This document shows, one piece after another, positions 1 through 64,000 of a stretch of 64,000 bases of DNA. Origin of the DNA: Nitrosopumilaceae archaeon (lineage in GTDB: Archaea > Thermoproteota > Nitrososphaeria > Nitrososphaerales > Nitrosopumilaceae); NCBI GenBank assembly GCA_965208905.1, contig OZ242365.1, forward strand, positions 1,440,001 to 1,504,000. Direction: 5' to 3'. Made by a program: the position numbers and the translations under genes. Position 1 is the stretch's first letter. The number at the start of each line of letters is the position of its first letter. The notes beneath the pieces were generated by a model that worked only from the letters and a program-made list of their open reading frames with translations, did no database searches and was not told the DNA's origin.

Positions 1-784
1 AACCATCAATCAGTATTATTTTAGATTTTATATCCTTAACATAATCGTACGTCTGTTTCGAAAAGCTGGATGTAGTAATCATGATGCCTTTCTGGGATTT
101 TTTGCCGTCCAATGATCCAACAAAGCTTTTAACGCGGTCAATCGGCACTGGAGATTTCCATCTTTTAGCTTGAAGATATATGAAACTAAATCCAAGTTTA
201 TCCTCCCGTATCTCACCATCGATTCCGCCATCGCCTGGCCTCCCAATCACTTGACCATCTATTCCATAATCCATCTTTCTTATGACATCCAACACTAACT
301 GCTCAAAGAATTTAGGTGAACACCCATTAATTTTTTCAAGAATATCATGCTCCACTGCCTGTTTAATTAACTCATAATTAGTTTCAATTATTTCAGTTGG
401 TGCTTTAGCATCATCTTCCTCCTTCTCTGACTTTTTTTTACCTGTCGCTTTCTTCCATTCAAGGTATTTGGGTATAACCATAAGGAATTTTCTATCTATT
501 TTAGCTGGTTTTTTCGAAATGATCATTAATCCGTCTTCGGTGATTGCGTATGTGCGATTTTCACGACTCAAAAGGCCGGCATGTGCAAGTTCAAATAATG
601 CCCAGGAGGCTCTATTGTAAAGTGTAGTTTGACGACCACTTGGCAATAATTGCTCTTTTTCTTCTTTTGTCAGTGAGAACGACTTGGCCAATTTGTCCAC
701 TATATCGTAAGTCCTATACTTCTTGTCCTTGTCCTGACATATCTTTAAAATGGGCAGAGTTATGTCGTAAAGACTTGGTATCAT
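1..784 (-). CDS. mrr: Mrr-family (type IV) restriction endonuclease, runs off left edge
   Basis: Manual translation (not in ORF track): MIPSLYDITLPILK...LLPSGRQTTLYNRASWA (Mrr N-domain) and GRPGDGGIDG...IYLQAKRW...GIMITTSSF...IILIDG (Mrr catalytic domain). Confidence 0.9.
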   Translation of the reverse strand, partial: MIPSLYDITLPILKICQDKDKKYRTYDIVDKLAKSFSLTKEEKEQLLPSGRQTTLYNRASWALFELAHAGLLSRENRTYAITEDGLMIISKKPAKIDRKFLMVIPKYLEWKKATGKKKSEKEEDDAKAPTEIIETNYELIKQAVEHDILEKINGCSPKFFEQLVLDVIRKMDYGIDGQVIGRPGDGGIDGEIREDKLGFSFIYLQAKRWKSPVPIDRVKSFVGSLDGKKSQKGIMITTSSFSKQTYDYVKDIKSKIILIDG

Positions 785-1125
785 TGTCTAAAAACTAATA
801 TTATGATATTAGAACGTTTGGCGTACTTAGCGATATTTCATAATTCTACATCTTACGACTAAATTATAACATGTTCTCTTACTAAACTATATTGTAGGAT
901 AACGATGTCATTTCATTACGCCTTTCAAGCATAAAATTTTACGATCTTTTTACATAAAAAAAGTGTATTAAAATTGTTATATTAAATGACGGTGGTTAAA
1001 AGATGTAACAAAAAACCCAACATGACATAACAAGTCAAAGTATGTCTCTGCAAAAAACAACTCTAATTTAATATATTTGAGGATACTGCAAGATTTAATG
1101 CAAAACATCTATCTTACTAACTTGT

Positions 1126-2517
1126 TTGATACATTTTTGGGATGTGGGAATTGATATGACAGGTAGCAATACTGGCATGATCAGACTAGTACAATACTAC
1201 ATAAAGATGTGGAATTGGCGGTTATACTTTTTCATACTCTTGTTTTTAGGCCTTCCCAACGCCTACCAAGTCTACCGTACAGCCATAATAGGAACAACTC
1301 TACCGGATCCGGGAAGCTTGGCGATAGTCTCCCAATGGCAGTTTGTGGGATTGGCCGTTGAAGTTCTTCAAGAGGCAACGGTTCTGGCCATATTCTTCTA
1401 CGTTGGGTCACAAGTACGCAACAGTTCGACAGTCCAAATGGACCGCGCCAAGACAGTACTGTTCGTCATATTTATGTCAACACTAGTGTACGCGATGGGC
1501 GTATTTGCGTTTACAGATGTCTTCATAGATGCCATAGGAACTCCAGAGGATGTACGAAATCAGACACGCACATATCTGGAGGTTAGTATCTTTAGTCTCC
1601 CATTCACCGTGCTTACTGCGGCAATAGTCGTACTATTCGAATCACTGGGCATGCGCAGAATGGTGTTGATAATGGCGCTTGTTAATGTGGGTCTAATGTT
1701 TGGTATGGATATGCTGTTCTTTGGGGAATCTGGACCCCTGTTGATGGCGGACACAACGGGCGTGGCGTGGTCCACGTTACTGGCCAGCCTTTTTCTGTTT
1801 GTGATAGGATTGATTCTGCTGTTTCACACTAATTGGGCACAAGTGTCATCCCTGTTACAATTACCATCGTTCTCTGGCTTACGTACCTACTTGCGCGTAG
1901 GCATATGGAGCGGGACAGACAGTATAATTCGAAATGCAGCATACTTTGTTATGATAATCGGAATTGTAAACTCGATAGGGACAGGGGAGATGGGTGGATA
2001 TTATATATTCATCCAAGTTATGTGGGGATTCTCGTTGGTACCAATTCTGGCGTTTGCTGAGTCGGCCAAGGCACTGGCCGCCAACGTTTCTGGGTCTACG
2101 CAAGACACTCGGTGTCTCTGGATATCGTCTATGCTAATAACCTCTCTTATACTGATCACCATCTGGTTTCCCATACTCTTGTTCTTTGAAAACATCGTAG
2201 AATCCATGACAGAGGACGTACAGATATTAGAGTTCGCTCTCTTGGCGTTTGGCATACTACTCTTTCCCTACGTGATGTTTGCGTTCAATACAGTTACTGA
2301 CAGTATCTTTTATGGAATGGGCAGGACCATATACATGGCAATCCAGTCTGCCATCACCAATGGTACGGTCTATCTGGGAGCGTTCATTCTGTACGTGTCG
2401 GGGACATGGTCCCCTACATTCGAGGGTGTCATGTGGTTATTCTTCTGTGGCATAGCCGTCGATACCTGTTTAACCTTATTCTTGTTGCGACGGTTGTTGT
2501 ACAACAAGACTGTGTAA
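1126..2517 (+). CDS. MATE-like multi-pass efflux/flippase membrane protein
   Basis: About 12 hydrophobic segments in two repeats, YLEVSIFSLPF and GVAWSTL-type motifs. Start codon uncertain. Confidence 0.7.
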   Translation: MIHFWDVGIDMTGSNTGMIRLVQYYIKMWNWRLYFFILLFLGLPNAYQVYRTAIIGTTLPDPGSLAIVSQWQFVGLAVEVLQEATVLAIFFYVGSQVRNSSTVQMDRAKTVLFVIFMSTLVYAMGVFAFTDVFIDAIGTPEDVRNQTRTYLEVSIFSLPFTVLTAAIVVLFESLGMRRMVLIMALVNVGLMFGMDMLFFGESGPLLMADTTGVAWSTLLASLFLFVIGLILLFHTNWAQVSSLLQLPSFSGLRTYLRVGIWSGTDSIIRNAAYFVMIIGIVNSIGTGEMGGYYIFIQVMWGFSLVPILAFAESAKALAANVSGSTQDTRCLWISSMLITSLILITIWFPILLFFENIVESMTEDVQILEFALLAFGILLFPYVMFAFNTVTDSIFYGMGRTIYMAIQSAITNGTVYLGAFILYVSGTWSPTFEGVMWLFFCGIAVDTCLTLFLLRRLLYNKTV

Positions 2518-2563
2518 CTGTGACCATATACTGACCCATACTCGTATAAGAGAACAGCCACAA

Positions 2564-2672
2564 CGGACTAGAAAGAAATGCTGACCTATACACGGTTGGG
2601 AAAGTGCTAACTGGAAGTGGGAAAGTGCTGATCTGACCTATGTTTCCACTCCGCACGCGTCTATTTCTAGTC
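2564..2672 (+). repeat. Degenerate orphan copy of the cassette terminal repeat
   Basis: cggactagaaagaaatgctgaccta resembles ggagctgggtagaaatggtgaccta at 7774. Internal repeats tgggaaagtgct x2 and ctgaccta x2. Confidence 0.45.
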
Positions 2673-2925
2673 AATTTGGACTTCTACAGGCGAGAGGCGT
2701 GCGACCCAAGCGGCATCATGCCTTCAATACTGAATAATAATTGCTGGTGTAAACGTCCCACCATCTTCGAATCGATGGGATATCACGTCATGCGTATTTA
2801 ACCATCATATCAAACAGATGGTAGTATGCATCCAAAAATGTCGCTTTTGGAAAATTTTAGGCGGGGTTATGATACCAATTCACATAAACTCTAAAATTAT
2901 AACCCATGCCGAATATACAATAACC

Positions 2926-3483
2926 ATGCTGCCAAGACTGGAATCTATACGACAGGTACGCCAAAAACTGGGCGTTACACAAAAGAGACTGGCCCGAATG
3001 TGCGATGTCAGTGCATCAATGATAAACCAGATAGAGTCGGGCAGAAGCAAGCCCAGTTACGACACAGCAAAGAAGATATTTGATAGTCTGGCCAGCTTGG
3101 AGGGCAAGACGATGTCCCGAACTGCAGGCAGTCTGTGCAGTGAGGATATAGTGAAGTTGGATGAGCAAGACACGCTACAAGATGCAGTAAAGCAGATGCG
3201 ACAGTACTCCATAAGTCAGATACCCGTATTTTCCGGCAGAGATCCTGTGGGCGCAATAACCGAGGATGGCATAGTGAAATTTTTGGCCAGTGGTAAAGAG
3301 TCGGATCTAAAGAGCATAAGACTGATCAGCGCCATGGACCCCATACCTCCCATCGTGGACCATGACACGCCGGCCGCATTGCTGGTACCACTCATTCGAT
3401 ACTCAAAGTGTATACTGGTATCAAAAAAGTCAAAAATAGTGGGAATAATAACGGCATCTGACGCGCTAAAGATAATGGAGTAG
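2926..3483 (+). CDS. XRE-type HTH plus CBS-pair transcriptional regulator
   Basis: IRQVRQKLGVTQKRLA...INQIESGRSKPSY HTH followed by two CBS domains (ISQIPV...VGAITE; IVGIITASD). Confidence 0.9.
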   Translation: MLPRLESIRQVRQKLGVTQKRLARMCDVSASMINQIESGRSKPSYDTAKKIFDSLASLEGKTMSRTAGSLCSEDIVKLDEQDTLQDAVKQMRQYSISQIPVFSGRDPVGAITEDGIVKFLASGKESDLKSIRLISAMDPIPPIVDHDTPAALLVPLIRYSKCILVSKKSKIVGIITASDALKIME

Positions 3484-3485
3484 TG

Positions 3486-3881
3486 TCACTTTGGGTGTGC
3501 GCAGAGCTCGGCTAAAACACCATGCAATGACTTGGGATGAATGAAGGTCACACGGGTTCCTGCAGAACCAGGCCGTACATCACCAAGAAACCTGATACCG
3601 CAGGAGGTCATACGGGACACCTGCGAATCTATACCCTCCGTCTCCAAAGCAATATGATGCAAGCCCGGCCCCTTCTTTTCTAAAAATTTTTTAATCGGGC
3701 TGGAATCTCCAATGGGTTCCATCAGCTCGATGCGACCATTCTCCAGGTGTAGTATGGCGACTGAGACGCCTTCGGACTCAACACGCTCGTACTCTATATC
3801 GTCCACCTGCAGAAGAGTCGAGTATGTCTGAACTGCCTCTTTTAAATCATCGACTGCAATGGCGATATGATCAATCTTCAT
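3486..3881 (-). CDS. mce: Methylmalonyl-CoA epimerase
   Basis: IDHIAIAV...IELMEP...GLHHIA...FIHPKS.HGVL.EL; adjacent to the mutase. Confidence 0.95.
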   Translation of the reverse strand: MKIDHIAIAVDDLKEAVQTYSTLLQVDDIEYERVESEGVSVAILHLENGRIELMEPIGDSSPIKKFLEKKGPGLHHIALETEGIDSQVSRMTSCGIRFLGDVRPGSAGTRVTFIHPKSLHGVLAELCAHPK

Positions 3882-5434
3882 CAGAACACCTCCTGTGGCC
3901 TATACTCCCCAAAGACCTCCCTAAATGCATTGCTTATCTCACCGGTGGTGGCTCGTGCCCGGGCTGCATCAATTATGAGCGGCATCAGGTTCTCGTCGGT
4001 GTCTGCTGCAGCTACTAACTTTGATAGTACATTCTTTACATGCGTATTATCTCTGGACTGCCGTAGTCTCTTTAGTGCGCTGTTTTGTTGCATCTCAACT
4101 GTATCGTCAATGCGTAGCAGATTTGGCTGCTTTTCGTCTGTGTCGACATACTTGTTTACTCCCACAAGTATACGATCATTTGCATCCGCCTCCTTCTTTA
4201 GTCGATACGCATTCTGACGTATCTCAGACTGGAAGAATCCTCGCTCTATGGCCGCGACAGATCCCCCCATCTTTTCAATACGGCTCAAATAGTCCCAGAC
4301 ACCCTCTTCAATACTTGCGAACAGGTCCTCCATATAGTAGGATCCCGCCAGCGGGTCTACAGTCTTTGTAATTCCGCTCTCGTGCGCCACTATCTGCTGT
4401 GTTCGTAATGCTATTTTTGCCGACTCTTCAGTGGGAAGTGCCAACGCTTCATCTCTGGAGTTTGTGTGTAGGGACTGCGTTCCACCCGCCACAGCTGCCA
4501 TGGTCTGTATGGCTACCCGTACTATGTTGTTGTTCGGTTGTTGCGCCGTCAGTGATTCCCCACTAGTCTGTGTGTGGAACTTTAGCTGCATCGATTTTGG
4601 GTTCTTTGCGCCAAACTGCTCCTTTAGTATTTTAGCGTATATGCTTCGGGCAGCGCGAAACTTGGCCACCTCTTCAAAGAACTCTATTGTACAACAGAAG
4701 AAGAATGATAGACGCGGGGCAAAGTCATCTATGTCCAAACCCCTGTCCAGACACGTCTGTATGTATGCAATGGCATTGGCCAGCGTAAATGCCACCTCTT
4801 GAGTAGCAGTACAGCCAGCCTCCCGCATGTGATATCCGGATATTGAGACCGGATACCATGATGGTACCTTCTTTGCGCAGTACTGTATCATATCTCCAAT
4901 GAGTCTCATGGAGGGCTTGGGCGGATAGATGTACGTATTGCGGGCAATGTACTCTTTTAGTATGTCGTTCTGCGTGGTACCTCTCAATACCTTGCTGTTA
5001 AATCCCTGCGACTCTCCTACCACTATATAGTAAGATAATAGTGTGGAGGCAGTCGAGTTTATCGTCATGGATGTGCTAACCTTACCTAAAGGTATGCCGT
5101 CAAAGGCAGTCACCATATCATCAACGGATGCTATGGATACGCCCACTTTGCCCACCTCGCCCTCGGCAGGACCCGAGTCGGGATCATGACCTATCTGAGT
5201 GGGCAGGTCAAACGCCATCGACAGTCCTGTCTGCCCCTTCTCCAACATGAACTTGAATCGTTCGTTGGTAAGTCTTGCATCGCCAAAGCCAGAGTATTGT
5301 CTCATAGTCCAGAATCTATCCCTATACATGCCAGCATGTATGCCTCGCGTATACGGATATGTGCCAGCATCCTCAGCATTCCCATATATCCGCTTTACCT
5401 CAAAGTTTGAGTCTGTAAATATATCATTGGACAT
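3881..5434 (-). CDS. mcmA1: Methylmalonyl-CoA mutase, large (substrate-binding) subunit
   Basis: YPYTRG...WTMRQYSGF, GLSMAFDLPTQ, GTTQNDILKEY, SISGYHMREAG, GGTQSLHTNS. Confidence 0.96.
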   Translation of the reverse strand: MSNDIFTDSNFEVKRIYGNAEDAGTYPYTRGIHAGMYRDRFWTMRQYSGFGDARLTNERFKFMLEKGQTGLSMAFDLPTQIGHDPDSGPAEGEVGKVGVSIASVDDMVTAFDGIPLGKVSTSMTINSTASTLLSYYIVVGESQGFNSKVLRGTTQNDILKEYIARNTYIYPPKPSMRLIGDMIQYCAKKVPSWYPVSISGYHMREAGCTATQEVAFTLANAIAYIQTCLDRGLDIDDFAPRLSFFFCCTIEFFEEVAKFRAARSIYAKILKEQFGAKNPKSMQLKFHTQTSGESLTAQQPNNNIVRVAIQTMAAVAGGTQSLHTNSRDEALALPTEESAKIALRTQQIVAHESGITKTVDPLAGSYYMEDLFASIEEGVWDYLSRIEKMGGSVAAIERGFFQSEIRQNAYRLKKEADANDRILVGVNKYVDTDEKQPNLLRIDDTVEMQQNSALKRLRQSRDNTHVKNVLSKLVAAADTDENLMPLIIDAARARATTGEISNAFREVFGEYRPQEVF

Positions 5435-5440
5435 TACACA

Positions 5441-6352
5441 TCACCTCAAGAGCAGCCCTGTTATGTATTCGGCTGCCTTGTATGGATTTGAATCTCCTGC
5501 TCTGATTAAATCCACCTGCTGCGCAACACGATCGTCTTTTTGAGCCATATGGTTCAGCTTTCCATATAGGTTACTTAAAATTATATCCACAAGTTCGGCC
5601 TTTATTCTGTACTCTTGCCTCTCTTGTGAGTCCATATTGGAGTGTAACGCCTCTTGTATTATACGTGATAGCTCATCTATGCCCTCGTTGTTCTTTACGG
5701 ATGTCAGTAACACATGTGGGTTGCGGTCAGACTCACCTATAAAATCTCGCACAGCATCAAAGAGTGCAGCACTTCCAGGCAGATCAGACTTGTTCACTAC
5801 GCAGATATCGCCTATCTCAGTAATTCCCGCCTTTATCGTCTGTATGCTATCGCCGGTATGTGGATTAAACACCACTACAGTTACGTCGGCCAAATCTGAA
5901 ATGTCCACCTCTGTCTGGCCAGCACCCACACTCTCTACTATTATAGGATCAAAACGAGCATACTCTAATACGCGTATGCTGTTTCTCAGAGACCCAGAGA
6001 CGGCCCCGGTGGCCCCCCGGGATGCCAGACTACGTATATACACACCCGAATCTGTTGATTCGGTCATACGGACACGATCTCCTAGTATGGCGCCACCGGT
6101 TATATGACTTGTTGGGTCGACTGCCAATACGGCAGGCTTGCAGCCTGATTTTGACAGGCGTACAGTCAGCTGGTTTATCAGTGAACTCTTTCCGGCCCCC
6201 GCAGGGCCTGTGATACCCACTATGCCCGCATCTCCTGTATGCGGGAATATCTCTTGAAGGAATTTTTGGGCCTGTACTGGGTCATTCTCGACCAAAGATA
6301 TGGCCCGGGCCACACTTCTACGGTGACCGTTGCGCAACCTCTCTAAATCCAT
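5441..6352 (-). CDS. meaB: Methylmalonyl-CoA mutase-associated GTPase
   Basis: GITGPAGAGKSS, AVDPTS...GGAILGDRVRM, ESVGAGQ, NKSD. Confidence 0.95.
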   Translation of the reverse strand: MDLERLRNGHRRSVARAISLVENDPVQAQKFLQEIFPHTGDAGIVGITGPAGAGKSSLINQLTVRLSKSGCKPAVLAVDPTSHITGGAILGDRVRMTESTDSGVYIRSLASRGATGAVSGSLRNSIRVLEYARFDPIIVESVGAGQTEVDISDLADVTVVVFNPHTGDSIQTIKAGITEIGDICVVNKSDLPGSAALFDAVRDFIGESDRNPHVLLTSVKNNEGIDELSRIIQEALHSNMDSQERQEYRIKAELVDIILSNLYGKLNHMAQKDDRVAQQVDLIRAGDSNPYKAAEYITGLLLR

Positions 6353-6620
6353 ATCTAACTGCTATACGTCAGGTAATAAATTCTTGATTGTTTCATTGAT
6401 TTATCGAAGGATGAGCCGGGGATTACATACACAGGCTTCCCTGACAAAAAAATCATACATTCAAGTCACAAACTGCTAAAAGCATACCATCTTTGCCCCT
6501 GCGCAATGTCGGTCAGGGCACTGCCGTCGCGCGGCACGTCCATTATCATAACATACTGCTCCTCCTCGGTGACCCGCTGGAAGCATACGGTTACATCTAC
6601 CTGTTCTTTTCAGACGTGCT

Positions 6621-7721
6621 GTGGCTGGGCTCGTGGGGCAGGCCGCGGTGGCTGGGGATGGTCCGACCCTCGCCGTTGATGTCCAGTGTCGTGTTTTTAG
6701 CGTCAATTTCAGCTGGATCGACACAAAGAACGTGAATACTCCAAACATAATCTTAATATCTATAGTTGAATACAACGTATGCGTGAAATTTCTATGGGTG
6801 GTTGCAGGAGTGTTGTGCGTGATGATGACCGGGCTGGGCGTAGGCTGGGCCGAGCACCAACTAGTGCCAGAAGGTTTGAGCGATGAGGAGTTGGAACGCT
6901 TTGAACAAAGAGCTGCCATGCCAGATGCATCTGGTCATATTGAAGGCGAGTATGGTGACTGTCTGTTGAGTTTCGTCAGTTCTTCCATCTTTGACCAGAA
7001 CTCCATGGTCGACATATCTATGAATTGTAAATTTGGTTATGGCGGCGGAGGAGGCGGAGGAGGCGATGAGCGGTTCTACCACAATCTGCTGAGACCGAAC
7101 TTCCACGGCCCCCCGTCCAACTCGTTCGCTTGGGAACAGGACAGTGTAGAGTATTGCGACCTGCAAGCAACCAACAAGGCGCGCTATCCAGGACACGGCC
7201 CTACCACACTGACGATTGTCATCAACTGTTGGTGGGAGGATGAGGTGACAGTCCTCAATGCCACCATAGATGACCGCCCCATTGAAAAGTTGGCAGCGGA
7301 TGCTACCCATGCCGTATTCGGCGTGGTGACGCGAGTTGACACCGTCCTGTACAACGCGACCACAATCAACGGAACCGCGATTAACGGAACCGAATCGGTC
7401 CGCGAGACGATCTTCACCGATGTGACTATTGTCATCAATGAGGACCTAAAAGGTGCCTATAATGACACGTTGATGACGCTTCGATTCGAGGGCGGCGCCA
7501 TGGACAGCTTGAGGATAATCAACCCCGTGGCTCCGCAGTTTGAATTGGGTGAGTACGTGTTCGTTCTAGTGGGCGAGCCGGATGAGGAGGGATACTACCC
7601 AATAATAGGCCAGGTCAACGGCAAGTACACAATTGAGGGTGAAAGCGCCAGAACGACCCACTATGAGCGGTTCACCACGGTCAATGCGTTGCGGACCCTG
7701 TTCGCCGAGGAGCAACCCTGA
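6621..7721 (+). CDS. Hypothetical secreted protein (true start probably ~6780-6825)
   Basis: Signal-like KFLWVVAGVLCVMMTGLGVGWA, Gly7 tract, C-terminal beta-rich domain (VFGVVTRV...FEGG...PQFELGEYVFVL). Lies in accessory DNA. Confidence 0.6.
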   Translation: MAGLVGQAAVAGDGPTLAVDVQCRVFSVNFSWIDTKNVNTPNIILISIVEYNVCVKFLWVVAGVLCVMMTGLGVGWAEHQLVPEGLSDEELERFEQRAAMPDASGHIEGEYGDCLLSFVSSSIFDQNSMVDISMNCKFGYGGGGGGGGDERFYHNLLRPNFHGPPSNSFAWEQDSVEYCDLQATNKARYPGHGPTTLTIVINCWWEDEVTVLNATIDDRPIEKLAADATHAVFGVVTRVDTVLYNATTINGTAINGTESVRETIFTDVTIVINEDLKGAYNDTLMTLRFEGGAMDSLRIINPVAPQFELGEYVFVLVGEPDEEGYYPIIGQVNGKYTIEGESARTTHYERFTTVNALRTLFAEEQP

Positions 7722-8104
7722 TTGGGCTGACTGACACCGTGCCATACTAAGTTTTAATGTAGCCGTCCAACACGGAGCTGGGTAGAAATGGTGACCTACC
7801 ACATGTCTGGGTAATTTGTGACCTAGAGTGGGTAAAATGTGACCCAGAGTGGAAACTGGGGTCTGGTTGTTTTGTAGATATTTTCTACGTGGAGTGGAAA
7901 TGAGGTCAGATTTTTGGAGTAGAGATTGGGGTCGTATACCTACATTGCCAGCCCAAGTTAGCTTTTATCGGCAGTTTATTTGTTACCCTAGAATGTTATG
8001 ACAGTCCACCCATCATTAAACATGAATGCTAGATATGGGAACCAATAACCATCGTTTATGTCGATATGATTAACCATGTGTAAGACACCAAATAGGCGTA
8101 GAGT

Positions 8105-8827
8105 CTAACTATTATACCTACACTCGTTACTCAGCTTACAGTTATTGCAACCGGGATCCTGCTTTGTACACACATCCAAACCGTGATAATAGAGGGGCCG
8201 ATCTATCTTCCATGGATTATCAGGTTCTATTTGGCTGGCTAATTCCTGAGCTCTAGTCACAGATATCTCACCATCACCATCAAATACCCTTCCAAGCACA
8301 CGTTTTGTGTTAATGTCCGCCTTTATTCTACCGCGCTCCTCCCTAATATGACCCGTATCTTCAAGTGCACCTCTAATCATGTCGGAGATATCATTCCCAG
8401 CTCGGATGTACCGCAAACGCCGTACTATTTCATCTGAAGACTGCTCCTTCCATATGTTCCGGGCATCCCCATCATACTCTTCTACAATGCTGTGGGCAAT
8501 CCTCAATACCCGTACTGGTACCTTATTGACGAACCGGTGTAGTGAATGTTTTGTAAAAGTGTGTATCATCCAATCTTCGGTTTTACCGGTTATTATGTTC
8601 CATAGGTTGTCTGGATCTCCTAGTATCTCTTCTGTGAATATTCTGGCATTCTCCCATGCCCTATTTGCGGGAATCTGATAGTCTATAATTGCACCAAACA
8701 TGAACTTGTTGGCCTCTTTTTTGGTTGCCGGTCTGTCCAGTGGGAGCCATGGCCATCCTACTTCCGGCCTCTCCTCACCTCCCGACATTTCCCGAAGTAT
8801 ATCTCTGACTCGGTTGTACTTTGTCAT
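8105..8827 (-). CDS. HhH-GPD / endonuclease III-like DNA glycosylase homologue with Fe-S motif
   Basis: IIDYQIPANRAW, ADINTKRVLGR, C-terminal C-X6-C-X2-C-X5-C (CTKQDPGCNNCKLSNEC). Confidence 0.8.
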   Translation of the reverse strand: MTKYNRVRDILREMSGGEERPEVGWPWLPLDRPATKKEANKFMFGAIIDYQIPANRAWENARIFTEEILGDPDNLWNIITGKTEDWMIHTFTKHSLHRFVNKVPVRVLRIAHSIVEEYDGDARNIWKEQSSDEIVRRLRYIRAGNDISDMIRGALEDTGHIREERGRIKADINTKRVLGRVFDGDGEISVTRAQELASQIEPDNPWKIDRPLYYHGLDVCTKQDPGCNNCKLSNECRYNS

Positions 8828-8963
8828 GTTCCCATTAATTATAACATCCTGTAAAAATACATTTGTGCAATAAATGTATAGAGAACTCTTGACTTGGGTA
8901 GAAATAGATGTGGCCGACTATTATTTCCACATGGTGTTTTGTATGTCATCCCCGAGTAATCCA

Positions 8964-10007
8964 TCAATCACCATTTGTCAAACGACGCGGAGTCGTATCA
9001 ATCGACTTGGCTTCAGGTAGCTCATCTATTGTAGCACCAGCCTGTGCTAGCTTCTCGGCTGCCGGCATCAACCGAGAATCCCAAGATCCAACACTATCAT
9101 TGTAGTTTTTTATGGCCTTGCCTAATGCATCACCGGTCTTAACATAATGTTTGCCAAATGTGTTCAACTTGCTGTATAATTCCGCAGAGAGTTTGCCTAT
9201 ATCCTTCACAGTATCGGCCATCTCATTCTGTTTCCATATTATATTAACTGCACGTAACAACACCATGAGTACGGACTGTGTGGCTAGCACCACCTTGTTT
9301 CCCCAAGCATACTCTGTTAGTTTACTATCTTTTTCCAGTGCAGGTAGTAGGGCATATTCTGGCATTACCAATATGACACATTCCAACGACTCATTACCCT
9401 TCCAGTATTCTTTGTTGGATAGTGACCTAATGTGACCCTTAACAGCCTTGACATGCTCGTCCATATAGTATGATTTGTGGTTCTCATCCTCCGCGGCGAT
9501 GGACTTTTGTAGTGCATCCAATGGGGCCTTTGAATCCAGTATTACGTTACGATTGTCTGGTAGATGGACAATAAAATCAAGCCTCCCAGCATCCGTCGTA
9601 TGTTGAGTGTTGTAGTGCTTACCCTTCTCAAATCCGGACATCTGAAGTACTTTCTCTATAGTTATCTCGGAATATTGGCCACGCTTCTGTGAGCTTGTCA
9701 GCACCTCGGATATGTCCTTGGTACTTTTTACTAATTCAGTGGTCACCTGTTTGTTTTCTGCATACTGTCCTACGATTTTCTCCATACGTTCGTCAAGCTT
9801 ATTCATCATCTCGCTTAGAGGTTCAAGCATTGGGTCTGTTGCCTCCTTCGTCAGTGCCGGAAGGTCCTCGGTTTTTATTTTCAGTGTGGTGGATAGTCTA
9901 TCACATTCCCTGTTTATTTTATCATATTTTTTTCGCAGCCGGTAATATGCTAGAAATAATATCGCTGCGATAACTACCATCACGCCAAACGCACCCTCAA
10001 ATGCCAT
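8964..10007 (-). CDS. rmuC: DNA recombination protein RmuC family nuclease
   Basis: N-terminal TM, coiled coil, RGQYSEITIE.VL..SG, D.IVHLP...ILDSKAP, HIRSLS.K.Y. Confidence 0.9.
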   Translation of the reverse strand: MAFEGAFGVMVVIAAILFLAYYRLRKKYDKINRECDRLSTTLKIKTEDLPALTKEATDPMLEPLSEMMNKLDERMEKIVGQYAENKQVTTELVKSTKDISEVLTSSQKRGQYSEITIEKVLQMSGFEKGKHYNTQHTTDAGRLDFIVHLPDNRNVILDSKAPLDALQKSIAAEDENHKSYYMDEHVKAVKGHIRSLSNKEYWKGNESLECVILVMPEYALLPALEKDSKLTEYAWGNKVVLATQSVLMVLLRAVNIIWKQNEMADTVKDIGKLSAELYSKLNTFGKHYVKTGDALGKAIKNYNDSVGSWDSRLMPAAEKLAQAGATIDELPEAKSIDTTPRRLTNGD

Positions 10008-10650
10008 GATAATATCATATTATGTGTGTATAAAAAAGATCTAACAACCACAGAATGACACATAGGGTCTATATGACATCATATCTGTGTAATGTAGTAG
10101 GAATTGCACAGGGTATCTGGGAGCCATGCCCGGCATTCTACGGGATGTAGGTGAAGCGGTGATGTAACACCAGACTATTTCTACAGTATTCTTGTACATA
10201 ATCCCCCAACACTACTCTAGGTCACAAATTACCCAGACATGTGGTAGGTCACCATTTCTACCCAGCTCCTGTGTCCGCGATCAAAGTACCTTTCAGTCTC
10301 CCGATCCGGCTCACCCTGCCCCACCATATGGGTGCGGGCGGCCGGCATCGAACGACACGGGAAGCAGGAGGTGGCGGTTCTGGCCTTCTTGAAGTAATAA
10401 AATCATTATGAACTTTTTCATTCCAGTATTGGTAATCATATTACTCCCCCGGTTACTGGCGACTAGACAGGCGACCAGCAGCAACATCATAAAACTGAAT
10501 GGCGAGCATGCCAACAGTATACACGGTAGTTCTGTGAACTGAAGCATATAATTCTGAGTCACATACATCTTGAAATTGACAAAATTCAAGCCAAAAGACT
10601 CAACGTTGTTACAGATAGCTCATAGTACAATCTGCTCTTCGATGGTACGC

Positions 10651-11037
10651 TTATGGTCTGACAAATATAATGTCAGCCTGTGGTTGACCCAAATCTCGAA
10701 ACTCGGTCTTGAGTGTTATGTTGCCTAGCGTATCGTGTGTAATGTGTAGCAGTATGGGGTGAACGCCCCAACCATACTGTGGTGGCGCACCAAAGTGTAT
10801 ACTGTCAGTAAAGTTGTATGAATCATAAGTTCTAAAGAACGTCTCCTTCATCCCCTGTATCTCCATTGAAACCTGATGCGTGCCTCTGGACTTGTCTGTA
10901 AACTGCACCTCTACTGTGGAGCCATCGTATGTGGCATATACATCAAAGTCTGATGTGTACTCTGTATCGTTGGACGGCAATAACATAACTATCAAAAGAG
11001 CAATTACAGGTATAATCAACAGTATCTTTTTTGTCAA
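10651..11037 (-). CDS. Hypothetical membrane-anchored protein
   Basis: N-terminal hydrophobic anchor; 4-bp overlap with the upstream aminopeptidase. Confidence 0.7.
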   Translation of the reverse strand: MTKKILLIIPVIALLIVMLLPSNDTEYTSDFDVYATYDGSTVEVQFTDKSRGTHQVSMEIQGMKETFFRTYDSYNFTDSIHFGAPPQYGWGVHPILLHITHDTLGNITLKTEFRDLGQPQADIIFVRP

Positions 11038-13553
11038 TGCAATATATCTTGCGCAGCTTGCCGACGAAAGTTCGAGTACATCTTGGTCAAATCCAATAGG
11101 TGTCTAACTGACCTATTTATACTGTCTATGCCTCTCTGCTTGAAGAATGTATCCATCTCTTTGTATTCGGAGCCATCCGTAGCCAACGCAAGACCAGACA
11201 CAATTCGTCCCAGCAGTCCGCTTTCAATGCCTACCTTTGAGCTCACCGCGTCCCAATTGTCGCGAAGCCACGGCCACAACAAGCCTCGACTGTTTGGGTT
11301 GGATGCTGTATGTATGATAAAACTATGAACGTTTTGTGGTCGAACCTTATTGCTTATGGAAAAGTCTAATGTGCGCCTTAGTATGTCTGGCGTGTTAAAT
11401 TCACACAACCCCACGACTATACGCATCTGCTCTTCTGCAGAGTCTGTATTTGTAAACAGTCTTGATAGTTTTGAGTGTATGCGGATATTACCATGACGGG
11501 CCACGGCTGCAAACATGGGATTTCGTATGTCGGGATGAACCGTGTTTGGATCATCAACATATGCATCAAACATGTCAGCGGTCTTGGTAGATATCTCTCT
11601 GTCCAGACGCCCCATGGACATTATGGCCATTGTTCGCAGAAACGAATCTGTATGGGGCTCGTTTTGCAGAGGCTTCCAGCCAAGCCAGCCCAGCATACCC
11701 TCAAATATTGGAGTGGATACATCATGTATCTTTTTACTCCAATCTTGCATATGTGACATCTTCAAAAGCAGTGATAGGTTTTCGCCAACATTTATCAGCG
11801 GCATATATTGCCTTTCGTCAGTATATGCGTCCACCAAGTCTAGGTAGTCCAATATGCTGGCCTTACCAACCATGCACATTGCAAAGAGATCATTTTGTAT
11901 GGACCAACGATCCATGCTGACTATTGTCTTCCTCCGAATCGACTTTTTGATATTAGCAAGAACATCTCCCTGATACAATACACGATAAAAGCCCATACGT
12001 TTGGGATTCACGATAAATTTGCCTGACAGTTTTATCTCTCCTGTCTCTGCCTCCATCAGGAAGCGCTTGTTGGTGTATTTGCTTTTAATTATAATTGGTA
12101 TGGGCCATGTATCAGGTTTGGTTGACTGTTTATGCGCCCGGAATGGATGTTGAGTAAGTTTGACTATACCTTGCTCCTGGGTTACGTGTACCATCGGGAA
12201 ACCACTGATATTCAGCCATGGCTCCATTATTTTACGTACCGATACATCTGTAATGTCTCTCTGCGCTCGTTTAGAAATTCCACCCTTTATGGAATTTTGT
12301 ACTGATCTGTCAATCGAGTCCCATAGGTCAAGACCAGTGGCATTTTGAAACTGAAAGTCTCTGATGTATAACCTCAATCCGTCTCTGAATGGTATTTTTC
12401 CCACGTAATCTTCTATCATGCGCAACAGGCTGCCGCCTTTTTCATATGAGATTGCATCAAAGATCTCTCGAATCTGCGCTGGAGACCTCACCTTTACATC
12501 TATGGGATGGGTGGATGGCAAAGAGTCCATCTCCATTGCAGTTTTTGATGAACTATTAACAAACTGATCCCATAGATTCCAGGTTGGGTACAACCAATCC
12601 AGGGCTTTTGTAGCCATAAACGTCGCAAAACTCTCATTTAACCACAAGTCATTCCACCACTTCATTGTGACTAGATTGCCAAACCACTGATGGGCTAGTT
12701 CGTGCGAGACTACCTCTGCCACTAACTGTTTTGTGCTACTTGAGGAGTTCGCCTCATCGTATAACAAGAGATTCTCCCTAAATGTCATAGCTCCCCAGTT
12801 CTCCATTGCTCCAGAACCAAAGTCTGGTAGAGCTATCAGATCTAATTTTGGTAACTGGTAAAATTTTGCAAAGTACTGCTCATATAACGGTATGAGTCTC
12901 TCTGTCAACTCTAGAGCAAATTTACCATGTTCTGACTTTCCAGCAGTCGTCACTACGCGGACTCTACCGTTGCCATTCAAATACTCGAACTCACCGACTC
13001 CCAGATATACTAGATATGTGGACATCTTTGGAGTCGTCTCAAAGACAAACATCTGACCATTACTCGAATCGTCTGTGTACTTAACAGGCATATTTGAGAT
13101 GGCAGTCATACCTTTTGGCGCAAATATAGATATGTCAAATGTGGCTTTGAGGTCTGGTCTATCAAAACATGGAAAGGCGCGCCGGGCATCGGCAGCCTCA
13201 AACTGCGATGTCGCCAAATACTTTGTTTTGTTGCCAACCTTGTATGAACCCTTATAAAATCCGATTAACTTGTCGTTCAATACCCCCTTATACTTGATGG
13301 TCAGTGTACAGCCATCATTGATTGTATGGTGCGTATTTATCACCATCTGACCATCATTTATGGCATATGTGGGTTGAACCTCTATGCCATCTATATTGCA
13401 TGAACACGATTCGATAGTTATGTCCTCAATGTCCAGCCTTATAGTATATGTGGGTTGAATACAGGTGATGGTTATCTCGGCCACACCATCAAATACAAAA
13501 TTTTTAAAGTCTGGAATGAACTCCAACTTGTAATTTTGCGGTATCGTCTTCAA
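11034..13553 (-). CDS. M1 family zinc aminopeptidase
   Basis: SQFEAADARRAFPCFD, GAMENWG, HELAHQWFGNLVT...WLNESFA, YEKG. Confidence 0.96.
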   Translation of the reverse strand: MKTIPQNYKLEFIPDFKNFVFDGVAEITITCIQPTYTIRLDIEDITIESCSCNIDGIEVQPTYAINDGQMVINTHHTINDGCTLTIKYKGVLNDKLIGFYKGSYKVGNKTKYLATSQFEAADARRAFPCFDRPDLKATFDISIFAPKGMTAISNMPVKYTDDSSNGQMFVFETTPKMSTYLVYLGVGEFEYLNGNGRVRVVTTAGKSEHGKFALELTERLIPLYEQYFAKFYQLPKLDLIALPDFGSGAMENWGAMTFRENLLLYDEANSSSSTKQLVAEVVSHELAHQWFGNLVTMKWWNDLWLNESFATFMATKALDWLYPTWNLWDQFVNSSSKTAMEMDSLPSTHPIDVKVRSPAQIREIFDAISYEKGGSLLRMIEDYVGKIPFRDGLRLYIRDFQFQNATGLDLWDSIDRSVQNSIKGGISKRAQRDITDVSVRKIMEPWLNISGFPMVHVTQEQGIVKLTQHPFRAHKQSTKPDTWPIPIIIKSKYTNKRFLMEAETGEIKLSGKFIVNPKRMGFYRVLYQGDVLANIKKSIRRKTIVSMDRWSIQNDLFAMCMVGKASILDYLDLVDAYTDERQYMPLINVGENLSLLLKMSHMQDWSKKIHDVSTPIFEGMLGWLGWKPLQNEPHTDSFLRTMAIMSMGRLDREISTKTADMFDAYVDDPNTVHPDIRNPMFAAVARHGNIRIHSKLSRLFTNTDSAEEQMRIVVGLCEFNTPDILRRTLDFSISNKVRPQNVHSFIIHTASNPNSRGLLWPWLRDNWDAVSSKVGIESGLLGRIVSGLALATDGSEYKEMDTFFKQRGIDSINRSVRHLLDLTKMYSNFRRQAAQDILH

Positions 13554-13670
13554 GTATGATTCAGGTTATTGTTGACATGTATTTATTCATATTGTTAATG
13601 ATCAACTTTGAAAAAATAAACTAACTGAATTTATGATGTCTTTGGCCCACAAATCGTAACTAATTTAGGC

Positions 13671-14960
13671 ATGATGTGTGGTATGTATGATATGGTTTTT
13701 GGTTGGGGGAGGAAGAAACCTCCGGAGGCACCACAAGTACATGCCATACAGTTGGATGAGGCTATCGAGATTGTAAAGAAGACGCATCGCATGCGTGCCG
13801 AACGTACAATAACTGAAGCAGGTAATCTGGTGCACAGGACAAACACGCTGATTCGTGAACTAGTTCAAATACGTAAAGATCTAGAAAAAGATGATCTGAA
13901 AGAGGAGGAAATAGATGCAAGGGTAAAGCCTCTTGTTATAAAGGGCAAGAAGATGCTGATGGATGCTCTCCGTATGAATGCGGTGGAGATAAGACCCATA
14001 CATAACTATGAAGATATGGTTAGGGCCAATGAGGAGTTAGAGCACCGCCTCAAACGGATGGGGAACATCTTGGGAAAACAGACACGAATAATACACATAT
14101 TTGCAGAAAAGTATGCCGTTCGACTCAAGCAGATATTAGAAGAGGTAGAAGAGAATAGAAAACAGGTGTTATCTGCCACCACATGGCATAAGAATGATAC
14201 AGAGCTAGCCGAGACTGTGACCGGAGGCATAGAGGACGTACACAACATGGAGGCACTCATTAAGGACAATGAACAAAAGCTTAGCAACTCCGAACAAGAG
14301 CGCATAGATATAGAGTCTGGCATAGAGAGTACGCAATCAAATATAGCACAATTCAAAGAGTCGTCTGAGTATAATGACTGGCTGACACACCGCAGCTCAT
14401 TGGAGCAGTGCAAACGCAATAGGTTGGAACTCAAGACCGATATATCAACACAATTTACAAAGATATCCCGTCCACTGGGACGATACTCGCGCATCTCTGC
14501 AGATAAGGAGCAGTCTGCATTACTAAAAAAGATGATAGATGATCCGTACGATACGATATGGTCAGCAGAAGGCAAAAGTGTCTTTACACTACTAGAGGGT
14601 GTACGCAAGGCTACATCGTCCGGTTCAATATCTGTCAAGGATGTTGGCAAGGCTTTGGATGCAATAACGCAGACACAAGAAGCTGTAATCCAATTTATAG
14701 AAAAGATAAACGATATAGAGACAGAGATTCAAAAGACCATTAAAGCTATCGATGAGACCAAACCCACTAAACTATATCTCCTAGAAGAGGAGGTACACAA
14801 TCTTGAAGGAACACAAGAGCTGACACACAAAAAGATAAAAGATATACACAGTTCTACTGAAAAAACAAAAAAGGCCATTCCTCTTGAGATAAAAAAGATA
14901 CACAATGCACTAGAGGCTATTACGGGTACTCGATACGATATAAAATATACGACACTATGA
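13671..14960 (+). CDS. Coiled-coil hypothetical protein
   Basis: Long charged helical ORF; probable start at MVFGWGRKK. Confidence 0.75.
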   Translation: MMCGMYDMVFGWGRKKPPEAPQVHAIQLDEAIEIVKKTHRMRAERTITEAGNLVHRTNTLIRELVQIRKDLEKDDLKEEEIDARVKPLVIKGKKMLMDALRMNAVEIRPIHNYEDMVRANEELEHRLKRMGNILGKQTRIIHIFAEKYAVRLKQILEEVEENRKQVLSATTWHKNDTELAETVTGGIEDVHNMEALIKDNEQKLSNSEQERIDIESGIESTQSNIAQFKESSEYNDWLTHRSSLEQCKRNRLELKTDISTQFTKISRPLGRYSRISADKEQSALLKKMIDDPYDTIWSAEGKSVFTLLEGVRKATSSGSISVKDVGKALDAITQTQEAVIQFIEKINDIETEIQKTIKAIDETKPTKLYLLEEEVHNLEGTQELTHKKIKDIHSSTEKTKKAIPLEIKKIHNALEAITGTRYDIKYTTL

Positions 14961-14962
14961 GA

Positions 14963-15263
14963 GAGAATTACATAAAGTTAACATTGTCCTAACGTATATG
15001 TCGGCCTTGTCGCCACCATCCAATTTTTCGGTAGTGATCAAATCTTCCTCCACATGTTGTATGGCATGATTCTCAATCCTCGCCATACCACATCGCTCCA
15101 TGCCTGCACACCGAATATTGAACGGAGCTGACCCTGTCCTCGGCGCCTGCAAACAATGACTGCGTGTTTACAAGCACATCCATGGGAAGCATTGAGCGGC
15201 CAGTTCCACCAAAATGTTCACCGCGGTTGCCTAGCAGTCCGTACCGTCTGGTATGTAATTTCC
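14963..15263. mobile_element. Degenerate MITE-like element
   Basis: Left gagaattacata, right tatgtaatttcc (reverse complement ggaaattacata). Abuts the tnpB element end at 15264. Confidence 0.45.
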
Positions 15264-15450
15264 GGGAATTATATACAAAAGTACAGCAGTCTTAACCGCC
15301 TACTTTTCGTTGGCTTTCACCATTCAGGGTGCGTGTGTTTGGCATGCGCTTTGGAAGCGCGGTCTTGACTACCTGCCAGTCTCCTACAACCGGTGGTGGC
15401 GTGCGGTTGCGTAGGCTTATTCGGTCCCTCAAGTCCGTCCCGGACTTGAT
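15264..15450 (-). ncRNA. Putative omega-RNA scaffold overlapping tnpB-1 3' end
   Basis: Expected position for TnpB. Hairpin aaaagtaggcggt...actgctgtactttt followed by gtatataattccc. 5' limit is a guess. Confidence 0.55.
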
Positions 15451-16704
15451 GCATAAACGACTTGCCTTTTGGGCGCGTCTTGAGTTTGGTTTTATGTAAT
15501 CATAATTGTTGTTATAGTTGTTGTCTGGACTGTACATGATGTTGAATGCGCCGTTATAGTCGGCATGACATACAGTGCCGCAGTTCCGACACTTGAACTT
15601 TCTATCATGGTTCCACCTCTCATGTACAATTTCATTATTGTGCCAAATCTTGAATCCACCGTAGCGTTCGGTGTCCTTACTACAACATGCGCCACACCGT
15701 TTGGACGTATTGTAGGGTTTAACCTCTCTGATTTCCGTATTATGCTCAGGGGCTTTCTTTGTACACCAATCACGGACTTCACCGGCCTTACTCTCTTTTA
15801 GTGTGCGGTTCTTGCCTTTGGCGCAGTTGCCCCCCTTGCGGGTAAGATTCACCAAGTTGAGGTTCTCAAATTTTACCAAATCGCAGTCCACGCACAGTTC
15901 CTTGCAAAAGTGTCTGTACTTATTCAACTGCCAGTTGTATAGCGTTTTGCGCTGCCGTTTCATGCTGTCATTTATCTTATTCCATCTGTTGCTGTTATGT
16001 GTACATCTGTCACGTTCGGACTGGAGTTTTCTAATGTGCTTGCCTATTTCATCATTGTACAATTTAAGAAGGCGTGTAGTACCGTCCGACAGTGCCACAT
16101 ATGCTGTCAACTTGCCTATGTCAACACCCGCCGTCAACCCTGTTATCTTCCTGTCCGGGATGTACTTTTGTATTGTAAGGTGTAACTCAAACTGGCGGTG
16201 ACCGCGCCGTCTATCCGCATCACTCGTTATGTCAACAATCTTGTGTGACACTACGGTTTTGATGTTGGGTAGCCGCCCCTTCGTGATGCTGAACTGTGTG
16301 TCTGACTTGGGAAATGTGACCGTGTTGTGTTTGATTCGCTTTGGTGCACCAAGGAAGAATATCGGATATGTTTTACCGTCTTTGAGATGCGTACAGTCCT
16401 TCATTTCAATACCTGCCAGGATTGCACCGCGAATTAAGTGTAGTGGTGCGCATTCCTTGGGGTCGGTATTATCCCATTCTGCCATCATGCTTTTGGCAAC
16501 CGTAACGCATGTCAATGCGCTTCGGGGATACGGACTAGGACTACTGCTGGCAGTGAACTGCACGTTCAAGTTACGACACATAACACCTAGTTCAACCCAC
16601 ATACGGCTTTCGGCCTCCAGACTTTCAACATATGAGGTGATTATACTATTTGTCTTTAGGCGGTATTTGCGGGTTCTATAGATTATACTCTTCTTGGTCT
16701 GCAT
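15292..16704 (-). CDS. tnpB: TnpB-family RNA-guided endonuclease (copy 1)
   Basis: RuvC-I GVDIG, RuvC-II FENLNL, YNTSKRCGACC...FKCRNCG zinc finger, RuvC-III HADYNGAFNI. Confidence 0.9.
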   Translation of the reverse strand: MQTKKSIIYRTRKYRLKTNSIITSYVESLEAESRMWVELGVMCRNLNVQFTASSSPSPYPRSALTCVTVAKSMMAEWDNTDPKECAPLHLIRGAILAGIEMKDCTHLKDGKTYPIFFLGAPKRIKHNTVTFPKSDTQFSITKGRLPNIKTVVSHKIVDITSDADRRRGHRQFELHLTIQKYIPDRKITGLTAGVDIGKLTAYVALSDGTTRLLKLYNDEIGKHIRKLQSERDRCTHNSNRWNKINDSMKRQRKTLYNWQLNKYRHFCKELCVDCDLVKFENLNLVNLTRKGGNCAKGKNRTLKESKAGEVRDWCTKKAPEHNTEIREVKPYNTSKRCGACCSKDTERYGGFKIWHNNEIVHERWNHDRKFKCRNCGTVCHADYNGAFNIMYSPDNNYNNNYDYIKPNSRRAQKASRLCIKSGTDLRDRISLRNRTPPPVVGDWQVVKTALPKRMPNTRTLNGESQRKVGG

Positions 16705-16818
16705 ATCACATATTATGATATTTCAGATATAAAGTTACATACCTCATATTTACTATATGATATGTATAGTACAGTCCCGACCACATGCCAGTCTGTCAAA
16801 TTACGGCGCTGTTATACG

Positions 16819-16902
16819 GCATGCCAAACACACGCACCCTGAATGGCGAAAACCAACGAAAAATAGGCGGTTAAGCCTACTGTACTTTTGTAAGTAATTC
16901 CC
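16819..16902 (+). ncRNA. Stand-alone inverted copy of tnpB-1 3' end / omega-RNA scaffold
   Basis: About 84 bp near-identical to the reverse complement of 15264-15347, ending at the same taattccc boundary. Confidence 0.55.
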
Positions 16903-17120
16903 TATGTGGTCTGGCCAGCATATCGGCGAAATGAATAGAGAATTTGTATATTTATATGTGAGATTATGCCATTAGCATTATGAAGAAATTTAAGCATACA
17001 AATGATGAGTTGGAACAAGCAAGGCTTGAGGCCAAGGGCGGCGATGACCCCACTGTACGGCAAGGCCAAAAGAAGAGTAAATATGGCCAAAGTATAATAG
17101 AATTTTAACTTTTTTCATTA

Positions 17121-17393
17121 TTATTTAAATGGGTCCAGCTGAATGCGATCGTCTGGGTCTGCGCGGATACAGTCGGTACCAACAGGATGTAGTTTTACAA
17201 ATTTTATCACACCCTTTGGTATTTTGTTATGTAGTTGTAAGTATGTGACCTTTTTGGAGACATCATCTCTATGTGTAGCACATGTCACCCCCACCATGTA
17301 TTCATCATTATCACTTGTTACAGATACCACAAACTCGGGCGGGTTGGAGCACCGCCGCTTGTTATGTATGATGGCGCATCTATCGGGAAGCAT
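17121..17393 (-). CDS. Small Cys-rich hypothetical protein
   Basis: MLPDRC...CSNPPEFVVSV...EYMVGVTC..H; divergent from the oxidoreductase. Confidence 0.7.
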   Translation of the reverse strand: MLPDRCAIIHNKRRCSNPPEFVVSVTSDNDEYMVGVTCATHRDDVSKKVTYLQLHNKIPKGVIKFVKLHPVGTDCIRADPDDRIQLDPFK

Positions 17394-17438
17394 CTCACTA
17401 TTACACATAATACTACAAGATATATCAATATGCATTTG

Positions 17439-18734
17439 ATGAGAGAGTACGATATAGTAATCATTGGTGGCGGCATACTGGGGGTATCCATATCGTACTT
17501 TCTGGCATCTCTAAGTCCGGATGCAGATATTGTAGTGATAGAAAGAGAGAAGGGTGTAGCGTACCATGCCAGTGGTAGAAATACAGGCAAGGTTCATGCC
17601 CCGTACAGATACGAACCAGATAAAAACAGACTCTCGGCCAAGTCGGCCCTACTGGGATATGATATGTGGGAGAAGTATGCAGGTATAAAGGGACTGCCCT
17701 TTAAAAAAGACGGAGTTGCAGAGGTCGCACTAGACAGTGCGCAGGTCCACACATTGGAGAGATATCAAAAGTGGGGTCTGCAGAATGGTTTGAGTGATGA
17801 GGATATACGAGTGGTCGATGGCGTATCGTTTCATAAAGATGAGCCCAATGTGCAGTGTGTCGCTGCCTTGATATGCGACAAGGACGCATCGGTGGACTAT
17901 CGTGTACTGACACAGAGTCTGGCAGATGATGCAGCATCATGCGGCATAAAATTTCTGTATGGAGAGCCATCGACTGTAAACACAAAGAACGGATACAATA
18001 TAGTATCATTGAGTGATGCCACGCCAATACGGGCAAATCTTTTGATAAATGCCGGTGGCGGAGAGGCAGTAGATATAGCACATAGTATGAATGTCGGTCA
18101 AGAGTATACTGATATTCACTTTCGAGGAGAGTACTGGCAAGCCCCAAAGAGATATCACAGATTAACCAGTAAAAGCATCTATTCGGTTCCACAGAATATA
18201 CAATATCCTTTCTTGGACCCCCACTGGATACTGCGATACGATGGTACCTGCGAGGTTGGCCCCAACGCCGTCTTGGTCTTTAGTCCATACGGGTATGACA
18301 CAAAAGAGAATATACTAAATATACTGCCAAAGACGCGTGAGATTTTAGAGTCGGGCGCCCACAAAATTCTACTGGATAGCCAGTTCCGCAACTTGGTAGT
18401 CAACGAGGCATGGTCGTCCATATCAAAGCACGCCATGATAAATCGTGTAAAGAGGTTCCTACCAGCATTGGATGCAGGACTCTTTAAGAGTCGCGGTACG
18501 GCCGGTATAAGATCAAGTGTAATAAACCAGAATGGTCGCTTTGTTACAGGTCCCATAATACTATACGAGAATAGCTCGGTGCATGTATTAAATTACAACT
18601 CACCTGGAGCCACCGGCGCTCTGCCCTTTGCCGCACATCTGATAAATGGTATGAATGAGCAGGGAATGTATAATATAAAACAACAGGATGCAACCTGTGG
18701 GCCTTGGAGATTCTCAGATATTATTACTGTGTGA
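17439..18734 (+). CDS. FAD-dependent oxidoreductase, L-2-hydroxyglutarate oxidase-like
   Basis: YDIVIIGGGILG, HASGRNTGKVH, FRGEY, GPNA, SPGATG. Confidence 0.88.
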   Translation: MREYDIVIIGGGILGVSISYFLASLSPDADIVVIEREKGVAYHASGRNTGKVHAPYRYEPDKNRLSAKSALLGYDMWEKYAGIKGLPFKKDGVAEVALDSAQVHTLERYQKWGLQNGLSDEDIRVVDGVSFHKDEPNVQCVAALICDKDASVDYRVLTQSLADDAASCGIKFLYGEPSTVNTKNGYNIVSLSDATPIRANLLINAGGGEAVDIAHSMNVGQEYTDIHFRGEYWQAPKRYHRLTSKSIYSVPQNIQYPFLDPHWILRYDGTCEVGPNAVLVFSPYGYDTKENILNILPKTREILESGAHKILLDSQFRNLVVNEAWSSISKHAMINRVKRFLPALDAGLFKSRGTAGIRSSVINQNGRFVTGPIILYENSSVHVLNYNSPGATGALPFAAHLINGMNEQGMYNIKQQDATCGPWRFSDIITV

Positions 18735-19425
18735 TCGTCTCATCATCCAAGACTAAACTCTCCTGAGTAGATTTTGACTCTGTATATTGTGTGTTTAGTA
18801 TCTTTTTTATGCGTTCAGCGCGGGACTTGCCCAGTCCAGGAACCTTGCTCAAATCTGGCAGCGGCGCACTCAGGGCTGCCGAAGGGGTGCCGAAGCGCTC
18901 CAAGATTCTAATGGCCAGTTTCTCTCCGATTCCCGGCAGGCTGCTCAGTATGACTAGCTGTTGTTGTTCTAGGTCTTTGCGTTTTCGAATCTTTTTTAGG
19001 TATGGTCCTGATGATCTGTTCTTGCGCGCTGCCATTGCCACCAGCAAGCGAGCCGTATGATCAGCGTCGGGTGTGGGCATTATAGATATGTGAAAGTCAA
19101 AGGCCACCCTTATCAAGGCTCCATAGAATATTAGGGGATTCTCGACTATATTGGTCAGCTCATCAGTGTTGCCCTCCACCACCAGTATGGGCCGCTCAAA
19201 GTTCTCTTTGAGACGGGAGCATTGATCAAACAGTCTGCCATCAAAGACCGACGAGATCAGGTCATGTATGCTCTTACGCTCCACGACAGTCTCATTTGAT
19301 ACTATGTAATCTCCAATTTGCAGGGTCTTGATCTCCAGGCTTATACCTGCTTTCTTTAAAAGATTAGGGATTCCAGATTTGCGTTCCCGATCATCGGCAA
19401 TTATACGTAAATCTTTAAGCGACAA
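18724..19425 (-). CDS. ERCC4/XPF-family structure-specific endonuclease
   Basis: DDRE, GDY...VERKS..DL..S..DGRLFDQ, C-terminal HhH2 (LPGIG, VPGLG). Confidence 0.92.
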   Translation of the reverse strand: MSLKDLRIIADDRERKSGIPNLLKKAGISLEIKTLQIGDYIVSNETVVERKSIHDLISSVFDGRLFDQCSRLKENFERPILVVEGNTDELTNIVENPLIFYGALIRVAFDFHISIMPTPDADHTARLLVAMAARKNRSSGPYLKKIRKRKDLEQQQLVILSSLPGIGEKLAIRILERFGTPSAALSAPLPDLSKVPGLGKSRAERIKKILNTQYTESKSTQESLVLDDETITQ

Positions 19426-19791
19426 TCAGGATCCCGGTTTCATGGCGCCACCATGTATGGCTTGGTTGAGACTAGCTCCTTGTTCACGAATTGTCTTTTC
19501 AATCTTTTCTTTATGTTTAGTTAATACGGCAATCTGTGTCTTTGATAGTTCCTGTTGCTCTTTGAGATGTTCGGTCATTGTGGCTTTATCCGACTCTACC
19601 AATATGGAGCCTGCCTCTTTGTAGATAGCCTTGTCATCTGGTGTCTTTTCTAGTGTTTCAAGTGCATTTTTGGTGGTTTGAACATCAAGTTCTAGTTGTT
19701 GTAGTTGTGCCTGTACATTCTCTAGGTTAATTTGGGATTTTTGGTAGGCTTTTACCTTCTCCTCCAACCATGGCGGTATTGTTTGTGACAT
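19426..19791 (-). CDS. pfdB: Prefoldin beta subunit
   Basis: Coiled coils flanking IYKEAGSILV; exosome-superoperon context. Confidence 0.9.
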   Translation of the reverse strand: MSQTIPPWLEEKVKAYQKSQINLENVQAQLQQLELDVQTTKNALETLEKTPDDKAIYKEAGSILVESDKATMTEHLKEQQELSKTQIAVLTKHKEKIEKTIREQGASLNQAIHGGAMKPGS

Positions 19792-20692
19792 TACAGATTG
19801 TATAATGTCATGCCATTATAAGCTATCCCCCACAAGAACAGCAAGTGTTCCGCATAACCTCAACTTTCTAGGCATATACTTACTCAAAGATACTCCTCTG
19901 GCACATCTGATGAATGTTTTCAAACAATTTAACAAAGTCAGATTTGTGTATATGGTCATCGACAGGTACATACTTTATGTCATCTGGAATGCTTTGATCT
20001 CTTTCTACAATGATTATTTTGTTTTTTTACGTACGTAATCTAGTTCTTAACGTATGACATCCGATTGGATTTACTTGGCCGTTCATATAATAATTAATTC
20101 TGCCATTTAAAATTAACAAATAAAGCCGGGATTTATGCATATTCGAGACTTGTTATGCCGTAATGATAATACTATGAAAAACCATCAGATAATAAAAAAT
20201 CTTGCTGCAGATGCCAAAGATGGTATAATTATCTAGACCATAACGAGGGTTCTTCAAGATACATTTGTTGCGATAAATAATCGACATCATATACAAAATG
20301 GACATACAAGTATCCGACGTTCCCCATTAAACTTGATTGATAATGGTTATGTGTATAAAAAATGATATTTTTTTGTCCAGAACAGCGTGTAGTATGTTGC
20401 GCATGACTTTATGCCAGAGCTGTCCAGACTCGGAAAAATCGTTTGTGTGTGTTTTAGAATTTCTGTTGGATTTGACGGGCAAAATTGTATTCGGTGTTGT
20501 ATACACAAAACATTTTGGATTTATGGTGTTTTTGTTCAGAGTGTAAATTTATTACCTAAAATTTTGAATTTTATGCAATAATATTTTATTTAACATACAA
20601 TTTCGGTAATGCGAAATGGTGGTACATTTACGTAGACTGACAATATCAGGCATTATCTGTGCTGTCATATTAGTACAATTTTTGTATTAAAA

Positions 20693-20941
20693 TTAATTTT
20701 CTTCATTAGTGCTCAACGTGTCATGCGCAGCTTGGACCAATCGAAGTACAGAGTTGATACCTGCGCGCATATGGGCCAGACGTTTAGCCGTTACGGTGAT
20801 TTTTATGGAGCCATCATTATATGAAATATCGATACTATCGGGGCCATCATAGTATTCATTATCCACAAGAATTGACTCGTATACGGATTTTGTATATGGA
20901 CCTGCATCTATTACAATATCAGTCTTATACTTTGATGTCAT
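20693..20941 (-). CDS. pcc1: KEOPS complex subunit Pcc1
   Basis: ITVTA..LAHMRAGINSVLRLV; follows rpl37ae. Confidence 0.82.
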   Translation of the reverse strand: MTSKYKTDIVIDAGPYTKSVYESILVDNEYYDGPDSIDISYNDGSIKITVTAKRLAHMRAGINSVLRLVQAAHDTLSTNEEN

Positions 20942-21134
20942 ATGCCATGCCGGCTACCTTGTGTGGGCACTTTTTACAGGACCATATTCCCACGGCAATC
21001 CGACGAAAGTTTTTAGAACCGCAGTCCGGGCAGACCCTCTTTTTCTTGAGTGTAAAGTGCACTTTGGTGTACTGCTTTCGAGGCTTGATACCATATCTAG
21101 CGCCCAGGCCTTTTAGTGACTTTTTCTTCTTCAT
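20925..21134 (-). CDS. rpl37ae: 50S ribosomal protein L37ae
   Basis: GARYG, CPDC...R.AVGIW.C.KC. Confidence 0.95.
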   Translation of the reverse strand: MKKKKSLKGLGARYGIKPRKQYTKVHFTLKKKRVCPDCGSKNFRRIAVGIWSCKKCPHKVAGMAYDIKV

Positions 21135-21940
21135 TTTGGAACCACCGCCTGCAGTATGTCACGTATTTTATTGGAAGAGTTTATTGCTATCTCACCACAG
21201 GTGGCCAGCTCATCCACAGTAAAGCCGCCCTTGCCTCCCTTTTGGAGGGCGCAGATATTTCCCTCAGAGTTTGTGGTAATTGTGATGCGCGCATCCATGC
21301 AGTCCCACTCATCCGAGTTGGGGTCAGCAATGATGTGACTGCCAATCTTTGCCATTGTTACAGATACAGGTAGTGTAGTGGTAGGTAGTGGTTCCAGACC
21401 TTCTTGTAGTTCAGGCCCGTTATCGCCATACTCCCAGCGAGGCATTTGAGCCGTAAGTATGGCAGATGTGGCAGCATACGAGCAGGCATCAAATAGGTTG
21501 CCATCATAATCTAGTACCACATTATCTGCAAATACCCCCACAACAGACTCATCCTTCTTTATGACCAATTGTGTTAGGTCTATCATGTGGCTCTCTCGGA
21601 TACCCCTATCAACTACCCTAGCCAACTCAATAACAGATTCGTTGGGTGGGCCAGTCTCCACTGTTGGATGCGACAATGGAAGTAGTTCTGCAGTGCAGAT
21701 AAAGATGCCCTTCTCACCCACATCCGAGAAAGGACGGTCTGGTTGTATTTTAATGCCACAGATAACTTCAGAGTCGCCCAAACGTACACGCGCAGAGCCA
21801 TTGGCCTTTGGTACAACGCCAGTATCAATTGTTATAGAACGATACTCGTCCAAGGCGCGACCATCTATACGTTTACCCTCTTGCAGTAAATCCATAATAC
21901 GATTACGCTTAAGCTCATCCATCGTAGTGAATACAGTCAT
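21131..21940 (-). CDS. rrp42: Exosome complex component Rrp42
   Basis: RIDGR...YR, ANGSA.V.LG, ELARVVDRGIRES, DYDGNL.DA. Confidence 0.96.
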   Translation of the reverse strand: MTVFTTMDELKRNRIMDLLQEGKRIDGRALDEYRSITIDTGVVPKANGSARVRLGDSEVICGIKIQPDRPFSDVGEKGIFICTAELLPLSHPTVETGPPNESVIELARVVDRGIRESHMIDLTQLVIKKDESVVGVFADNVVLDYDGNLFDACSYAATSAILTAQMPRWEYGDNGPELQEGLEPLPTTTLPVSVTMAKIGSHIIADPNSDEWDCMDARITITTNSEGNICALQKGGKGGFTVDELATCGEIAINSSNKIRDILQAVVPK

Positions 21941-22671
21941 GATTGCTCCTCGGGAAAGTACTTCTCTGCCAATGCCTTCTTTTGCAGTTCATATACGATT
22001 TTACAGCCCTTTATGCCAATCTCAATACACTTGTTGTACTCTTCAAGTGACATGATACCATCTAGTTGTAGCAGGGTGATCTGATTTAGATTCGGCATAT
22101 ACGCTATGGGCATATCAGCCTGACCTGCCTGGTCCTCTTCGTTGTTTACATCTAAAATTACCGTATCGGCCACTTTGCCTGCTGCGCATGCAGAGACCAT
22201 ATCCCTCATGGGAATGCCTGCATCGGCCAAAGCTACGGCGGCAGCATCCAAGGCTGCGCAACGGGTACCGCCATCGGCCTGTAGTATCTCCATGTATACA
22301 TCAACAGCAGTTCTGGGAAACCTTTCTAGCATTACAGCTGGTTCTAACGCCTCACGGATAACCTTGGATATCTCTATCTCACGACGACTGGGTGCAGGAT
22401 TCTTTCGCTCGGAGACTGAAAACGGCACCATGTGGTAGCGACATCGTAGTATGCCGGTATCTGCATTTGACATATGCTTTGGGTGAACATCCCTGGGACC
22501 ATACACTCCTGCCAAAATCTTGTTATCGCCAAATTCTATATACGCAGAGCCGTTGGCATTCTTGAGTACACCAGCCTTTATCGTGATACGGCGGGGTTCA
22601 TCTACCTTACGACCATCACACCGAATTCCATTCTCATCTAAAAGCACCATATCGGTGTCGCGTCCACCCAT
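21937..22671 (-). CDS. rrp41: Exosome complex exonuclease Rrp41
   Basis: ANGSAYIE.G...VYGPR, SRREIEISKVI, QADGGTR. Confidence 0.97.
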   Translation of the reverse strand: MGGRDTDMVLLDENGIRCDGRKVDEPRRITIKAGVLKNANGSAYIEFGDNKILAGVYGPRDVHPKHMSNADTGILRCRYHMVPFSVSERKNPAPSRREIEISKVIREALEPAVMLERFPRTAVDVYMEILQADGGTRCAALDAAAVALADAGIPMRDMVSACAAGKVADTVILDVNNEEDQAGQADMPIAYMPNLNQITLLQLDGIMSLEEYNKCIEIGIKGCKIVYELQKKALAEKYFPEEQS

Positions 22672-23345
22672 TACTTTTCGGCCTCCAACATCTTTCTAAC
22701 TTTATCTGTCAAGTTGTGCATATGAGCCATTCTTTCAACCATACGAATTGCTTTTTTTGCCTTTATTAAGCCATTTGAATCTTCGCTGGAGGCAACCACC
22801 CAGCCATTCTGACCTACGGTTATCATTGAGTCAGTCTGGGATTCAATCATCTGTATCATTGTGCCACGCTTACCTATGAGTCTAGGTATCTTACTAGAAG
22901 ATATCTCTATCAGCTCACCAGAGTCTATCTTGCCCAAATCCCTATCCACAATAGTCAGTAGCGGATCCCGACTTCTGTCAGAGTTGGCTATGCGGGCAGC
23001 CACCAAATCACCTCGTTTGAGGCGCGTGTTCAACTCATCAGAACGGGCAGAAAAGTCACGACCAAACACATCTGTGGCGGGCAAAAATCCCACATAGCAT
23101 GAGTTTATGTCCAGCTCCCAGGCTAACGATGTATGTGTAGTTACTTTACCCACAACCATGTCGTCTATGCGAGGCATATACATGCCAGTCAGAGGTATCA
23201 CACGTACTGCACCATCAGCTATCTCAGATACGCCCACAGTCGTGGATACGATAAGACGTCCATCTAAGACTGTATTCTGATCAGCTCTGTAAGGACCAGT
23301 GGTAACAACATCGCCAGGAATGACGTGTTTTCGTTTTTCACTCAT
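22671..23345 (-). CDS. rrp4: Exosome RNA-binding protein Rrp4
   Basis: VIPGD, Y.P...D.VVG, KH motif IPRLIGKRG.M, VGQNG. Confidence 0.95.
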   Translation of the reverse strand: MSEKRKHVIPGDVVTTGPYRADQNTVLDGRLIVSTTVGVSEIADGAVRVIPLTGMYMPRIDDMVVGKVTTHTSLAWELDINSCYVGFLPATDVFGRDFSARSDELNTRLKRGDLVAARIANSDRSRDPLLTIVDRDLGKIDSGELIEISSSKIPRLIGKRGTMIQMIESQTDSMITVGQNGWVVASSEDSNGLIKAKKAIRMVERMAHMHNLTDKVRKMLEAEK

Positions 23346-24028
23346 CGTGAGATCTCCACAGAGGCAGCCCCCCGGGTAATTTGGTTCAATTTGTCTATCA
23401 CATTTTGCTTGGTAGCTGCTGATATTTCTAGTATTGCTTTTAGAGATCCATTGGGTAGCCAGTCAGACGTCTTCAAAGTTCCCACTGACTGTAGGACAGA
23501 GTATGAATGAGAGGCAAACTGTGCAGGTATGCTAACTTCAAGTAGCATCTGCTCTGTTTTTAGTGGTATTATGGATCGTAGTCGCTCCACCACACCAGGT
23601 ATCTGCTCCTCAGCAGGTTTTTGGGGATCGATAACAACCCGGGCATCCCGTATAGCCTGTTGTATACGCAGAGGCGGATGGGGCAGGTGTGTGCGCGGGT
23701 CCACATATGATTTTGCTATACGTTCTATTATTTGCAGTCGTTTGGCCTCGGTCATGCGACGGCGCTGCTCAGTAGTTAAATTCATTACACCTTTATTCAG
23801 TATTATGGTAGCCACCTCCACTGTATCTGATGTTCCAAACGCCTTCTGCAGATTTTCATCCGATGCGCGTGTTCCCTGACCAGAATCAGTGTATATGTCA
23901 TCAGATACAAGTACCGATGACGGGGAGATCTTCTTGCCACTCCTATACTCCAAGGCAGGATCTGGTTTTACTAGTATCTCAAACTTTAGGTCGCCATGTG
24001 AGTATCGTATCAGTGTATAGTCCACCAT
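23342..24028 (-). CDS. Ribosome maturation factor SBDS
   Basis: KFEILVKP, AFGT.D...VA..IL.KG, DPRT.LPHPP.RI. Confidence 0.95.
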   Translation of the reverse strand: MVDYTLIRYSHGDLKFEILVKPDPALEYRSGKKISPSSVLVSDDIYTDSGQGTRASDENLQKAFGTSDTVEVATIILNKGVMNLTTEQRRRMTEAKRLQIIERIAKSYVDPRTHLPHPPLRIQQAIRDARVVIDPQKPAEEQIPGVVERLRSIIPLKTEQMLLEVSIPAQFASHSYSVLQSVGTLKTSDWLPNGSLKAILEISAATKQNVIDKLNQITRGAASVEISR

Positions 24029-24304
24029 GGTATATGGAAAAGGTTTTCCGTATTTATTCATATATGTAACCATTAAGGAGACATCTATACAGCACCATGC
24101 CTGAATCATTCCTGTTCATGCACATGATATATGAGAAAACATCATACAACAGGTTATGAGTAAATAATACAGGTGTAGCTTTATAGTTCAATAAAGATGC
24201 AGAAAAATATGTATTTTTAAAATATCAATACGGTTGATAAAAACATAATAATTCATAACTCATCCTGTAACAAATTATATGATGTGTCATCTGTTTCATA
24301 CCAG

Positions 24305-25501
24305 ATGTCAGATATACAAAAGTACGATGTGATAGTTGTCGGAGGCGGTCCGGCAGGCTCGTCGGCAGCCTTGCAGGCTGCCAATGGTGGGGCATCGGTT
24401 CTGATGATTGAGAAGGAGCCCCAGATTGCCACAACTGTGCGCACCAGTGGCGTCACATGGATGGATACTGTAACAGAGTTTGAAATTCCTAAAAGATGCT
24501 ACAATCCCATCAAAAATTATGGATTTTGCTCCCCCAATAATTCGGTAATATTACATGATAAAACTCATCGAGCAGTTGTTCTAGATGTGCGCTCTACATA
24601 CAGATGGCTGGCCACACAAGCAGAGAAGGCCGGCGTTACAATACAAACTGGTGTTACAATAAAAAAAGCCACTCGAAATAATGATAATACAATTACAATA
24701 AGTGGTACCGATAACACTATAGCACAGGGTAAAATAATAGTTGATGCCAGTGGCTTCTCTAGCGTAGTTGCGCAGAGTTTAGGGGCGACCCAACAGTGGA
24801 GACGATTTGGTGTTGGCGCCGAATATGAGATGCATGCAGAAGATATAGATGCGGAAACCTGGTGGCTCATGGTGGGAAGCATGTACTCGCCTGCAGGGTA
24901 TGCATGGATATTTCCAGTGGGTGGCGACCTGGTCAGAATAGGTGTAGGTATAGCAAAGCCTGAATCGTCGGTGGATCCACGGGAGGTACTTGATAATATT
25001 CTGCAAAAGAAGATAGGGCCAGTGGCCAACCTGGGACATCTTAAGATCTCTGAGTATCATTATGGTCTGATACCCAATAGCGGTATCGACAGAAAGAGCG
25101 TATATGATGGTATGATTTTGGTGGGGGATAGCGCCGGCCAGTCAAATCCGTTAGTATTGGAAGGAATACGGTTTGCCATACGGTTTGGTCGCATGGCAGG
25201 TGATGCGGCTGCCGCCGCCATACATGACCCTAATAACGCAAAGCCCATACTATCATCATATGAGACGGATTGGCGGAGGATGGCCGAAGCTCGCATCCGT
25301 TCGGCATACAAAGTACAGAACCGCTGGCTTGCCCTATCCGATGAAGGGTGGGACAAGGAGCTAAATATAATAAAAGAGTTGAGCGTTGATGAATTTCTAG
25401 ACTTTGTGCGTGCTGATTTTACAATGTCTAAAATAATAAAGATGACTTTACGCCATCCACGTCTGGCTGTACGGCAGTTATTCAAGCTTGTACAGCATTA
25501 A
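24305..25501 (+). CDS. Geranylgeranyl reductase-family flavoprotein
   Basis: YDVIVVGGGPAG, PAGYAWIFP, LVGDSAG..NP...EGI. Confidence 0.9.
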   Translation: MSDIQKYDVIVVGGGPAGSSAALQAANGGASVLMIEKEPQIATTVRTSGVTWMDTVTEFEIPKRCYNPIKNYGFCSPNNSVILHDKTHRAVVLDVRSTYRWLATQAEKAGVTIQTGVTIKKATRNNDNTITISGTDNTIAQGKIIVDASGFSSVVAQSLGATQQWRRFGVGAEYEMHAEDIDAETWWLMVGSMYSPAGYAWIFPVGGDLVRIGVGIAKPESSVDPREVLDNILQKKIGPVANLGHLKISEYHYGLIPNSGIDRKSVYDGMILVGDSAGQSNPLVLEGIRFAIRFGRMAGDAAAAAIHDPNNAKPILSSYETDWRRMAEARIRSAYKVQNRWLALSDEGWDKELNIIKELSVDEFLDFVRADFTMSKIIKMTLRHPRLAVRQLFKLVQH

Positions 25502-25987
25502 TGCTAATATGATGTATTTTTTTGTCTGGAGTTAATCGCAATAATAGGAATTAAATATTCAAGTTGTGCATCCACTAAATGTTGTGTACAAATAGAATAA
25601 TCATAGTACATAATGAGTGGATTTATTAATATTTTTGATTAATTCACATAATAAAATTATTCTACACATCAGGCTACGTAAAAGTAGTTTAATCTAACTG
25701 TAATTAATCATGTCAAATTAATTGCAAGTATTTGTAATGTGAAATATAGTAGTGTCAATCTATGTAAAAGTAGTTTAATTTAATTTAATTAAATTAAGTT
25801 ATTACATGGACTGGCATTAGAATGGTTTGGCGAATCTTCGTGCTGGGCCGCTTGGTTTTTCTACGATCCGAGATATAACAGCAGGCTTGTTCGGACGAAT
25901 AGTTTTTTCACAGCGTTACTACCAGAATCATGACGTACAGTTGGCAATCACGTATGTTTATAAGAGGATGTATGAGAATAGACAAAA

Positions 25988-26284
25988 ATGGCCTCAAAGA
26001 ATAAACCAGCAGCTGCGCAGGAGAAGAAACGAAAGACACAAGATCCCAAGAAGGACAAGTCTACCGGACCTGCAAAAGCCGAGATCACTGTCATACTGAC
26101 AGAACAACAGGTATCCAAATTCACAAAGAACGCCAAAGTAATTACAGCTCAAGAGTTGGCCCGGCAGGCGGGCGTAAAGACATCTGCAGCCAACAAATAC
26201 CTAAAAGATGCTGTAACTAAAGGAACTATAAAGCGAGTGGGCGGATACAGTGGGCACTGGCTCTATCAGGTAGTATCCTCATAG
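25988..26284 (+). CDS. rps25e: 30S ribosomal protein S25e
   Basis: Basic N-terminus, KVIT..ELA...GVK.S.A..YL, C-terminal LY motif. Confidence 0.85.
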   Translation: MASKNKPAAAQEKKRKTQDPKKDKSTGPAKAEITVILTEQQVSKFTKNAKVITAQELARQAGVKTSAANKYLKDAVTKGTIKRVGGYSGHWLYQVVSS

Positions 26285-26667
26285 ATACTCATCGTATCAC
26301 CAGATTGTAGTGATTTTAATATGGATATGTCACCCTCCATCACACCCAATGGGGTCATGAGTTTTTTGGTGTCATAATCACCTACAATAAAACAGAGGCA
26401 TTGTTGACCGGGTAGAAATGCAATATCGCCAGCCGAGAAGTCATCCCGGCCCCGCTCCAGACTAGACTTTATCTCGGCATTTATGTATACCATCTGCCCT
26501 AAAGAGTGTACATGGCCACGTAATGGTAATGATGCCAGTATACGTCGTACAGTACGTGGTGCCAAATGCCGTTTTAGATGTAGTCGTATTGAAACTCCAC
26601 GTACATCCAGCATTATCTTTTGATAGGATAGTGTACGGCTCTGCAGTATCTTGTCTTTAGATGACAT
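26266..26667 (-). CDS. Cyclophilin-like fold protein
   Basis: HLAPRTV..I...LP, GDIAFLP....LCF. Confidence 0.75.
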   Translation of the reverse strand: MSSKDKILQSRTLSYQKIMLDVRGVSIRLHLKRHLAPRTVRRILASLPLRGHVHSLGQMVYINAEIKSSLERGRDDFSAGDIAFLPGQQCLCFIVGDYDTKKLMTPLGVMEGDISILKSLQSGDTMSIYEDTT

Positions 26668-29300
26668 TATACTTCACTGATGGCGGCTTGCGCAGCAGCC
26701 ACCATCGCTATGGGAATGCGGTGGGGCGAGGCGCTAACATAACTTATGCCAGAAGCATGACAAAACTTTACAGAGTTTGGGTCACCGCCATGCTCTCCGC
26801 ATATTCCAATCTCCATAGAACTATTGACAGAGCGTCCTTTAGATATTGCTATATTCATCAGTTCGCCAACACCATCAACATCTAGTGACTGGAATGGGTT
26901 ATGAGACAGTATCTCTTTATCCATATACTCAGGAAGGAACTTGCCTTCAGCATCCTCACGGCTAAATGAGTAAGTGGCTTGTGTCAGGTCGTTGGTGCCA
27001 AAACTAAAGAACTCAGCCGTTGTGGCCAGTGCATTCGCAGTTATGGCTGCCCGGACCACCTCTATCATAGTTCCAAAGTTTACAGAGAGTTTGCGGTTGT
27101 ATCTCTTCTCCATCTCTGCCTTTATTGTGCCGTATATCTCTTTGATATAGTTCAACTCCTCAACACTTCCCACCTGGGGAATCATTATCTGGGGGCGAGC
27201 ATCGACTTTTTCGTTGGCCAGTCTGGCAGTAGCCTCAAAGACTGCCCTGATCTGCATCTTGTATATTTCAGGGTAGGTAATACCGACTCGAACGCCTCTG
27301 TGACCCATCATGGGATTGACTTCGGCCAAATCCCTAGCCCGGCGCAGAACAGGTGTAGTGTCTTGCGCATCGGACTTTGACATCGTCTTTATCTTGTTGC
27401 TTAGGGTCTCGGGATCTGGTAAAAATTCATGTAGTGGCGGATCCAGTAATCGTATAGTAACTGGATATCCTTCCATGGCTCGTAGTATCTTGACAAAGTC
27501 ACTACGCTGTAGTTGTTGCAGTTTCTGCAGTATCTTGTTTCGCTGTGTTATATCATCAGCCATTATCATATCAACAAAGAGTCCTATTCGATCTTTGGCG
27601 TTAAACATCCTTTCAGTGCGGCACAGTCCAATTCCTTGCGCCCCATACTTGCGGGCCAGTCGGGCGGCTTCAGGAGTATCTGCATTTGCTCGGATTCCCA
27701 AGCGTTTGGAGTCTTGAGCCCAGGATAGTAATCTTTTAAAGTTTTTAGTTATCTTGGGAGATATTGTGGGTACCTCGCCTGTATATATTACGCCAGTAGA
27801 GCCATCTATTGTTATCGAGTCCCCACTATGTAGTGTGGCATTTTGGGTAGTACATGTATCTGAATCATAGTCTATGTGCAGGTCCACACAGCCGACTATG
27901 CAGGGCTTGCCCATACCGCGGGCCACCACTGCAGCGTGTGATGTCTTGCCGCCCCTGCTGGTCAATATGCCCATCGAAGCAAAGAATGCAGGTACATCTT
28001 CAGGCTTTGTCTCCTCCCGGACTAGAATGACAGGCTTTCCCTCCTCGCCTAGTGCGGTAGCCTTCTTGACATCAAAGACTACGATACCAGACGCAGCTCC
28101 GGGCGAAGCTGCAATTCCCTTGGCCAGTATTTTGTGATTTTTGGCGGCCTTTGTATCTATACTAGGGTGCAGCATCTGCTCTAGTTGATCTGCAGAGAGT
28201 CTGGATACGGCACGGTTCTTGTCTATCAGACCCTCATCAACCATCTCTACAGATGTGCGAACCATCGATACGGCATTCATTTTGGCGCTTCGGGTCTGCA
28301 GTAGATAAAAGCGACCCTGCTCCAGTGTGAACTCTATATCTTGTGGTTCAGAAAAGTGTTGCTCTAATGTATTGCAGGTCTGCACCAATGTATCGTATGC
28401 CTCGGGCAACTCCTTCTTCATGTTAGATACAGGTTTTGGTGTGCGCGTACCAGCAACAACATCCTCACCTTGTGCATTAACCAGATAATCACCAAATATT
28501 TGATTGGCTCCATTTCCAGGGTTTCGGGTAAATATTACGCCTGTGGCCGAGTCGTTACCCATGTTACCAAATACCATGGTTACTACATTCACGGCAGTAC
28601 CATCGGCAATATCCGGAGTGATGTTATTCTTTTCGCGATACACCAAGGCCCTCTCACCCATCCAGCTGGCAAATACTGCTTTTATTGCCAACTCAAGCTG
28701 CTCGTCCGGATCAGATGGGAACTCTGCTCCTGTCTGTTTCTTGCATACATCTTTGTATTTTTTCACTATATTCTGCAACGAGTTCTCATCAAGCTCGCTA
28801 TCCAGAGTAACATTGCAGCGGGTCTTCTCTGCATTCAATATATCATCAAAGTGCGAGTCATCAACACCAAAGACAACCTTGCCAAAGAGTTGTATGAATC
28901 GACGATACGAATCCCAGGCAAATCTTGGATTACCACTCTGCGTCTCCAGACCAACTACAGTATCATCATTCAAGCCTAGATTCAGTACTGTATCCATCAT
29001 CCCAGGCATTGAGATGGCTGCGCCAGAACGCACCGATACCAACAGGGGGTTGGTCTTAGACTTCCATCTCTTTCCGGTCTCTTTGTCCAGTACCGCTATC
29101 TTACGTTTTACCTCCTTCATCAACGACTTTGGTAGTGTGTTGTTGTTTGCATAGTACGACTTGCACACATCCGTGGTAATTACAAAGCCAGGAGGAACCG
29201 GTAGTTTCAAGGATGTCATCTCACATAGGCCAGCTCCTTTTCCACCAAGTAATCGGCGGCTCTGACCATATCCTTCATTGAAAAGATAGACTGTCTTCAA
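26667..29300 (-). CDS. ppdK: Pyruvate, phosphate dikinase
   Basis: LLGGKGA.L, PLLVSVRSGA..SMPGMMDT, GGKTSHAAVVARG, GIGLCRTE, FSFGTNDLTQ, GICGEHGG. Confidence 0.98.
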   Translation of the reverse strand: MKTVYLFNEGYGQSRRLLGGKGAGLCEMTSLKLPVPPGFVITTDVCKSYYANNNTLPKSLMKEVKRKIAVLDKETGKRWKSKTNPLLVSVRSGAAISMPGMMDTVLNLGLNDDTVVGLETQSGNPRFAWDSYRRFIQLFGKVVFGVDDSHFDDILNAEKTRCNVTLDSELDENSLQNIVKKYKDVCKKQTGAEFPSDPDEQLELAIKAVFASWMGERALVYREKNNITPDIADGTAVNVVTMVFGNMGNDSATGVIFTRNPGNGANQIFGDYLVNAQGEDVVAGTRTPKPVSNMKKELPEAYDTLVQTCNTLEQHFSEPQDIEFTLEQGRFYLLQTRSAKMNAVSMVRTSVEMVDEGLIDKNRAVSRLSADQLEQMLHPSIDTKAAKNHKILAKGIAASPGAASGIVVFDVKKATALGEEGKPVILVREETKPEDVPAFFASMGILTSRGGKTSHAAVVARGMGKPCIVGCVDLHIDYDSDTCTTQNATLHSGDSITIDGSTGVIYTGEVPTISPKITKNFKRLLSWAQDSKRLGIRANADTPEAARLARKYGAQGIGLCRTERMFNAKDRIGLFVDMIMADDITQRNKILQKLQQLQRSDFVKILRAMEGYPVTIRLLDPPLHEFLPDPETLSNKIKTMSKSDAQDTTPVLRRARDLAEVNPMMGHRGVRVGITYPEIYKMQIRAVFEATARLANEKVDARPQIMIPQVGSVEELNYIKEIYGTIKAEMEKRYNRKLSVNFGTMIEVVRAAITANALATTAEFFSFGTNDLTQATYSFSREDAEGKFLPEYMDKEILSHNPFQSLDVDGVGELMNIAISKGRSVNSSMEIGICGEHGGDPNSVKFCHASGISYVSASPHRIPIAMVAAAQAAISEV

Positions 29301-29338
29301 ACAATTTTCACCTATTTATGGCTCTTTTAAAGCCTTGC

Positions 29339-30776
29339 GGGGCTTATCCCTGTAACTGTAACCTAAAAACAGCCAGACTTGTAAACCCATATCATGAGTT
29401 AGGTTTTTAAAGTACTATAGCGTATAGAACGGCATGTATAGATCACATAGCGTCCGCATAGACCTGACACGCTCTCAGGCGCGTCACATATCCAAAATAC
29501 GGAACTCACAGCGGTTCGTGTATAATTGGGCCGTAGAGAAGCTGCTGGCCGACCCCACACTCACTACATATGATCTCTCCAGGGAGTTTACCAAACTTCG
29601 CAGATGTACACCGCACCTACAGGAAGTAGAGCGCATATACCAAAATACGGCCATCCAGCAGGCCCGCACTGCTGCGGATGTCTCGAACAAATACGGCAAC
29701 GGCAAACTAGGTTTCCGCTCCAAAAAGCTTGACAATACAAAGGCAGTATCATGTGATGTACAGCCTGTATATGTGGACAACAGACACGCGTCATTGCCGG
29801 GCCTTGGTGTTGTTGAGTTGCCTGAGGAGCAGCCATACCAATTTCCACACAACTGGCTGTATGGCTCAAGGTCTTTCCGTTTGGTATGTATAACACCAAA
29901 GTCGTGGGGGCACGTCAAGTCATGTGACCATATCTACCGGTTGCACATAACATATGACGTACCTACACCCGAACGGCGCGCCAAGACCGGTGTTGTTGCC
30001 GGCATAGATAGGGGGATAACAAATCCAACGGTTGTCTGTAAGACAGACCATAACGCCTCAAATATAACATCATACGATACAGCAACCGCATTCCGCACTA
30101 ACCGTACATGGAATGATGATGCGCGTCGTACCATATCACACCGCAACAAGCACTCCCGTACAACATACAAGATGAAACGCAAGCGAGAAAAGTACAATCG
30201 TGGTAATGCGAATGACCGCGAGTATGCAGAATGGTTATTGGCCAAGAAGATATGCGAGGGTGTGGATGTGATATATGTCGAGCAGCTCCACCTTGAGGCC
30301 ATGAGCAGGCGCGGTGGTAGGCACAAAAAGGGCATGAATCGTGGTATGAGGTTCATTCGGCATTATGCAATACTGCGAAAGATACGCATTGTCGCAGAGC
30401 GGTTGGGCATCCGTGTAGTAGAGGTGAATCCAAAACACACGAGTCAGGAGTGCAGTATATGCGGCTACACAAACAAGGAGAATCGAAATGGGGAGACATT
30501 CAAGTGTCTCAAATGTGACCACATGGCAAACGCCGACGGCAATGCGTCGGTGAATATAATTCAACGGGGGACCGGTATGAAGGTTCCCGCGGGGGAAGGA
30601 ATAGCCCTCGAAAGGCGTGAAATGGGCCGGACCCGGAAGCCACCTGTTTGTGCAGTTCCGGACGCCAAGCGGCGGCGTGAGAATCAAGCGTGCAATCGAC
30701 CCAAAACATCAAGCGTCATGAAGCACCTGGGAATGTACGCGTATGTTACGTATGTTCAGTAAGGTGGATAATTCCC
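29339..30776 (+). mobile_element. tnpB-only element with terminal inverted repeats and 8-bp target duplication
   Basis: agccttgc at 29331-29338 and 30777-30784. Left end ggggcttatcc versus right-end reverse complement gggaattatcc (9/11). Confidence 0.8.
29434..30762 (+). CDS. tnpB: TnpB-family RNA-guided endonuclease (copy 2)
   Basis: RFVYNWA, RuvC-I GIDRG, RuvC-II VEQL, HTSQECSICG...FKCLKC, RuvC-III NADGNASVNI. Confidence 0.93.
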   Translation: MYRSHSVRIDLTRSQARHISKIRNSQRFVYNWAVEKLLADPTLTTYDLSREFTKLRRCTPHLQEVERIYQNTAIQQARTAADVSNKYGNGKLGFRSKKLDNTKAVSCDVQPVYVDNRHASLPGLGVVELPEEQPYQFPHNWLYGSRSFRLVCITPKSWGHVKSCDHIYRLHITYDVPTPERRAKTGVVAGIDRGITNPTVVCKTDHNASNITSYDTATAFRTNRTWNDDARRTISHRNKHSRTTYKMKRKREKYNRGNANDREYAEWLLAKKICEGVDVIYVEQLHLEAMSRRGGRHKKGMNRGMRFIRHYAILRKIRIVAERLGIRVVEVNPKHTSQECSICGYTNKENRNGETFKCLKCDHMANADGNASVNIIQRGTGMKVPAGEGIALERREMGRTRKPPVCAVPDAKRRRENQACNRPKTSSVMKHLGMYAYVTYVQ

Positions 30777-31250
30777 AGCCTTGCCATGAAAGTATTGTGG
30801 GTTTTGCAGAATGGTATCGTGTGGAGTATAGTGTTTTTTTATCTCTTGGTGCGTACACAATATTATATGTTGTAAGGTGCCAGAAGGTCCAACTTCAGAT
30901 GTGTTATACGGTTGGCGTTACAGACACAAAATAGATGACATATACAATATATTGTCAAAAATTATCTGTGAATAGCATCTTTTATTCCACACCAAATAGT
31001 GTCCAAAAACATGAAAGTTAATTTTTGGGGCTGGGAAGATACGGTGACCTGGTGTATACTGGAAAGTTTGTGACTCGGAGTGGAAGGGAGGTCGTTATAC
31101 ATTAGGAGTGTGGAGTCATATATGAGGTCGCATACTTACATTTCCAGCCTAGGTGTTTTAACTGAATGGGAGCCATACACTGAACAGTTCAGCCTTGACA
31201 GAACCATTCAATCAAATAAAATTTTTAAAAAAGCGCATCATAATATAACT

Positions 31251-31430
31251 ATGGGCATGGATTTAGATGAGTTGGAACGCAAGTGCCGAGAATACGAAGC
31301 CGGCTCCAAGGAACTACACGAATGGGCGGTACAACACGGCGCGACGGAACTTGCGGAATCGACCAAGCGTAGTGGATCTGGATGGGATGAAGTCTACAAG
31401 AAGATTGAAGAGTATAGGAACTCAACGTAA
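31251..31430 (+). CDS. 59-aa helical hypothetical passenger protein
   Basis: MGMDLDELERKCREYE...KKIEEYRNST; tttttaaa TATA-like box ~25 bp upstream. Confidence 0.6.
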   Translation: MGMDLDELERKCREYEAGSKELHEWAVQHGATELAESTKRSGSGWDEVYKKIEEYRNST

Positions 31431-31525
31431 CTTCTCAAGATCATCCAAATCCTTCTCCAACTCCACTTTTTTATCTCTCAAGATGGTTCCCATATCATAC
31501 ATTTCATGGGTTTCACAATCAACTA

Positions 31526-32635
31526 TAGTTGGGAGCATAAATAATCCTACATTCTGTTAGAAAGGCATAAATGATCAAAATTATTACCTAATTATATGAA
31601 TAACCAAACTAATGCCCAAAAAATAAAGGCTGCCCTAAAACAGACTAAGAGTACAACGCAATACGCCCGTATCGTAGCCGTAAATATGGTGCGCGTTAAA
31701 GGATATACCGTCTCTGCGGCAGCGGATGTGCTTGGTGTAGATCGTAGCACCATATATGATTGGCTTAATGTCTACGACCATAAAGGCCTGGATGGCCTCG
31801 CCGATGGTGCGAGGCCTGGCCGTCCATCTTTCGTACCGCGCCACACATTAGAGAATATAATTAACAATACCAAACAATTCACCGCCTACGGATTTGTTAA
31901 ACTGGCTGAGAAAAAGACCGGCATAAAATACAGCGAATCGCAAGCGCGCCGTATCCTTAGGTCTCTTGGGTTTACCATACGGAAGACTCCCCGGATATCC
32001 GACCGAATTCCACCAAGGAAAGATCTCGAAATCTGGCAGAAAGATGCCAAAAATGAGATAGAAACATTGGAAAAAGACGGATTCACGCCTATAATGTCGG
32101 ATGAAAGCCACCAAAATTTGAGCATGTTTGGCAGCGGCGCAGTCTATACACGCGGTGATGCCATACCGGTACAAACACCACTCGGCAACCAGCGCCAGAC
32201 CATATACGGCGGCATCACGCTGGACGGGCAGACATGCTATATGGCCGCTAGCAAGGCCAACGACAGGTCCTTTATCCGGTATTTGAACAAGACGAAAAAA
32301 CGGTTCGGCAAGGTTGCCGTAATACTGGACAATGCCGCATATCACAACTCTAGTCGTGTAAAGCGATACTTGAAAAAGAATAATAATTTCGTCAAACTGA
32401 TATTCTTGCCTCCATACTCGCCGTTTTTAAATCCGGCCGAATGGTTATGGCTCAACGGCAAGGCAAGGATACGGCGAACTTTCAGGCGGCCGGCCAAAAG
32501 ATATTTCCGAAGAAAAATCATGCTGATATACGAGTCACTGGAAATAAAGTTTGATCCGCGCAATATTCTGTTCAGAAATTTGGACAGAATCCTGCCGGTG
32601 TAAAACTGGTGTCGGGTTATTTATGCACCTAACTA
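31526..32635 (+). mobile_element. IS630-family insertion sequence
   Basis: Inverted ends tagttgggagcataaataatcctaca / tagttaggtgcataaataacccgaca; TA duplicated at 31524-25 and 32636-37. Confidence 0.93.
31596..32603 (+). CDS. IS630-family DDE transposase
   Basis: HTH, RPGRP, DES, ILDNAAYH, FLPPYSP.LNP.E.LW. Confidence 0.95.
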   Translation: MNNQTNAQKIKAALKQTKSTTQYARIVAVNMVRVKGYTVSAAADVLGVDRSTIYDWLNVYDHKGLDGLADGARPGRPSFVPRHTLENIINNTKQFTAYGFVKLAEKKTGIKYSESQARRILRSLGFTIRKTPRISDRIPPRKDLEIWQKDAKNEIETLEKDGFTPIMSDESHQNLSMFGSGAVYTRGDAIPVQTPLGNQRQTIYGGITLDGQTCYMAASKANDRSFIRYLNKTKKRFGKVAVILDNAAYHNSSRVKRYLKKNNNFVKLIFLPPYSPFLNPAEWLWLNGKARIRRTFRRPAKRYFRRKIMLIYESLEIKFDPRNILFRNLDRILPV

Positions 32636-32890
32636 TATAGTTCGCTCCAAACACTCTATTCTCCATTTTATTTTTTTAATTTCCTCATCATAATTGTATG
32701 GTATTACACCCATGTTTTACGCGCCTTTTTCTTGTTTGTATTTTTAAGGAATTAGTTGGACTGTTCAGTGTATGGCGCCTAGAGTGGAATATACGGTAGG
32801 TCACAAACTTTCCAGTATACACCAGGTCACCATAACTTCCCAGTTCCTAATTTTTGGTATAGTTAAATACTAATTTTGTCACTACACAGT

Positions 32891-33064
32891 ATGCCAAAGT
32901 GGCCACCCGGTGCTACCGAGTTTAATGTCTCGGTAATACCCAACGTTCGATGCAACACCAGCTACAGCTACATACCAAAGCCTGTACTCAGCAGACTCGG
33001 TAATCCCAGCGGGCTAAAGTTTGTCTTCGACGGAAAAGACATTGTTGTGCGCTCGCGCGACTAG
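32891..33064 (+). CDS. Small AbrB/MazE-like DNA-binding protein, copy 1
   Basis: TEFNVSV...SYIPKPVLSRLGNPSGLKFVF swapped-hairpin-like pattern. Confidence 0.65.
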   Translation: MPKWPPGATEFNVSVIPNVRCNTSYSYIPKPVLSRLGNPSGLKFVFDGKDIVVRSRD

Positions 33065-33151
33065 CTGTATTGTGTATTTTTTATTGTTTTATGTAGTTCC
33101 GGGGGAACTAATTTTTGGTATGGTTAAATACTAATTTTGTCATTATACAAT

Positions 33152-33325
33152 ATGCCAAAGTGGCCACCCGGTGCTACCGAGTTTAATGTCTCGGTAATAC
33201 CCAACGTTCGATGCAACACCAGCTACAGCTACATACCAAAGCCTGTACTCAGCAGACTCGGTAATCCCAGCGGGCTAAAGTTTGTCTTCGACGGAAAAGA
33301 CATTGTTGTGCGCTCGCGCGACTAG
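33152..33325 (+). CDS. Small AbrB/MazE-like DNA-binding protein, copy 2
   Basis: Same protein as 32891-33064. Confidence 0.65.
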   Translation: MPKWPPGATEFNVSVIPNVRCNTSYSYIPKPVLSRLGNPSGLKFVFDGKDIVVRSRD

Positions 33326-33413
33326 CTGTATTGTGTATTTTTTATTGTTTTGTGTAGTTCCAAGGGGAACTAATTTTTAGCATAGATAAATACTAATTTT
33401 GTCATTATACAGT

Positions 33414-33482
33414 ATGCTAAAGTGGCCACCCGGTGCTACTAATTTTAATATCTCGGTAATGCCCAAGTTCAATACAACATAA
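33414..33482 (+). pseudogene. Truncated third AbrB-like copy
   Basis: MLKWPPGATNFNISVMPKFNTT*. Confidence 0.7.
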
Positions 33483-33570
33483 CATACACTACATATTATA
33501 TCGTTGAATTTTATACAATTTTCTAATTTTGTGTAAAAAGTTTATTGCCGTGTAGCATTACCACTGTACG

Positions 33571-34398
33571 ATGACAAACGTACTACAGGTTGAGCACCTC
33601 TCAAAGACATTTATGCGAAAGAGTTTATTCAAGAAGGCAACAGTGGTAAAGGCAGTGGATGATGTCTCCTTTGATCTCGTGGAGGGCGAGGTCTTGGTCA
33701 TTGCTGGAGAGTCAGGGTCTGGCAAGTCGACCATTGCAAAGATGATACTAGGCGCCATAGAGGCAGACACAGGTACAGTAAAACTTGATAACAGTATAAT
33801 ATCGTATGATAAAGAGTCGCGACGCATGATACAAAAGAGCTGTCAGATGGTACACCAAGATCCGTATGACTCTATAAATCCACGCATGCGCATTCAAGAT
33901 ATTGTTACTGAATCGCTTCAGATACACCATATTGGAGATGCCCAGTCCAGAAAGAGGTTAGCAGCCGAAGCTCTACAAGACGTCAAGATGAACCCGGATG
34001 ATGTCATGCAAAAGTATCCACATATGCTCTCAGGAGGCCAAAGACAGAGAGTAGTACTAGCCCGGGCTTTGACTGTAAAACCGCGAATAATAATAGCCGA
34101 TGAGCCCGTATCCATGTTGGACGTATCCATAAGGGCTGAGATGTTAGAGTTGATGAGGGACCTGCAGCAAAAACGAAGCATCTCGTTCATATACATAACT
34201 CATGATTTAGCTACAGCCAGACACTTTGGAAACCGCATCATCATACTATACAAGGGAGCCATAGTAGAGCATGGTGAGATAAGTCAGACTCTAGATAACC
34301 CCCAGCATCCATACACACAAGCTCTAATCTCGGCCATATCCGAACCGGACCCAAACAATAGACTGCGCCAGCGTCAAGTCATGCAATGGAACGGCTAG
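33571..34398 (+). CDS. Oligo/dipeptide ABC transporter ATP-binding subunit
   Basis: GESGSGKST, YPHMLSGGQRQR, IIADEPVSMLD, HPYT.AL. Confidence 0.95.
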   Translation: MTNVLQVEHLSKTFMRKSLFKKATVVKAVDDVSFDLVEGEVLVIAGESGSGKSTIAKMILGAIEADTGTVKLDNSIISYDKESRRMIQKSCQMVHQDPYDSINPRMRIQDIVTESLQIHHIGDAQSRKRLAAEALQDVKMNPDDVMQKYPHMLSGGQRQRVVLARALTVKPRIIIADEPVSMLDVSIRAEMLELMRDLQQKRSISFIYITHDLATARHFGNRIIILYKGAIVEHGEISQTLDNPQHPYTQALISAISEPDPNNRLRQRQVMQWNG

Positions 34399-37300
34399 GT
34401 CGATACTGCGCGAGCATGACTGTCCCGGTATGATACCACCTGTGAAATACCGTTCTTGGGATATACACCATATATCAGCGAGGCCTTCTTGACGACAAAC
34501 TCCTTTAGTGACACCATTATGAACTGACTGTTCTGGGAGCGTTCATACAGTATGTTTGCCAACCTCTCGGCGTTGGTGGCATCAAGGTGCGCATCGGCCT
34601 CATCAAATATGTAAAATGGCGATGGTTTGAGTTTTTGCAGTGCCAGTACAAATACAATGGCAGTCAGCGTCTTTTCACCACCACTCAGGGATGTAGATAC
34701 GCGTTTCTGCTTATCGGGGAACTGTACCATGTATCGTATGCCGGATCCAAATATGTCATCCTCATCCTCCAACTCAAGCCAGGCGTTACCGCCAGACATA
34801 CTACCGAATATGGACCGTATCTCAGTATCTACAACATCAAATGCGTCAAGATAAGTCTGTCGTTTATCCTTCTCAACGCCTTCAATGAATGCAACTATCC
34901 TGTTGCGCTCCAGCTCTAGTTTGTTCTTTCGCTCGGACATGGAACGATACCCCACAGATACCGAAGCGTATGAGACCGGTGCATTAGCGTTAAGCGGTGG
35001 CAGGCCATCTAGTTCGGCGCGAATTTTAGATATAATCGGTTCAGTGTCCACATCTACAGGTATGCTAAAAGTGTTAGGGGGCAGCGTATCGGTAATACGG
35101 GTGTGTTGATTTTCATACTCTAATACGTCTCTGTCTAGTGAATCCTGTTGACGTCTTAGAGTTGAGAGCTCTTCGGTCAGTTGTTTGTCGCGTGCCCTTA
35201 GGGGCTCAAGTGTGTCATCGCATTCTTTTACATACTTTGCAAAGTCGCCAGATGTCTGTATTATCTCTTGTTCTTTTTGTCTAAGCGATACGGTGGTGTT
35301 TTGTTTGTTAGAGAGCTCGGCGCGTAGCGGTCCTAGAGACTCTTGAAGTTTTTTGCCTTCGCGTATCAGTTTCAGCTGTTTTTTTGCCAGTGATACGCCA
35401 TCATGTACCAGAGTCGTACTGCGGGATTGTAGTGTCTGCCACTCTGCTTTAATCTTGGAATATTTGGTGTCCACATCTGTCTTTAAAGCCTCAAACTCTG
35501 CCTTGCGGTCACTCAATACATTTAGTTTGGCTGCAATCTCTTTGGTCGCATCTATGGGAACCTGTTCTTCCTCAAACGCTATCAGTTCTTTGACACGGTC
35601 CACCAAGACAGACAGCCTGTCTGACTTTGTCTTTTGGTGTGGCATGGCATAATGGTACTTTTGCAGTCGAGTCGATATCTCAGTTATGATTTTTTTGGTA
35701 TGATCAATGTGAGAGTTCAGGTTATTCAGACTTTGATCCTCGGCAGCCTTGTTCTGTAGCATTTTGGAGAGATTAGAGTCATTCTGAGATATCCTATCAG
35801 ATATAGTAGTTAGTTTCCGGGCGTATCTGTCGCGCAGTCTCTTTAGATACTTTATGGACCTCTGTAAATCCTCTATACCCGAAGATACAGATATCATCTT
35901 TGAAAGGTTGGCGACCGCAGAGCCACCATCAAGTATCACTGAACTGTTATGCCCCACGTACTCTCCATTTAGCGTTACGGCGCGTCCTCCATTCTGCGCA
36001 ACCTTACGGGCTGATGAGAGTGATTCGCACAATATAGCATCACCAAATAAAAAGTTCTTTAGAGGTGTGAATCTATCCTCGCACTGTATATACTGAGACA
36101 GTGTATTACCTCGGTGGGATTGTATCTGTACTATTGCAGAGAGGGGCAGTATACGTACTCGGGGCAGTTTCATGTGTCGCACAACAGATGCCACACTCAA
36201 CATGGTGTCAACATCTTCCACTACCAAAGCCTTGAGCCAGTCGGCTCCAGTAGCCATAATGGCTCTCTCGTACTTTGGACCCCAAGAGAGCAGCTCATAG
36301 GCCAATCCCAATACTCCAAGCTCGGGAGCATCCACCCGCAGACGACCCACCGAATAATCCTCATGCATTACACGGCGAGCCAAGTGTAGCTTGGTGTCAT
36401 ATCGACTTGTCACCTGATCGGCCGAGATTGTAAGTGCATCAATATCAGATATATTTTGTTTGAGGTTGTCGTGTTTCTTGTTTAATTCTTTTAATCTGTC
36501 TTGTGTACGTCTGATTCTAGAGTTGTTTTGGTCTATCCACAGTCTCAGACTGTCCCGGGCAGATATCATATCTGGCATACTCTGCTTTAGTTTATCCAGC
36601 CGTGCGTTGTCCAGTTGAGCCCTTTTGGTATAATCATTTATTGATGCAGATGCATCGTACAGAGCACGTTCATGTGTACTCAGTGTACCACGATACAACT
36701 TTAGCACACCCTCGGAGCGTGCCTTCTTTGAGGCCGCCTCGGACTGCCAGGCTAAAACGTCGGCGAGTCTTTGGTCTATATCATTTAGTTTATCTATTAT
36801 GGTCCCTTGCTGTTGATACAAAATAGCCATTGTATCATGAGTTGTTTGCATACTTTGACGTAAATCATAACGAGACGATATGACATCAGATATGCCTGTA
36901 CGTGTATCATGTAGGCTTTTTGTGTTGGATTTTATCTGGGATTCGGTGAGCTTTACTTTTAGTTCCACGTTTTGGGCCTCATTGACTGCCAGGCTCACCG
37001 CCGCAGCTATATCTGCCCGATTCTTTCTGTATGTGTCATCGTTGCCCAGATGCGTCTTTTTTTGCGCAGTTATGCGCTTAATCTCCTCTTGTATGTTGGA
37101 TTGTTCGGATGTGATATCTTTCATCTTGCCAGATAGTATGGCGGACTTTTGTGTGGCAGAGTCAATCTTGTCTTGCAGTGACCGTAGTCTTTGTAGTGAC
37201 TGGATTGTGGTGTAGTGTGTCAGTTCTTGATGTAGTATTTTAGATCGTATGATCTGATTTCGTTCTTCTTCCATCTCAAGTATACGGTCCTTGGTATCAT

Positions 37301-37892
37301 CCATCTTGGCCAATGCCACCTCTAAGCGTCGGTCAGCCTGTTCCAGCTGGGACTCAGCGGCGCTCTTCTTTTCATCAAAGTATGACAGGCCCACCAAGTC
37401 TTCGATCGTCTTTTGTCTCTCATCAGGACTCAGCTCAGATATTCGTTGTATGTAGCCTTGCTGTACATGATTGAATGCATTTGGGCTGGCATTGGCCACA
37501 TCTAGTATGTCTCTAATGCGACTTCGGGTGGTCTTTTGTTTGTTCATGTAGTAGGCGCTCTCACCATCCCCGTTGATGATTCGTGTTATTATCACCTTGT
37601 CAGAGTCCACCGGAATGCTTCTGTCAGTATTGTCTAGATGGACACTAGCTCTTGCCACCCGCGTACTGGTCCGGGAGCCTTCTTGGTCATTTACAACGGA
37701 CTTCATTGATGGTACACGCAGTACTCTTGGACTCTTTTCGCCCAAGGCAAAGACTATGGCATCCAGAATGCTGCTCTTTCCTGAACCGTTTGGGCCAGAT
37801 ATTGATACAAGTCCTGGTGACAGTTTCAATACAGTATTTTTAAAGCCAAACGATTTGAAGCCGTACAATTCGACCTTATCCATGTGAACCAT
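34395..37892 (-). CDS. smc: Chromosome segregation protein SMC
   Basis: GFKSF, GPNGSGKS, coiled coils around hinge, LSGGEK, FDEADAHLD. Confidence 0.95.
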   Translation of the reverse strand: MVHMDKVELYGFKSFGFKNTVLKLSPGLVSISGPNGSGKSSILDAIVFALGEKSPRVLRVPSMKSVVNDQEGSRTSTRVARASVHLDNTDRSIPVDSDKVIITRIINGDGESAYYMNKQKTTRSRIRDILDVANASPNAFNHVQQGYIQRISELSPDERQKTIEDLVGLSYFDEKKSAAESQLEQADRRLEVALAKMDDTKDRILEMEEERNQIIRSKILHQELTHYTTIQSLQRLRSLQDKIDSATQKSAILSGKMKDITSEQSNIQEEIKRITAQKKTHLGNDDTYRKNRADIAAAVSLAVNEAQNVELKVKLTESQIKSNTKSLHDTRTGISDVISSRYDLRQSMQTTHDTMAILYQQQGTIIDKLNDIDQRLADVLAWQSEAASKKARSEGVLKLYRGTLSTHERALYDASASINDYTKRAQLDNARLDKLKQSMPDMISARDSLRLWIDQNNSRIRRTQDRLKELNKKHDNLKQNISDIDALTISADQVTSRYDTKLHLARRVMHEDYSVGRLRVDAPELGVLGLAYELLSWGPKYERAIMATGADWLKALVVEDVDTMLSVASVVRHMKLPRVRILPLSAIVQIQSHRGNTLSQYIQCEDRFTPLKNFLFGDAILCESLSSARKVAQNGGRAVTLNGEYVGHNSSVILDGGSAVANLSKMISVSSGIEDLQRSIKYLKRLRDRYARKLTTISDRISQNDSNLSKMLQNKAAEDQSLNNLNSHIDHTKKIITEISTRLQKYHYAMPHQKTKSDRLSVLVDRVKELIAFEEEQVPIDATKEIAAKLNVLSDRKAEFEALKTDVDTKYSKIKAEWQTLQSRSTTLVHDGVSLAKKQLKLIREGKKLQESLGPLRAELSNKQNTTVSLRQKEQEIIQTSGDFAKYVKECDDTLEPLRARDKQLTEELSTLRRQQDSLDRDVLEYENQHTRITDTLPPNTFSIPVDVDTEPIISKIRAELDGLPPLNANAPVSYASVSVGYRSMSERKNKLELERNRIVAFIEGVEKDKRQTYLDAFDVVDTEIRSIFGSMSGGNAWLELEDEDDIFGSGIRYMVQFPDKQKRVSTSLSGGEKTLTAIVFVLALQKLKPSPFYIFDEADAHLDATNAERLANILYERSQNSQFIMVSLKEFVVKKASLIYGVYPKNGISQVVSYRDSHARAVST

Positions 37893-38038
37893 TCTACACT
37901 ATTACAATAACAAAACTAGTATATTAGACATTAACAGTATTTGGTTGTATCATGTATGGTATTGTGTAGATGTTTTAGTTGGAGTGTCATATGGTATAAT
38001 CAAAAGCCTGCTATATACAGCATTAAAGATATTTGTGA

Positions 38039-39148
38039 CTAGAGTGTATCATCATGTGATACGCCTACAAAGTCCTCACATGCCTTCTTGGCATCAGGGT
38101 CTGACATCTGCTGTATGGGGTGTTTCATTAGATATGCACTGGCCGGGACTATCGGACCTCCAACTCCTCGATTCAAGGCTATCTTGGCAAGGCGTATTGC
38201 ATCAATCACTATTCCGGCCGAGTTTGCCTTGTCATCCACATCAAGGCGCACCTCCATGTTGTATGGTATGTTTGCCCACTGGCGACCCTCTATGCGCATG
38301 AACATCAACTTTGTATTGCCCAGGAATGGTATAAAGTCAGACGGCCCTACGTATATGTCATCATCATCCAGGCGCTCATCCAGCTGGCTTTGGACACTCT
38401 CGGTCTTTGATATCTTTTTGGAGACTAATCTATCCTGCTCTTTCATGTTCAGAAAGTCGGTGTTACCGCCCACATTGATTTGGTATGTCCGGGTTATCTT
38501 TGTCCCCCTATCATTGCAGAGTCGTGCCAGGGTCCTGTGGACTATTGTAGCGCCCACCTGGCCCTTTATGTCATCTCCTATTACAGGGATGTTCTTCTCC
38601 TGAAACTTTGCCGCCCATGTATTATCAGATGCTATAAACGAGGGTATGCAGTTTACAAACGCCACATCAGCATCAAGACATATCTGAGCCCAGAACTTTG
38701 TCGCCTCATCAGAGCCCACAGGCAGATATGACACTATAATCTCTGTGTTGGTCTCTTTTAGTATCTGTAATATTTCATCACGTAGTTGTTCGATGGTCTT
38801 GTCAGAGGATATGGGCTTGATACGGTTGGCTACCCATATTCCGACACCATCTAGTGCGGGACTCTCATATATCAGAGCATCTGTTTTAGGCATGGTATCT
38901 TTGTCAATCCAGTCCACCATGTTGGGGTACGCGTATATGGCCTCATTGATGGTGCGTCCCACCTTGTTCTCACCCACATCAAAACCACAGACAAAGTCAA
39001 TGTCATGTATGCCATATCCCGCTAGTTTGGGATGTATTATGCCGATTACCTGCTGGTCCTGGTTGCGCCTATAGTATTCGATACCCTGTATCAGACCAGA
39101 GAAGCAGTTTCCTATGCCCACAAGTCCAACTCGAATTCGCTCTGACAA
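38039..39148 (-). CDS. ino1: myo-Inositol-1-phosphate synthase
   Basis: GIGNC, YLPVGS, GDDIK.QVGATI.HR, NVGGNTDFLNM, SKKISKT. Confidence 0.96.
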   Translation of the reverse strand: MSERIRVGLVGIGNCFSGLIQGIEYYRRNQDQQVIGIIHPKLAGYGIHDIDFVCGFDVGENKVGRTINEAIYAYPNMVDWIDKDTMPKTDALIYESPALDGVGIWVANRIKPISSDKTIEQLRDEILQILKETNTEIIVSYLPVGSDEATKFWAQICLDADVAFVNCIPSFIASDNTWAAKFQEKNIPVIGDDIKGQVGATIVHRTLARLCNDRGTKITRTYQINVGGNTDFLNMKEQDRLVSKKISKTESVQSQLDERLDDDDIYVGPSDFIPFLGNTKLMFMRIEGRQWANIPYNMEVRLDVDDKANSAGIVIDAIRLAKIALNRGVGGPIVPASAYLMKHPIQQMSDPDAKKACEDFVGVSHDDTL

Positions 39149-39249
39149 TTACTATGTATCTTCGGGCTCCCGTTTATAGGTTTAATTCTGGGATGTTCTG
39201 TTGCATCTTCGGAATCTTGGGGTCGGGGAGAATACGATGTTGATACAAG

Positions 39250-39645
39250 TCATGGTGCCCGGTATCCCATTTTCAACATCAGCTCGCCAACAGTCTTTGC
39301 AACGCGGGAACACATAGATTTTACTGAATTTGGGTCCAAATTGGACTCGTAGAAATTCCGATGTAGTGTGCTTGCGGATGAAAAGGAATTAGAAATTTCT
39401 TTGTTGTGTTCCTGTTTGGATAACATTTCGGCAAACGTTCCTAGTTCTCGATGGCTATTGATATCTTTCTTCTTTTTTGCAGCAACAGCTTTGAGGGCGC
39501 AGGACATAGTACCCCACATCATCTCGCTGGCTTTGTGGTAATCCTTTGACTTTAGATATTTTTCTGCATTATGGCTATAGTGCAAAACCATGCTTGCGTA
39601 CTTGTCCGCCGCGCTTTTCGCGGCATCAATTCGGGCAGACACCAT
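39250..39645 (-). CDS. PaREP1-family (HEPN-like) protein
   Basis: A..YL...DY.KASE..WG....LKA.A...SHREL...A..LH.NFYE. Confidence 0.85.
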   Translation of the reverse strand: MVSARIDAAKSAADKYASMVLHYSHNAEKYLKSKDYHKASEMMWGTMSCALKAVAAKKKKDINSHRELGTFAEMLSKQEHNKEISNSFSSASTLHRNFYESNLDPNSVKSMCSRVAKTVGELMLKMGYRAP

Positions 39646-39868
39646 TAATCATCCTCATCTATGTCATCCACATCTATGTTGGCATATCCGATAATCTTTC
39701 CAGAGCTTGCATTAACTTTTATCTCTTTTAGATGCTGGCTCAAAAAACCAACATCAAATACAAGATGCCACCATGCAGACTTGAGGACTCTAGATTCATT
39801 GTGTCGTGACGCCCCTCGAGAAATTCCTCTGCCTTTTGTATTGCGTCTTCCATGTCATACTCTGTCAT
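39645..39868 (-). pseudogene. Frameshifted PepSY-like small protein coupled to PaREP1
   Basis: MTEYDMEDAIQKAEEFL...SSL [frameshift] WWHLVFDVG...EIKVNASSGKIIGY...DEDD*; stop overlaps the PaREP1 start (TAATG). Confidence 0.55.
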
Positions 39869-40151
39869 AAGTTAAACCGTATGATCATGTGATAAATCCT
39901 TTGCGCAGATAGGTTACTTTGCAAGGGTGGGTGGAGAGTCAAGAAGATTGCCTCTACGATCTTAAATAGTCCATCTGATCAGGACAGGTATGGGACGCAG
40001 GAAACCCCGGAAAGGTAGGGCATCAGAGCAGTGTATAACGCGCCTGGGCTCTACATCTAGGTACTTTGGTCCAAGATATGTCGTTGTAGAGTGCACGTGA
40101 GCGCATACACCAAGTTCATAGTCTTGCCATCCAAGAGTATCATTTCATACA

Positions 40152-41252
40152 TCAAGATAGCAGTTTAGCCAGCAATGAATCAAACTCAGACTCATCCAAT
40201 GGTGGCAATTTCATCACTTCTAGATTCTCATCTACGTGATCAGGGCTTTTGTGACCCGCCAGGGGGGCCAGTACTCCAGGAGTTGATCTTATAAACTGCA
40301 GGGATCTAACACTGGGTTTGCCGTATCCAAAGTCTGGCAGTACGCCCGGAGATAGTAGTTTTCCCTGCATGAATGGCACGCTGGTAAAGACACCCACATT
40401 CAGTGTTTTAACTGCCTGCAGGAATGGAACCATATTACCTTGGACTGTCTGTGTGGGGGTGCGCAGTGCTTGATCAAAATACATGTTATATGGCAGTTGT
40501 ACAAATCGTAGACCATGGTTTTTTCCGCCTACTTTTGTTGCCATCTCTAAAATCGACTCTAAATTAAGATAGTTTGGGTCTTTGGAGTCTACACGAAAAC
40601 TCTCCCAAGTTGCCAAGCCATAGTATCGTATGCGGCCCTCTGCACGCTGTGTCTCATACCACTCCATTATACTCAACAGTTGACGCATTATATCTTCCCG
40701 CGCAACATCCTGATGTTGGCTCTCCATCAGGTTATGCAAGTACAGCAGGTCTATACAGTCAACATCAAGATTTTTGAGGCTACTACACAATTGACTCTCC
40801 AAAAACGATATCTCCATGCAGTGATATTGGGAAGATATACCGTTTTCGTGTATTATGCCCTTGTTGGTGTACTGCTGCTTTACATATTGCCAAAAATCCA
40901 TCTGTACATCAGCATCATTTGTCACATAGCCACCCTTTGTGCAGACAAATACCGAGTCTCTAGATAGGGCATCATCCTCATCTAGACTATGCAAGGCTTT
41001 ACCCAATGCTCTCTCGGCCTTTTGAGATCTATAGTTTATGGCAGTATCAAAGACATTCACACCCGCAGAGACAGAGTCCTTAACGGCCTGTATCACCATC
41101 TTGTCGGTGGCATCATCAGCATCACCAAGATACATTCCCATCCCTACGTTTGATAGGTACATGTCATCAAATTTGACGTAGTTGGAGATATGGCGAGCGT
41201 GTCTCTGTACAAATCTTTGTGTTCCCGCCATGGTGGCATATCCTCTCAGCAT
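40152..41252 (-). CDS. Aldo/keto reductase
   Basis: GMGMYLG, GVNVFDTAINYR..KAE, TKGG, SLKNL...IDLLYLHN, G.IRYYG.A. Confidence 0.92.
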   Translation of the reverse strand: MLRGYATMAGTQRFVQRHARHISNYVKFDDMYLSNVGMGMYLGDADDATDKMVIQAVKDSVSAGVNVFDTAINYRSQKAERALGKALHSLDEDDALSRDSVFVCTKGGYVTNDADVQMDFWQYVKQQYTNKGIIHENGISSQYHCMEISFLESQLCSSLKNLDVDCIDLLYLHNLMESQHQDVAREDIMRQLLSIMEWYETQRAEGRIRYYGLATWESFRVDSKDPNYLNLESILEMATKVGGKNHGLRFVQLPYNMYFDQALRTPTQTVQGNMVPFLQAVKTLNVGVFTSVPFMQGKLLSPGVLPDFGYGKPSVRSLQFIRSTPGVLAPLAGHKSPDHVDENLEVMKLPPLDESEFDSLLAKLLS

Positions 41253-41452
41253 TATACGATACAGATTATACACCATACATAAGCGTTTGAGGAATAGTAT
41301 ACAGTTTGAGATTGTCAATGATTTTGTATCGTATGGGGCAAGTCAGGTTTGCTACACAGGTACACATCATTGGCATGTGTTAGTTGTAAGAGACTAGTAG
41401 AATTTCAAGTTGTATGTGCAAGGATTGATCAAGGTGCACGTAAGATACTTGG

Positions 41453-42496
41453 TGTATTATGTCGAAATTATTTCGCCTAGTCATCGGTGTCCCTCTCCAT
41501 CCATTCTAAGTCACTCTTCCTGACATCATCTGGTACTTTTTTGTTGTGAAATGCCTGTAGCGGGGTCTCGCCATTGTTTATGTCTAAAGACCAGTGCAGT
41601 CGCACCTCGTTGTAGTACGCGACAAACTCCGCTAGGCTGCCAAAATGACATAGTTCTTCTTCCAAGGTGCGGTGGAACCGTTCAAGCTTGCCGTTTGTTT
41701 GTGGGTGGTAGGGGCGGGTGTTGATCAACTCAATACCCCGGTCAAGCAGCTCTGCCTCAAATATAGTGGGGGTCCATGATTTTGCAGGAATCTTTCTTCT
41801 CACACCCACAAAGCACGATCCGTTGTCGGAGAGTATGGTGGCCGGGGTTCCAAACTCAACAATGCTATTTTGCAGGACTGTTACCGCGTTCTCGGATGTG
41901 GCCCCCTTGAATATCATGGCTCCAACCACACATCTTGACGCATCATCAAGATATGTGATTAATTGGTAGCCTTGAAAACGTGGATCTTTCATCGCATGCC
42001 AGTCCGTATGCCACATCGCATTGGAGTATCTGCGCTCATAGCGTATCCATTTACGCCTGCGCGATTTTGCTGCAGATAGAGTGACCATATTGTTTTCTTT
42101 CATGATTGTGTATACCGTTTTTTCACTTATTTGTATGCCCTTGTGATTTAAGTACTTGGTGATCCTTGTGACGCCTGCTGGCATTATACGATGTGCTGCT
42201 AGTACGACGTTGGTTTGCTCCTCGGTGGGAGGAATCTTGGGTCTGCCTGGCATTTGTAGTGTGGGAATCTTGCCCGTTGCACGATACATTGCCCAGAGTT
42301 GTTGTACGCGTCTCTGGCTAATCTTCATCTCTGTAGCAATGTGTGATGTACTACTACCTTTCCTGCATTGTCGAATGATATAATCTATCTGCTTCTGTGT
42401 CAGATTGACTCTCATGGGTTTGCGTGATCTATATAGACTAAAATATTCTTTGGTTGGCAGTCTAAAGTTAGGGCGAACTAATTTCCGCACAATAGA
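41453..42496 (-). mobile_element. IS481-family IS (copy A), 16-bp target duplication
   Basis: cacgtaagatacttgg at 41437-41452 and 42497-42512; imperfect 25-bp ends tgtattatgtcgaaattatttcgcc / tctattgtgcggaaattagttcgcc. Confidence 0.9.
41477..42460 (-). CDS. IS481-family transposase
   Basis: RYER...N.MWHTDW, DDASR, ILSDNG, RPYHPQTNGKLERFH, YNEVRLH.SL. Start uncertain. Confidence 0.93.
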   Translation of the reverse strand: MPTKEYFSLYRSRKPMRVNLTQKQIDYIIRQCRKGSSTSHIATEMKISQRRVQQLWAMYRATGKIPTLQMPGRPKIPPTEEQTNVVLAAHRIMPAGVTRITKYLNHKGIQISEKTVYTIMKENNMVTLSAAKSRRRKWIRYERRYSNAMWHTDWHAMKDPRFQGYQLITYLDDASRCVVGAMIFKGATSENAVTVLQNSIVEFGTPATILSDNGSCFVGVRRKIPAKSWTPTIFEAELLDRGIELINTRPYHPQTNGKLERFHRTLEEELCHFGSLAEFVAYYNEVRLHWSLDINNGETPLQAFHNKKVPDDVRKSDLEWMERDTDD

Positions 42497-42613
42497 CACG
42501 TAAGATACTTGGGCATACGCTCACACCAACTTTATGATATGTAATATATGCAAGTAGAATACCTGCGAATAACCACATAGTTAGTGTTATATGGGATTTA
42601 ATTGCCCGGCAAA

Positions 42614-42988
42614 ATGGTGAGCAGTGCAAAATTGCTAAGGATGGTAGAAGAGATAATAGCTCTTGATACAAACATGCGTTTTGCTGCAATCATAGATTTG
42701 AAGGGAAACATACGTGAGGCCATCATGAAGTCTGGTAAAACCAGCCTAAAGTCCCAGAGAGAAGAAGAGCATTTTTGCAAGCAGGTTGCGCAACGCCGAC
42801 AGATGAGAAAGGATTTTGATTCAAGTCTAGGCAAGGTACGATATGTACACGTTGAACGTGAAAAGGTCTCCCAGATGGTAGTGTATACTCCCAAAAACAC
42901 CATATACTTTACAATGGAGCCCGAGCTAGCTGTAGAGGAAAAGATCAAACTGATAACAAAGATAAAGACAATGGTCAGTGCCTTATAG
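42614..42988 (+). CDS. Small roadblock/profilin-like hypothetical protein
   Basis: I.ALD.NMRFAAIID.KG...R.DFD..LGKVRY..VEREKV pattern familiar from thaumarchaeal paralogue families. Confidence 0.75.
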   Translation: MVSSAKLLRMVEEIIALDTNMRFAAIIDLKGNIREAIMKSGKTSLKSQREEEHFCKQVAQRRQMRKDFDSSLGKVRYVHVEREKVSQMVVYTPKNTIYFTMEPELAVEEKIKLITKIKTMVSAL

Positions 42989-43099
42989 AACCAAGGTGCT
43001 TTATTCAATTAAGGCAAAAAATATGGCAATTTGTGTGTGGGCCAGAAAATACATAGGCATGATACATCTATAATATTTGGCACCATTCAAGAATCTGCT

Positions 43100-43428
43100 A
43101 ACTCAAAGATGGCTATGTATAATCGGTTGACTCTGACAGAATAATTTTAGCGAGTTTTTTATTTGTGTCGTCAGAAGCTAATCTGGCAAGGAGGACAAAG
43201 ATTCATACTTTGAGCCCAAGAAAAACTACACCGGTAAGGGGATCAGCATCTGGAGTAGGATAGCCAGATTGTGAAAAAGAGCATCTAGGCCGATTATACA
43301 AAGTCTACAAAGCCCGTACCACGATAGAGGTTCTTGTGGTACGGCGGCAACAAACCAACGCTGTATAGGCCGCTATACAAGGCGCCAAGAAAAGACACAA
43401 GTAATGTTTACTTATGTATATAATTCCC
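43100..43428 (+). pseudogene. Decayed tnpB 3' end with retained omega-RNA-like hairpins
   Basis: TGKGISIWSRI and TNQRC echo tnpB-2 AGEGIALERRE and ENQAC. Stems at 43314-43344 and 43362-43379. Ends tatataattccc. Confidence 0.6.
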
Positions 43429-43451
43429 TAATGTATGGATAGACATGTGTA

Positions 43452-44201
43452 ATGCCCATACGACTAGCCCAGATACATGAGTGGAACAAGGTACAAGACT
43501 TTTGTACCAATACATTTCAGTGGGGCGATTACATTGAAGATGTATGGGACTCGTGGGTAAAGTCAAAGAGTCTGCTAGTATACGAGGATAACGACACAAT
43601 TTTAGGAATATGTAACGTTGTCACACATAACACCGAAGCTTGGATAGAGGGTCTACGTGTAGATGTAGCGGCGCGTCGTCGCCACATAGGTAAATCACTG
43701 CTACGCGCCGCCGAAGAGGCCGCCATACAGCAGGGCGCCACATACAGTAGGTCCGCCATCGAAAGTAGCAATATGCCATCACTGCAGATGTGCTATATGG
43801 CTGGATACAAAACAGAGCAAAAGTGGTACATGTATAGATGCGATGCGCAACCACATGCTACATACGGTATAATCAAACCTGTACCAAAACATATGCAACC
43901 GAACAGATACGTCAATTCGTGGATTTGGGTAAATACTAACAATATATCGCCAGATCATATATTACATATGCCAGATGGGCCTGTCTTTGTACTGTCCGAC
44001 TCAGATAGGTTCCCAAACACACTCATGGTCACCATATACAACAATGCCAAACATGATATCAATGATACAATACACTACATATCCAACCTTGCATACAACA
44101 AAAACCAATCCATACAGATATTCTCCACTGATATAATACGCCACAAAGCATTACATGACCACAACTCTACAATAACGGTAGTTCTAAAGCAGATTTCGTA
44201 A
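43452..44201 (+). CDS. GNAT-family acetyltransferase
   Basis: WGDYI..VWD.W, AWIEGLRV....RRRHIG..L, N.PS. Confidence 0.88.
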   Translation: MPIRLAQIHEWNKVQDFCTNTFQWGDYIEDVWDSWVKSKSLLVYEDNDTILGICNVVTHNTEAWIEGLRVDVAARRRHIGKSLLRAAEEAAIQQGATYSRSAIESSNMPSLQMCYMAGYKTEQKWYMYRCDAQPHATYGIIKPVPKHMQPNRYVNSWIWVNTNNISPDHILHMPDGPVFVLSDSDRFPNTLMVTIYNNAKHDINDTIHYISNLAYNKNQSIQIFSTDIIRHKALHDHNSTITVVLKQIS

Positions 44202-44236
44202 AAACGGTTTTACAATAGCTATTTAGATACATATAT

Positions 44237-46078
44237 GTGTCCACCGAACAGGCCAAAGCCGCCGAATACATACAAAGAAAATCTGTCACAACCTGCATGA
44301 AGCGCAATGTACTGCAGATGAGTAAAGATACATCCACACGAGTGGCAGCAGACAGACTTCGAGAACACGAGCTGGACGAAATTCTTGTGGTCGAAGATGA
44401 AAAATGTATAGGCATAGTTACCGACAAGGACATTCTAAGCAAGGTCAGTGATGTCAATGTGGATGCCGAAAGTACCACACTCGAAGACATAATGGTCACG
44501 CCTGTGATATCCATACGCAAAAAGGAGAATCTGCACAAGGCATTAGAGATAATGAAAGATACACACCACAACAAGCTTCCAGTAACAGACAGGCGCGGAC
44601 GGGCACTAGGCATAATACACCGGCGCGAGATATTAGACAGGGTCCAGTGGGCGGCAAGTCAGGCCACGCCAAGATTGATGAGTCCACCCGCCAAGGCCAT
44701 ACTGGGAAATTTGGGATTTGTACTGCAGTTTGCTGGCGTTCTACTACTGTTACCAGCACTAGTATCAACATTCATGGGCGATACGGTTACTGCAACAGGA
44801 ATATACCTAAGCTTGGTACTTCTCTTGGTGGTGGGGTTCTTTTTGAACTCGTACGGGGAGAAGGCCAGAATGAATATGCGTCAGGCCTCTGTAGTTGTAC
44901 TGTCCAGTCTGTTTATGCTATCACTGTTTGGAACCATACCGTATCTATATCTGCCATCAGATATACAGCTAAACGGCACAGATGAGATAACCGTAGATAC
45001 CTTTGCTAGTGCATTCTTCTCTAGCGCGGCCGGGTTTACCACCGGTGGCATATCCCTATACGACACACCCGAAGACCTACCTCAAAGTTTTACGTTTTAT
45101 AGAAGTTATACTCAGATGATTGGCGGCATGAGTTTCATATATTTGGTCATTACCGCGTTTTATCCCAACAGCAAGCTAGCAAGCATGCGCAGCTTTATCA
45201 CCGGCAAGGGCTTGCACATGCGAGAACTATTTGGAACTATTACAATAATATTCACACTGTATGTCACGGTTATCGCACTACTACTATACCTGATGGGCGA
45301 TGACAACATAATAGACGACTTTTCATTGGCCATGAGTACATTGGCCACTGGTGGTTTTGTGCCGCACTCTGAGATTGTTCAAAACATGGAGTGGCCCAAA
45401 CAGATGGTGCTTATGAGCGCCATGATTCTGGGAACGTTGCCCTTTGCCTTACACTATGGGATGGTGAGCAAGAGGGGCAGATTGCCAGTTATTGGCCGGG
45501 AGGTATCTGTATACTTTGCAATGCTTGCTATTGCCATTATCATATTTGCATGGGTTGGCGGTACAGACATACTGAATAGCGCATTTTATGCCATATCTGC
45601 TAGTACGACTGCAGGCGTTCAACCATCCTCACTGGCAGATTTGGCCATACCAGGGCAGTACATACTGATAGTTCTTATGCTGATAGGTGGGTGCGGCTTC
45701 TCCACTGCCGGCGGCATCAAGATGTTTAGACTATTCTATTTGGTTAATGCGTTCAAGATGATACTCCCCAAGAGTCGCAGTAAAGTCAGCGCCGAGTCCC
45801 GACGGGACATACGGGCTGCCCTTATAGTGATTTCAGCATTCCCGATTATAGCTTTTTTGTGTGGTGCATATCTTGTAGAGTTTGAGGGTGCCGACCCTGA
45901 CTTGGCATTCTTTGATGCTGTGGGAATCATTACTACAGGCGGACTGTCCACAGGTGTAATAGACTTTGAGACATCTGCGCACACCAAAATTTTATTATCC
46001 ATGTTGATGATATTTGGTCGTCTAGAGATAATAGCTCTGGTATATGTAATAGCGCCTCGTATAATAGGTAGGAATTAA
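44237..46078 (+). CDS. trkH: CBS-domain-fused TrkH-type potassium uptake protein
   Basis: N-terminal CBS pair, then pore motifs GFTTGG, LATGGF, STTAG, ITTGG and GRLEI. Confidence 0.9.
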   Translation: MSTEQAKAAEYIQRKSVTTCMKRNVLQMSKDTSTRVAADRLREHELDEILVVEDEKCIGIVTDKDILSKVSDVNVDAESTTLEDIMVTPVISIRKKENLHKALEIMKDTHHNKLPVTDRRGRALGIIHRREILDRVQWAASQATPRLMSPPAKAILGNLGFVLQFAGVLLLLPALVSTFMGDTVTATGIYLSLVLLLVVGFFLNSYGEKARMNMRQASVVVLSSLFMLSLFGTIPYLYLPSDIQLNGTDEITVDTFASAFFSSAAGFTTGGISLYDTPEDLPQSFTFYRSYTQMIGGMSFIYLVITAFYPNSKLASMRSFITGKGLHMRELFGTITIIFTLYVTVIALLLYLMGDDNIIDDFSLAMSTLATGGFVPHSEIVQNMEWPKQMVLMSAMILGTLPFALHYGMVSKRGRLPVIGREVSVYFAMLAIAIIIFAWVGGTDILNSAFYAISASTTAGVQPSSLADLAIPGQYILIVLMLIGGCGFSTAGGIKMFRLFYLVNAFKMILPKSRSKVSAESRRDIRAALIVISAFPIIAFLCGAYLVEFEGADPDLAFFDAVGIITTGGLSTGVIDFETSAHTKILLSMLMIFGRLEIIALVYVIAPRIIGRN

Positions 46079-46099
46079 TCTAGCATATTACATCTAAAT

Positions 46100-46888
46100 A
46101 TGATGTATAGCGCACGACGGGGGCGCATGTTGGTCATAACCGGCATAATACTGATTGCCGTCCTGTTTGTATGGTATTATAGGTATCAGGATCCGGAATC
46201 CTTGACGCCTCAGGCCATATCTACAATACATTGGCTGGCACAGATGTTCTATGTCTTACTGGTGGCATGTTTTGGTATGATATCTTGGGGTCTGTACATG
46301 TATCATCGTGCCAACATATCTGGTGACGGTCTATTATCTGTCATATCCACACATATAGACAATAAAAGGTCACAGACAGTATTTGTTATTGTTATAGTTA
46401 CGTATGGTGTATTCTTTTCACTGGTATCGGGCACGCTGGTATATCAGCCTACAGTAAACTTTGTAGAACATTATGGTGTGCAAGTACCATCGATACTGGT
46501 ATCGCCCTGTTGTGGGGATATGGGATATATGCCCACCATACTTGTGTATATAACCGAACATGTGGGGCTACAGATAATACCGCTAAATTTGGTACTACAG
46601 GCTACTGTCTCGTATTTGGTGGCGCTAAATGTAGCACTGGCCGTATCGGCATATACGGCATCCCGCAAGGCCAAAGGTGCCGGGATGGTGGGGGCCGTCA
46701 CGGGTCTGTTTGTAGCATGCCCCACATGTGTGGGAACACTCTCATCTGTATTCATAGGAACTGCCAGCGGCATTGCGCTCTCTGCCACGCTGTCGTATCT
46801 GCAGACAGCTTTTATTGCAGTATCCATACCGGTACTGCTGATTACTCCGTTTGTACTGGTCCGTCAAATCAGGCGATGTCGAATCTGA
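46100..46888 (+). CDS. Membrane protein with CC and CxxC motifs
   Basis: Several TM helices, PCCG..GYMP, ACPTC. Confidence 0.75.
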   Translation: MMYSARRGRMLVITGIILIAVLFVWYYRYQDPESLTPQAISTIHWLAQMFYVLLVACFGMISWGLYMYHRANISGDGLLSVISTHIDNKRSQTVFVIVIVTYGVFFSLVSGTLVYQPTVNFVEHYGVQVPSILVSPCCGDMGYMPTILVYITEHVGLQIIPLNLVLQATVSYLVALNVALAVSAYTASRKAKGAGMVGAVTGLFVACPTCVGTLSSVFIGTASGIALSATLSYLQTAFIAVSIPVLLITPFVLVRQIRRCRI

Positions 46889-47118
46889 GGCGTAGTGTTA
46901 TTGCCAATGTCGTATCCTTCCTGTTTTAGGTATTTCATGGCTAGTTTGTACACTACAGCATCATGTTCGGATATAGCTAGCGCATCGTTCCATGATATGT
47001 GGCCGTCTTTATCTATCTGTGATTTTATTTTGGGCAGTATGGAGCGGGCAATCTTGCGACAGTCATCAAATGTTCTGCCATCTTTGTAGGCGGTAACTCG
47101 TATATCACATTGCTCCAT
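46864..47118 (-). CDS. Small hypothetical protein
   Basis: ATG start with TATA-like sequence upstream; soluble-protein composition. Confidence 0.65.
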   Translation of the reverse strand: MEQCDIRVTAYKDGRTFDDCRKIARSILPKIKSQIDKDGHISWNDALAISEHDAVVYKLAMKYLKQEGYDIGNNTTPQIRHRLI

Positions 47119-47432
47119 ATGGATAATCTTCTTTTATATCATATATGAAGATTAGTAGTAAGGTTTTGGAAATTATCTCTAGAATGTATACTGCCTGTCA
47201 AAATAAAGTCAATTATGCATGGGAATACTGAACCGACTGTATGTGTGGAAATTTCGTATTTTGTTTGCGTACCAGAATTACCATTGTGTCATATGTCAAT
47301 TGATGAGTGTAGTGCTTTTCACACATTAAATGATCAGTTTAGATAAGTGTATAATATTTCAGTTACATTCAGGCTATAGCTGTTATACATAACGCGCAAC
47401 ATAAATATTAAAAAATTGAAAAAAATGGACTA

Positions 47433-49085
47433 TTATTTAATGTCACAACCCGCGTTGGGTACACTGTTATAGTCAAGCTGAATTATAAGCGAGGTACCAG
47501 GGAATGTTCCGCTAATCTTTACATCATGACCACTGACTGTCAGAGGCAGAGTCTTGGGACTGTTATCATCCTCTGTTAGTTCCCAGTCATCGCCAAACGT
47601 GTACGTCACATCTGCGGTATCATCATTGTTTCCGTCTAGTATGGTCAAACCTAAAGTACCAAAGTTTGCTAGGTTGTCATCATCACCACTTGCTCCGATT
47701 ATATCGGTTATCGTCAATGGGTTTCCACCACAGTCTAGGGTGTCCTCGTACGTCTTTAGTATGCCATCACCAGATATGCTTGCACCAAATGTCCTGCTGT
47801 ATGGTGTGTCTGCACCTACGGCACTTGCTGCACCACCAATACTGATTGAACACGTAGTATCACTATATGCATTCCAGTTTACCATTACTGTGTATAACTC
47901 GATCTCTTCGTTCTCATCAGTCCTTGGGTTGTCCTTTGTAGCATTAAGAATTAAGGCATCTCTAGTAGTAGCGTCAGTAATATCAGTACCGAAGTTAGCA
48001 CCAGCAGGGTTAGTATGAAGCTTACCAAAGGTGGCTCCTGTAGTGTTACCAAACGTACCATCATACAGTCTGGTCTCAAACTGTAGACCCATGCCAGCTG
48101 TAAGTTTTCTATTATCAAATGTCTCAGGTCTGTCATATTCAACATAATTATCAATATCACTGCCGTCACCAATCACAAAGTTGTTGTTGTATAATGTTCT
48201 GCCATCTACAGTTATGTAGTTTATTTGAGAATATCCACGTAGTGTATTGGCACCAGTAGCATCATCAGAAATACTTGCGGAGAACTCTCGAGACAGATAC
48301 TGTACGTTACCAGCAGTACTGGCATCATCAGTAGCAGTTCGGATACTAGGATTGGAATGTATCATATCTGCCGTATCCAAGAATACATCACTACTACATG
48401 TGAATGCCATGTCTAGTTCATAACGATCAAAGCCAGATACGGTAGTCTTCTTGCCGTGTTGCTTGTAATCATAGTTGGTTATAGTTTTGGTTGTCGTGCC
48501 CTCAAAGAATCCAGATATGGTCTGTGTTGTCTGTGAGCTGCTAGTGGTATTTCTGATAACGCCTAACTCTGCACTTATGGCCTCAAGTTGATCATTTATT
48601 GTCGCCATGTTCAGTGCAATGCCAGCCACCCTTTCAGATAGTATCTGCAGGGATGTGCTGTCAACGCTACTACTCTGACCACTCACTATGCTAGTCTCAA
48701 TAGCCATCAGTCTATCCTCTATGCTGGTTATCTTGTTGTTTATCGCACCAATACTTGCTGCAACAGCATCAAATCCAGTTATTGATGATTTGATTTGAGT
48801 TACATCAGTAGAAATGGTAGCAACGCTACTCTTTACTTCATCAACAGAAGAACCCACAGATGTCAGTGTTGACTCAATGCCAGATATACTGGCAGATAGG
48901 GCCTCTACAGCATCAGACAGGCTAGATACCATATCATTTATGGCATCAACTACAGTCATTATAGCAGAAGTATTATCATCTATTTTTTCAATACGTTGTG
49001 TATTTGATTGTGCATATGCGTCTATTGTCATGGCTCCTGTTACCACTAATAGTGACAACAAGAGTGCATGTATTTTTATTTCCAT
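47433..49085 (-). CDS. Secreted/surface protein: signal peptide, coiled-coil stalk, acidic beta-rich C-terminal region (complete copy)
   Basis: MEIKIHALLLSLLVVTGAMTIDAYA signal, S/T/I heptad stalk, D/T/G-rich C-terminal region. Confidence 0.85.
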   Translation of the reverse strand: MEIKIHALLLSLLVVTGAMTIDAYAQSNTQRIEKIDDNTSAIMTVVDAINDMVSSLSDAVEALSASISGIESTLTSVGSSVDEVKSSVATISTDVTQIKSSITGFDAVAASIGAINNKITSIEDRLMAIETSIVSGQSSSVDSTSLQILSERVAGIALNMATINDQLEAISAELGVIRNTTSSSQTTQTISGFFEGTTTKTITNYDYKQHGKKTTVSGFDRYELDMAFTCSSDVFLDTADMIHSNPSIRTATDDASTAGNVQYLSREFSASISDDATGANTLRGYSQINYITVDGRTLYNNNFVIGDGSDIDNYVEYDRPETFDNRKLTAGMGLQFETRLYDGTFGNTTGATFGKLHTNPAGANFGTDITDATTRDALILNATKDNPRTDENEEIELYTVMVNWNAYSDTTCSISIGGAASAVGADTPYSRTFGASISGDGILKTYEDTLDCGGNPLTITDIIGASGDDDNLANFGTLGLTILDGNNDDTADVTYTFGDDWELTEDDNSPKTLPLTVSGHDVKISGTFPGTSLIIQLDYNSVPNAGCDIK

Positions 49086-49131
49086 TACAGTGACTTTGAT
49101 TATTAGTATTTAAGGGCAAAGTACAATTTAT

Positions 49132-49599
49132 TTAACCACAGCTCAATATTTTATTACCATTCTCATCCATTATACCATCCCGTATTTTAGTAGTAGATAT
49201 GCGAGTGCCGTCTGAACCAGATACCATGGGCACTATTACAACATCCACGGCAGCTAATCCGCGCCTAGTACGCATATCATTTAATACATCACCCATGTGG
49301 GCGGTCTCCTCACTACACACCAAGACATGCACAGATGGTTCCAGTACGGAAGGGCCAAAATCATCATCCAGACGTGATATAACATATGTAGCAGTGGGGA
49401 ACTTGTCCCGTATAAAGCAGGTCAAATTATGTAGCCGTGTGTCATAGTTATTTACAACATGCTTGTCTCGCCGTATAACAAACTCATCACTACACAGGCC
49501 GATTATGGTACTATCATACTGTAACGCCACCGAAAGTAATGCCTCGTGGCCTTTGTGTATAATATCAAATGTACCACCAGTAGCAGCTATAAAAGACAT
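49132..49599 (-). CDS. coaD: Phosphopantetheine adenylyltransferase, archaeal type
   Basis: GGTFDIIHKGH..LL, D.FGP, SEET, N..R..RGL, RISTT.IR.G. Confidence 0.92.
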   Translation of the reverse strand: MSFIAATGGTFDIIHKGHEALLSVALQYDSTIIGLCSDEFVIRRDKHVVNNYDTRLHNLTCFIRDKFPTATYVISRLDDDFGPSVLEPSVHVLVCSEETAHMGDVLNDMRTRRGLAAVDVVIVPMVSGSDGTRISTTKIRDGIMDENGNKILSCG

Positions 49600-49603
49600 G
49601 TAA

Positions 49604-50626
49604 TCATTCCACAGTAAATAGTACGATAGGGCCGGGTACGGATATGGGCGTATTCAGATTGTTTCGTAGAAACACCTCCATTATATAATCTCCCACATAT
49701 GATGGGCTCCAGGGTACGGATATCTCGGTAATAGGTAATTGTACCTGCGTGCTCTCTGAGAATACAATTGCTGAACCAACCTTTGGTTTTATCTGTAGAT
49801 ATAACCAGTGAGTATTATTAGCATCTAGATGTAGACCGGTGCCCAGAGTTACGTTTTGATATACATCCAACAATACAGTACGCGTATCATTATCGTCTTT
49901 GATCCACACATCTGTAATATAAGATGCCAAATCTGGGGGAGAAGCAACATTAAAGATTCGTTTCTGTACGCTCATAGAACTAAAGACATCTGACTCGGCA
50001 TATATGGCAACACTTCTAGCATTATATGGTATGTTTCCATATACGTTGGTAAATAATGTGCCATCCATTCCCATATCCCCTAAAACATGCGTGTCAGTGC
50101 GCAACACCCGAGGAGGCTCAAAGACATCCCTGTACGTCACATGTATGGTAACGTTGCTGTGGGGGGAGTGGGCCACATCCGATATGGTTACATTTCCAGT
50201 TACAGGGTTCATATCAATATGTATGCCCAATGGCTTTGGGTTCGCCTGCTCAAACATCAATATACTTGGTATGGCATCTGCAATACGAATGCCCGGTTCC
50301 GGCGACTGTACAGAGAATGGGGATGATGATTTTGGAGGTATTACTTGTAGTGATGGTGATGATATTACACGGTATAGTGGCGTGTTACTTGTATCATCAT
50401 AGAACTTTACTAGTAATACTACATTTCCCACGTATGATAACTCAGACTCATTGTATATCATACCGGTTACTATGGTGTAACCATTTACATCCGTATACTG
50501 GTATGTGGGGCTTGCCATCTGAACCACCAATGTACTTGGCGTGTCATATGTCTGCGCATGTATCGATACAGGCACCAACAATATCATGGACAAAAGTACA
50601 CCGCACAAAATACATGACACTCGCAT
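49604..50626 (-). CDS. Secreted Ig-like (FxLYD-like) domain protein
   Basis: Signal peptide, GMIYN...V.L.VKFYD...IPP..SSPF, C-terminal W.P...GDY..EVF. Confidence 0.7.
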   Translation of the reverse strand: MRVSCILCGVLLSMILLVPVSIHAQTYDTPSTLVVQMASPTYQYTDVNGYTIVTGMIYNESELSYVGNVVLLVKFYDDTSNTPLYRVISSPSLQVIPPKSSSPFSVQSPEPGIRIADAIPSILMFEQANPKPLGIHIDMNPVTGNVTISDVAHSPHSNVTIHVTYRDVFEPPRVLRTDTHVLGDMGMDGTLFTNVYGNIPYNARSVAIYAESDVFSSMSVQKRIFNVASPPDLASYITDVWIKDDNDTRTVLLDVYQNVTLGTGLHLDANNTHWLYLQIKPKVGSAIVFSESTQVQLPITEISVPWSPSYVGDYIMEVFLRNNLNTPISVPGPIVLFTVE

Positions 50627-50928
50627 GTCATTATATGTGACGCAATTCAATAATATAGTTATTGGCCAATATGCCTCTTGGGTATCCATGATGACGTAGG
50701 CGGAGATATCATGAAGCCGGAGTTGTTATGGCAATTCTGGGCGCAGTAACAGATCCTCTTGTAGATACGTGGGGAGTCGCTCAGGCGGCGTACCATTCCA
50801 GCGGGAAGCACCCACGCCACCTGGCGTATCCATCTGGTAGAACCAGATCTGATCTCCCTCCGAACTGGCATATATCTGCAGACCCGACCGCTTTGAAACC
50901 TAAAAAGTCCCTAGTTGGGGTCAGAACC

Positions 50929-52152
50929 CTGCAGATACTATCTGAAAGGGTGGCTGGCATTGCACTGAACATGGCGACAATAAATGATCAACTTGAGGCC
51001 ATAAGTGCAGAGTTAGGCGTTATCAGAAATACCACTAGCAGTTCACAGACAACACAGACTGCAACTGGATTCTTTGAGGGCACTACAGAGAAAACTATCA
51101 CCAACTATGATTACAAGCAACACGGCAAGAAGACTTCCGTATCTGGCTTTGATCGTTATGAACTAGACATGACATTCTCATGTAGTAGTGATGTATTCTT
51201 GGATACGGCAGATATGATACATTCCAATCCTAGTATCCGAACTGCTACTGATGATGCCAGTACTGCTGGTAACGTACAGTATCTGTCTCGACAGTTCTCC
51301 GCAAGTATTTCTGATGATGCTACTGGTGCCAATACACTACGTGGATATTCTCAAATAAACTACATAACTGTAGATGGCAGAACATTATACAACAACAACT
51401 TTGTGATTGGTGACGGCAGTGATATTGATAATTATGTTGAATATGACAGACCTGAGACATTTGATAATAGAAAACTTACAGCTGGTGCTGGACTAAAGTT
51501 TGAAACTAGACTATATGATGGTGAGTTTGGCAACACTACAGGAGCCACCTTTGGTAAGCTTCATACTAACCCTGCTGGTGCTATTTTCGGTACTGCGATT
51601 CCGAGTGCAGATCCTAGTGAATATGAGTACTTAATTAAAAATGCTACAAAGGACAACCCAAAGACTCCTACGAACGAAGAGATTGAACTATACACAGTAA
51701 CGGTAAACTGGAGTTCATTTAATGCTGCTACATGTTCAATCAGTATTGGCGGTGCAGCAAGTGCCGTAGGTGCAGACACACCATACAGCAGGACATTTGG
51801 CGCAAGCATATCTGGTGATGGCATACTAAAGACGTACGAGGACACCCTAGACTGTGGCGGAAATCCATTTACGATAACCGATATAATCGGTGCAAGTGGT
51901 GATGATGACAACCTAGCAAACTTTGGTACTTTAGGTTTGACCATACTAGACGGAAACAATGATGATACCGCAGATGTTGCGTACACGTTTGGCGATGACT
52001 GGGAACTAACAGAGGATGATAACAGTCCCAAGACTCTGCCTCTGACAGTCAGTGGTCATGATGTAAAGATTAGCGGAACATTCCCAGGAAGCTCGCTTAT
52101 AATTCAGCTTGATTATAACAGCGTACCCAACGCGGGTTGTACGATTAAATAA
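50929..52152 (+). pseudogene. 5'-truncated (possibly silent) variant of the 47433-49085 surface-protein gene
   Basis: Frame intact from LQILSERVAG to stop, but signal peptide and most of the stalk are missing; upstream 50728-50926 is unrelated sequence. Confidence 0.75.
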
Positions 52153-52159
52153 TAGTCCA

Positions 52160-52175
52160 TTTTTTTCAATTTTTT
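52160..52175 (+). terminator. T-tract terminator
   Basis: tttttttcaatttttt just after the stop; mirrored at ~47410-47426 for the other copy. Confidence 0.6.
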
Positions 52176-52635
52176 AATATTTATGCTGCGCATTATAACA
52201 GCGTGTATAAGCTTCTGTACAGGTTATAGAAATAGTTCATCCCCCAACATCATGAGAGTTATCGATATGAAAACCATGTTAGGTTGTTACACTGTATTAC
52301 GTTGATGGTATTTCTTTCTAAGATATGTGATAAAACATATTGTATAATATTACACGATCTTTATAGCACGCCGATTGGAAAAGTCAAAAATTTGTTTCCT
52401 GTACTATATAATATGGCATATGCCAAATTGTTACAACAGGTCCGTAGTTCCGAAAAGTCAGGACGCGTTGCATGCAGATTAGGCATGTTGCTAGTGTTAC
52501 TCAATATGAAGAGTGTCTTTACAACAACGGTCATCACGCCTAGGCGATTTTCAATTGTGTAGGAACTTTTGCGTGCCGCCATAGAGGCATATCTACTGAA
52601 TTTAATTATATACAATTCACACATAACATATACGA

Positions 52636-53781
52636 ATGTCATATTTTGTTGCGGTAGCCGTCCTGTGTATGGGGTTTGGTGTTTGGAGTGCGTATGGTGA
52701 GTTAAGCCTAGAGCCGGTACTGACTGATCTGGATACTCCCTGGGATGTGGCGTTTGGTGATGAATGGATGTATGTGACCACCCGGCCCGGTATACTGTAT
52801 GGCGTACATGAGGGAGAGGTCACACCACTGTTGCATATGCGTGTGAGTGGTGGTGAGGGAGGAATGCTAGGAGTTGCCACACATGAGGGAATGATATATG
52901 TGTATTATACTGATATAAACAATGGAAATCGTGTGTCTCGATATACGCATACTGAAGATGGTCTCAAGCACGACATAGATATCATACAGGACATACCATC
53001 TGCGGCAATTCACAATGGCGGCCGCATACGGTTTGGCCCAGACGCGATGCTTTATGTGACTACCGGAGATGCTGGGAATCCCAACCACTCACAGGATGTA
53101 AACTCATTGGCTGGCAAGATACTTCGACTCAATCCTGATGGAACCATACCTGCCGACAATCCTGTACCGGGAAGTCCCGTATATGCATATGGTCTGCGCA
53201 ATCCACAGGGAATAACATGGGATGCCAACAACACAATGTATGTTACGGATCATGGTCCTTCGGGACTCTTTGAGAATGCGCATGATGAAATAAACCAAAT
53301 AATACCGTATGGTAACTACGGCTGGCCGGATTCTGTAGGTGACCGCGTTACGTCTGGAACAATAGCCCCTCTGATACACTCAGGTGCGGTAACCTGGGCG
53401 CCGTCTGGCTTGGAGTTTATCAACGGTTCTGGTATATTGGAGTGGGAGGGGATGCTGCTGTATGGTGCCCTGCGCGGAGCGCATTTGGGCACAGTAAATA
53501 TAGATGGTTCTGGCCACGCCACATATCTAGATGGTGAGATTGGTCGGATACGTGCCCCCATACAGCATCCCAACGGAACCGTATACGTGATAACCAGCAA
53601 TACTGATGGGCGCGGGTTGCCTTATGAGGATCACGACATGCTGTTGCGCGTGACCCGTGACATGTCTATACCCGACAAATACGAATACCTAGCCGATATT
53701 CTGTGGAGTATGTACCGTGATGGACACCTGACCGTGCAACAACTGCATGTGGCACTCGGGTATGTATCTTCGCTCAGTTAG
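52636..53781 (+). CDS. PQQ-dependent glucose/sorbosone dehydrogenase-family protein
   Basis: GEGGMLG, HNGGRIRFGPD..LYVTTGD, AGKILR, YGLRNPQG, NYGWP, APSG. Confidence 0.93.
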   Translation: MSYFVAVAVLCMGFGVWSAYGELSLEPVLTDLDTPWDVAFGDEWMYVTTRPGILYGVHEGEVTPLLHMRVSGGEGGMLGVATHEGMIYVYYTDINNGNRVSRYTHTEDGLKHDIDIIQDIPSAAIHNGGRIRFGPDAMLYVTTGDAGNPNHSQDVNSLAGKILRLNPDGTIPADNPVPGSPVYAYGLRNPQGITWDANNTMYVTDHGPSGLFENAHDEINQIIPYGNYGWPDSVGDRVTSGTIAPLIHSGAVTWAPSGLEFINGSGILEWEGMLLYGALRGAHLGTVNIDGSGHATYLDGEIGRIRAPIQHPNGTVYVITSNTDGRGLPYEDHDMLLRVTRDMSIPDKYEYLADILWSMYRDGHLTVQQLHVALGYVSSLS

Positions 53782-53789
53782 GTATAGCG

Positions 53790-54006
53790 GATACGTTCGA
53801 TAAGGGAATTGTACCAGGGTATTCCACGCAGATGTAAACGCTGCGTCCAACATCCTGTATCGGGCGGCGGGGAACGTCGTCCTAAGACGGCCGGGGCATA
53901 AAGAGGGCTACAAACCAACACCCGCCATGCTCCGTTCCATACAACAGGGCCGTCAGAAAATGAATGAGTGTACAGCCAAGGCTGTGTACTTTTCTATATA
54001 ATTCCC
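53790..54006 (+). pseudogene. tnpB 3' remnant with omega-RNA-like end
   Basis: NCTRVFHADVNAASNILYR (zinc finger end plus RuvC-III), hairpin agtgtacagcc-aa-ggctgtgtact, ends ctatataattccc. Confidence 0.8.
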
Positions 54007-54043
54007 AAAAGAGCCATATAGTCAGAGTATTGAGGTTATAACA

Positions 54044-54958
54044 TTGAGTATACGAGCCGAGTTACACTCTCATAATTCATTCTCCAACTTTCATGTAGGA
54101 GAGGATGAGCCGCCGTACGACTGTAACGTATCTGTAAGGGATCAGTTAGAGAGGGCATTACAACAAAATTTGGATGCCATATTTGTGACAAACCACAATA
54201 CATTATCTGGGTATGATGCCATATTACAATGTAAAAAGGATCATTCTAAATTCCAGAACATCATGGTGTATCCCGCAGAAGAGATAACAACCGATACGGG
54301 TGCCCACATATTGGCTTATGGAATATACGATGAGATACCACCTAATTTACCATTAGAAGAGGTTCTTGATGAGATACGCAGACAGAATGCCATATCTTCG
54401 GCGCCGCACCCATTCAGCCTGCTTGATGCCATGCGACAAGATGCCATACAGTGTGACATGATAGAGGTGTTCAACAGCAATAATGTAGATGTAATATCAA
54501 ATGACCGCGCAGCAGAGTTTGCTGCTACACATTCGATGATATGTGTAGCAGGTAGTGATTCGCATGTATCAAATACCATGGGCCGTTGTGTCAATACGAT
54601 ACACTCATCAAATGATTTAGACTCGATACTAGAGTCCATGCGACATGGCCGCATTACAATAGAGCAGACCGGCTATGCCAATCGAACAGAGACGCTGGAT
54701 CATCTGCAATACAAGATACGTAACTCGCGCCAGTACTTTGAAGAGTACATAACAGAGCACTATTCAAATTCGCGTTGGTTGCTTCGATTGTTGTTGCACA
54801 CGTACAGTTCCAACCCAAACAGCATACTGTGGACGCAGGTATACAAGTTGGGCGTGTACTTGATGAGTAGAGTCTCATCAAAGGTGAATCAAAAGGGCGC
54901 GGATCCCTCTTTTATGAAGAACCGGGATTTGTGCAATATGTTGCGCATGGCAATTTAA
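54044..54958 (+). CDS. PHP-domain metallo-phosphoesterase
   Basis: ELHSH, VTNHN, AEEI, H.LAYG, APHPF, IEVFN, GSDSH. Confidence 0.92.
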   Translation: MSIRAELHSHNSFSNFHVGEDEPPYDCNVSVRDQLERALQQNLDAIFVTNHNTLSGYDAILQCKKDHSKFQNIMVYPAEEITTDTGAHILAYGIYDEIPPNLPLEEVLDEIRRQNAISSAPHPFSLLDAMRQDAIQCDMIEVFNSNNVDVISNDRAAEFAATHSMICVAGSDSHVSNTMGRCVNTIHSSNDLDSILESMRHGRITIEQTGYANRTETLDHLQYKIRNSRQYFEEYITEHYSNSRWLLRLLLHTYSSNPNSILWTQVYKLGVYLMSRVSSKVNQKGADPSFMKNRDLCNMLRMAI

Positions 54959-55524
54959 TGCCGGCAACTGCCATGTGTCCAGTCTGCAAACTCAAACTCT
55001 GATCTGTCGCACCAATAATCGTTTATCCACCCTAGACCAAACCCAATCATTATCTCACCTAGATGTAGTTCTGTATTGCAGTATACAACAGCAATTGTCC
55101 GTTCGTATCTATCCTGTCTCTGTTTATCGTCTATATCGTACTGTGCAGGCGAGCCTACAGGGCAGAGTAGTTTGGCTAGTACAGCATGCGGCATTGTATA
55201 ATTACCACTATCTTGTACATCGACTAGTGGTATGCGTATAATCACATCATCAATGTGTATGGTGTTCCCGTCAACGTTTCTTGTAACAGTACCATACACA
55301 AGTTCAGGATTGTCTGTTTGTGGTGGCTCTCCCAGATATATTATGTCTTCATCTAAAAGATAGCGAATCGCCGTTGTATACTCATCAGCAGTTAACAGAC
55401 CGTCTGTATAATATTGCGTCAGGTCTGATATCCATTCTGGTATGTGCGGCTCTGCCTCATCTGCATATGCTGCTACACTTGCATATGCTGCAGTTATAAC
55501 AAAAAGGATTATTGTAAACATCAT
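54955..55524 (-). CDS. Secreted thermonuclease (SNase-like) protein
   Basis: Signal peptide, IPEWI...DGL...EY..AIRYL module, VTRNVDGNTI...IR...VD, DRYERT.A.VYC. Start ATG lies inside the IS target duplication. Confidence 0.82.
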   Translation of the reverse strand: MMFTIILFVITAAYASVAAYADEAEPHIPEWISDLTQYYTDGLLTADEYTTAIRYLLDEDIIYLGEPPQTDNPELVYGTVTRNVDGNTIHIDDVIIRIPLVDVQDSGNYTMPHAVLAKLLCPVGSPAQYDIDDKQRQDRYERTIAVVYCNTELHLGEIMIGFGLGWINDYWCDRSEFEFADWTHGSCRH

Positions 55525-55528
55525 TATT

Positions 55529-56584
55529 TGTTTTATATGAAAATTATGTTCGTTAATCATCGGTATCTCTCTCCATCCATTTTGGGTCCTTTTCTCTGAT
55601 CGCTTTTGTGGCCTTTCTGACAGAAAATGCCTGTAGTGGTGTCTCGTAGTTGTCAATATCCAACGAAAAGTGAAGTCTGCGCTCATTATAGTACTCTATA
55701 TAGGAAGATAGACTATCATAATGATGTATCTCTGTCTCTATACTACCGTGAAAGCGTTCCAGTTTGCCGTTTGTCTGCGGATGATACGGTCGTGAGTTTA
55801 TCATCTCGATTCCACGGTCTAACAACTCGGCCTCAAACGCAGTAGGCTTCCATTTGCCCTTAGGTGAATCGTCATGCCTTCTTCCCCCGTTAAAACACCT
55901 ACCATTATCTGAGAGGATAGTGGCCGGTGTACCAAATCTCGCTATTGCTTGTCGCAGCACATCTACTACGTTTTCTGAGGTGGCTTCCTTGAATAGGGCA
56001 GCACCCGTTATACACCTTGATGAATCATCTAGAAATGTGACTAGGTTGAGCCCTGCAAAGCGTTGATCCTTCATTATATGCCAGTCAACATGCCACATGG
56101 CATTGGAATATTTGCGCTCATACCTAACGTATTTTCTTTTTTTGGATTTTGCTACAGATGATGTGACTAGTCCATGTTCTTTCATTATGCGATATATGGT
56201 GGCATAGCTTATATTCGGATTGTCTTTTCTGACCCTCCTTGCTGTTCGTATGATGCCTACATCTTCCTCTGCATGTTTGTTCAACACGGTTCGGACCTCC
56301 TCTGCCGACGGTGGTGGGTGGACTGGCCGGCCTGGCTTTTGTTGCACGTGTATCTGTCCTGTTCTTGTAAACTCTGCACATAGTCGTCCTACATGTTGTG
56401 GTGTTACACCTATATCGTCTGCTATGTCAACAAGCGTCTTACCCTTACCACGTTCCCTTATGGCGTATCGTATCTGTTTATCCGTCAACTTTGTCATTTT
56501 CATCTTTTTTCGTGATCGATAAAGCGTGAAGTATTCCTTTGCTTGCAACCAGAACTTAGTCGAACCTAATTTTTGTACAACAGA
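55529..56584 (-). mobile_element. IS481-family IS (copy B), 15-bp target duplication
   Basis: gtaaacatcattatt at 55514-55528 and 56585-56599; imperfect 24-bp ends. Confidence 0.9.
55553..56548 (-). CDS. IS481-family transposase
   Basis: RYERKYSNAMWHVDW, LDDSSR, ILSDNG, RPYHPQTNGKLERFH; paralogue of 41477-42460. Confidence 0.93.
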   Translation of the reverse strand: MQAKEYFTLYRSRKKMKMTKLTDKQIRYAIRERGKGKTLVDIADDIGVTPQHVGRLCAEFTRTGQIHVQQKPGRPVHPPPSAEEVRTVLNKHAEEDVGIIRTARRVRKDNPNISYATIYRIMKEHGLVTSSVAKSKKRKYVRYERKYSNAMWHVDWHIMKDQRFAGLNLVTFLDDSSRCITGAALFKEATSENVVDVLRQAIARFGTPATILSDNGRCFNGGRRHDDSPKGKWKPTAFEAELLDRGIEMINSRPYHPQTNGKLERFHGSIETEIHHYDSLSSYIEYYNERRLHFSLDIDNYETPLQAFSVRKATKAIREKDPKWMERDTDD

Positions 56585-57006
56585 GTAAACATCATTATTA
56601 AAAAATAATTAATATCTACTGTGTAATAAGTAGCGTAACTGCAAATTACCATGCTAAAAAAAATACTGTTGAAAAAGGTTCCTCCCGCCAAGCCAGGTGA
56701 CTGTGCCGCGCCTGGCGCCTCTAGTGTTTTACGCCGCTAAAGTCCAGTCCATATAAAATGTGATGGGCAATCAATGGTGCGTGTTGTGCCCTGGCTCATC
56801 ACCCGATTTTGCACGGGGAATCGGTACCGCGGCAGTACACGGGGCCGGTCCGCTCTTCAATGCTTTGATATTGAGACAAGGACACGCCGGCTGGTGCATG
56901 GCCGTCAAGTATGACCATGCCGTGCAAGCCGCAAGGCGGGTTGTGGCCAAGTCGCCCGTTCCTGCGGGAATAACCCCAATCACATCTTTCGGAGAGGTCC
57001 CGTTGA

Positions 57007-58068
57007 CTATCGCTTGTAGAACCGGGTGGATGCCAGTTGTGCCTTGTATCTCTTTTTGCCAATGCCCACTGCAACGTGGGCCCCCACCTTATACTCCGGC
57101 AAAACGTAGCAGTATCCGATGGGCCTGCCCAGCGTGGGAGAGAAGCCGCCGGAGGTGACCGTGCCCACCGGCTTCTCGTTGTCATATATGGTATCACCTT
57201 TTCTTGCTACGCGTCCAGAATCAACGACCATAAAGCCTCGCAGCTTCTTTGTTATCTTCCTTGAGAGCAGTGCGTCTCTGCCGATAAAATCAGTCTCCAT
57301 CTTTACTGTCCACCCCAAGGGCGCCTCCAAGGGTGTGGTGTCCTCGTCTATATCATTTCCATATAGCATCATTCCCGCCTCCAGTCGCAGGGTGTCGCGC
57401 GCCCCCAGACCTGCAGGCATTATGCCAAATGCGGCGCCGTTCTCCAATATCACATCCCAGAGGTGGCCGTGCCCGCCATCAAAGAACAGCTCAAAGCCGT
57501 CCTCGCCGGTATATCCTGTCCGGGATATCATACAGGGGGCGCCGTCCAAGTCCATGTGCACAAGCCGGAAGGGCCTCACGCCTCCCATCTCTGCACCCAT
57601 CTTCTCAAGTATGCGGGACGACTGCGGGCCTTGCAGGGCCAGCAGGGATGTCTCAGCCGTAACGTCTTTTATCTCGCACCGGCTCATGTCTGCACCGGCC
57701 ATTATCCAGTCCATGTCCTTTGTCCTGTTGGACGCGTTAACCACCATGACAAAATCGCCGGGACCCAGCCGACTTACTATGACATCATCCACTATCCCGC
57801 CGCTGTGGTTGCACATCGGCGAGTACAGTGATTGGCCGTCTGCCACTTGACGTATGTCGTTTGTTATTACACGCTGTATCAGATCTTGGGCACCCAGACC
57901 GCGTATCTTGAAACGCCCCATGTGTGACACATCAAAGAGGCCCGCACTGCCTCGGACACCCTTGTGTTCCTGAATTATACCCGAGTATTGAAGGGGCATA
58001 TCCCAACTGTAAAAGTCCACAATCTTTGCGCCCAGCCCGAGGTGTCGCTCGTAGAATGCAGTTCTCAT
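57007..58068 (-). CDS. gcvT: Glycine cleavage system aminomethyltransferase T
   Basis: MPLQYS.II.EH..VR..AGLFDVSHMG, SRTGYTGEDGFE, GLGARDTLRLEAG. Confidence 0.96.
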   Translation of the reverse strand: MRTAFYERHLGLGAKIVDFYSWDMPLQYSGIIQEHKGVRGSAGLFDVSHMGRFKIRGLGAQDLIQRVITNDIRQVADGQSLYSPMCNHSGGIVDDVIVSRLGPGDFVMVVNASNRTKDMDWIMAGADMSRCEIKDVTAETSLLALQGPQSSRILEKMGAEMGGVRPFRLVHMDLDGAPCMISRTGYTGEDGFELFFDGGHGHLWDVILENGAAFGIMPAGLGARDTLRLEAGMMLYGNDIDEDTTPLEAPLGWTVKMETDFIGRDALLSRKITKKLRGFMVVDSGRVARKGDTIYDNEKPVGTVTSGGFSPTLGRPIGYCYVLPEYKVGAHVAVGIGKKRYKAQLASTRFYKR

Positions 58069-58117
58069 GGCGCAGATAACGTTACCATTATAAATATATC
58101 TTGATTAAGTTTTTGGT

Positions 58118-59014
58118 ATGGACGGCCCTGCTCTCATACGTCCGCGCTGGCTGAAGACTAAGATACCCTCAGGCGAGGCATACGCCAACGTACGAAGAAC
58201 CATCAAGCGGCACAGCCTGCATACGGTGTGCCAGGAGGCATCGTGCCCGAATGTGGCCGAGTGCTGGGGCGCCGGCACTGCCACCATAATGATAATGGGC
58301 GACATCTGCACCCGGGGTTGCGGATTCTGTGATGTGAATACAGGCAGGCCCGGGGCCTTGGATGTGCGGGAGCCGGGCGCCGTGGCAGGGGCAATACTAG
58401 ATTTGGGCCTTCGGTACGCTGTAATAACATCGGTGTGCAGGGACGATCTTCCCGACGGCGGGGCGGGGCATTTTGCAGAGACCATACGGCACATACGGCA
58501 CCGGTGCCCCGACACCATAGTGGAGTCTCTGATTCCGGATTTTGCAGGAGACCATACCCTGATAGATGCGGTGGCCGATGCAGGACCCCATGTGGTGGGC
58601 CACAACATAGAGACCGTGCGCCGGCTCAGCCCGCAGGTCCGGGACCGCCGGGCTGGCTACTCCCAGTCGCTGCAGGTCCTGCGCCACACCAAAGAGAGTC
58701 ATCCCAGAATATTTACAAAGTCATCCATGATGTTGGGTCTGGGCGAGTCCACAGACGAGATACTTGAGACGGCCACAGACCTCCGGGAATCCATGGTGGA
58801 CTTTGTCACGCTGGGCCAGTACATGCAGCCTTCAACACGACACCTTCCGGTCAAAGAGTACATACATCCTGAGAGGTTCGATCAGCTAAAACACATGCTG
58901 TGTGATTTGGGGTTCCTGCATGTGAAGGCCGGACCCTTTGTGCGGAGCTCCTTTCGGGCCTCGGACATAGCGGATATCGTATCGGGCCGCCGGGGCATGC
59001 GCCCCACCACATAG
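58118..59014 (+). CDS. lipA: Lipoyl synthase
   Basis: CQEASCPN..ECW (CX4CX5C), CTRGCGFC radical-SAM motif, VRSS. Confidence 0.97.
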   Translation: MDGPALIRPRWLKTKIPSGEAYANVRRTIKRHSLHTVCQEASCPNVAECWGAGTATIMIMGDICTRGCGFCDVNTGRPGALDVREPGAVAGAILDLGLRYAVITSVCRDDLPDGGAGHFAETIRHIRHRCPDTIVESLIPDFAGDHTLIDAVADAGPHVVGHNIETVRRLSPQVRDRRAGYSQSLQVLRHTKESHPRIFTKSSMMLGLGESTDEILETATDLRESMVDFVTLGQYMQPSTRHLPVKEYIHPERFDQLKHMLCDLGFLHVKAGPFVRSSFRASDIADIVSGRRGMRPTT

Positions 59015-59105
59015 TATCCTGTAGTGACACTCAATATTTCTGGAGCGGTAATGGCGCTAGACTAGTTTGAGAAAAGTATTGGATCTCACCTTGGAGTACT
59101 ACACA

Positions 59106-60182
59106 TCAGGATATTCTCTCAAAGGCAAAGGCGCCCGCACCCTCCCAGCCGTAGTCTATGAAGCATCCCATGTTGCCCTTGTATATTGCATCCTGCCGAA
59201 TACATTCGTCTACAAATTGTATGGAGCTCAGGGCGCCCATGTTGCCCGTGCTGCTCATTATGTCATGGCTCATGCGGATCTTTGAGGGATCCAGACTGCA
59301 GCCTTCGGCTACAGAGTCCACAAATTTTTTTCCCGCAGTGTGTATGCCAAATCTATCTATTCCTTCCGGGAGTACCCTCTGCAGCCGTGTGAGGCTCTTG
59401 GCGGCCAAACGCACAATGTCGTCCCGTAGGCCCCGCGGGTCCAGGCTCATGTCAAATATCACCCTGCATCTATTGTCCGGTGACATCTTTAGCGTGGCCG
59501 CCGGGACTGGCCTTGCACTCCTTGTTACAACCACGTGGCGTGGGTCTATGCGCACCTGCGCCCCGTCCGGTTCTGGCGATATTATGGCCGATGCGGCGGC
59601 ATCGCTGAATATTAGAAAATATATCATGCTGTAAAAGTCTCCCCGGCTCTTTCGTGTGATGTTTTTGATCTGCTTTATCCTGTCCAAAAACCACTCCGTA
59701 TAGCCGGACCCCATGATTAGCAACACAGCTCCTTGACCACCCATGGCAAAGTGCCCAGCCGAGTTCAGAAGTGACTCCGGAAGCGCCGAGCACGCAAGCC
59801 CCTGCAGGTTCTGCGCCCTTATATCTTGACGCAGGGAGAGCTGCGGCACCAAACCCGCGGTGGGGGCCGGATCCAGATATTGAGGGTTGTCGTTGACAGT
59901 GATCAGCATTCCTATGCCGGACCGGTCCATTCCACCCATGGATACGCTGGCGGCCTGCCGGTACATCTCGTCCATTGTAATGGTAGGCTCCACGTACTGG
60001 TCGCTCCCAAAGTCCACCTTTGATAGATCGTATGACTTGTAAACATACTCAATGCCCAGCTGACTCTTGGCATACTCCCTTGCCTCCCTGTCCATCTTGT
60101 CCCGCAGCATGTCATCCACAATCTCTGATATGGAATAGCGGAATGGGGCCTTGACCACCGAAATGCCCGAGAGCCACACCAT
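59106..60182 (-). CDS. Type III polyketide synthase / FabH-like thiolase-fold condensing enzyme
   Basis: Candidate Cys-His-Asn triad QGLACS, IHTAG, GNMG; IFSDAAAS motif. Confidence 0.7.
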   Translation of the reverse strand: MVWLSGISVVKAPFRYSISEIVDDMLRDKMDREAREYAKSQLGIEYVYKSYDLSKVDFGSDQYVEPTITMDEMYRQAASVSMGGMDRSGIGMLITVNDNPQYLDPAPTAGLVPQLSLRQDIRAQNLQGLACSALPESLLNSAGHFAMGGQGAVLLIMGSGYTEWFLDRIKQIKNITRKSRGDFYSMIYFLIFSDAAASAIISPEPDGAQVRIDPRHVVVTRSARPVPAATLKMSPDNRCRVIFDMSLDPRGLRDDIVRLAAKSLTRLQRVLPEGIDRFGIHTAGKKFVDSVAEGCSLDPSKIRMSHDIMSSTGNMGALSSIQFVDECIRQDAIYKGNMGCFIDYGWEGAGAFAFERIS

Positions 60183-60186
60183 GCGC

Positions 60187-61113
60187 CTACAGCCCCCGCA
60201 GCAGTGTGCCTAAATCCTCAAAGAATGCGTCATCGTACCTGTCGGGCGGGAGATCAAAGCCCAGAACCAGCACGTCGGCCTCCGACTTTCGGGCCATGCC
60301 GCGTATCACACGAGCGCAGGACTCGGGTGTGCCCCATACCGCCTGCACTTCGTCCAGCATGCTGTCGTCCACCATGCGTGCCCCGCCCCGCACCCCCTCT
60401 CTGCTGTATGCGTCCCGTATGCCGGCAACATCAAATCCCGCCGCGGCCAAAGGCTCGCCATAAAAGCCGTTTGCGCCCACATATCCGGCAACGGTCATTT
60501 TTACATCCATGCGGGCATCATGCGCCGTACTGCGACTCATAGATACGGGAATGATGGACATTATACCAAATTCCGGTGGCGCCCCCTCCCGGATTGCCCT
60601 GATGTGCTTTGGCATATGTGAGCGCGGCTTGAGAAAGAAGATGACGCCGTCGGCGTTCTGTATGGCGAGCTGCAGCACCCTCTCGCCCACTGCGGCCCAG
60701 TATATCGGCCCCGCATACCCATGTACGCGGAGGCTCTTGGTATATGACACAAGACGTGATACGGGCCTGCGAAACGCCATCTTCCACATGCCCTCTACGA
60801 TGACCGGCGCGCTTGTACCAATTCCCAGTATGAACCGCTCTCCTACGGTACGGTGGATGCGGAGCGCCTGATATAACATGTCTTCACGGGTGCGAGAAAA
60901 CACGTTGATTACACCGGTGCCCATGCGTGCTCGACTTGGGAGGCCTGCCGATACCTCCAGTATCATGTCCAGTGCGTTGACACCCATTATGCGCGGGTGG
61001 GTTTCTGGAACTAGAAAGTATTCCGCATAAGATCCTGCCAGTTCGGCCGCTCTCCTCACGGCCTTTGCGGGGGCCCGTATGCCCAGCTCTATCCCTATTC
61101 TGGCCCCGGACAT
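60187..61113 (-). CDS. Luciferase-like (LLM class, possibly F420-dependent) oxidoreductase
   Basis: VPETH, MGTGVIN.FSR, RFILGIGTS, PIYWAAVG...L.LA...ADG, WGTPE.C. Confidence 0.85.
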   Translation of the reverse strand: MSGARIGIELGIRAPAKAVRRAAELAGSYAEYFLVPETHPRIMGVNALDMILEVSAGLPSRARMGTGVINVFSRTREDMLYQALRIHRTVGERFILGIGTSAPVIVEGMWKMAFRRPVSRLVSYTKSLRVHGYAGPIYWAAVGERVLQLAIQNADGVIFFLKPRSHMPKHIRAIREGAPPEFGIMSIIPVSMSRSTAHDARMDVKMTVAGYVGANGFYGEPLAAAGFDVAGIRDAYSREGVRGGARMVDDSMLDEVQAVWGTPESCARVIRGMARKSEADVLVLGFDLPPDRYDDAFFEDLGTLLRGL

Positions 61114-62414
61114 GCTTTCTCGGCCTCCTGCATGCGCGCTGCGGCTGCTGCCGCGTCGGCAAGGGCTTCCGGCAGGGTGGGGTGTGCATGTATGGTATTG
61201 GCCACATCCTGTGGTCTGAGGCCCATCCTTATGGCCAACGCCGCCTCACCTATGATCTCGCTGGCATGCGCGCCCACAATCAGTGCCCCCTGCAGTGTAC
61301 CGTCTCCGGTATACACACTAGCGAATCCACGGGTCTGCCCCATGCAGTTTGCCTTTGCGTTGGCGACCATCTGCACTGTGGCCGCCGAACCCTCCAGTTT
61401 TCCCACCATTGCCACCTCGGGATACGTGAACACACAGTAGGGTATTGTGGTGTAGTCTATACGGGTGTGCCGGCCCAGTATGTTATCTGCCGCGACCTCT
61501 CCCTGGCGCGTGGCCACATGCGCCAGCTCGTACACCCCAGTGACATCGCCCACCGCATATATGCTGTCTGCGCTGGTCTGCATTCTTGCATCCACGGCTA
61601 TCCCACTGTCGCCATATTTGACACCCAGCATATCGAGCCGGTCTGCATCCAAGGCCGGGTATCGTCCCACACTGGCTAGTATAACCTCGGGGTCCATCTC
61701 GTCCCTCCCCACAACAATGCGGCCGTCATGTACGTTTGCCGTGGCGCCGGTGAATACCGATATGCCGTCCAGCTTCATGTACTTTTCTACTGTATCTCCT
61801 ACAATCTTTGGTTGCCCCGGTAGTAGGGACCCTTGCGCTTCGGCCAGCCACACCCTGCAGCCCAAGGCATTCAGTATGGATGCAAACTCGCATCCGCTAT
61901 ACCCCCCTCCTATGACCAGTATGGATTCGGGTAGACTCTGCAACTCAAACACAGAGTCGGTGGTAAGCGTCTCATAGCCCGGCAAATCTATAGTCTTTGG
62001 CATGCTCCCTGTCGCCAGCACCACATTGCGGGTCTCGTATCTTGCTCCGTCAACCTCTACAACGCCTGGCGATATCACACTGGCCTCTCCGGATATTGTG
62101 TCCACATTGTGCTGTCGGAGCTGGAGTCTCATCCCCGAAGCAATTCTGGATATTGTACTCTTCATGCCGGCGCTCAGCATGTCATAATTGATGCTTATGG
62201 TGCCGTCCCCTATGCCGTGTCTCTTTGAGGCCCTCACTCTCCGGGCCAAGTCGCCCATCGCATGAAGATACTTTGTGGGGATGCATCCCCTCTGGGTGCA
62301 GGTGCCGCCAAGGCCGTTCCGTTCTATTATGCACACATTGGCACCGCCTTTGGCCAGGCTTATGGCGCATGCATAGCCCCCGGGCCCGGCTCCCACAACT
62401 ATGGCATCATACAC
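61095..62414 (-). CDS. lpdA: Dihydrolipoamide dehydrogenase
   Basis: GAGPGGY, GGTCTQRGCIPTK, GGGYSG.E, YAVGDV, HAHPTL.E. Confidence 0.93.
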   Translation of the reverse strand: MYDAIVVGAGPGGYACAISLAKGGANVCIIERNGLGGTCTQRGCIPTKYLHAMGDLARRVRASKRHGIGDGTISINYDMLSAGMKSTISRIASGMRLQLRQHNVDTISGEASVISPGVVEVDGARYETRNVVLATGSMPKTIDLPGYETLTTDSVFELQSLPESILVIGGGYSGCEFASILNALGCRVWLAEAQGSLLPGQPKIVGDTVEKYMKLDGISVFTGATANVHDGRIVVGRDEMDPEVILASVGRYPALDADRLDMLGVKYGDSGIAVDARMQTSADSIYAVGDVTGVYELAHVATRQGEVAADNILGRHTRIDYTTIPYCVFTYPEVAMVGKLEGSAATVQMVANAKANCMGQTRGFASVYTGDGTLQGALIVGAHASEIIGEAALAIRMGLRPQDVANTIHAHPTLPEALADAAAAAARMQEAEKACPGPE

Positions 62415-62713
62415 GGTAGGGAGTATATACGATACACAATAAATATCGCTCTTCTGTAGGATGCTGGAAATGCAAAGTGATCCATCTGATGATCAAAGTT
62501 GTATCAGATCGGTATAACTTTACATTCCCAAGAATCAGACACTATACCAACCAATGTATAGCCAACCCTCGCCGCACCCAAGTGTGTCACCCAAGCCCAT
62601 ACTGCCGACTGCCTTCTCGGATGCCCTCAGGAGGCCGCTACGATTCATTCGAAAATACACTGAAAATACCATACATCCCGACAATACCGGGTAGGGCAGC
62701 CTATGCTTCCATA

Positions 62714-63448
62714 TCATCTTTTGTGCGTCCACGACCTTTGGGAGTATCTTGCAGCCATTATCCTCCTGCATTCTGCAATGTCCTTTCCAGACAGCGACAT
62801 GGTGTCCAGCCCACAACCAAACGCATCCTGCGCCCCCCTCTTTAGTGCATCAACGGTCTGTTCGAATGTATGACCAATGCCCGCCACCCTCTCCTTCACG
62901 CCCGCAATGGCCTTGTCCCGTATCTTTGCAGTGGGCACGTTGAGCAGCGAGAACATCTTTTCCACATCCACATCCAGTAGTATGGTACCGTGCTGCAGTA
63001 GAGCACCACCCTTTCTTGTCTGGGCGTTGCCGCAGACCTTCCTCCCATTTATGGTGACATCGTTGAGGGGAGAGAATGACGCGTCCAAGCCCATGTGGCC
63101 CAGCCCCAACACCACCATGTCGCATATGCTCCAGTATGATGCCATTATATCTGAATGAAACCTCTTGGTGACCAGCGAGTATGTGACCTCCATGTCGTGA
63201 AACACCGCGCCCCCGCCGGTGATTCGCCTTACGACATCCACCTGGCTGTGCTCGCACCGCTCCAGATTAACCTCTTCGCGCACTCCCTGAAAGTAGCCTA
63301 TCGTTATGCAGGGCCGGGACCAGCCGTATAACCGTAAAACTGTGTCCCCGGCGGCGCCATACCTATACAGGAGACACTCATCCACGGCCATGTTCCACGG
63401 GCCCGCACCCAAGCCGGTCTCCAGTATCTTGATGCGCTCAAACCTTAT
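62714..63448 (-). CDS. lplA: Lipoate-protein ligase, catalytic subunit
   Basis: NMAVDE, LRLYGW, RRITGGGAVFHD, ND....RKVCGNAQ...LQHGT. Frame open up to an ATA at 63448. Confidence 0.92.
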   Translation of the reverse strand: MRFERIKILETGLGAGPWNMAVDECLLYRYGAAGDTVLRLYGWSRPCITIGYFQGVREEVNLERCEHSQVDVVRRITGGGAVFHDMEVTYSLVTKRFHSDIMASYWSICDMVVLGLGHMGLDASFSPLNDVTINGRKVCGNAQTRKGGALLQHGTILLDVDVEKMFSLLNVPTAKIRDKAIAGVKERVAGIGHTFEQTVDALKRGAQDAFGCGLDTMSLSGKDIAECRRIMAARYSQRSWTHKR

Positions 63449-63750
63449 GGCGCATCGCCTCCCGCGTCCAGTATTGCCCCCGTCAGCGATTCGGCATCAA
63501 ACCCAAAGCATCTGGTACCGGCAAGTGCCGAGGAGATTCTCTGCCTCAGGGCATCCCTTTCCAGCTCTGTTCCCAGTAGCCCCGCCTCTAGGCCATCTAT
63601 CGAATCCTCTGGATGCATGAAAAAGTCTCCGGTGATCCTTATGTATCTTATCGTACGGGATTGGCGGGAATAATCCAGCCTTATTCTCACCATCTTCTCC
63701 AGCTTTGCCACATGTACGGTTACGACCGTGCTGTCCCGGTCAGGGTCCAT
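63445..63750 (-). CDS. lplB: Lipoate-protein ligase accessory (C-terminal domain) subunit
   Basis: I..IRITGDFF.HPE..I..LE..L.G. Confidence 0.85.
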   Translation of the reverse strand: MDPDRDSTVVTVHVAKLEKMVRIRLDYSRQSRTIRYIRITGDFFMHPEDSIDGLEAGLLGTELERDALRQRISSALAGTRCFGFDAESLTGAILDAGGDAP

Positions 63751-63753
63751 GCG

Positions 63754-64000
63754 TTATTCCTCCGGTGGTCTCCAGCGCAGGTCAAGATGCCGCGCGGCCA
63801 TCACCTCGTCCAGCCTTCCGGTGGCCGTGGTGTGAGGGGCGCCGTCGAGCATGTCCGGATTCTGCTCCGCCTCACGCGCTATCGCAGCGAGCGCACCGGC
63901 AAGCCGGTCCAGCGTCTCCTTGCTCTCCGTCTCGGTGGGCTCTATCATTAGGGCCTCTTTTACTATAAGCGGAAAGTATACGGTAGGTGGGTGGAAGCCA
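63754..64000 (-). CDS. gcvPB: Glycine dehydrogenase subunit 2, C-terminal part (continues past right edge)
   Basis: [31 protein letters not shown]...APH...RLDEV.AAR. Confidence 0.95.

Follow-up and report, generated by a model that had tools for sequence, protein, structure and literature searches.

We found that the five divergent ends dispersed between positions 15264 and 54030 of an archaeal DNA are the tips of tnpB-carrying elements that move like ordinary cut-and-paste insertion sequences. The window, that is, the whole stretch analysed, comprises 64,000 nt of the forward strand of contig OZ242365.1 (assembly GCA_965208905.1; positions 1,440,001–1,504,000) from a Nitrosopumilaceae archaeon (Thermoproteota; Nitrososphaeria; Nitrososphaerales), whose genome is 99.57% complete. 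Taken together, the results make it probable that these are tnpB elements of IS1595 type with an omega-RNA scaffold at the right end and a TAM outside the left end, and that the ends at 43428 and 54006 are right-end remnants of them.

An earlier note on this DNA had described the five ends as a single omega-RNA-like set, each end stopping at TAATTCCC, preceded by a hairpin and followed by a different flank. These observations were confirmed: TAATTCCC is present at all five ends (15264–15271 on the minus strand; 16895–16902, 30769–30776, 43421–43428 and 53999–54006 on the plus strand), the quoted hairpin arms all lie just inside the ends, and the flanks are distinct at 5/5 ends. The window holds six copies of TAATTCCC versus 1.88 expected (at least six in 1 of 100 shuffles), and the genome 153 exact copies. 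TAATTCCC also terminates the opposite (left) ends, as an inverted repeat; it is a motif of transposase ends, on both ends of an element, rather than the RNA-end feature it had been taken for. Nor do the five ends form one omega-RNA-like set, as a covariance model of the A/F type has no match at 15264, 16902 or 30776. The features of the window are as follows.

5821–5828, plus strand: sixth TAATTCCC, within a coding region; a chance occurrence outside the set, without hairpin, preceding TATA or repeat match.
15264–16902, minus strand: complete tnpB-only element of family E, 1639 bp, with 84-bp terminal inverted repeats; holds two of the five ends.
15264–15347, minus strand: right end of family E, with hairpin (15307–15277) and inverted-repeat tip; putative 3′ part of the omega RNA.
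15307–15301 and 15283–15277, minus strand: hairpin arms aaaagta/tactttt.
15292–16704, minus strand: tnpB, 470 aa; PF07282, E = 1.3e-14; PF01385, E = 9e-05, 23.1 bits, below the 30.5-bit cut-off.
16819–16902, plus strand: left end of family E, 84 nt, 91.7% identical to 15264–15347 inverted; upstream of the tnpB start codon (16704).
29339–30776, plus strand: complete tnpB-only element of family B2, 1438 bp; left tip GGGGCTTATCC, right tip GGATAATTCCC.
29434–30762, plus strand: tnpB, 442 aa; PF07282 (E = 2.5e-18) and PF12323 above cut-offs; PF01385, E = 2.1e-06, 28.4 bits, below 30.5 bits.
30731–30776, plus strand: right-end hairpin (30731–30757) and tip of family B2.
30731–30739 and 30749–30757, plus strand: hairpin arms gaatgtacg/cgtatgttc.
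43317–43428, plus strand: right-end remnant of family F, without tnpB; hairpin 43396–43418.
43396–43405 and 43409–43418, plus strand: hairpin arms acacaagtaa/ttacttatgt.
53802–54006, plus strand: gene-less right-end remnant of a family A element, its final ~200 nt with the tnpB RuvC-III codons; hairpin 53967–53990.
53967–53977 and 53980–53990, plus strand: hairpin arms agtgtacagcc/ggctgtgtact.

The ends at 15264 and 16902 belong to one element, where they pair as an inverted repeat (21/24 at the tip; 91.7% over 84 nt). The end at 16902 had been regarded as an orphan variant of the one at 15264; the similarity holds, but the sequence at 16902 forms the left inverted repeat of the element that ends at 15264 and is, thus, not an orphan. 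Accordingly, of the three ends said to lack an intact tnpB, only 43428 and 54006 do so. The stop codon of tnpB is 28 nt away from the tip at 15264. A second, identical copy of the element is found at genome positions 2049469–2051107, and the differing flanks of the two copies begin exactly at both tips. No target duplication is present around 15264–16902, which counts against the explanation that we favour. In the sister genome G005 the flanks of this element are 547 kb apart, suggesting recombination between copies.

The family B2 element, in turn, is flanked by an 8-bp duplication, AGCCTTGC (29331–29338 and 30777–30784), and G005 contains its exact empty site, uninterrupted and with a single AGCCTTGC. 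The search for empty alleles, proposed earlier, thus succeeded for this element; at the 43428 and 54006 sites G005 has other nucleotides. In the 442-aa TnpB, alignment to solved Cas12f matches GIDRG, VEQLHLE and NADGNASVNI to its RuvC motifs and zinc finger, and in the 470-aa protein alignment to solved TnpB places GVDIG, FENLN and HADYNGAFNI at the RuvC positions. By alignment, both TnpB proteins of the window have the TnpB domain make-up, the RuvC D-E-D motifs and the zinc finger, and are predicted nucleases.

TAATTCCC forms the tip of a terminal inverted repeat, GGGAATTATA...TATAATTCCC. This repeat delimits three kinds of element in the genome: those with tnpB only, mini-elements without a gene, and four autonomous DDE insertion sequences of the IS1595 family. 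Among 104 inverted end pairs at most 4 kb apart, 27 show an 8-bp duplication (23 of them perfect; 0 at four shifted offsets), namely 18 tnpB elements, 4 IS1595 copies and 5 short gene-less elements. The mini-elements with two ends comprise those of 45–450 bp with duplications and a 641-bp deletion derivative. The repeat is 13–24 nt long (84 nt in the 15264–16902 element); the 24-nt repeats of family A are identical at 24/24 positions in 7 of 13 pairs with a duplication, and at 21–23 in the remainder. The first 12–13 nt (GGGAATTATATAC) are common to the IS1595 copies and families A, B and F; family E has two deviating positions and the left tip of B2 a larger number, and all make 8-bp duplications. 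Every tnpB family with resolved ends in this genome, which has 75 PF07282 matches, sits on inverted-repeat elements making 8-bp duplications.

Eight base pairs is the usual duplication of the IS1595 family, some members of which carry passenger genes; we know of no described member with a tnpB passenger. The four autonomous copies, all located outside the window, have inverted repeats and 8-bp duplications and encode transposases of 316–320 aa with DDE_Tnp_IS1595 (PF12762, E = 2e-40) and a zinc ribbon. Two of these copies carry cargo, a methyltransferase–HNH gene. Across related genomes, IS1595 is present in 11/11 genomes with at least 8 TnpB matches versus 1/20 others; as they represent 3 genera only, these genomes are not independent. 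In one relative (G001), tnpB (441 aa) and an IS1595 transposase gene (320 aa) lie together in a 2562-bp unit that has the same tips and is marked by the duplication CCGGTATC. In a second species (G006), 14 of 20 tnpB loci had their ends resolved, and 14/14 of these show the same tips and 8-bp duplications. Since most elements carry tnpB alone, with ends matching those of IS1595, the IS1595 transposase most likely mobilises them in trans, as judged from the ends they share, from co-occurrence and from the composite unit of G001. A point against the explanation that we favour is that we found no cognate transposase for the remaining tnpB-bearing inverted-repeat types (GGTTCC... and GGNNCTGTCAA...).

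At 43428 and 54006, only the right end of an element is left, and both sites have undergone rearrangement since. The 43428 remnant scores 89.5 bits with the covariance model (E = 1.4e-18), the sequence itself being in the training set; family F has five other partial copies and 0 full-length copies in the genome. In related strains X12 and X13, 96 other letters replace 43028–43430, and in G005, 1659 other nt. The 54006 remnant is 83–89% identical to the final 200 nt of 16 family A elements, and the ORF adjoining it (52636–53781) encodes a glucose/sorbosone dehydrogenase instead of TnpB. In X12 and X13, contigs connect 53801 directly to 54007, and G005 has 291 unrelated nt at this site.

According to the earlier note, the RNA-coding right ends outlive their genes and provide scattered guides usable by intact TnpB in trans; we weighed this model with the host or the remnants as beneficiary. 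The first part of it is supported genome-wide, where gene-less right-end pieces are commoner than left-end ones (3 vs 0 in family A; 5 family F ends without a full-length copy), although the counts are small and the better conserved 3′ block is favoured in detection. The note had named 5′ fragments of tnpB as frequent as 3′ ones as evidence against it; right-end pieces outnumber left-end pieces, so the fragment count does not speak in that direction. Also in agreement, 9 of the 25 modules detected in the genome by the A/F covariance model have no adjoining tnpB, both remnants retain the whole conserved block of ~105–125 nt, and trans use of gene-less omega-RNA derivatives has been proposed for IS605 (PMC10055086). 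However, 16902 is no orphan, family F has no cognate tnpB in the genome, and in our reading of the alignment the predicted stem GGTTC/GCGCC is weaker in the 43428 copy than in the 1954k copy. Furthermore, no orphan flank matches a second target in the host genome beyond chance, and at the 54006 remnant the genome differs from G005 by an indel, for which an ordinary deletion suffices. We thus consider scattered guides used in this way unlikely, and regard the two pieces as remnants of IS1595-type elements.

The right-end block (the last ~125 nt plus the inverted repeat) is most likely an omega-RNA scaffold gene. RNA folds of the final 60 nt gave a hairpin 12–20 nt from the tip in the tnpB-proximal ends of every family, and no consistent hairpin at left ends or IS1595 ends. 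As the earlier note held, the presumed RNA end overlaps the 3′ end of tnpB: the gene ends 5–42 nt from the transposon end, and the family A stop codon is the TAA within TAATTCCC. Fold z-scores of single sequences are mostly weak (−0.5 to −2.6); only family B gives strong ones (−5.1, −6.6). Of the cells in the family A alignment, 97.5% are paired versus 96.4% in shuffled alignments (0/500 reach the observed value), the structure being derived from the same sequences; slid controls gave 39–53%. Covariation is modest, with 6 pairs showing double changes versus 2.5 in shuffles (1/500), and the C-G to G-C swap of pair 160/191 goes with a change in the inverted repeat. Many of the changes preserve G-U pairing, and do so for the tnpB strand alone. 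In family A, the terminal block loses codon-position bias (variable columns at positions 1/2/3 are 13/11/19 vs 7/1/11 upstream); its overall conservation is not above that of the upstream coding part (43/115 vs 19/77 variable columns). There was no Rfam match at gathering scores, and the RNA-library contigs touching 53859–53893 derive from other copies. The right-end-specific hairpin, the conserved foldable block and the variable flanks adjoining it are as expected of an omega-RNA gene.

In families A, E, D and C, the sequence immediately beyond the left duplication carries a one-sided motif whose placement follows the direction of tnpB. The base 5′ of the left duplication is G in 14/16 family A elements (binomial, 8e-8) versus 4/16 at the mirror position (Fisher, 0.001), and likewise in 3/3 family E and 4/5 A-like elements of G006; family D has TT at −3 and −2 in 7/8. 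The motif is weak in family B (A in 5/8), and the 444-aa family of G006 has none except a pyrimidine in 6/7. The motif just outside the left duplication fits a candidate TAM.

It is conceivable, yet improbable, that the right-end block is not a guide RNA at all, that is, a terminator or stabiliser of tnpB mRNA or a site for the transposase or a host factor, and that the flank motif reflects target choice by the transposase. TTTT directly follows the hairpin in families A and E, the inverted repeat and the 3′ hairpin arm overlap, which makes a role at the DNA level conceivable, and IS1595 copies and short elements likewise favour A/T-rich 8-mers. However, families B and F have no T run, and left ends are mobile with the same repeat and no hairpin. 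Given the near-identical repeats of family A, a symmetric transposase complex should give a mirrored preference, whereas the G at −1 is one-sided. The block also resembles omega and Fanzor RNAs that overlap the gene 3′ end and the terminal repeat (PMC10691335; PMC10530073). A scaffold gene at the right end and a TAM outside the left duplication remain the better account.

Copies of tnpB are generally annotated as IS200/IS605-type, and ordinary IS200/IS605 (IS1341-type) elements moved by a Y1 TnpA that recognises the hairpins as DNA would share the tnpB-only organisation and hairpins near an end, but we rejected this membership as very improbable, given the inverted repeats at both ends, the 8-bp duplications, the hairpin at one end only, several stems that depend on G-T pairs (weak in DNA) and the absence of a Y1 (HUH) TnpA, with 0 Y1_Tnp (PF01797) and 0 resolvase matches in a profile search of this 99.57% complete genome and Y1_Tnp above cut-off in 0/31 related genomes.

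For the IS1595-type elements we propose the following mechanism. The omega-RNA scaffold would end at the transposon tip and read on into the flank. In consequence, the guide would consist of the 8-bp duplication and then host DNA, and match the uninterrupted site. The short motif outside the left duplication, fixed relative to the direction of tnpB, would serve as the TAM, and TnpB may cut empty alleles while sparing occupied ones. More tentatively, and with less than even confidence, we suggest that this archaeal genus has refitted TnpB homing to target-duplicating cut-and-paste transposons, with the TAM outside the left duplication. Only insertions in the correct orientation beside a TAM would then be retained, which would give a one-sided flank motif despite near-identical 24-nt repeats on both ends, and right-end remnants with scaffold and flank guide could use TnpB in trans for their own retention.

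TnpB is understood mainly through IS605 and IS607 elements, which excise scar-free and so restore an empty site for the nuclease to recognise. In the argument of a 2026 review, which lists ISL2, IS630 and IS1031 as partners of TnpB, this logic accounts for the rarity of DDE pairing in prokaryotes (PMC13565253). The genome studied here and its relatives show the opposite on a large scale, with dozens of tnpB copies per genome and every family with resolved ends on duplicating elements; they provide a natural example of TnpB on transposons of a type in which it was considered rare. They also offer a concrete predicted geometry (TAM, then duplication, then flank) and, for biochemistry, several compact archaeal TnpB proteins paired with putative scaffolds and predicted TAMs.

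DDE-linked TnpB is already known as a kind, and the idea of use in trans is already published for IS605 (PMC10055086). In DDE-associated branches tnpB lies within inverted-repeat elements, its 3′ end at most 250 bp from the transposon end, and solo copies with ends near-identical to those of transposase-bearing elements imply mobilisation in trans (Altae-Tran et al. 2023, PNAS, PMC10691335). Our elements share these inverted repeats, the tnpB near the end and the solo copies with the ends of transposase elements; unlike the DDE cases in the main text of that study, all resolved tnpB families here are on 8-bp-duplicating elements, with no Y1 or serine TnpA. The only DDE partner named in that main text is IS630; IS1595 is named neither there nor in the review (PMC13565253), and an IS1595 branch may stand in the supplements of PMC10691335. 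A literature search for TnpB and IS1595 returned no relevant paper, as judged on titles and abstract starts. Like PATEs, gene-less IS605 derivatives (Meers et al. 2023, PMC10055086), the 43428 and 54006 pieces keep an RNA-coding end without the nuclease gene; PATEs, however, have both hairpin ends, a Y1 TnpA and no duplications, whereas our pieces are one-ended inverted-repeat remnants. The elements also resemble eukaryotic TIR/TSD transposons with Fanzor1, a TnpB-type nuclease in cut-and-paste, target-duplicating elements, whose RNA overlaps the right terminal inverted repeat and whose TAM sometimes agrees with the insertion site (PMC10530073). Unlike Fanzor1, the proteins described here are archaeal, compact (440–470 aa) and intron-free, with the putative RNA region within the ORF and not far downstream, and the elements that carry them are a natural prokaryotic counterpart of the Fanzor-bearing transposons of eukaryotes.

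We confirmed the 8-mer TAATTCCC at all five positions, 15264(-), 16902(+), 30776(+), 43428(+) and 54006(+), at which the earlier note had omega-RNA-like ends stop, and found every hairpin arm quoted there. The window (1440001-1504000 of a single 2.21-Mb contig; G+C 45.6%) has six matches to TAATTCCC against 1.88 expected, a number reached in 1 of 100 shuffles. The SSU rRNA matched the archaeal model over its full length (1444 bits). No Rfam family matched in the window at gathering scores, and a tRNA scan of the window returned no genes, which argues against tRNA-linked integration. Besides the five ends, the window contains:

5821, a sixth TAATTCCC, unrelated to the five ends
15292-16704, minus strand, intact tnpB, 470 aa
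29434-30762, plus strand, intact tnpB, 442 aa

In the whole genome, exact TAATTCCC occurs 153 times, and many of these occurrences are inverted pairs that bound segments of 1.4-2.8 kb. Pairing left- and right-facing tips at most 4 kb apart, with at least 14 of 24 repeat bases matching, gave 104 inverted end pairs. An 8-bp direct repeat (at most one mismatch; perfect in 23) was found directly outside the tips of 27 of them, and in no pair when the 8-mers were moved outward by 8, 16, 24 or 32 nt as a control. The 27 duplication-flanked pairs comprise 18 tnpB elements, four longer elements and five short gene-less ones (45-450 bp). The longer elements (2131, 2131, 2690 and 2837 bp) encode proteins of 316-320 aa that match DDE_Tnp_IS1595 (E 2e-40) and the IS1595 zinc ribbon. 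Their first 12-13 nt (GGGAATTATATAC) are common to the IS1595 copies and to tnpB families A, B and F (element types are lettered A to G); family E differs from GGGAATTATATAC at two positions, and the left tip of type B2 at more. We read the five ends as tips of IS1595-type transposons that carry tnpB. Two of the four longer elements (genome 1043578-1046414 and 1770047-1772736) also have a methyltransferase-HNH gene as cargo, the DNA methyltransferase being fused or next to the HNH nuclease.

The TnpB TNB domain gave 75 matches in the genome (74 over the cut-off). Neither a Y1 transposase nor a resolvase was found in it, and membership of these elements in IS200/IS605 was rejected. Among 31 related genomes, Y1 was over the cut-off in none, TnpB in 16 and IS1595 in 12. 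IS1595 was present in all 11 genomes with at least eight TnpB matches versus 1 of the other 20, a co-occurrence to be taken as a lead without statistical weight, because the 11 genomes span only three genera. The two genes also occur in cis: in the related genome G001, a 2562-bp unit with tips GGGAATTATA and ATAATTCCC and the duplication CCGGTATC holds both a family-B-like tnpB (441 aa; PF07282, PF01385) and an IS1595 transposase (320 aa; PF12762, E 1e-35). This unit also has an additional internal tip, which would allow the transposase part to move by itself. In the related genome G006, 7 of 20 tnpB loci pass the repeat-plus-duplication script; seven more, of one 444-aa family whose borders were set by comparing copies, have the same tips and 8-bp duplications (four perfect, three with one mismatch), the remaining six lying outside the count. 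Family A has 16 gene-bearing copies in the window's genome versus no match (at E 1e-20) in the sister genome G005, which is ~97-99% identical in the flanks compared. This points to a recent gain or expansion, although the copies differ by up to ~20%, which is at odds with recent gain.

Different inverted repeats (GGTTCCTCCCGC..., GGNNCTGTCAAATC..., TGGGCTGTGACG...) bound other tnpB families of the genome, likewise with 8-bp duplications. No transposase for these repeat types was found in the genome, nor was any repeat-plus-duplication pair found around the weaker IS1595-like genes or the 13 IS6-type genes. The repeats of family C elements (genome 768095-769464 and 1379633-1381002) begin GG(A/C/T)(A/G)CTGTCAAATC and resemble IS6/IS26-type ends; no ends in common with them were found for the 13 IS6-type DDE genes of the genome. 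A further tnpB-like family (517-527 aa), missed by tblastn with the two window TnpB proteins, occupies ~1615-bp elements at genome 92955-94569 and nine similar places; it has 8-bp duplications and shares a GGTTCC... inverted repeat with family D. Two rve-type transposase genes lie in the window. One (331 aa, 55553-56548) is ~130 nt from a solitary GGTTCCTCCCGC-type tip at 56677, a type that elsewhere, as an inverted repeat, bounds tnpB families D and G. The other encodes a 340-aa integrase-core DDE protein on a 1061-bp insertion (41445-42505), which in the window's genome lies between copies of a 16-nt direct repeat, CACGTAAGATACTTGG. Two related strains, X12 and X13, lack the insertion: in their contigs, 41444 is separated from 42506 only by GG.

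We then considered the five ends individually. The end at 16902(+), previously counted as an orphan, is not one: it and 15264(-) are the two tips of a single 1639-bp family E element, with 84-nt terminal repeats that are 91.7% identical. An identical second copy is present at genome 2049469-2051107, with flanks that differ starting exactly at both tips. Both copies lack a duplication. Since one 8-mer (TAATTTCC) is common crosswise between the copies, and the flanks of the window copy are 547 kb apart in G005, we read these flanks as the outcome of recombination between copies. The end at 30776(+) is the right (tnpB-proximal) tip of a 1438-bp B2 element that starts at 29339 and has AGCCTTGC on each side; G005 has the uninterrupted site, with a single AGCCTTGC and flanks ~97-99% identical.

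The end at 54006(+), next to an ORF for a glucose/sorbosone dehydrogenase, closes a ~200-nt piece with 83-89% identity to the terminal 200 nt in 16 family A elements. Contigs of X12 and X13 join 53801 to 54007. A clean empty site, or a 205-nt piece inserting by itself, was dropped as an account, because G005 holds 291 unrelated nt there, which have no match in the window's genome. The junction letters at the remnant are AAGGG, and GGG precedes AATTGTACC in no full-length copy. Thus 54006 is what remains of a right end, located at an indel; probably an element inserted there, and a later deletion removed its left part along with some host DNA. The end at 43428(+) closes a ~110-nt piece of family F, of which the genome has five more partial copies but none of full length. 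The intergenic spot around it (43028-43430) differs in all three relatives: 403 nt here, 96 other letters in each of X12 and X13, and in G005 1659 nt, which include a 91-aa ORF and a stretch that recurs elsewhere in the window's genome. In two metatranscriptomes (X1 and X2), searched as contigs only and on 34101-54100, depth was very low: 0.79 and 0.06 at 42772-43438, and 1.04 and 2.62 at 53444-54100, where the contigs continue into other family A copies.

The earlier note proposed that gene-less right ends form a scattered guide repertoire, loaded in trans by intact TnpB. Gene-less derivatives are described by Meers et al. (PMC10055086) as often encoding omega RNAs that TnpB of other elements would have to use in trans. 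The remnants in the window retain the conserved block, and, as that note anticipated, right-end pieces are commoner than left-end ones:

Isolated end pieces by family
Family A: 3 right-end, 0 left-end
Family B: 1 right-end, 1 left-end
Family D: ~6 right-end, 1 left-end
Family F: right ends only

These counts, however, are low, and the 3' block is more readily detected; the 54006 remnant, moreover, is accounted for by deletion. The orphan flanks had only chance-level near matches in the host genome and, with one exception in family F, no second target. We regard a trans-acting repertoire as improbable, and 43428 and 54006 as right ends left behind at sites that were later rearranged. The exceptional right end (genome 1612204-1612343) borders on an inverted 27-nt fragment of a B2 left end, and its would-be guide has 2 mismatches in 20 to B2 left ends, including window 29346-29365; a nested insertion is the likely explanation. 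A tandem array of ~238-nt period (genome 476150-477210) also came to light, solely through near matches to one word of a flank.

The right-end block probably encodes an omega-RNA scaffold. The tnpB ORF of family A and of the 1420-bp B type extends to the TAA inside TAATTCCC; that of other families falls short by 11-55 nt. When the last 60 nt were folded, all tnpB-proximal ends had a hairpin 12-20 nt from the tip; left ends and IS1595 ends showed none that was consistent. RNAalifold on 20 family A right ends predicted 53 pairs, forming the terminal hairpin and longer-range helices over the last ~125 nt. Paired cells made up 97.5% versus 96.4% in shuffles (reached in 0 of 500), and both-side changes occurred at 6 pairs versus 2.5 (1 of 500); slid versions of the structure gave 39-53% pairing, although a structure derived from the tested sequences beats its slid versions for that reason alone. 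Because the structure came from the sequences on which it was tested, these comparisons lend modest support to the RNA reading. More telling are four other features. Pair 160/191 changes from C-G to G-C in three family A copies, in which the inverted repeat has changed as well; G-C and G-U interchange without a break in 27 cells; the G-U pairs are possible on the tnpB strand only; and variable columns at codon positions 1/2/3 number 7/1/11 in the upstream coding part and 13/11/19 in the terminal block, where the codon pattern is lost, suggesting that protein-level constraint fades there. Families A and F have loop motifs in common on different stems, and a covariance model of their ends found 25 modules in the genome, 16 adjoining tnpB and 9 not. 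It matched no B or E end, so the five ends do not make up one RNA family; a single alignment of all five was poor (mean column identity 55%) and was discarded.

With elements oriented by tnpB, the base just outside the left duplication was read, and a TAM-like motif appeared on one side:

Bases outside the left duplication
Family A: G in 14/16 (binomial 8e-8; 4e-6 after correction for 48 tests), consensus T-N-A-T-N-G; mirror position, G in 4/16 (Fisher 0.001 versus left side)
Family E: G in 3/3
A-like elements in G006: G in 4/5; mirror position, 0/5
Family D: T at -3 and -2 in 7/8, G at -1 in 5/8; nothing on the other side
Family C: G at -2 in 5/6
Family B: weak, A in 5/8

The 24-nt repeats at the two ends of family A elements are identical or nearly so (24/24 in 7 of 13 pairs with a duplication), so an orientation relative to a one-sided motif is not expected from a symmetric transposase complex, whereas selection through TnpB would produce it. 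The empty site would read motif, 8-mer, right flank, the order required by a guide taken from the right flank. At the occupied site the transposon tip would precede the guide match in place of the motif, and the left copy would offer a guide match of 8 nt only.

DDE-linked TnpB with inverted repeats has been described before; in the part of that work consulted (PMC10691335), tnpB ends at most 250 bp from the transposon end and solo copies are moved in trans. The section consulted of a 2026 review (PMC13565253) describes DDE-TnpB cases as rare in prokaryotes, naming ISL2, IS630 and IS1031. The portions consulted of these two sources do not name IS1595, which their supplements may list; search listings gave no relevant publication on TnpB and IS1595 together, and IS1595 does not occur in a survey of thaumarchaeal mobile elements (PMC6563490). 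What is new relative to these cases is the IS1595 link of tnpB, and the scale, in that every tnpB family with resolved ends in this genome rides duplication-making vehicles. To these we add a proposed geometry, in which the TAM is followed by the duplication and then by the flank.

Follow-up and report, generated by a model that had tools for sequence, protein, structure and literature searches.

A tnpB cassette in a sponge-associated archaeon is probably a non-autonomous IS1595-family element moved in trans

Results

A tnpB element with inverted ends and an 8-bp target-site duplication

The window analysed is a stretch of 64,000 nucleotides from the genome of a sponge-associated archaeon (Nitrosopumilaceae). 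The element under study is 1438 bp long (window 29339-30776) and contains a single intact tnpB. The ORF to its left encodes pyruvate phosphate dikinase (ppdK), the neighbour already named in the first-pass annotation, and the insertion lies upstream of this gene. The features of the locus are as follows.

29331..29338, no strand: left copy of the target-site duplication (TSD), AGCCTTGC, present as a single copy at the empty site in G005
29339..29362, + strand: left TIR, GGGGCTTATCCCTGTAACTGTAAC, where homology among copies starts; 14/20 bases match the right end
29404..29412, + strand: candidate archaeal TATA box, TTTTTAAAG, ~26 nt ahead of the tnpB start codon (ATG)
29434..30762, + strand: tnpB ORF (442 aa), whose product has RuvC and zinc-finger motifs; dN/dS 0.09-0.20 among copies (codons 1-365)
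30530..30776, + strand: putative omega-RNA (reRNA) scaffold, covering the last ~77 tnpB codons up to the final base of the element
30753..30776, - strand: right TIR, GGGAATTATCCACCTTACTGAACA, enclosing the tnpB stop codon (30760-30762)
30777..30784, no strand: right TSD copy, AGCCTTGC, an exact repeat of the left copy
30777..30796, + strand: predicted guide (TSD and adjoining right flank) of an omega-RNA that would read through the element's end, of inferred position and assumed length

The tips of the element (GGGGCTTATCC at 29339-29349 and GGATAATTCCC at 30766-30776) form an imperfect inverted repeat, with matches at 9/11 terminal bases (by eye), 9/14 and 14/20. The first-pass annotation had described a TIR-bounded tnpB within an exact 8-bp duplication, and both the bounds and the duplication (AGCCTTGC at 29331-29338 and 30777-30784) were confirmed. 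Among the copies in the genome, the limits of homology coincide exactly with the proposed ends (query 40/41 to 1477-1479, with the query starting at 29300). In addition, an uninterrupted site was found in a sister species of the same genus (G005). With a single AGCCTTGC instead of two, this empty allele indicates that the duplication arose at insertion, as had been supposed.

According to the ORF listing and Pfam, the element has no long ORF besides tnpB. A Zn-ribbon plus DDE transposase of its own is absent, and the element is therefore filed as a non-autonomous IS1595 derivative.

The TnpB protein and a candidate promoter

Two Pfam domains, Cas12f1-like_TNB (PF07282, 2.5e-18) and HTH_OrfB_IS605 (PF12323), were found over their cut-offs in TnpB, while OrfB_IS605 (PF01385) reached 28.4 bits, slightly below its cut-off of 30.5 bits. 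The closest solved structures are Cas12f and TnpB. In the alignment to Cas12f (7l48), the nuclease motifs match GIDRG, VEQLHLE and NADGNAS together with a CxxC...CxxC finger. With the residues that we take to be catalytic in these three motifs, the acidic triad appears intact, in agreement with the three RuvC acidic residues originally noticed.

The left TIR and the tnpB ATG are only 95 nt apart. The candidate TATA box TTTTTAAAG lies within this leader, and subfamily B copies (see below) have TTTATAAAG at the corresponding position; a tnpB mRNA transcribed from this box would be leaderless.

A conserved 3' block overlapping the end of tnpB

Synonymous divergence among the copies was 0.17-0.43 over codons 1-365 vs 0.03-0.20 from codon 366 onward, and it was lower from codon 366 in all 14 of the 14 divergent copy pairs. 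The 3' block is near-invariant between species, though the elements are elsewhere only 67-70% identical, and it ends at 30776, where similarity among the copies stops. The dN/dS values and the drop in synonymous divergence among the aligned copies indicate that selection acts on the TnpB protein and also on an overlapping 3' element.

For the putative RNA, 59 pairs were predicted, 34 of which never vary and only 4 of which show compensatory change; covariation is weak. Folded as a single sequence, the 3'-terminal 242 nt were not distinctive (z = -0.85), and no Rfam match to the region was obtained at E up to 1. Sponge metatranscriptome contigs (four runs of one study) contained ppdK and a few short, low-depth pieces within the tnpB coding region. 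RNA ends are not visible in these contigs, none lies over the tnpB 3' end, and the pieces possibly come from other copies or strains; they speak neither for nor against an omega-RNA.

Copies in the genome and in relatives

Eight copies of the family were found in the genome, at eight different sites and with eight different flanking 8-mers. As the first-pass annotation had anticipated, the other copies also carry TIRs and 8-bp TSDs: within the family the TSD is exact in six copies, 7/8 in one and 6/8 in one, where the chance of an exact 8-mer match at fixed positions is ~1.5e-5 per copy. Two of the copies, c5 and c6, share 99.86% identity across 1420 bp and occupy different sites. The copies of subfamily A, to which the element under study belongs, are 90-94% identical, indicating that they have not moved very recently.

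In the genome as a whole, 75 TnpB-domain matches were counted in 2.2 Mb, and its tnpB cassettes carry at least three kinds of DDE-type ends. The shared terminus GGGAATTATATAC occurs 40 times, vs 0.10 expected. Miniatures of 45-430 bp with the same termini and TSD length, and without tnpB, were also observed. An automatic TIR/TSD scan returned six further pairs with unrelated ends, which were treated as chance.

The same architecture was found in at least five other genomes. The elements of relatives (67-70% nucleotide identity, or similar only in the 3' third) have the same TIR type. At 11 loci (9 in G009, 1 in G007 and 1 in G002), the TSD was exact in nine and 7/8 in one, and one locus was without a clear TSD; one further MAG contig has an exact TSD. 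For the 16 loci of G006 and G001, six exact TSDs, four at 7/8, one at 6/8 and two poor ones were observed, and three loci had no end pair.

The congener G001 carries a two-gene element of 2562 bp with an exact TSD (GATACCGG), in which an IS1595 transposase is followed by TnpB. The transposase (320 aa; PF12762, 1.2e-35) is 55% identical to that of the genome studied here, and the TnpB (441 aa) is 58% identical to the TnpB under study. A second copy of this two-gene element, at another site, is 2601 bp long with an exact TSD (TCGCGGTA). In the G001 two-gene element, an internal right-TIR-like sequence lies between tnp and tnpB.

Transposases of the genome

The genome is a single contig, 99.57% complete, and no match to Y1_Tnp (PF01797) or to Resolvase (PF00239, serine TnpA) was found in it, while 6/14 and 12/14 control genomes, respectively, were positive. 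The reported lack of tnpA at the locus thus extends to the whole genome.

DDE_Tnp_IS1595 (PF12762) had 11 matches, four of which were strong, with open frames of 320-323 codons. The four strong genes sit in elements of 2131, 2131, 2837 and 2690 bp, all with GGGAATTATA... TIRs and exact 8-bp TSDs, and the two 2131-bp elements are 99.95% identical. These elements encode Zn-ribbon plus DDE_Tnp_IS1595 proteins, and their passengers are a methylase-HNH gene and a tRNA-Leu. The genome therefore contains autonomous IS1595 elements of the kind that the first-pass annotation had proposed to look for, with shared termini and a TSD of equal length.

Against GGGAATTATA, the first bases of the element under study match at 7/10 for the left tip and 9/10 for the right tip (both by eye). 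Subfamily B and sister TnpB cassettes have 13 terminal bases in common with the IS1595 elements; subfamily A ends diverge from the IS1595 TIR past about base 10, and none of the IS1595 elements of this genome carries A-type ends.

Genes for SWIM plus DDE_Tnp_IS240 (IS6-like) proteins were also found, 13 of them above the family cut-off, and two of these lie in elements whose TIRs are perfect and whose 8-bp TSDs are exact. Their TIRs (GGTTCTGTCAA.. and GGAACTGTCAA.., also GGTTCTGTCAAG.. and GGAACTGTCAAA..) differ from the ends of the TnpB family under study. Another TnpB family, of 1370-bp elements with GGNNCTGTCAAATC ends, resembles the SWIM/IS240-type TIRs at its ends. No transposase partner of the GGTTCCTCCCGCAA-ended TnpB families was found in the genome, where one 1536-bp element with such ends holds broken ORFs only.

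Sequences flanking the duplications

The first-pass annotation had proposed TTTTAA, left of the TSD, as the TAM. No conserved motif was found left of the TSD in the eight copies (six positions and the mirrored right flank) or in the flanks of ~20 relatives' copies, and the proposal was not borne out. The strongest position in the family is A at -1, in 5/8 copies (p = 0.04, uncorrected). A likelier role for TTTTAA would be that of a TATA box for ppdK, which is read from the opposite strand.

Two sister TnpB families in the genome have a strong one-sided motif adjoining the TSD. In the family of 1460-1479 bp, G was present at -1 in 13/15 copies, and in 18/21 with further junctions, including 3/4 in another species. 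In the family of 1608-1644 bp, TA occupied -2/-1 in 11/12 copies, and in 14/15 with further junctions. The mirrored right flank of both families showed no motif. The TIRs are identical at the two ends in these families, so the transposase cannot tell their orientation.

Discussion

The element very probably belongs, as a non-autonomous member, to a cut-and-paste-type transposon lineage of the IS1595 family. Its only cargo would be tnpB with an RNA scaffold encoded over the tnpB 3' end, and an IS1595 transposase would move it in trans. Mobilisation in trans by a DDE transposase, as originally suggested, is well supported, since the genome lacks Y1 and serine TnpA, its IS1595 elements have the same termini and 8-bp TSDs, and in G001 transposase and tnpB are physically linked in a two-gene element; the role of the IS1595 enzyme is thus deduced from shared ends, co-occurrence and linkage in a relative.

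The SWIM plus DDE_Tnp_IS240 (IS6-like) transposases could be proposed to move the cassette instead of the IS1595 enzymes, given 13 genes over the cut-off, two elements bounded by perfect TIRs and by exact TSDs of 8 bp, and a 1370-bp TnpB family whose GGNNCTGTCAAATC ends are of similar type. We consider this quite unlikely, because their TIRs (GGTTCTGTCAAG.., GGAACTGTCAAA..) are unlike GGGAATTAT, whereas 10-13 terminal bases are common to IS1595 elements and TnpB cassettes, and in G001 it is an IS1595 tnp that is joined to the same tnpB lineage. It is highly unlikely that TnpB is a nested guest, that is, an IS200/IS605-type (IS1341-group) element with hidden ends that once inserted in an IS1595-derived miniature. 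The internal right-TIR-like sequence of the G001 element does show assembly from separate modules; however, the tnpB stop lies inside the right TIR, the conserved 3' block reaches the final base, the left gap before the ATG is very short, all copies moved as a single unit with outer TSDs, and there is no Y1 transposase in the genome to move an inner element.

TnpB is a well-established RNA-guided nuclease and is not known to be required for transposition. A process in which TnpB alone or with host factors drives mobility, leaving TIR and TSD as its signature, is disfavoured for this reason and has a very small probability in our estimate: the abundance of TnpB domains in a genome without TnpA would fit it, but the same termini and TSD length are found on units without tnpB, namely the four IS1595 elements and the miniatures. 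That the locus is an ordinary IS605 or IS607 relic, with inverted ends and an 8-mer repeat by coincidence, can hardly be credited at all. The Pfam names of the protein and nothing else point that way, against eight copies with eight different TSDs and the same architecture in several other genomes. The empty-site alignment with G005 refutes such a relic.

For the IS1595-derived cassette, the following mechanism is proposed. IS1595 transposase made elsewhere in the genome would bind the GGG(A/G)(A/C)TTAT... ends and move the cassette in trans, and tnpB would be transcribed from the TATA box within the 95-nt leader. The omega-RNA scaffold would take up the final ~230-250 nt of the element, including the right TIR, and read-through into the flank would supply a guide whose start is the TSD. 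TnpB in complex with this RNA would recognise and cut a site only where it is empty, or has become so by precise excision, and a single TSD adjoins the right flank; recombination of the cut site with an occupied copy would restore the element. The first-pass annotation had foreseen a self-targeting problem at the occupied left junction; this concern falls away if the junction, which has only 8 bases in common with a guide of ~16-20 nt, is spared. A guide match of 8 bases is not known to suffice for TnpB targeting.

More generally, DDE transposons that make TSDs (IS1595-type, IS6-like and others) may have taken up TnpB as a functional component in this archaeal lineage, a tentative proposal to which we give slightly less than even weight. 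The guide would start with the TSD, the sequence immediately preceding the left TSD copy would act as the TAM, the transposase would ignore this motif in choosing sites, and copies that by chance land beside a TAM would gain protection or drive from TnpB and build up in number. Support for this view comes from the sister families, while the family of the element itself is without such a motif; a homing role is unproven for this family because no flank motif fit to serve as a TAM was seen in it.

IS1595 elements of the ISNwi1 group have ggnnatTAT ends and 8-bp duplications, and versions with passenger genes occur. The element shares with the IS1595 family the GG-initial TIRs with ..TTAT and the 8-bp TSDs, but differs in being transposase-less and in its cargo, a putative RNA-guided nuclease whose gene and predicted RNA overlap the right TIR. 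It is like the IS1341 group (tnpB-only IS200/IS605) in its single tnpB of ~1.4 kb, its many copies and the absence of a transposase in cis. IS200/IS605 elements lack both TIRs and a TSD, and their insertion point lies 3' of a fixed tetra- or pentanucleotide, as summarised in a 2026 review (PMC13565253), whereas this element has TIRs and a TSD, shows no shared motif left of its eight copies and has no Y1 (HUH) TnpA. Unlike IS607, it again has TIRs and a TSD, in a genome without a serine recombinase TnpA match. Bao and Jurka reportedly placed Fanzor in eukaryotic and viral cut-and-paste transposons in 2013. Figures 4 and 5 of Yoon et al. 2023 (PMC10711439) mark the TSD on predicted reRNA structures; Fanzor likewise is a TnpB-family nuclease lying between TIRs with TSDs, and its RNA region is at the transposon 3' end, as predicted for the present cassette, but in eukaryotic or viral hosts and with other transposase superfamilies, while the present element is archaeal with a probable IS1595 partner.

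The presence of tnpB in DDE transposons has been known since 2023, and the element adds another case; the novelty implied by the first-pass annotation does not hold. The main text of Altae-Tran et al. 2023 PNAS (PMC10691335) describes DDE-associated TnpB branches DDE-1 to DDE-6 that have inverted ends, as well as solo TnpBs whose identical ends those authors read as a sign of mobilisation in trans. The present element is alike in that tnpB lies between inverted repeats with its 3' end near the transposon end and in that transposase-less copies share these ends. It differs in its probable IS1595 partner and its 8-bp TSD of variable sequence; IS630 is the sole family named in that main text, where IS1595 is not mentioned. 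The 2026 review (PMC13565253) lists ISL2, IS630 and IS1031; neither this list nor the main text of PMC10691335 names IS1595 as a partner. Literature searches on TnpB with IS1595 and on TnpB in Nitrosopumilus or sponge symbionts came upon no account of such an architecture.

Compact nuclease-RNA pairs of this kind are candidate genome-editing tools. The published homing model was developed for scarless IS605/IS607 excision. Homing in the DDE case is treated as an open question in the 2026 review (PMC13565253). The archaeal elements provide a complete natural series of the ways in which a prokaryotic DDE transposon can carry an RNA-guided nuclease, with transposase-only elements, a two-gene transposase-plus-tnpB element, many tnpB-only cassettes, miniatures, and a dated insertion with its empty site, and the genome is an extreme case, with 75 TnpB-domain matches in 2.2 Mb and no Y1 or serine TnpA. 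Should the one-sided motifs beside the sister families prove to be TAMs, this would be evidence at the sequence level that TnpB aids the persistence of cut-and-paste elements whose TSDs vary.

Ends and gene content of the tnpB cassette

The element studied here is a 1438-bp cassette whose left neighbour is the pyruvate phosphate dikinase gene (ppdK). The following features were located in the window:

29331-29338, left copy of the target-site duplication (TSD), AGCCTTGC
29339-30776, cassette, beginning GGGGCTTATCC... and ending ...GGATAATTCCC directly inside the TSD copies
29434-30762, tnpB, sole long ORF between the ends, 442 aa
30777-30784, right copy of the TSD, AGCCTTGC
31596-32603 (+), IS630-type transposase gene (DDE_3 and HTH), about 800 bp right of the cassette

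As terminal inverted repeats (TIRs), the two ends agree at 9 of the 11 outermost bases and at 14 of 20 bases overall, and the tnpB stop codon lies within the right TIR, 14 nt before the element end. The tnpB product scored above the cut-off for the TnpB domains Cas12f1-like_TNB (2.5e-18) and HTH_OrfB_IS605 and slightly below it for OrfB_IS605 (28.4 against 30.5 bits), and its closest solved structures were Cas12f and TnpB. The segments GIDRG, VEQLHLE and NADGNAS and a CxxC...CxxC finger line up with the Cas12f/TnpB nuclease motifs, and the catalytic residues are presumably among these three segments. The IS630-type gene appears unrelated to the 8-bp duplication. On its left, the element stands 8 bp from TTAAAAG (29322-29330, minus strand), which is well placed as the ppdK TATA box; ppdK does not seem to have been silenced by the insertion, since its 5' part is still covered by RNA contigs.

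Copies of the element and the empty site

In the genome of the window (G000, a single 2.21-Mb contig, C1, 99.57% complete), further copies were found at 88-94% identity, with similarity beginning and ending exactly at the proposed ends. The eight copies of the family form two subfamilies: A, including this copy, has four copies with ends GGGACTTATCC.../...GGATAATTCCC, and the four B copies have perfect TIRs of 20 bp (GGGAATTATATACCTGGGTA), a 10.3-kb insertion interrupting one of these copies. The flanking 8-mer differs for each of the eight copies, the pair being exact in six, 7/8 in one and 6/8 in one. Two subfamily B copies at separate sites are 99.86% identical, indicating recent movement of the family. 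In the split copy (C1:1098872-1110533), the outer duplication TGTGCCAA is intact, and the insertion carries genes for an rve-type integrase, a SWIM plus DDE_Tnp_IS240 protein and an Eco57I-like methylase, among others.

A search of 30 relatives for the empty site gave one such genome, G005 of the same genus. Its sequence matched the left flank through AGCCTTGC at 98% identity and the right flank from AGCCTTGC on, the two matches overlapping by exactly those 8 bases. The uninterrupted site reads ...GGCTCTTTTAA AGCCTTGC CATGAAAG..., with the 8-mer present once, so the 8-mer is a true target-site duplication. The 8-bp TSD proposed in the first-pass annotation was thus borne out at the empty site, as well as by the flanking 8-mers of the other copies.

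Probable source of the transposase

The Y1_Tnp and Resolvase profiles gave no match in G000, while control genomes were matched by both; the earlier reading that tnpB has no accompanying tnpA therefore holds genome-wide. The IS1595 DDE profile gave 11 matches, of which four scored strongly; these four genes have uninterrupted frames of 320-323 codons and encode Zn-ribbon plus DDE_Tnp_IS1595 proteins. The four elements (2131, 2131, 2837 and 2690 bp) have GGGAATTATA... ends and exact 8-bp duplications, and so supply the autonomous IS1595 transposase with a like TIR that the first-pass annotation had suggested looking for. Identity of 99.95% between the two 2131-bp copies shows that the transposase source was also recently active.

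The 13-mer GGGAATTATATAC, occurring 40 times in G000 against 0.10 expected, stands at the tip of two of the IS1595 elements (2837 and 2690 bp) as well as of subfamily B and additional tnpB cassettes. The tips of this copy match GGGAATTATA in 9 of 10 bases on the right and 7 of 10 on the left. Passenger genes were also observed in the IS1595 elements: a tRNA-Leu(CAA) gene in one 2131-bp element (L013:1253-1336; C1:1212908-1212991), whose 99.95%-identical partner is at C1:675271-677401, and a fusion of an N6/N4 DNA methylase with an HNH nuclease domain in the elements at C1:1043578-1046414 (L015) and C1:1770047-1772736 (L016).

Relatives and a two-gene element

Other species of the genus carry tnpB elements belonging to this lineage, with the same end type and 8-bp duplications; by protein names, the lineage was placed in Nitrosopumilaceae (Cenarchaeum-like sponge symbionts). 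Among 11 relatives' loci (nine in G009, one each in G007 and G002; one table row duplicates another), the TSD was exact in nine, 7/8 in one and without resolution in one, and it was exact in a further MAG contig. Among 16 loci in G006 and G001, it was exact in six, 7/8 in four, 6/8 in one and poor in two, and three had no recognisable end pair.

The two poor loci turned out to be two-gene IS1595-tnpB elements of G001. One is 2562 bp long, with GGGAATTAT.. TIRs and the exact duplication GATACCGG; it encodes an IS1595 transposase (320 aa, PF12762 1.2e-35, 55% identical to that of G000) and, downstream on the same strand, a TnpB of 441 aa (58% identical to the studied TnpB), with the tnpB stop codon 5 nt from the right end. 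In the other (2601 bp, duplication TCGCGGTA), the transposase gene carries a frameshift. Transposase and tnpB lie inside one duplicated-flank element and therefore travel as one unit in G001, indicating that the studied cassette is the transposase-less form. Between the two genes, an internal right-TIR-like sequence is kept at both loci (L093, G001:C9:20900-25100; L095, G001:C1:152300-156300), as if an IS1595 element had captured the tnpB module lying downstream, right end included.

Other tnpB cassettes of the genome

The TnpB TNB profile gave 75 matches in the 2.2-Mb genome, 74 above cut-off, and each of these 74 loci was scanned for a pair of inverted ends flanked by an exactly repeated 8-mer. 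Four recurring end types accounted for 33 loci (GGGAATTAT.., 17; GGTTCCTCCCGCAA.., 12; GGNNCTGTCAAATC.., 2; TGGGCTG.., 2). Six loci gave end pairs unrelated to these types, which were taken as chance, and at 35 the scan gave nothing, many of these having 7/8 duplications or rearranged flanks. The GGNNCTGTCAA ends of tnpB cassettes resemble those of two elements encoding SWIM plus DDE_Tnp_IS240 proteins. A fifth group has AGAGTTTATGCGTAATCG ends (TnpB-domain matches at C1:1014577, 1028826, 188483 and 63440) and apparently 3-bp duplications (AAC, AAT, ACT; read by eye), which would fit IS5-type partners.

Two 1639-bp cassettes that belong to a third tnpB family (470 aa) lie at window 15264-16902 (C1:1455264-1456902) and C1:2049469-2051107. 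Their flanking 8-mers are swapped, one side of the first equalling the opposite side of the second, which points to rearrangement by recombination between both copies. More GGGAATTATATA-type ends in the window belong to a remnant of about 1.1 kb (52887-54006), which matches the 1466-bp tnpB family over its final 200 bp, and to a solo end (43409-43428).

Putative omega-RNA

Over tnpB codons 1-365, dN/dS among copies was 0.09-0.20, indicating purifying selection on the TnpB protein. Synonymous divergence was 0.03-0.20 from codon 366 to the end versus 0.17-0.43 upstream, and was lower in the 3' part in all 14 divergent copy pairs, two- to tenfold in most. The last 215-235 nt or so are nearly invariant to the final base across species, in elements otherwise 67-70% identical. 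Judged from sequence conservation, this block looks as would be expected of a putative omega-RNA (TnpB guide RNA) scaffold overlapping the tnpB 3' end and the right TIR, with the guide starting in the TSD.

RNAalifold paired 59 positions, 34 never varying and four with compensatory change; 8 of 500 shuffles reached four such pairs, the structure being derived from the same alignment. The single-sequence fold was not unusual (z = -0.85), and the block had no match in Rfam. The RNA data, assembled metatranscriptome contigs alone, are uninformative on the tnpB 3' end.

One-sided flank motifs and a possible TAM

In three sister families (examples at C1:1760171-1761636 and C1:239554-241169), flank positions were counted outward from the left TSD, relative to tnpB orientation. 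The motifs were (A)T-N-G in the 1460-1479-bp family, (T/A)TA then C in the 1608-1644-bp family and ATATTG in the 1513-1519-bp family. In the first, -1 was G in 13/15 copies (p = 3e-7), compared with 4/15 at the mirrored right position; T at -3 was seen in 10/15, as was A at -4. Six further left junctions, four from another species, added five G. In the second, -2/-1 was TA in 11/12 and the first duplicated base C in 9/12; three further left junctions added three TA, and TTA also stands outside one solo right-type end. In the third, T was found at -3 and at -2 in 7/8 each and G at -1 in 5/8. The mirrored right flank of these families showed no motif.

The motif sits where a TAM, the motif required 5' of a TnpB target, would be if the guide begins with the duplication, and is by its position a possible TAM. 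Copies beside a TAM may then have been kept or driven by TnpB. Both TIRs of these families are identical over 24-25 bases, so the transposase should not distinguish left from right, and the asymmetry must then stem from the cargo. A possible rival reading is an orientation-dependent target preference.

No motif left of the TSD was common to the eight G000 copies of the studied element or to the relatives' copies, and the TTTTAA earlier put forward as its TAM could not be upheld; beside this copy, it is more probably the ppdK TATA box on the other strand. The self-targeting problem raised with it is likewise not supported: the presumed guide shares only 8 bases with the occupied left junction, and 8 matching guide bases should be too few for TnpB cleavage. 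The first-pass observation was confirmed and the core of its interpretation, a tnpB moved in trans by an IS1595-type transposase, was supported, without these two corollaries.

Comparison with known systems

Altae-Tran et al. 2023 described six branches of TnpB associated with DDE transposases, each bounded by inverted terminal repeats, together with solo TnpBs sharing those ends and taken as mobilised in trans (PMC10691335). The studied element likewise has inverted ends and transposase-less copies, whereas IS630 is the only DDE partner named in the main text of that paper, where IS1595 is absent, and the probable partner here is IS1595. A 2026 review gives ISL2, IS630 and IS1031 as partners and regards it as an unsettled matter what DDE transposons gain from TnpB (PMC13565253). 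In the literature searched on TnpB with IS1595, TnpB with TIR/TSD/DDE, and TnpB in Nitrosopumilus or sponge symbionts, this architecture was not found described. TnpB in DDE transposons is thus already known, and the studied element joins that kind; what it adds is an empty site, a two-gene relative, a genome that lacks TnpA and abounds in tnpB cassettes with DDE-type ends, and, in the sister families, the one-sided flank motifs.

What the first reader, a model, noticed from the sequence alone, without database searches (positions are those of the whole stretch)
47394..52191. Inverted complete/headless surface-protein gene pair: candidate inversion-based antigenic switch
Seen: a complete signal-peptide gene reads left from 49085, and a 5'-less but open copy reads right from ~50929. 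They share ~1.26 kb, including the terminator. Differences cluster in patches (NFGTDITDATTRDALILN versus IFGTAIPSADPSEYEYLIKN; NAYSDTT versus SSFNAAT) between long identical blocks. Geometry: recombination between the repeats would flip the ~2.3-kb spacer holding the promoter, signal/stalk segment, coaD and a secreted-protein gene, fusing the 5' part to the other variant with no gene loss. Known: Campylobacter fetus varies its S-layer by promoter inversion between sap homologues. Inference: an analogous system, which I do not know to be described in thaumarchaea.
Basis: partly seen in the sequence, partly recalled or inferred. Interest (0 to 1): 0.8.

Follow-up and report, generated by a model that had tools for sequence, protein, structure and literature searches.

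The report
Archaeal surface gene with silent cassette
A sponge-dwelling ammonia-oxidising archaeon keeps, beside the gene for a secreted stalk-and-head protein, a promoterless upside-down spare copy of the head part, and comparison of strains shows that the two copies trade their most variable loops, much as some bacterial pathogens vary their coats.

Summary
A complete gene (47433-49085, minus strand) and a 5'-truncated inverted copy (homology from 50922, open to 52152) share 1.27 kb at 93.5% identity. They enclose a 2,264-nt spacer holding the promoter, the signal peptide and stalk part, a coaD-like gene and a secreted-protein gene.

The pair is not a mis-assembly, and the headless copy does not look like an inert pseudogene.
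- Both junctions occur in contigs of three read sets.
- The pair is syntenic in a sister species.
- The headless copies stay open, with dN/dS 0.37 against 0.30 for the expressed copies.
- Variation sits in three loop patches, between flanks that are homogenised within each genome.
- One patch set is expressed in this genome but sits in the headless copy of a related strain.
- A distant paralogue in the same genome has the same design, and its spacer is flipped between two species.

Best reading: an expression site plus one silent cassette that exchange by homologous recombination, through gene conversion and/or inversion. Inversion at this locus, and any within-population switching, could not be tested. 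My searches found no description of such a system in archaea.

The parts
47433..49085 (-). Expressed gene A (550 aa): signal peptide, ~150-aa helical stalk, two beta-sandwich domains
   Evidence: ORF. Helices 3-182 followed by beta domains. An RNA-library contig of 1,657 nt spans 47448-49077.
48658..49085 (-). Unique 5' 'head' of gene A (signal peptide and most of the stalk, residues 1-143), lying inside the spacer
   Evidence: Homology to copy B stops at 48657.
49107..49113 (-). TATA-like box (TTAAATA) 22-28 nt upstream of the ATG of gene A
   Evidence: A similar box precedes the paralogue F2. None was found between 50690 and 50926. Promoter function is inferred.
47389..48657 (-). Left arm of the inverted repeat (body of gene A plus terminator)
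50922..52196 (+). Right arm: headless silent cassette B (body equivalent to residues ~145-550, stop at 52150-52152, terminator)
   Evidence: The junction with unique upstream DNA is present in contigs of runs X1, X5 and X6.
48228..48365 (-). Hypervariable patch HV1 (residues 241-286), a long loop of the first beta domain
   Evidence: 45/46 residues shared between A and B, but only 20/46 with the orthologue F5. An RNA contig of another sample has a replaced segment at 48259-48361. Model residues 55-86 are coil.
47853..48065 (-). Hypervariable patches HV2 and HV3 (residues 341-411) in gene A, alpha type
   Evidence: A versus B: 35/48 and 15/25 identical. dN/dS over all HV codons, A versus B, is 1.02 against 0.25 elsewhere. 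Segments are replaced in X5, X6 and X19 at 47968-48048.
51514..51732 (+). HV2 and HV3 in cassette B, beta type, orthologous to the headless copy of the sister species
   Evidence: B versus H5 is 82-98% identical in the nt windows 541-760, against 70-92% for A versus B.
49132..49599 (-). Cytidylyltransferase-like (coaD-like) gene inside the spacer
   Evidence: PF01467, E 3.1e-11. The function is not verified.
49604..50689 (-). Secreted-looking 361-aa protein gene inside the spacer (the likely true start is the internal ATG near 50626)
   Evidence: ORF. No Pfam family above cut-off. No paralogue in the genome.
50690..50921 (.). Non-coding stretch upstream of cassette B, with no conserved start or promoter
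   Evidence: Replaced by a ParE-type toxin module in the sister species. Two 1-nt insertions in X5/X6 break the upstream reading frame. No Rfam hit and no unusual fold.
47410..47425 (-). Oligo-T terminator-like runs (T7, T6) after gene A; the same runs follow cassette B at 52160-52175
   Evidence: Terminator function is inferred.

Best explanation
The locus is an expression site plus one silent cassette for a secreted, probably cell-surface, fibre-like protein of a sponge-associated Cenarchaeum.

Gene A carries the only promoter, signal peptide and coiled-coil stalk. The inverted right arm is a promoterless, start-less copy of the two beta-sandwich head domains.

The two arms share near-identical blocks on either side of three loop-encoding hypervariable patches. 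Homologous recombination between the arms moves patches between the silent and the expressed copy. It can do so as non-crossover gene conversion, or as a reciprocal crossover that flips the 2.3-kb spacer. The inverted orientation means that a crossover can never delete the intervening coaD-like gene. Two crossovers at different points swap a patch and restore the original orientation.

Shown: the anatomy, conservation of the pair, coding constraint on the silent copy, mosaic exchange between arms, and the same patch set at the expressed site in one strain and the silent site in another. An inversion between species is also shown at the sister locus.

Inferred: surface location, which recombinase acts, that exchange is frequent enough to give within-population variation, and that viruses or the sponge host select for it.
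For: 1. The repeat is real. Arms of 1,269 and 1,275 nt are 93.5% identical. Contigs from 3 of the 3 DNA-type runs laid (X1, X5, X6; three studies) span 48623-50956, which is the spacer plus both arm junctions.

2. The pair is conserved. Sister species G005 has the same full/headless inverted pair with the same boundary, collinear flanks at 95.7% identity, and arms only 81.7% identical. Two further full/headless pairs each lie on one contig length (P0002/P0007 at 1,779,746 bp; P0004/P0013 at 31,018 bp).

3. The silent copy is constrained.
- dN/dS between the headless orthologues B and H5 is 0.37, against 0.30 for the bodies of the expressed orthologues.
- Outside the patches, B-H5 gives 0.29.
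- The chance of no stop codon arising under neutral change is 0.011 for B-H5 and 0.005 for F5-H5.
- The four B-H5 indels inside the coding part are all multiples of three, as are all eight F5-H5 indels.

4. The headless copy has no conserved start. The DNA upstream of it is unrelated in G005 (a ParE-type module), and the upstream frame is broken by two 1-nt insertions in X5/X6.

5. The arms have exchanged sequence.
- B is 99-100% identical to A over the first ~500 nt, including HV1. The orthologues differ by about 35% at HV1 itself. From column 541 to 760, B follows H5 at 82-98%.
- A, expressed here, matches the headless P0007 of another strain at HV1 45/46, HV2 45/46 and HV3 24/25. That strain's expressed P0002 has the same head (142/144) but HV1 20/46 and HV2 26/49.
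- On a tree of the HV region (17 of 19 sequences; the two fragments P0016 and P0017 of unknown status were left out), the full/headless label needs 5 changes. Shuffled labels give a mean of 5.9-6.0. Forcing the headless copies into one clade is rejected (AU p 0.0004).

6. The design is replicated. Paralogue F2 (about 23-25% identical to A) has its own headless inverted copy H2, with arms 97% identical over 1,339 nt. This pair is also present in G005.
- The 128-nt unique spacer end maps plus/plus between the species while both flanks map plus/minus.
- The spacer end that abuts the headless copy here abuts the full copy there, so the spacer has been inverted.
- dN/dS is 0.54 for the headless copies against 0.56 for the full ones.

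7. The variable parts are loops. The C-terminal model (pLDDT 86.8) places HV1-HV3 in coil or turn regions of the first beta domain. Four cysteines are invariant.
Against: - No orientation polymorphism or chimeric molecule was observed. The runs were available only as contigs, which cannot show one. The two assemblies of this locus that could be compared are collinear.
- There is only one cassette per locus, so the repertoire is small compared with known antigenic-variation systems.
- In G005 the arms have drifted to 81.7% identity, and to 53-71% in the first ~130 nt. That would make recombination upstream of HV1 rare there.
- The syntenic site of the more distant G008 has no headless copy, so the arrangement is young and confined to one clade.
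- Constraint on the silent copy could partly reflect repeated overwriting from the expressed gene, or import of alleles from other strains, rather than selection for a reservoir.
- The HV-region tree has no strongly supported branches, and recombination violates tree models. I ran the AU test after I had seen the tree.
- Surface location rests on a signal peptide read by eye, invariant cysteines and the fold. No experiment supports it.
Confidence: 0.6

Rival explanations
1. Evolutionary by-product. A partial inverted duplication arose once in the ancestor of this clade. It is kept looking like a gene only because gene conversion from the functional copy, and allele import from other strains, keep refreshing it. 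It gives the cell no variation benefit and switches at no appreciable rate.
For: - There is one cassette only.
- The headless copy is absent from the syntenic site in G008.
- The G005 arms have decayed to 81.7% identity, with a poorly matching 5' block.
- No orientation variants were seen.
- The first ~500 nt of B are a recent copy of A.
Against: - Conversion from the expressed copy cannot explain why B and H5 keep their own beta-type HV2/HV3 patch across species, with dN/dS 0.57 and in-frame indels.
- It cannot explain why the alpha patch set sits in the silent position of another strain.
- It cannot explain why a second, about 23-25%-identical paralogue independently shows the same design in two species.
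- The chance of no stop codon under neutral change is 0.005-0.011.
Confidence: 0.22
2. Recombinase-driven inversion switch of the shufflon or G-segment type. A dedicated site-specific recombinase, or a low-specificity tyrosine recombinase, flips the spacer at defined sites so that the head is fused alternately to either body.
For: - The geometry allows it.
- At the sister locus the spacer is inverted between species.
- A 349-aa gene (P0001) lies 383 nt from that headless copy. Its nearest ESM Atlas clusters are Phage_integrase families of Nitrososphaerota (score 0.97; 23 of 30 hits).
- An archaeal integrase, IntpTN3, is reported to invert DNA between identical segments of 104 bp or more (PMC8371274, passages read).
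Against: - No recombinase domain was found in 28 of 31 ORFs scanned between 30 and 64 kb of the window. Only DDE, rve and TnpB-type transposase domains turned up.
- The nearest P0001 paralogue lies about 56 kb away.
- P0001 has no Pfam, PHROG or PDB sequence match. It has three paralogues, as integrases of integrated elements do.
- The mosaics show exchange points at several places along the arms rather than at one site.
- No short conserved crossover motif is shared by the two loci.
Confidence: 0.1
3. The headless copy is a separate gene with its own start. It makes a head-domain-only protein.
For: - The frame is open from an ATG at 50728.
- At the sister locus a TATA-like box lies about 25 nt before the arm.
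Against: - The upstream extension has no signal peptide, although four cysteines are invariant in the body.
- The extension is unrelated in G005 and frame-broken in X5/X6.
- No TTAAATA-type box lies between 50690 and 50926.
Confidence: 0.05
4. Assembly artefact: strain variants of one gene wrongly placed as an inverted duplicate.
For: The sample holds more than one strain-like depth class.
Against: - The junction between unique DNA and the right arm is present in contigs of three runs from three studies.
- It is also present in an independent assembly of a sister species.
- The upstream stretch is visible in the translated N-termini of headless database proteins P0007 and P0012.
Confidence: 0.01

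Closest known systems
Neisseria pilE/pilS pilin variation (recalled; classed as recombination-mediated antigenic variation in PMC11868660, passages read)
   Same: There is one expressed gene with promoter and constant 5' part. The silent copies lack the promoter and the 5' coding region. Variable mini-cassettes sit between conserved blocks, and transfer is by homologous recombination.
   Different: Here there is one cassette per locus instead of many. The cassette is inverted and adjacent, so reciprocal crossover (inversion) is also possible. No G-quadruplex motif was found. The organism is an archaeon and the protein family is unrelated. Neither the direction nor the frequency of transfer is known.
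Campylobacter fetus sap S-layer switching by promoter inversion (recalled; my searches gave no text on the mechanism)
   Same: A single promoter lies on an invertible segment between oppositely oriented homologues. Recombination is through long homologous regions, not short sites, and no gene is lost.
   Different: In C. fetus the homologues are complete and share their 5' region. Here the shared region is the 3' body, and the invertible segment carries the promoter plus the 5' coding part. The protein here is not known to be an S-layer protein.
Phage Mu G segment / P1 C segment and the R64 shufflon (recalled; shufflon definition in PMC11868660)
   Same: Alternative C-terminal, receptor-facing parts of a fibre-like protein are joined to one constant N-terminal part by DNA inversion.
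   Different: Those systems use short crossover sites and a dedicated invertase gene next to the segment, and the variable parts lie inside the invertible segment. Here the arms are 1.27 kb, no recombinase gene was found nearby, and the constant part is the one that flips.
Mycoplasma vsa/vpma loci (recalled; Vpma shufflon named in PMC11868660)
   Same: A single expression site holds the promoter and signal-peptide part. The silent genes lack a 5' end and are activated by inversion.
   Different: Those loci use site-specific Xer-type recombination at short sites and hold several silent genes encoding lipoproteins.
Invertons found from long reads, including 12 putative archaeal ones (PMC10028968, passages read)
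   Same: Inverted repeats flank a segment that overlaps a gene ('partial intergenic' class). Archaea are little explored.
   Different: The archaeal data sets in that survey were 36 from Euryarchaeota and 6 from Crenarchaeota, so none came from Thaumarchaeota. I did not open the supplement listing the archaeal cases, and it may bear on this comparison.

Membership tests
Silent-cassette / expression-site variation by homologous recombination (pilE/pilS type) | Expressed copy with promoter and 5' constant region; silent copy lacking both | tested here: met
   The head and TATA-like box lie only upstream of gene A. Cassette B starts at residue ~145 and has no conserved start.
Silent-cassette / expression-site variation by homologous recombination (pilE/pilS type) | Variable segments flanked by conserved blocks shared by expressed and silent copies | tested here: met
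   Within pairs, the 5' block is 89-94/96 and the 3' block 135/139 identical, while HV1-HV3 are as low as 20/46.
Silent-cassette / expression-site variation by homologous recombination (pilE/pilS type) | Sequence moves from the silent to the expressed copy | tested here: inconclusive
   The same patch set is expressed in G000 and silent in another strain, and the arms are mosaic. Direction and rate are unknown.
Silent-cassette / expression-site variation by homologous recombination (pilE/pilS type) | Variants arise at high frequency within a clonal population | not testable with these tools
   Only short-k-mer contigs of the runs were available, and they break inside the arms.
Silent-cassette / expression-site variation by homologous recombination (pilE/pilS type) | Repertoire of several silent copies | tested here: not met
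   There is one headless copy for A and one for F2. None was found for the other paralogues.
Campylobacter fetus sap-type promoter inversion | Unique promoter on an invertible segment between oppositely oriented homologues | tested here: met
   This holds for the geometry only.
Campylobacter fetus sap-type promoter inversion | Homologues are complete genes sharing a conserved 5' region (recalled feature) | tested here: not met
   The shared region is the 3' 1.27 kb, and the second copy lacks 143 N-terminal codons.
Campylobacter fetus sap-type promoter inversion | Both orientations occur in a population | not testable with these tools
   The two assemblies compared are collinear.
Site-specific invertase systems (Gin/Hin, Rci shufflon, Xer-type vsa/vpma) | Dedicated recombinase gene at the locus | tested here: not met
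   No recombinase domain was found in 28 of 31 ORFs scanned at 30-64 kb. The nearest integrase-like paralogue is about 56 kb away. The sister locus does have an integrase-like neighbour.
Site-specific invertase systems (Gin/Hin, Rci shufflon, Xer-type vsa/vpma) | Short defined crossover sites | tested here: inconclusive
   The arms are 1.27 kb, with exchange points at several places. No motif is shared between the two loci's boundaries on inspection. A site hidden inside the arms is not excluded.
Diversity-generating retroelement | Adenine-specific differences between template and variable repeat | tested here: not met
   The 82 A-B mismatches fall evenly on all four bases in either copy (A 23, C 19, G 19, T 21 in copy A). 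No reverse transcriptase was seen among the scanned ORFs.
Double jelly-roll capsid-like proteins | Two jelly rolls packed as in PRD1 P3 or PBCV-1 Vp54 | tested here: inconclusive
   Foldseek lists these at E ~1e-4, but with TM 0.13-0.22 and rmsd ~22 A. VIA-align matches only the last domain to generic jelly rolls (best Z 8.5, 104 aligned, rmsd 3.4).

The most novel reading that the evidence does not exclude
This would be the first recombination-based surface-variation system of the antigenic-variation kind in Archaea. Sponge-symbiotic Cenarchaeum would reversibly re-tip a secreted stalk-and-head fibre, by RadA-dependent or integrase-assisted inversion and gene conversion between an expression site and an inverted silent cassette. 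That would create within-population heterogeneity which lets cells escape archaeal viruses or recognition by the sponge. Two independent loci in the genome are built the same way.
Probability: 0.35. Interest if true: 0.85.

Novelty: new variant of a known kind. Interest (0 to 1): 0.7.

Why it matters
Programmed variation of surface proteins by silent cassettes or DNA inversion is a hallmark of host-associated bacteria and of eukaryotic parasites. For archaea, a survey and a review that I read in passages describe inversion-based switching as barely explored. My five literature searches found no silent-cassette system in an archaeon.

Here the design appears twice in one genome of an obligate animal symbiont, and comparative evidence shows that the cassettes really do exchange. 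If switching occurs within populations, archaea would have reached the same solution to virus or host pressure independently. The protein family, which is found almost only in this genus, would become a candidate virus receptor or host-interaction fibre. The open question of how thaumarchaeal symbionts persist inside a phagocytic host would then have a concrete, testable locus.

Tried and rejected
- tRNA and Rfam scans of the window, and of 50600-50960, found nothing. The 237-nt stretch upstream of the cassette folds no better than shuffles (z -1.2 and -0.2). An RNA gene or integration site at the cassette boundary was therefore dropped.
- A DGR was rejected because the mismatches show no adenine bias.
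- No G-quadruplex motif lies in 47000-52600.
- Read laying gave contigs only. They break about 30 nt inside each arm, so orientation and patch linkage could not be read. The RNA run X19 gave no cover over 50820-52200, and that is not evidence that the cassette is silent. Contig depths were not used to rank expression.
- The JGI metagenome scan with protein A found no relative.
- Earlier notes of this scan hold nothing on this locus.
- P0001 (next to the sister cassette) has no Pfam, PHROG or PDB sequence match. Only the ESM Atlas points to integrases. An apparent shared C-terminal PNAGC motif with protein A has no DNA similarity behind it and was dropped as coincidence.
- The full-length structure model was poor (pLDDT 61), and its fold hits were not trusted.
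- The secreted 361-aa spacer protein has no paralogue, so no 'fibre plus partner' module could be argued.
- DNA downstream of the two arms shares nothing, so the duplication does not extend beyond 47389 and 52196.
- Text on the C. fetus mechanism was not found in the held library, and the review PMC3334452 is not held. Those comparisons are recalled.

Full report
**What is there**

On the minus strand an ORF runs from 49085 to 47433 (550 aa). It starts with a Sec-type signal peptide, read by eye as a hydrophobic core ending AYA|Q. On the plus strand a frame is open from 50728 to 52152. It resembles the first gene only from 50922-50927 onward, which is residue ~145.

The two arms are 47389-48657 and 50922-52196.
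- They are 93.5% identical over 1,270 columns, and the proteins share 373/426 residues.
- Both arms include the stop codon and the T7/T6 runs that follow it.
- The inner ends are 2,264 nt apart.

The spacer holds four things:
- the 5' 428 nt of the gene, encoding the signal peptide and most of a helical stalk;
- a TTAAATA box 22-28 nt before the ATG;
- a cytidylyltransferase-like gene (PF01467);
- a 361-aa secreted-looking gene.

The differences between the arms are concentrated at 48065-47853. They include two in-frame 3-nt indels.

**Organism and protein**

The window lies in a single 2,214,775-bp contig of 45.6% G+C. Named relatives of the protein are Cenarchaeum MAGs, and the runs that hold the locus carry sponge labels.

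The protein family is small.
- It was found in 9 of 9 other genomes of the genus and in 0 of 15 genomes of other genera of the same family. There was one weak hit elsewhere among the 41 genomes searched.
- It forms only 46 clusters at E <= 0.001 among 1.84 billion representatives.
- Pfam sees only coiled-coil noise in the N-terminus.

The structure models give the following.
- The full-length model is poor (pLDDT 61) but shows helices 3-182 followed by beta structure.
- A model of residues 190-550 built on 49 sequences is good (pLDDT 86.8, pTM 0.67). It shows two beta-sandwich domains.
- Foldseek lists double-jelly-roll capsid proteins at E ~1e-4, but with TM of only 0.13-0.22.
- VIA-align matches only the last domain to generic jelly rolls (best Z 8.5, 104 residues, rmsd 3.4).
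- I therefore call it a tandem jelly-roll-like head on a coiled-coil stalk, without assigning a family.

Four cysteines are invariant, which fits an extracellular protein.

An RNA-library contig of 1,657 nt from another sponge sample covers the whole gene from 47448 to 49077. Two of its segments are replaced, at 48259-48361 and 47968-48044. So the head-plus-body form is the one found in RNA contigs, and those two places vary between populations.

**Not an artefact and not a plain pseudogene**

- Contigs of runs X1, X5 and X6 (three studies) each span 48623-50956. That is the spacer plus about 30 nt of both arms, as expected for a true inverted repeat in a k-mer assembly.
- Sister species G005 has the same arrangement, with collinear flanks (95.7%) and arms only 81.7% identical. 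Its truncation point is the same.
- The DNA upstream of the headless copy is unrelated in G005. A ParE-type module and a 318-aa gene lie there instead.
- In X5/X6, two 1-nt insertions break the frame that in G000 runs back to the ATG at 50728. The cassette therefore has no conserved start of its own.

Yet the cassette is kept as coding sequence.
- dN/dS between the headless orthologues is 0.37, against 0.30 for the bodies of the expressed orthologues. Outside the variable patches it is 0.29.
- Simulated neutral change leaves the frame open in only 1.1% of trials (B-H5) and 0.5% of trials (F5-H5).
- The four B-H5 indels inside the coding part are all multiples of three, as are all eight F5-H5 indels.

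**Exchange between the copies**

A sliding comparison of the four arms shows a mosaic.
- The first ~500 nt of B are 99-100% identical to A, with a dip to 89% around columns 91-180. This stretch includes HV1, where the orthologues differ by about 35%.
- Columns 541-760 of B follow the headless copy of G005 (82-98%), not A (70-92%).
- The 3' block is shared by all four arms.

Database proteins extend the picture. P0007 is a headless form. Its translated upstream stretch matches the DNA before cassette B, and it lies on a contig of 1,779,746 bp together with a full-length P0002.
- P0007 carries the patch set that is expressed in G000: HV1 45/46, HV2 45/46, HV3 24/25.
- P0002 has the same head as A (142/144) but different patches: HV1 20/46, HV2 26/49.

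So the alpha patch set is at the expression site in one strain and at the silent site in another.

This cannot be one flip, because the extreme 3' ends stay with their flanks. It needs a gene conversion or two crossovers at different points.

A tree of the HV region gives the same answer.
- I used 17 of 19 sequences. Two fragments of unknown status were left out.
- The full/headless label needs 5 changes. Shuffled labels give a mean of 5.9-6.0, and 155-167 of 500 shuffles are as low.
- Holding the headless copies together is rejected (AU p 0.0004).
- The caveats are that no branch is strongly supported, that recombination violates tree models, and that I ran the test after seeing the tree.

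dN/dS within the patches between A and B is 1.02, against 0.25 elsewhere. In the model the patches fall in coil and turn regions of the first beta domain.

**A second locus of the same design, with an inversion**

Among the close inverted repeats of 300 nt or more in the genome, 8 of the 9 others examined were transposase-like and one more encoded a helix-turn-helix fragment like that of a transposase. Eight of the nine had 4-15 copies and one had two copies at 99.9% identity. A region of repetitive giant genes was not examined. This locus and one more remained.

That other locus involves paralogue F2 (genome 2177524-2179302, about 23-25% identical to A). F2 has a headless inverted copy H2 (arm 2175402-2176734).
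- The arms are 97% identical over 1,339 nt.
- The copies are convergent rather than divergent, and a variable patch lies near the C-terminus.
- Of the five to six paralogues in the genome, only A and F2 have such partners.

The F2/H2 pair also exists in G005, so it was found in 2 of the 10 genus genomes searched.
- Both flanks map plus/minus between the species. The unique 128-nt end of the spacer maps plus/plus (82%, E 9e-29), and so do about 45 nt at its other end.
- The spacer end that abuts the headless copy in G000 abuts the full copy in G005.
- One inversion through the arms explains this. Differential loss from a once-longer repeat is possible but needs two events.
- dN/dS of the headless pair (0.54) equals that of the full pair (0.56).

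**Mechanism**

The most likely mechanism is general homologous recombination between the arms. It would give both conversion tracts and occasional crossovers that flip the spacer.

No recombinase domain was found in 28 of the 31 ORFs scanned between 30 and 64 kb. Only DDE, rve and TnpB-type transposase domains turned up.

At the sister locus a 349-aa gene (P0001) lies 383 nt from the cassette.
- Its nearest ESM Atlas clusters are thaumarchaeal Phage_integrase families (score 0.97).
- It has no Pfam, PHROG or PDB sequence match.
- It has three paralogues elsewhere in the genome, which suggests an integrase of an integrated element.
- An archaeal integrase that inverts DNA between identical segments of 104 bp or more is on record (PMC8371274, passages). 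A role for such an enzyme therefore cannot be excluded.

The arrangement is young. The syntenic site of the more distant G008 goes straight from the secreted-protein gene to the next conserved gene, with no cassette.

**What is not shown**

- Inversion at this locus was not shown.
- Heterogeneity within a population was not shown.
- Which way sequence flows between the copies is unknown.
- Surface location was not shown.
- The selecting agent is unknown.

The runs could be read only as contigs, which cannot link sequence across identical blocks longer than the k-mer.

**Comparison with known systems and novelty**

In working principle the locus is closest to silent-cassette systems such as pilE/pilS. 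It has the added option of a sap-like or G-segment-like flip, because the single cassette is inverted and adjacent. These comparisons are recalled, and definitions come from PMC11868660. It fails defining features of each: there is one cassette only, the 3' rather than the 5' region is shared, and there are no short sites and no local invertase.

A long-read survey found 12 putative archaeal invertons in 42 data sets, none of which came from Thaumarchaeota (PMC10028968, passages; its supplement was not opened). My five searches found no description of an expression-site/silent-cassette arrangement in an archaeon.

I rate it a new variant of a known kind, with interest 0.7.

Noticed in passing
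window 52194-52588: A ~345-nt element starts exactly where the right arm ends. It recurs at genome 1512564-1512905 (85.5%) and 1884207-1884073. A ~45-nt motif follows it at 52538-52588 and occurs at five or more other sites. Read contigs have many loose ends here. It is probably a MITE or an IS remnant.
   Followed up: partly
genome C1:2173970-2175019 (L014:10971-12020, minus strand): A 349-aa gene lies next to the second headless cassette. It has no Pfam, PHROG or PDB sequence hit, but its nearest ESM Atlas clusters are thaumarchaeal Phage_integrase families. It has three paralogues (genome 558107, 1721722, 1431013). It sits beside a DUF4411/IrrE-peptidase pair and IS fragments, which suggests an integrated element or defence islet.
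   Followed up: partly
L013:3615-6148 and L013:9593-11265 (G005): The sister species carries two insertions that are absent here. One is a SIR2_2-domain gene left of the full gene. The other is a ParE-type toxin gene plus a 318-aa gene, placed between the secreted-protein gene and the headless cassette.
   Followed up: partly
genome C1:1863900-1871150 and 1884300-1888850: Two long, internally repetitive regions lie in inverted orientation 13-19 kb apart (76-88% identity). Nearby sequences resemble the C-terminal domain of the paralogue at 905080. They may be giant surface-protein genes with the same end domain.
   Followed up: no
window 50868-50935: A 9-nt inverted match (TATCTGCAG / CTGCAGATA, around a PstI-like palindrome) lies about 55 nt upstream of the cassette boundary and again at the boundary itself. 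It may be a footprint of the template switch that made the inverted duplication, or it may be chance.
   Followed up: no
window 30172-32603, 41477-42499, 55553-56548: The neighbourhood is rich in insertion sequences: a TnpB-like fragment, a DDE_3/IS630-type transposase and two rve-type transposases. Many of these IS copies form close inverted pairs elsewhere in the genome.
   Followed up: partly
L016 (G008:C118) 3170-5820: In the more distant species the TrkH and 262-aa membrane-protein genes left of the surface gene lie in the opposite orientation to this window. The GSDH gene found here at 52636-53781 is absent from that site.
   Followed up: no
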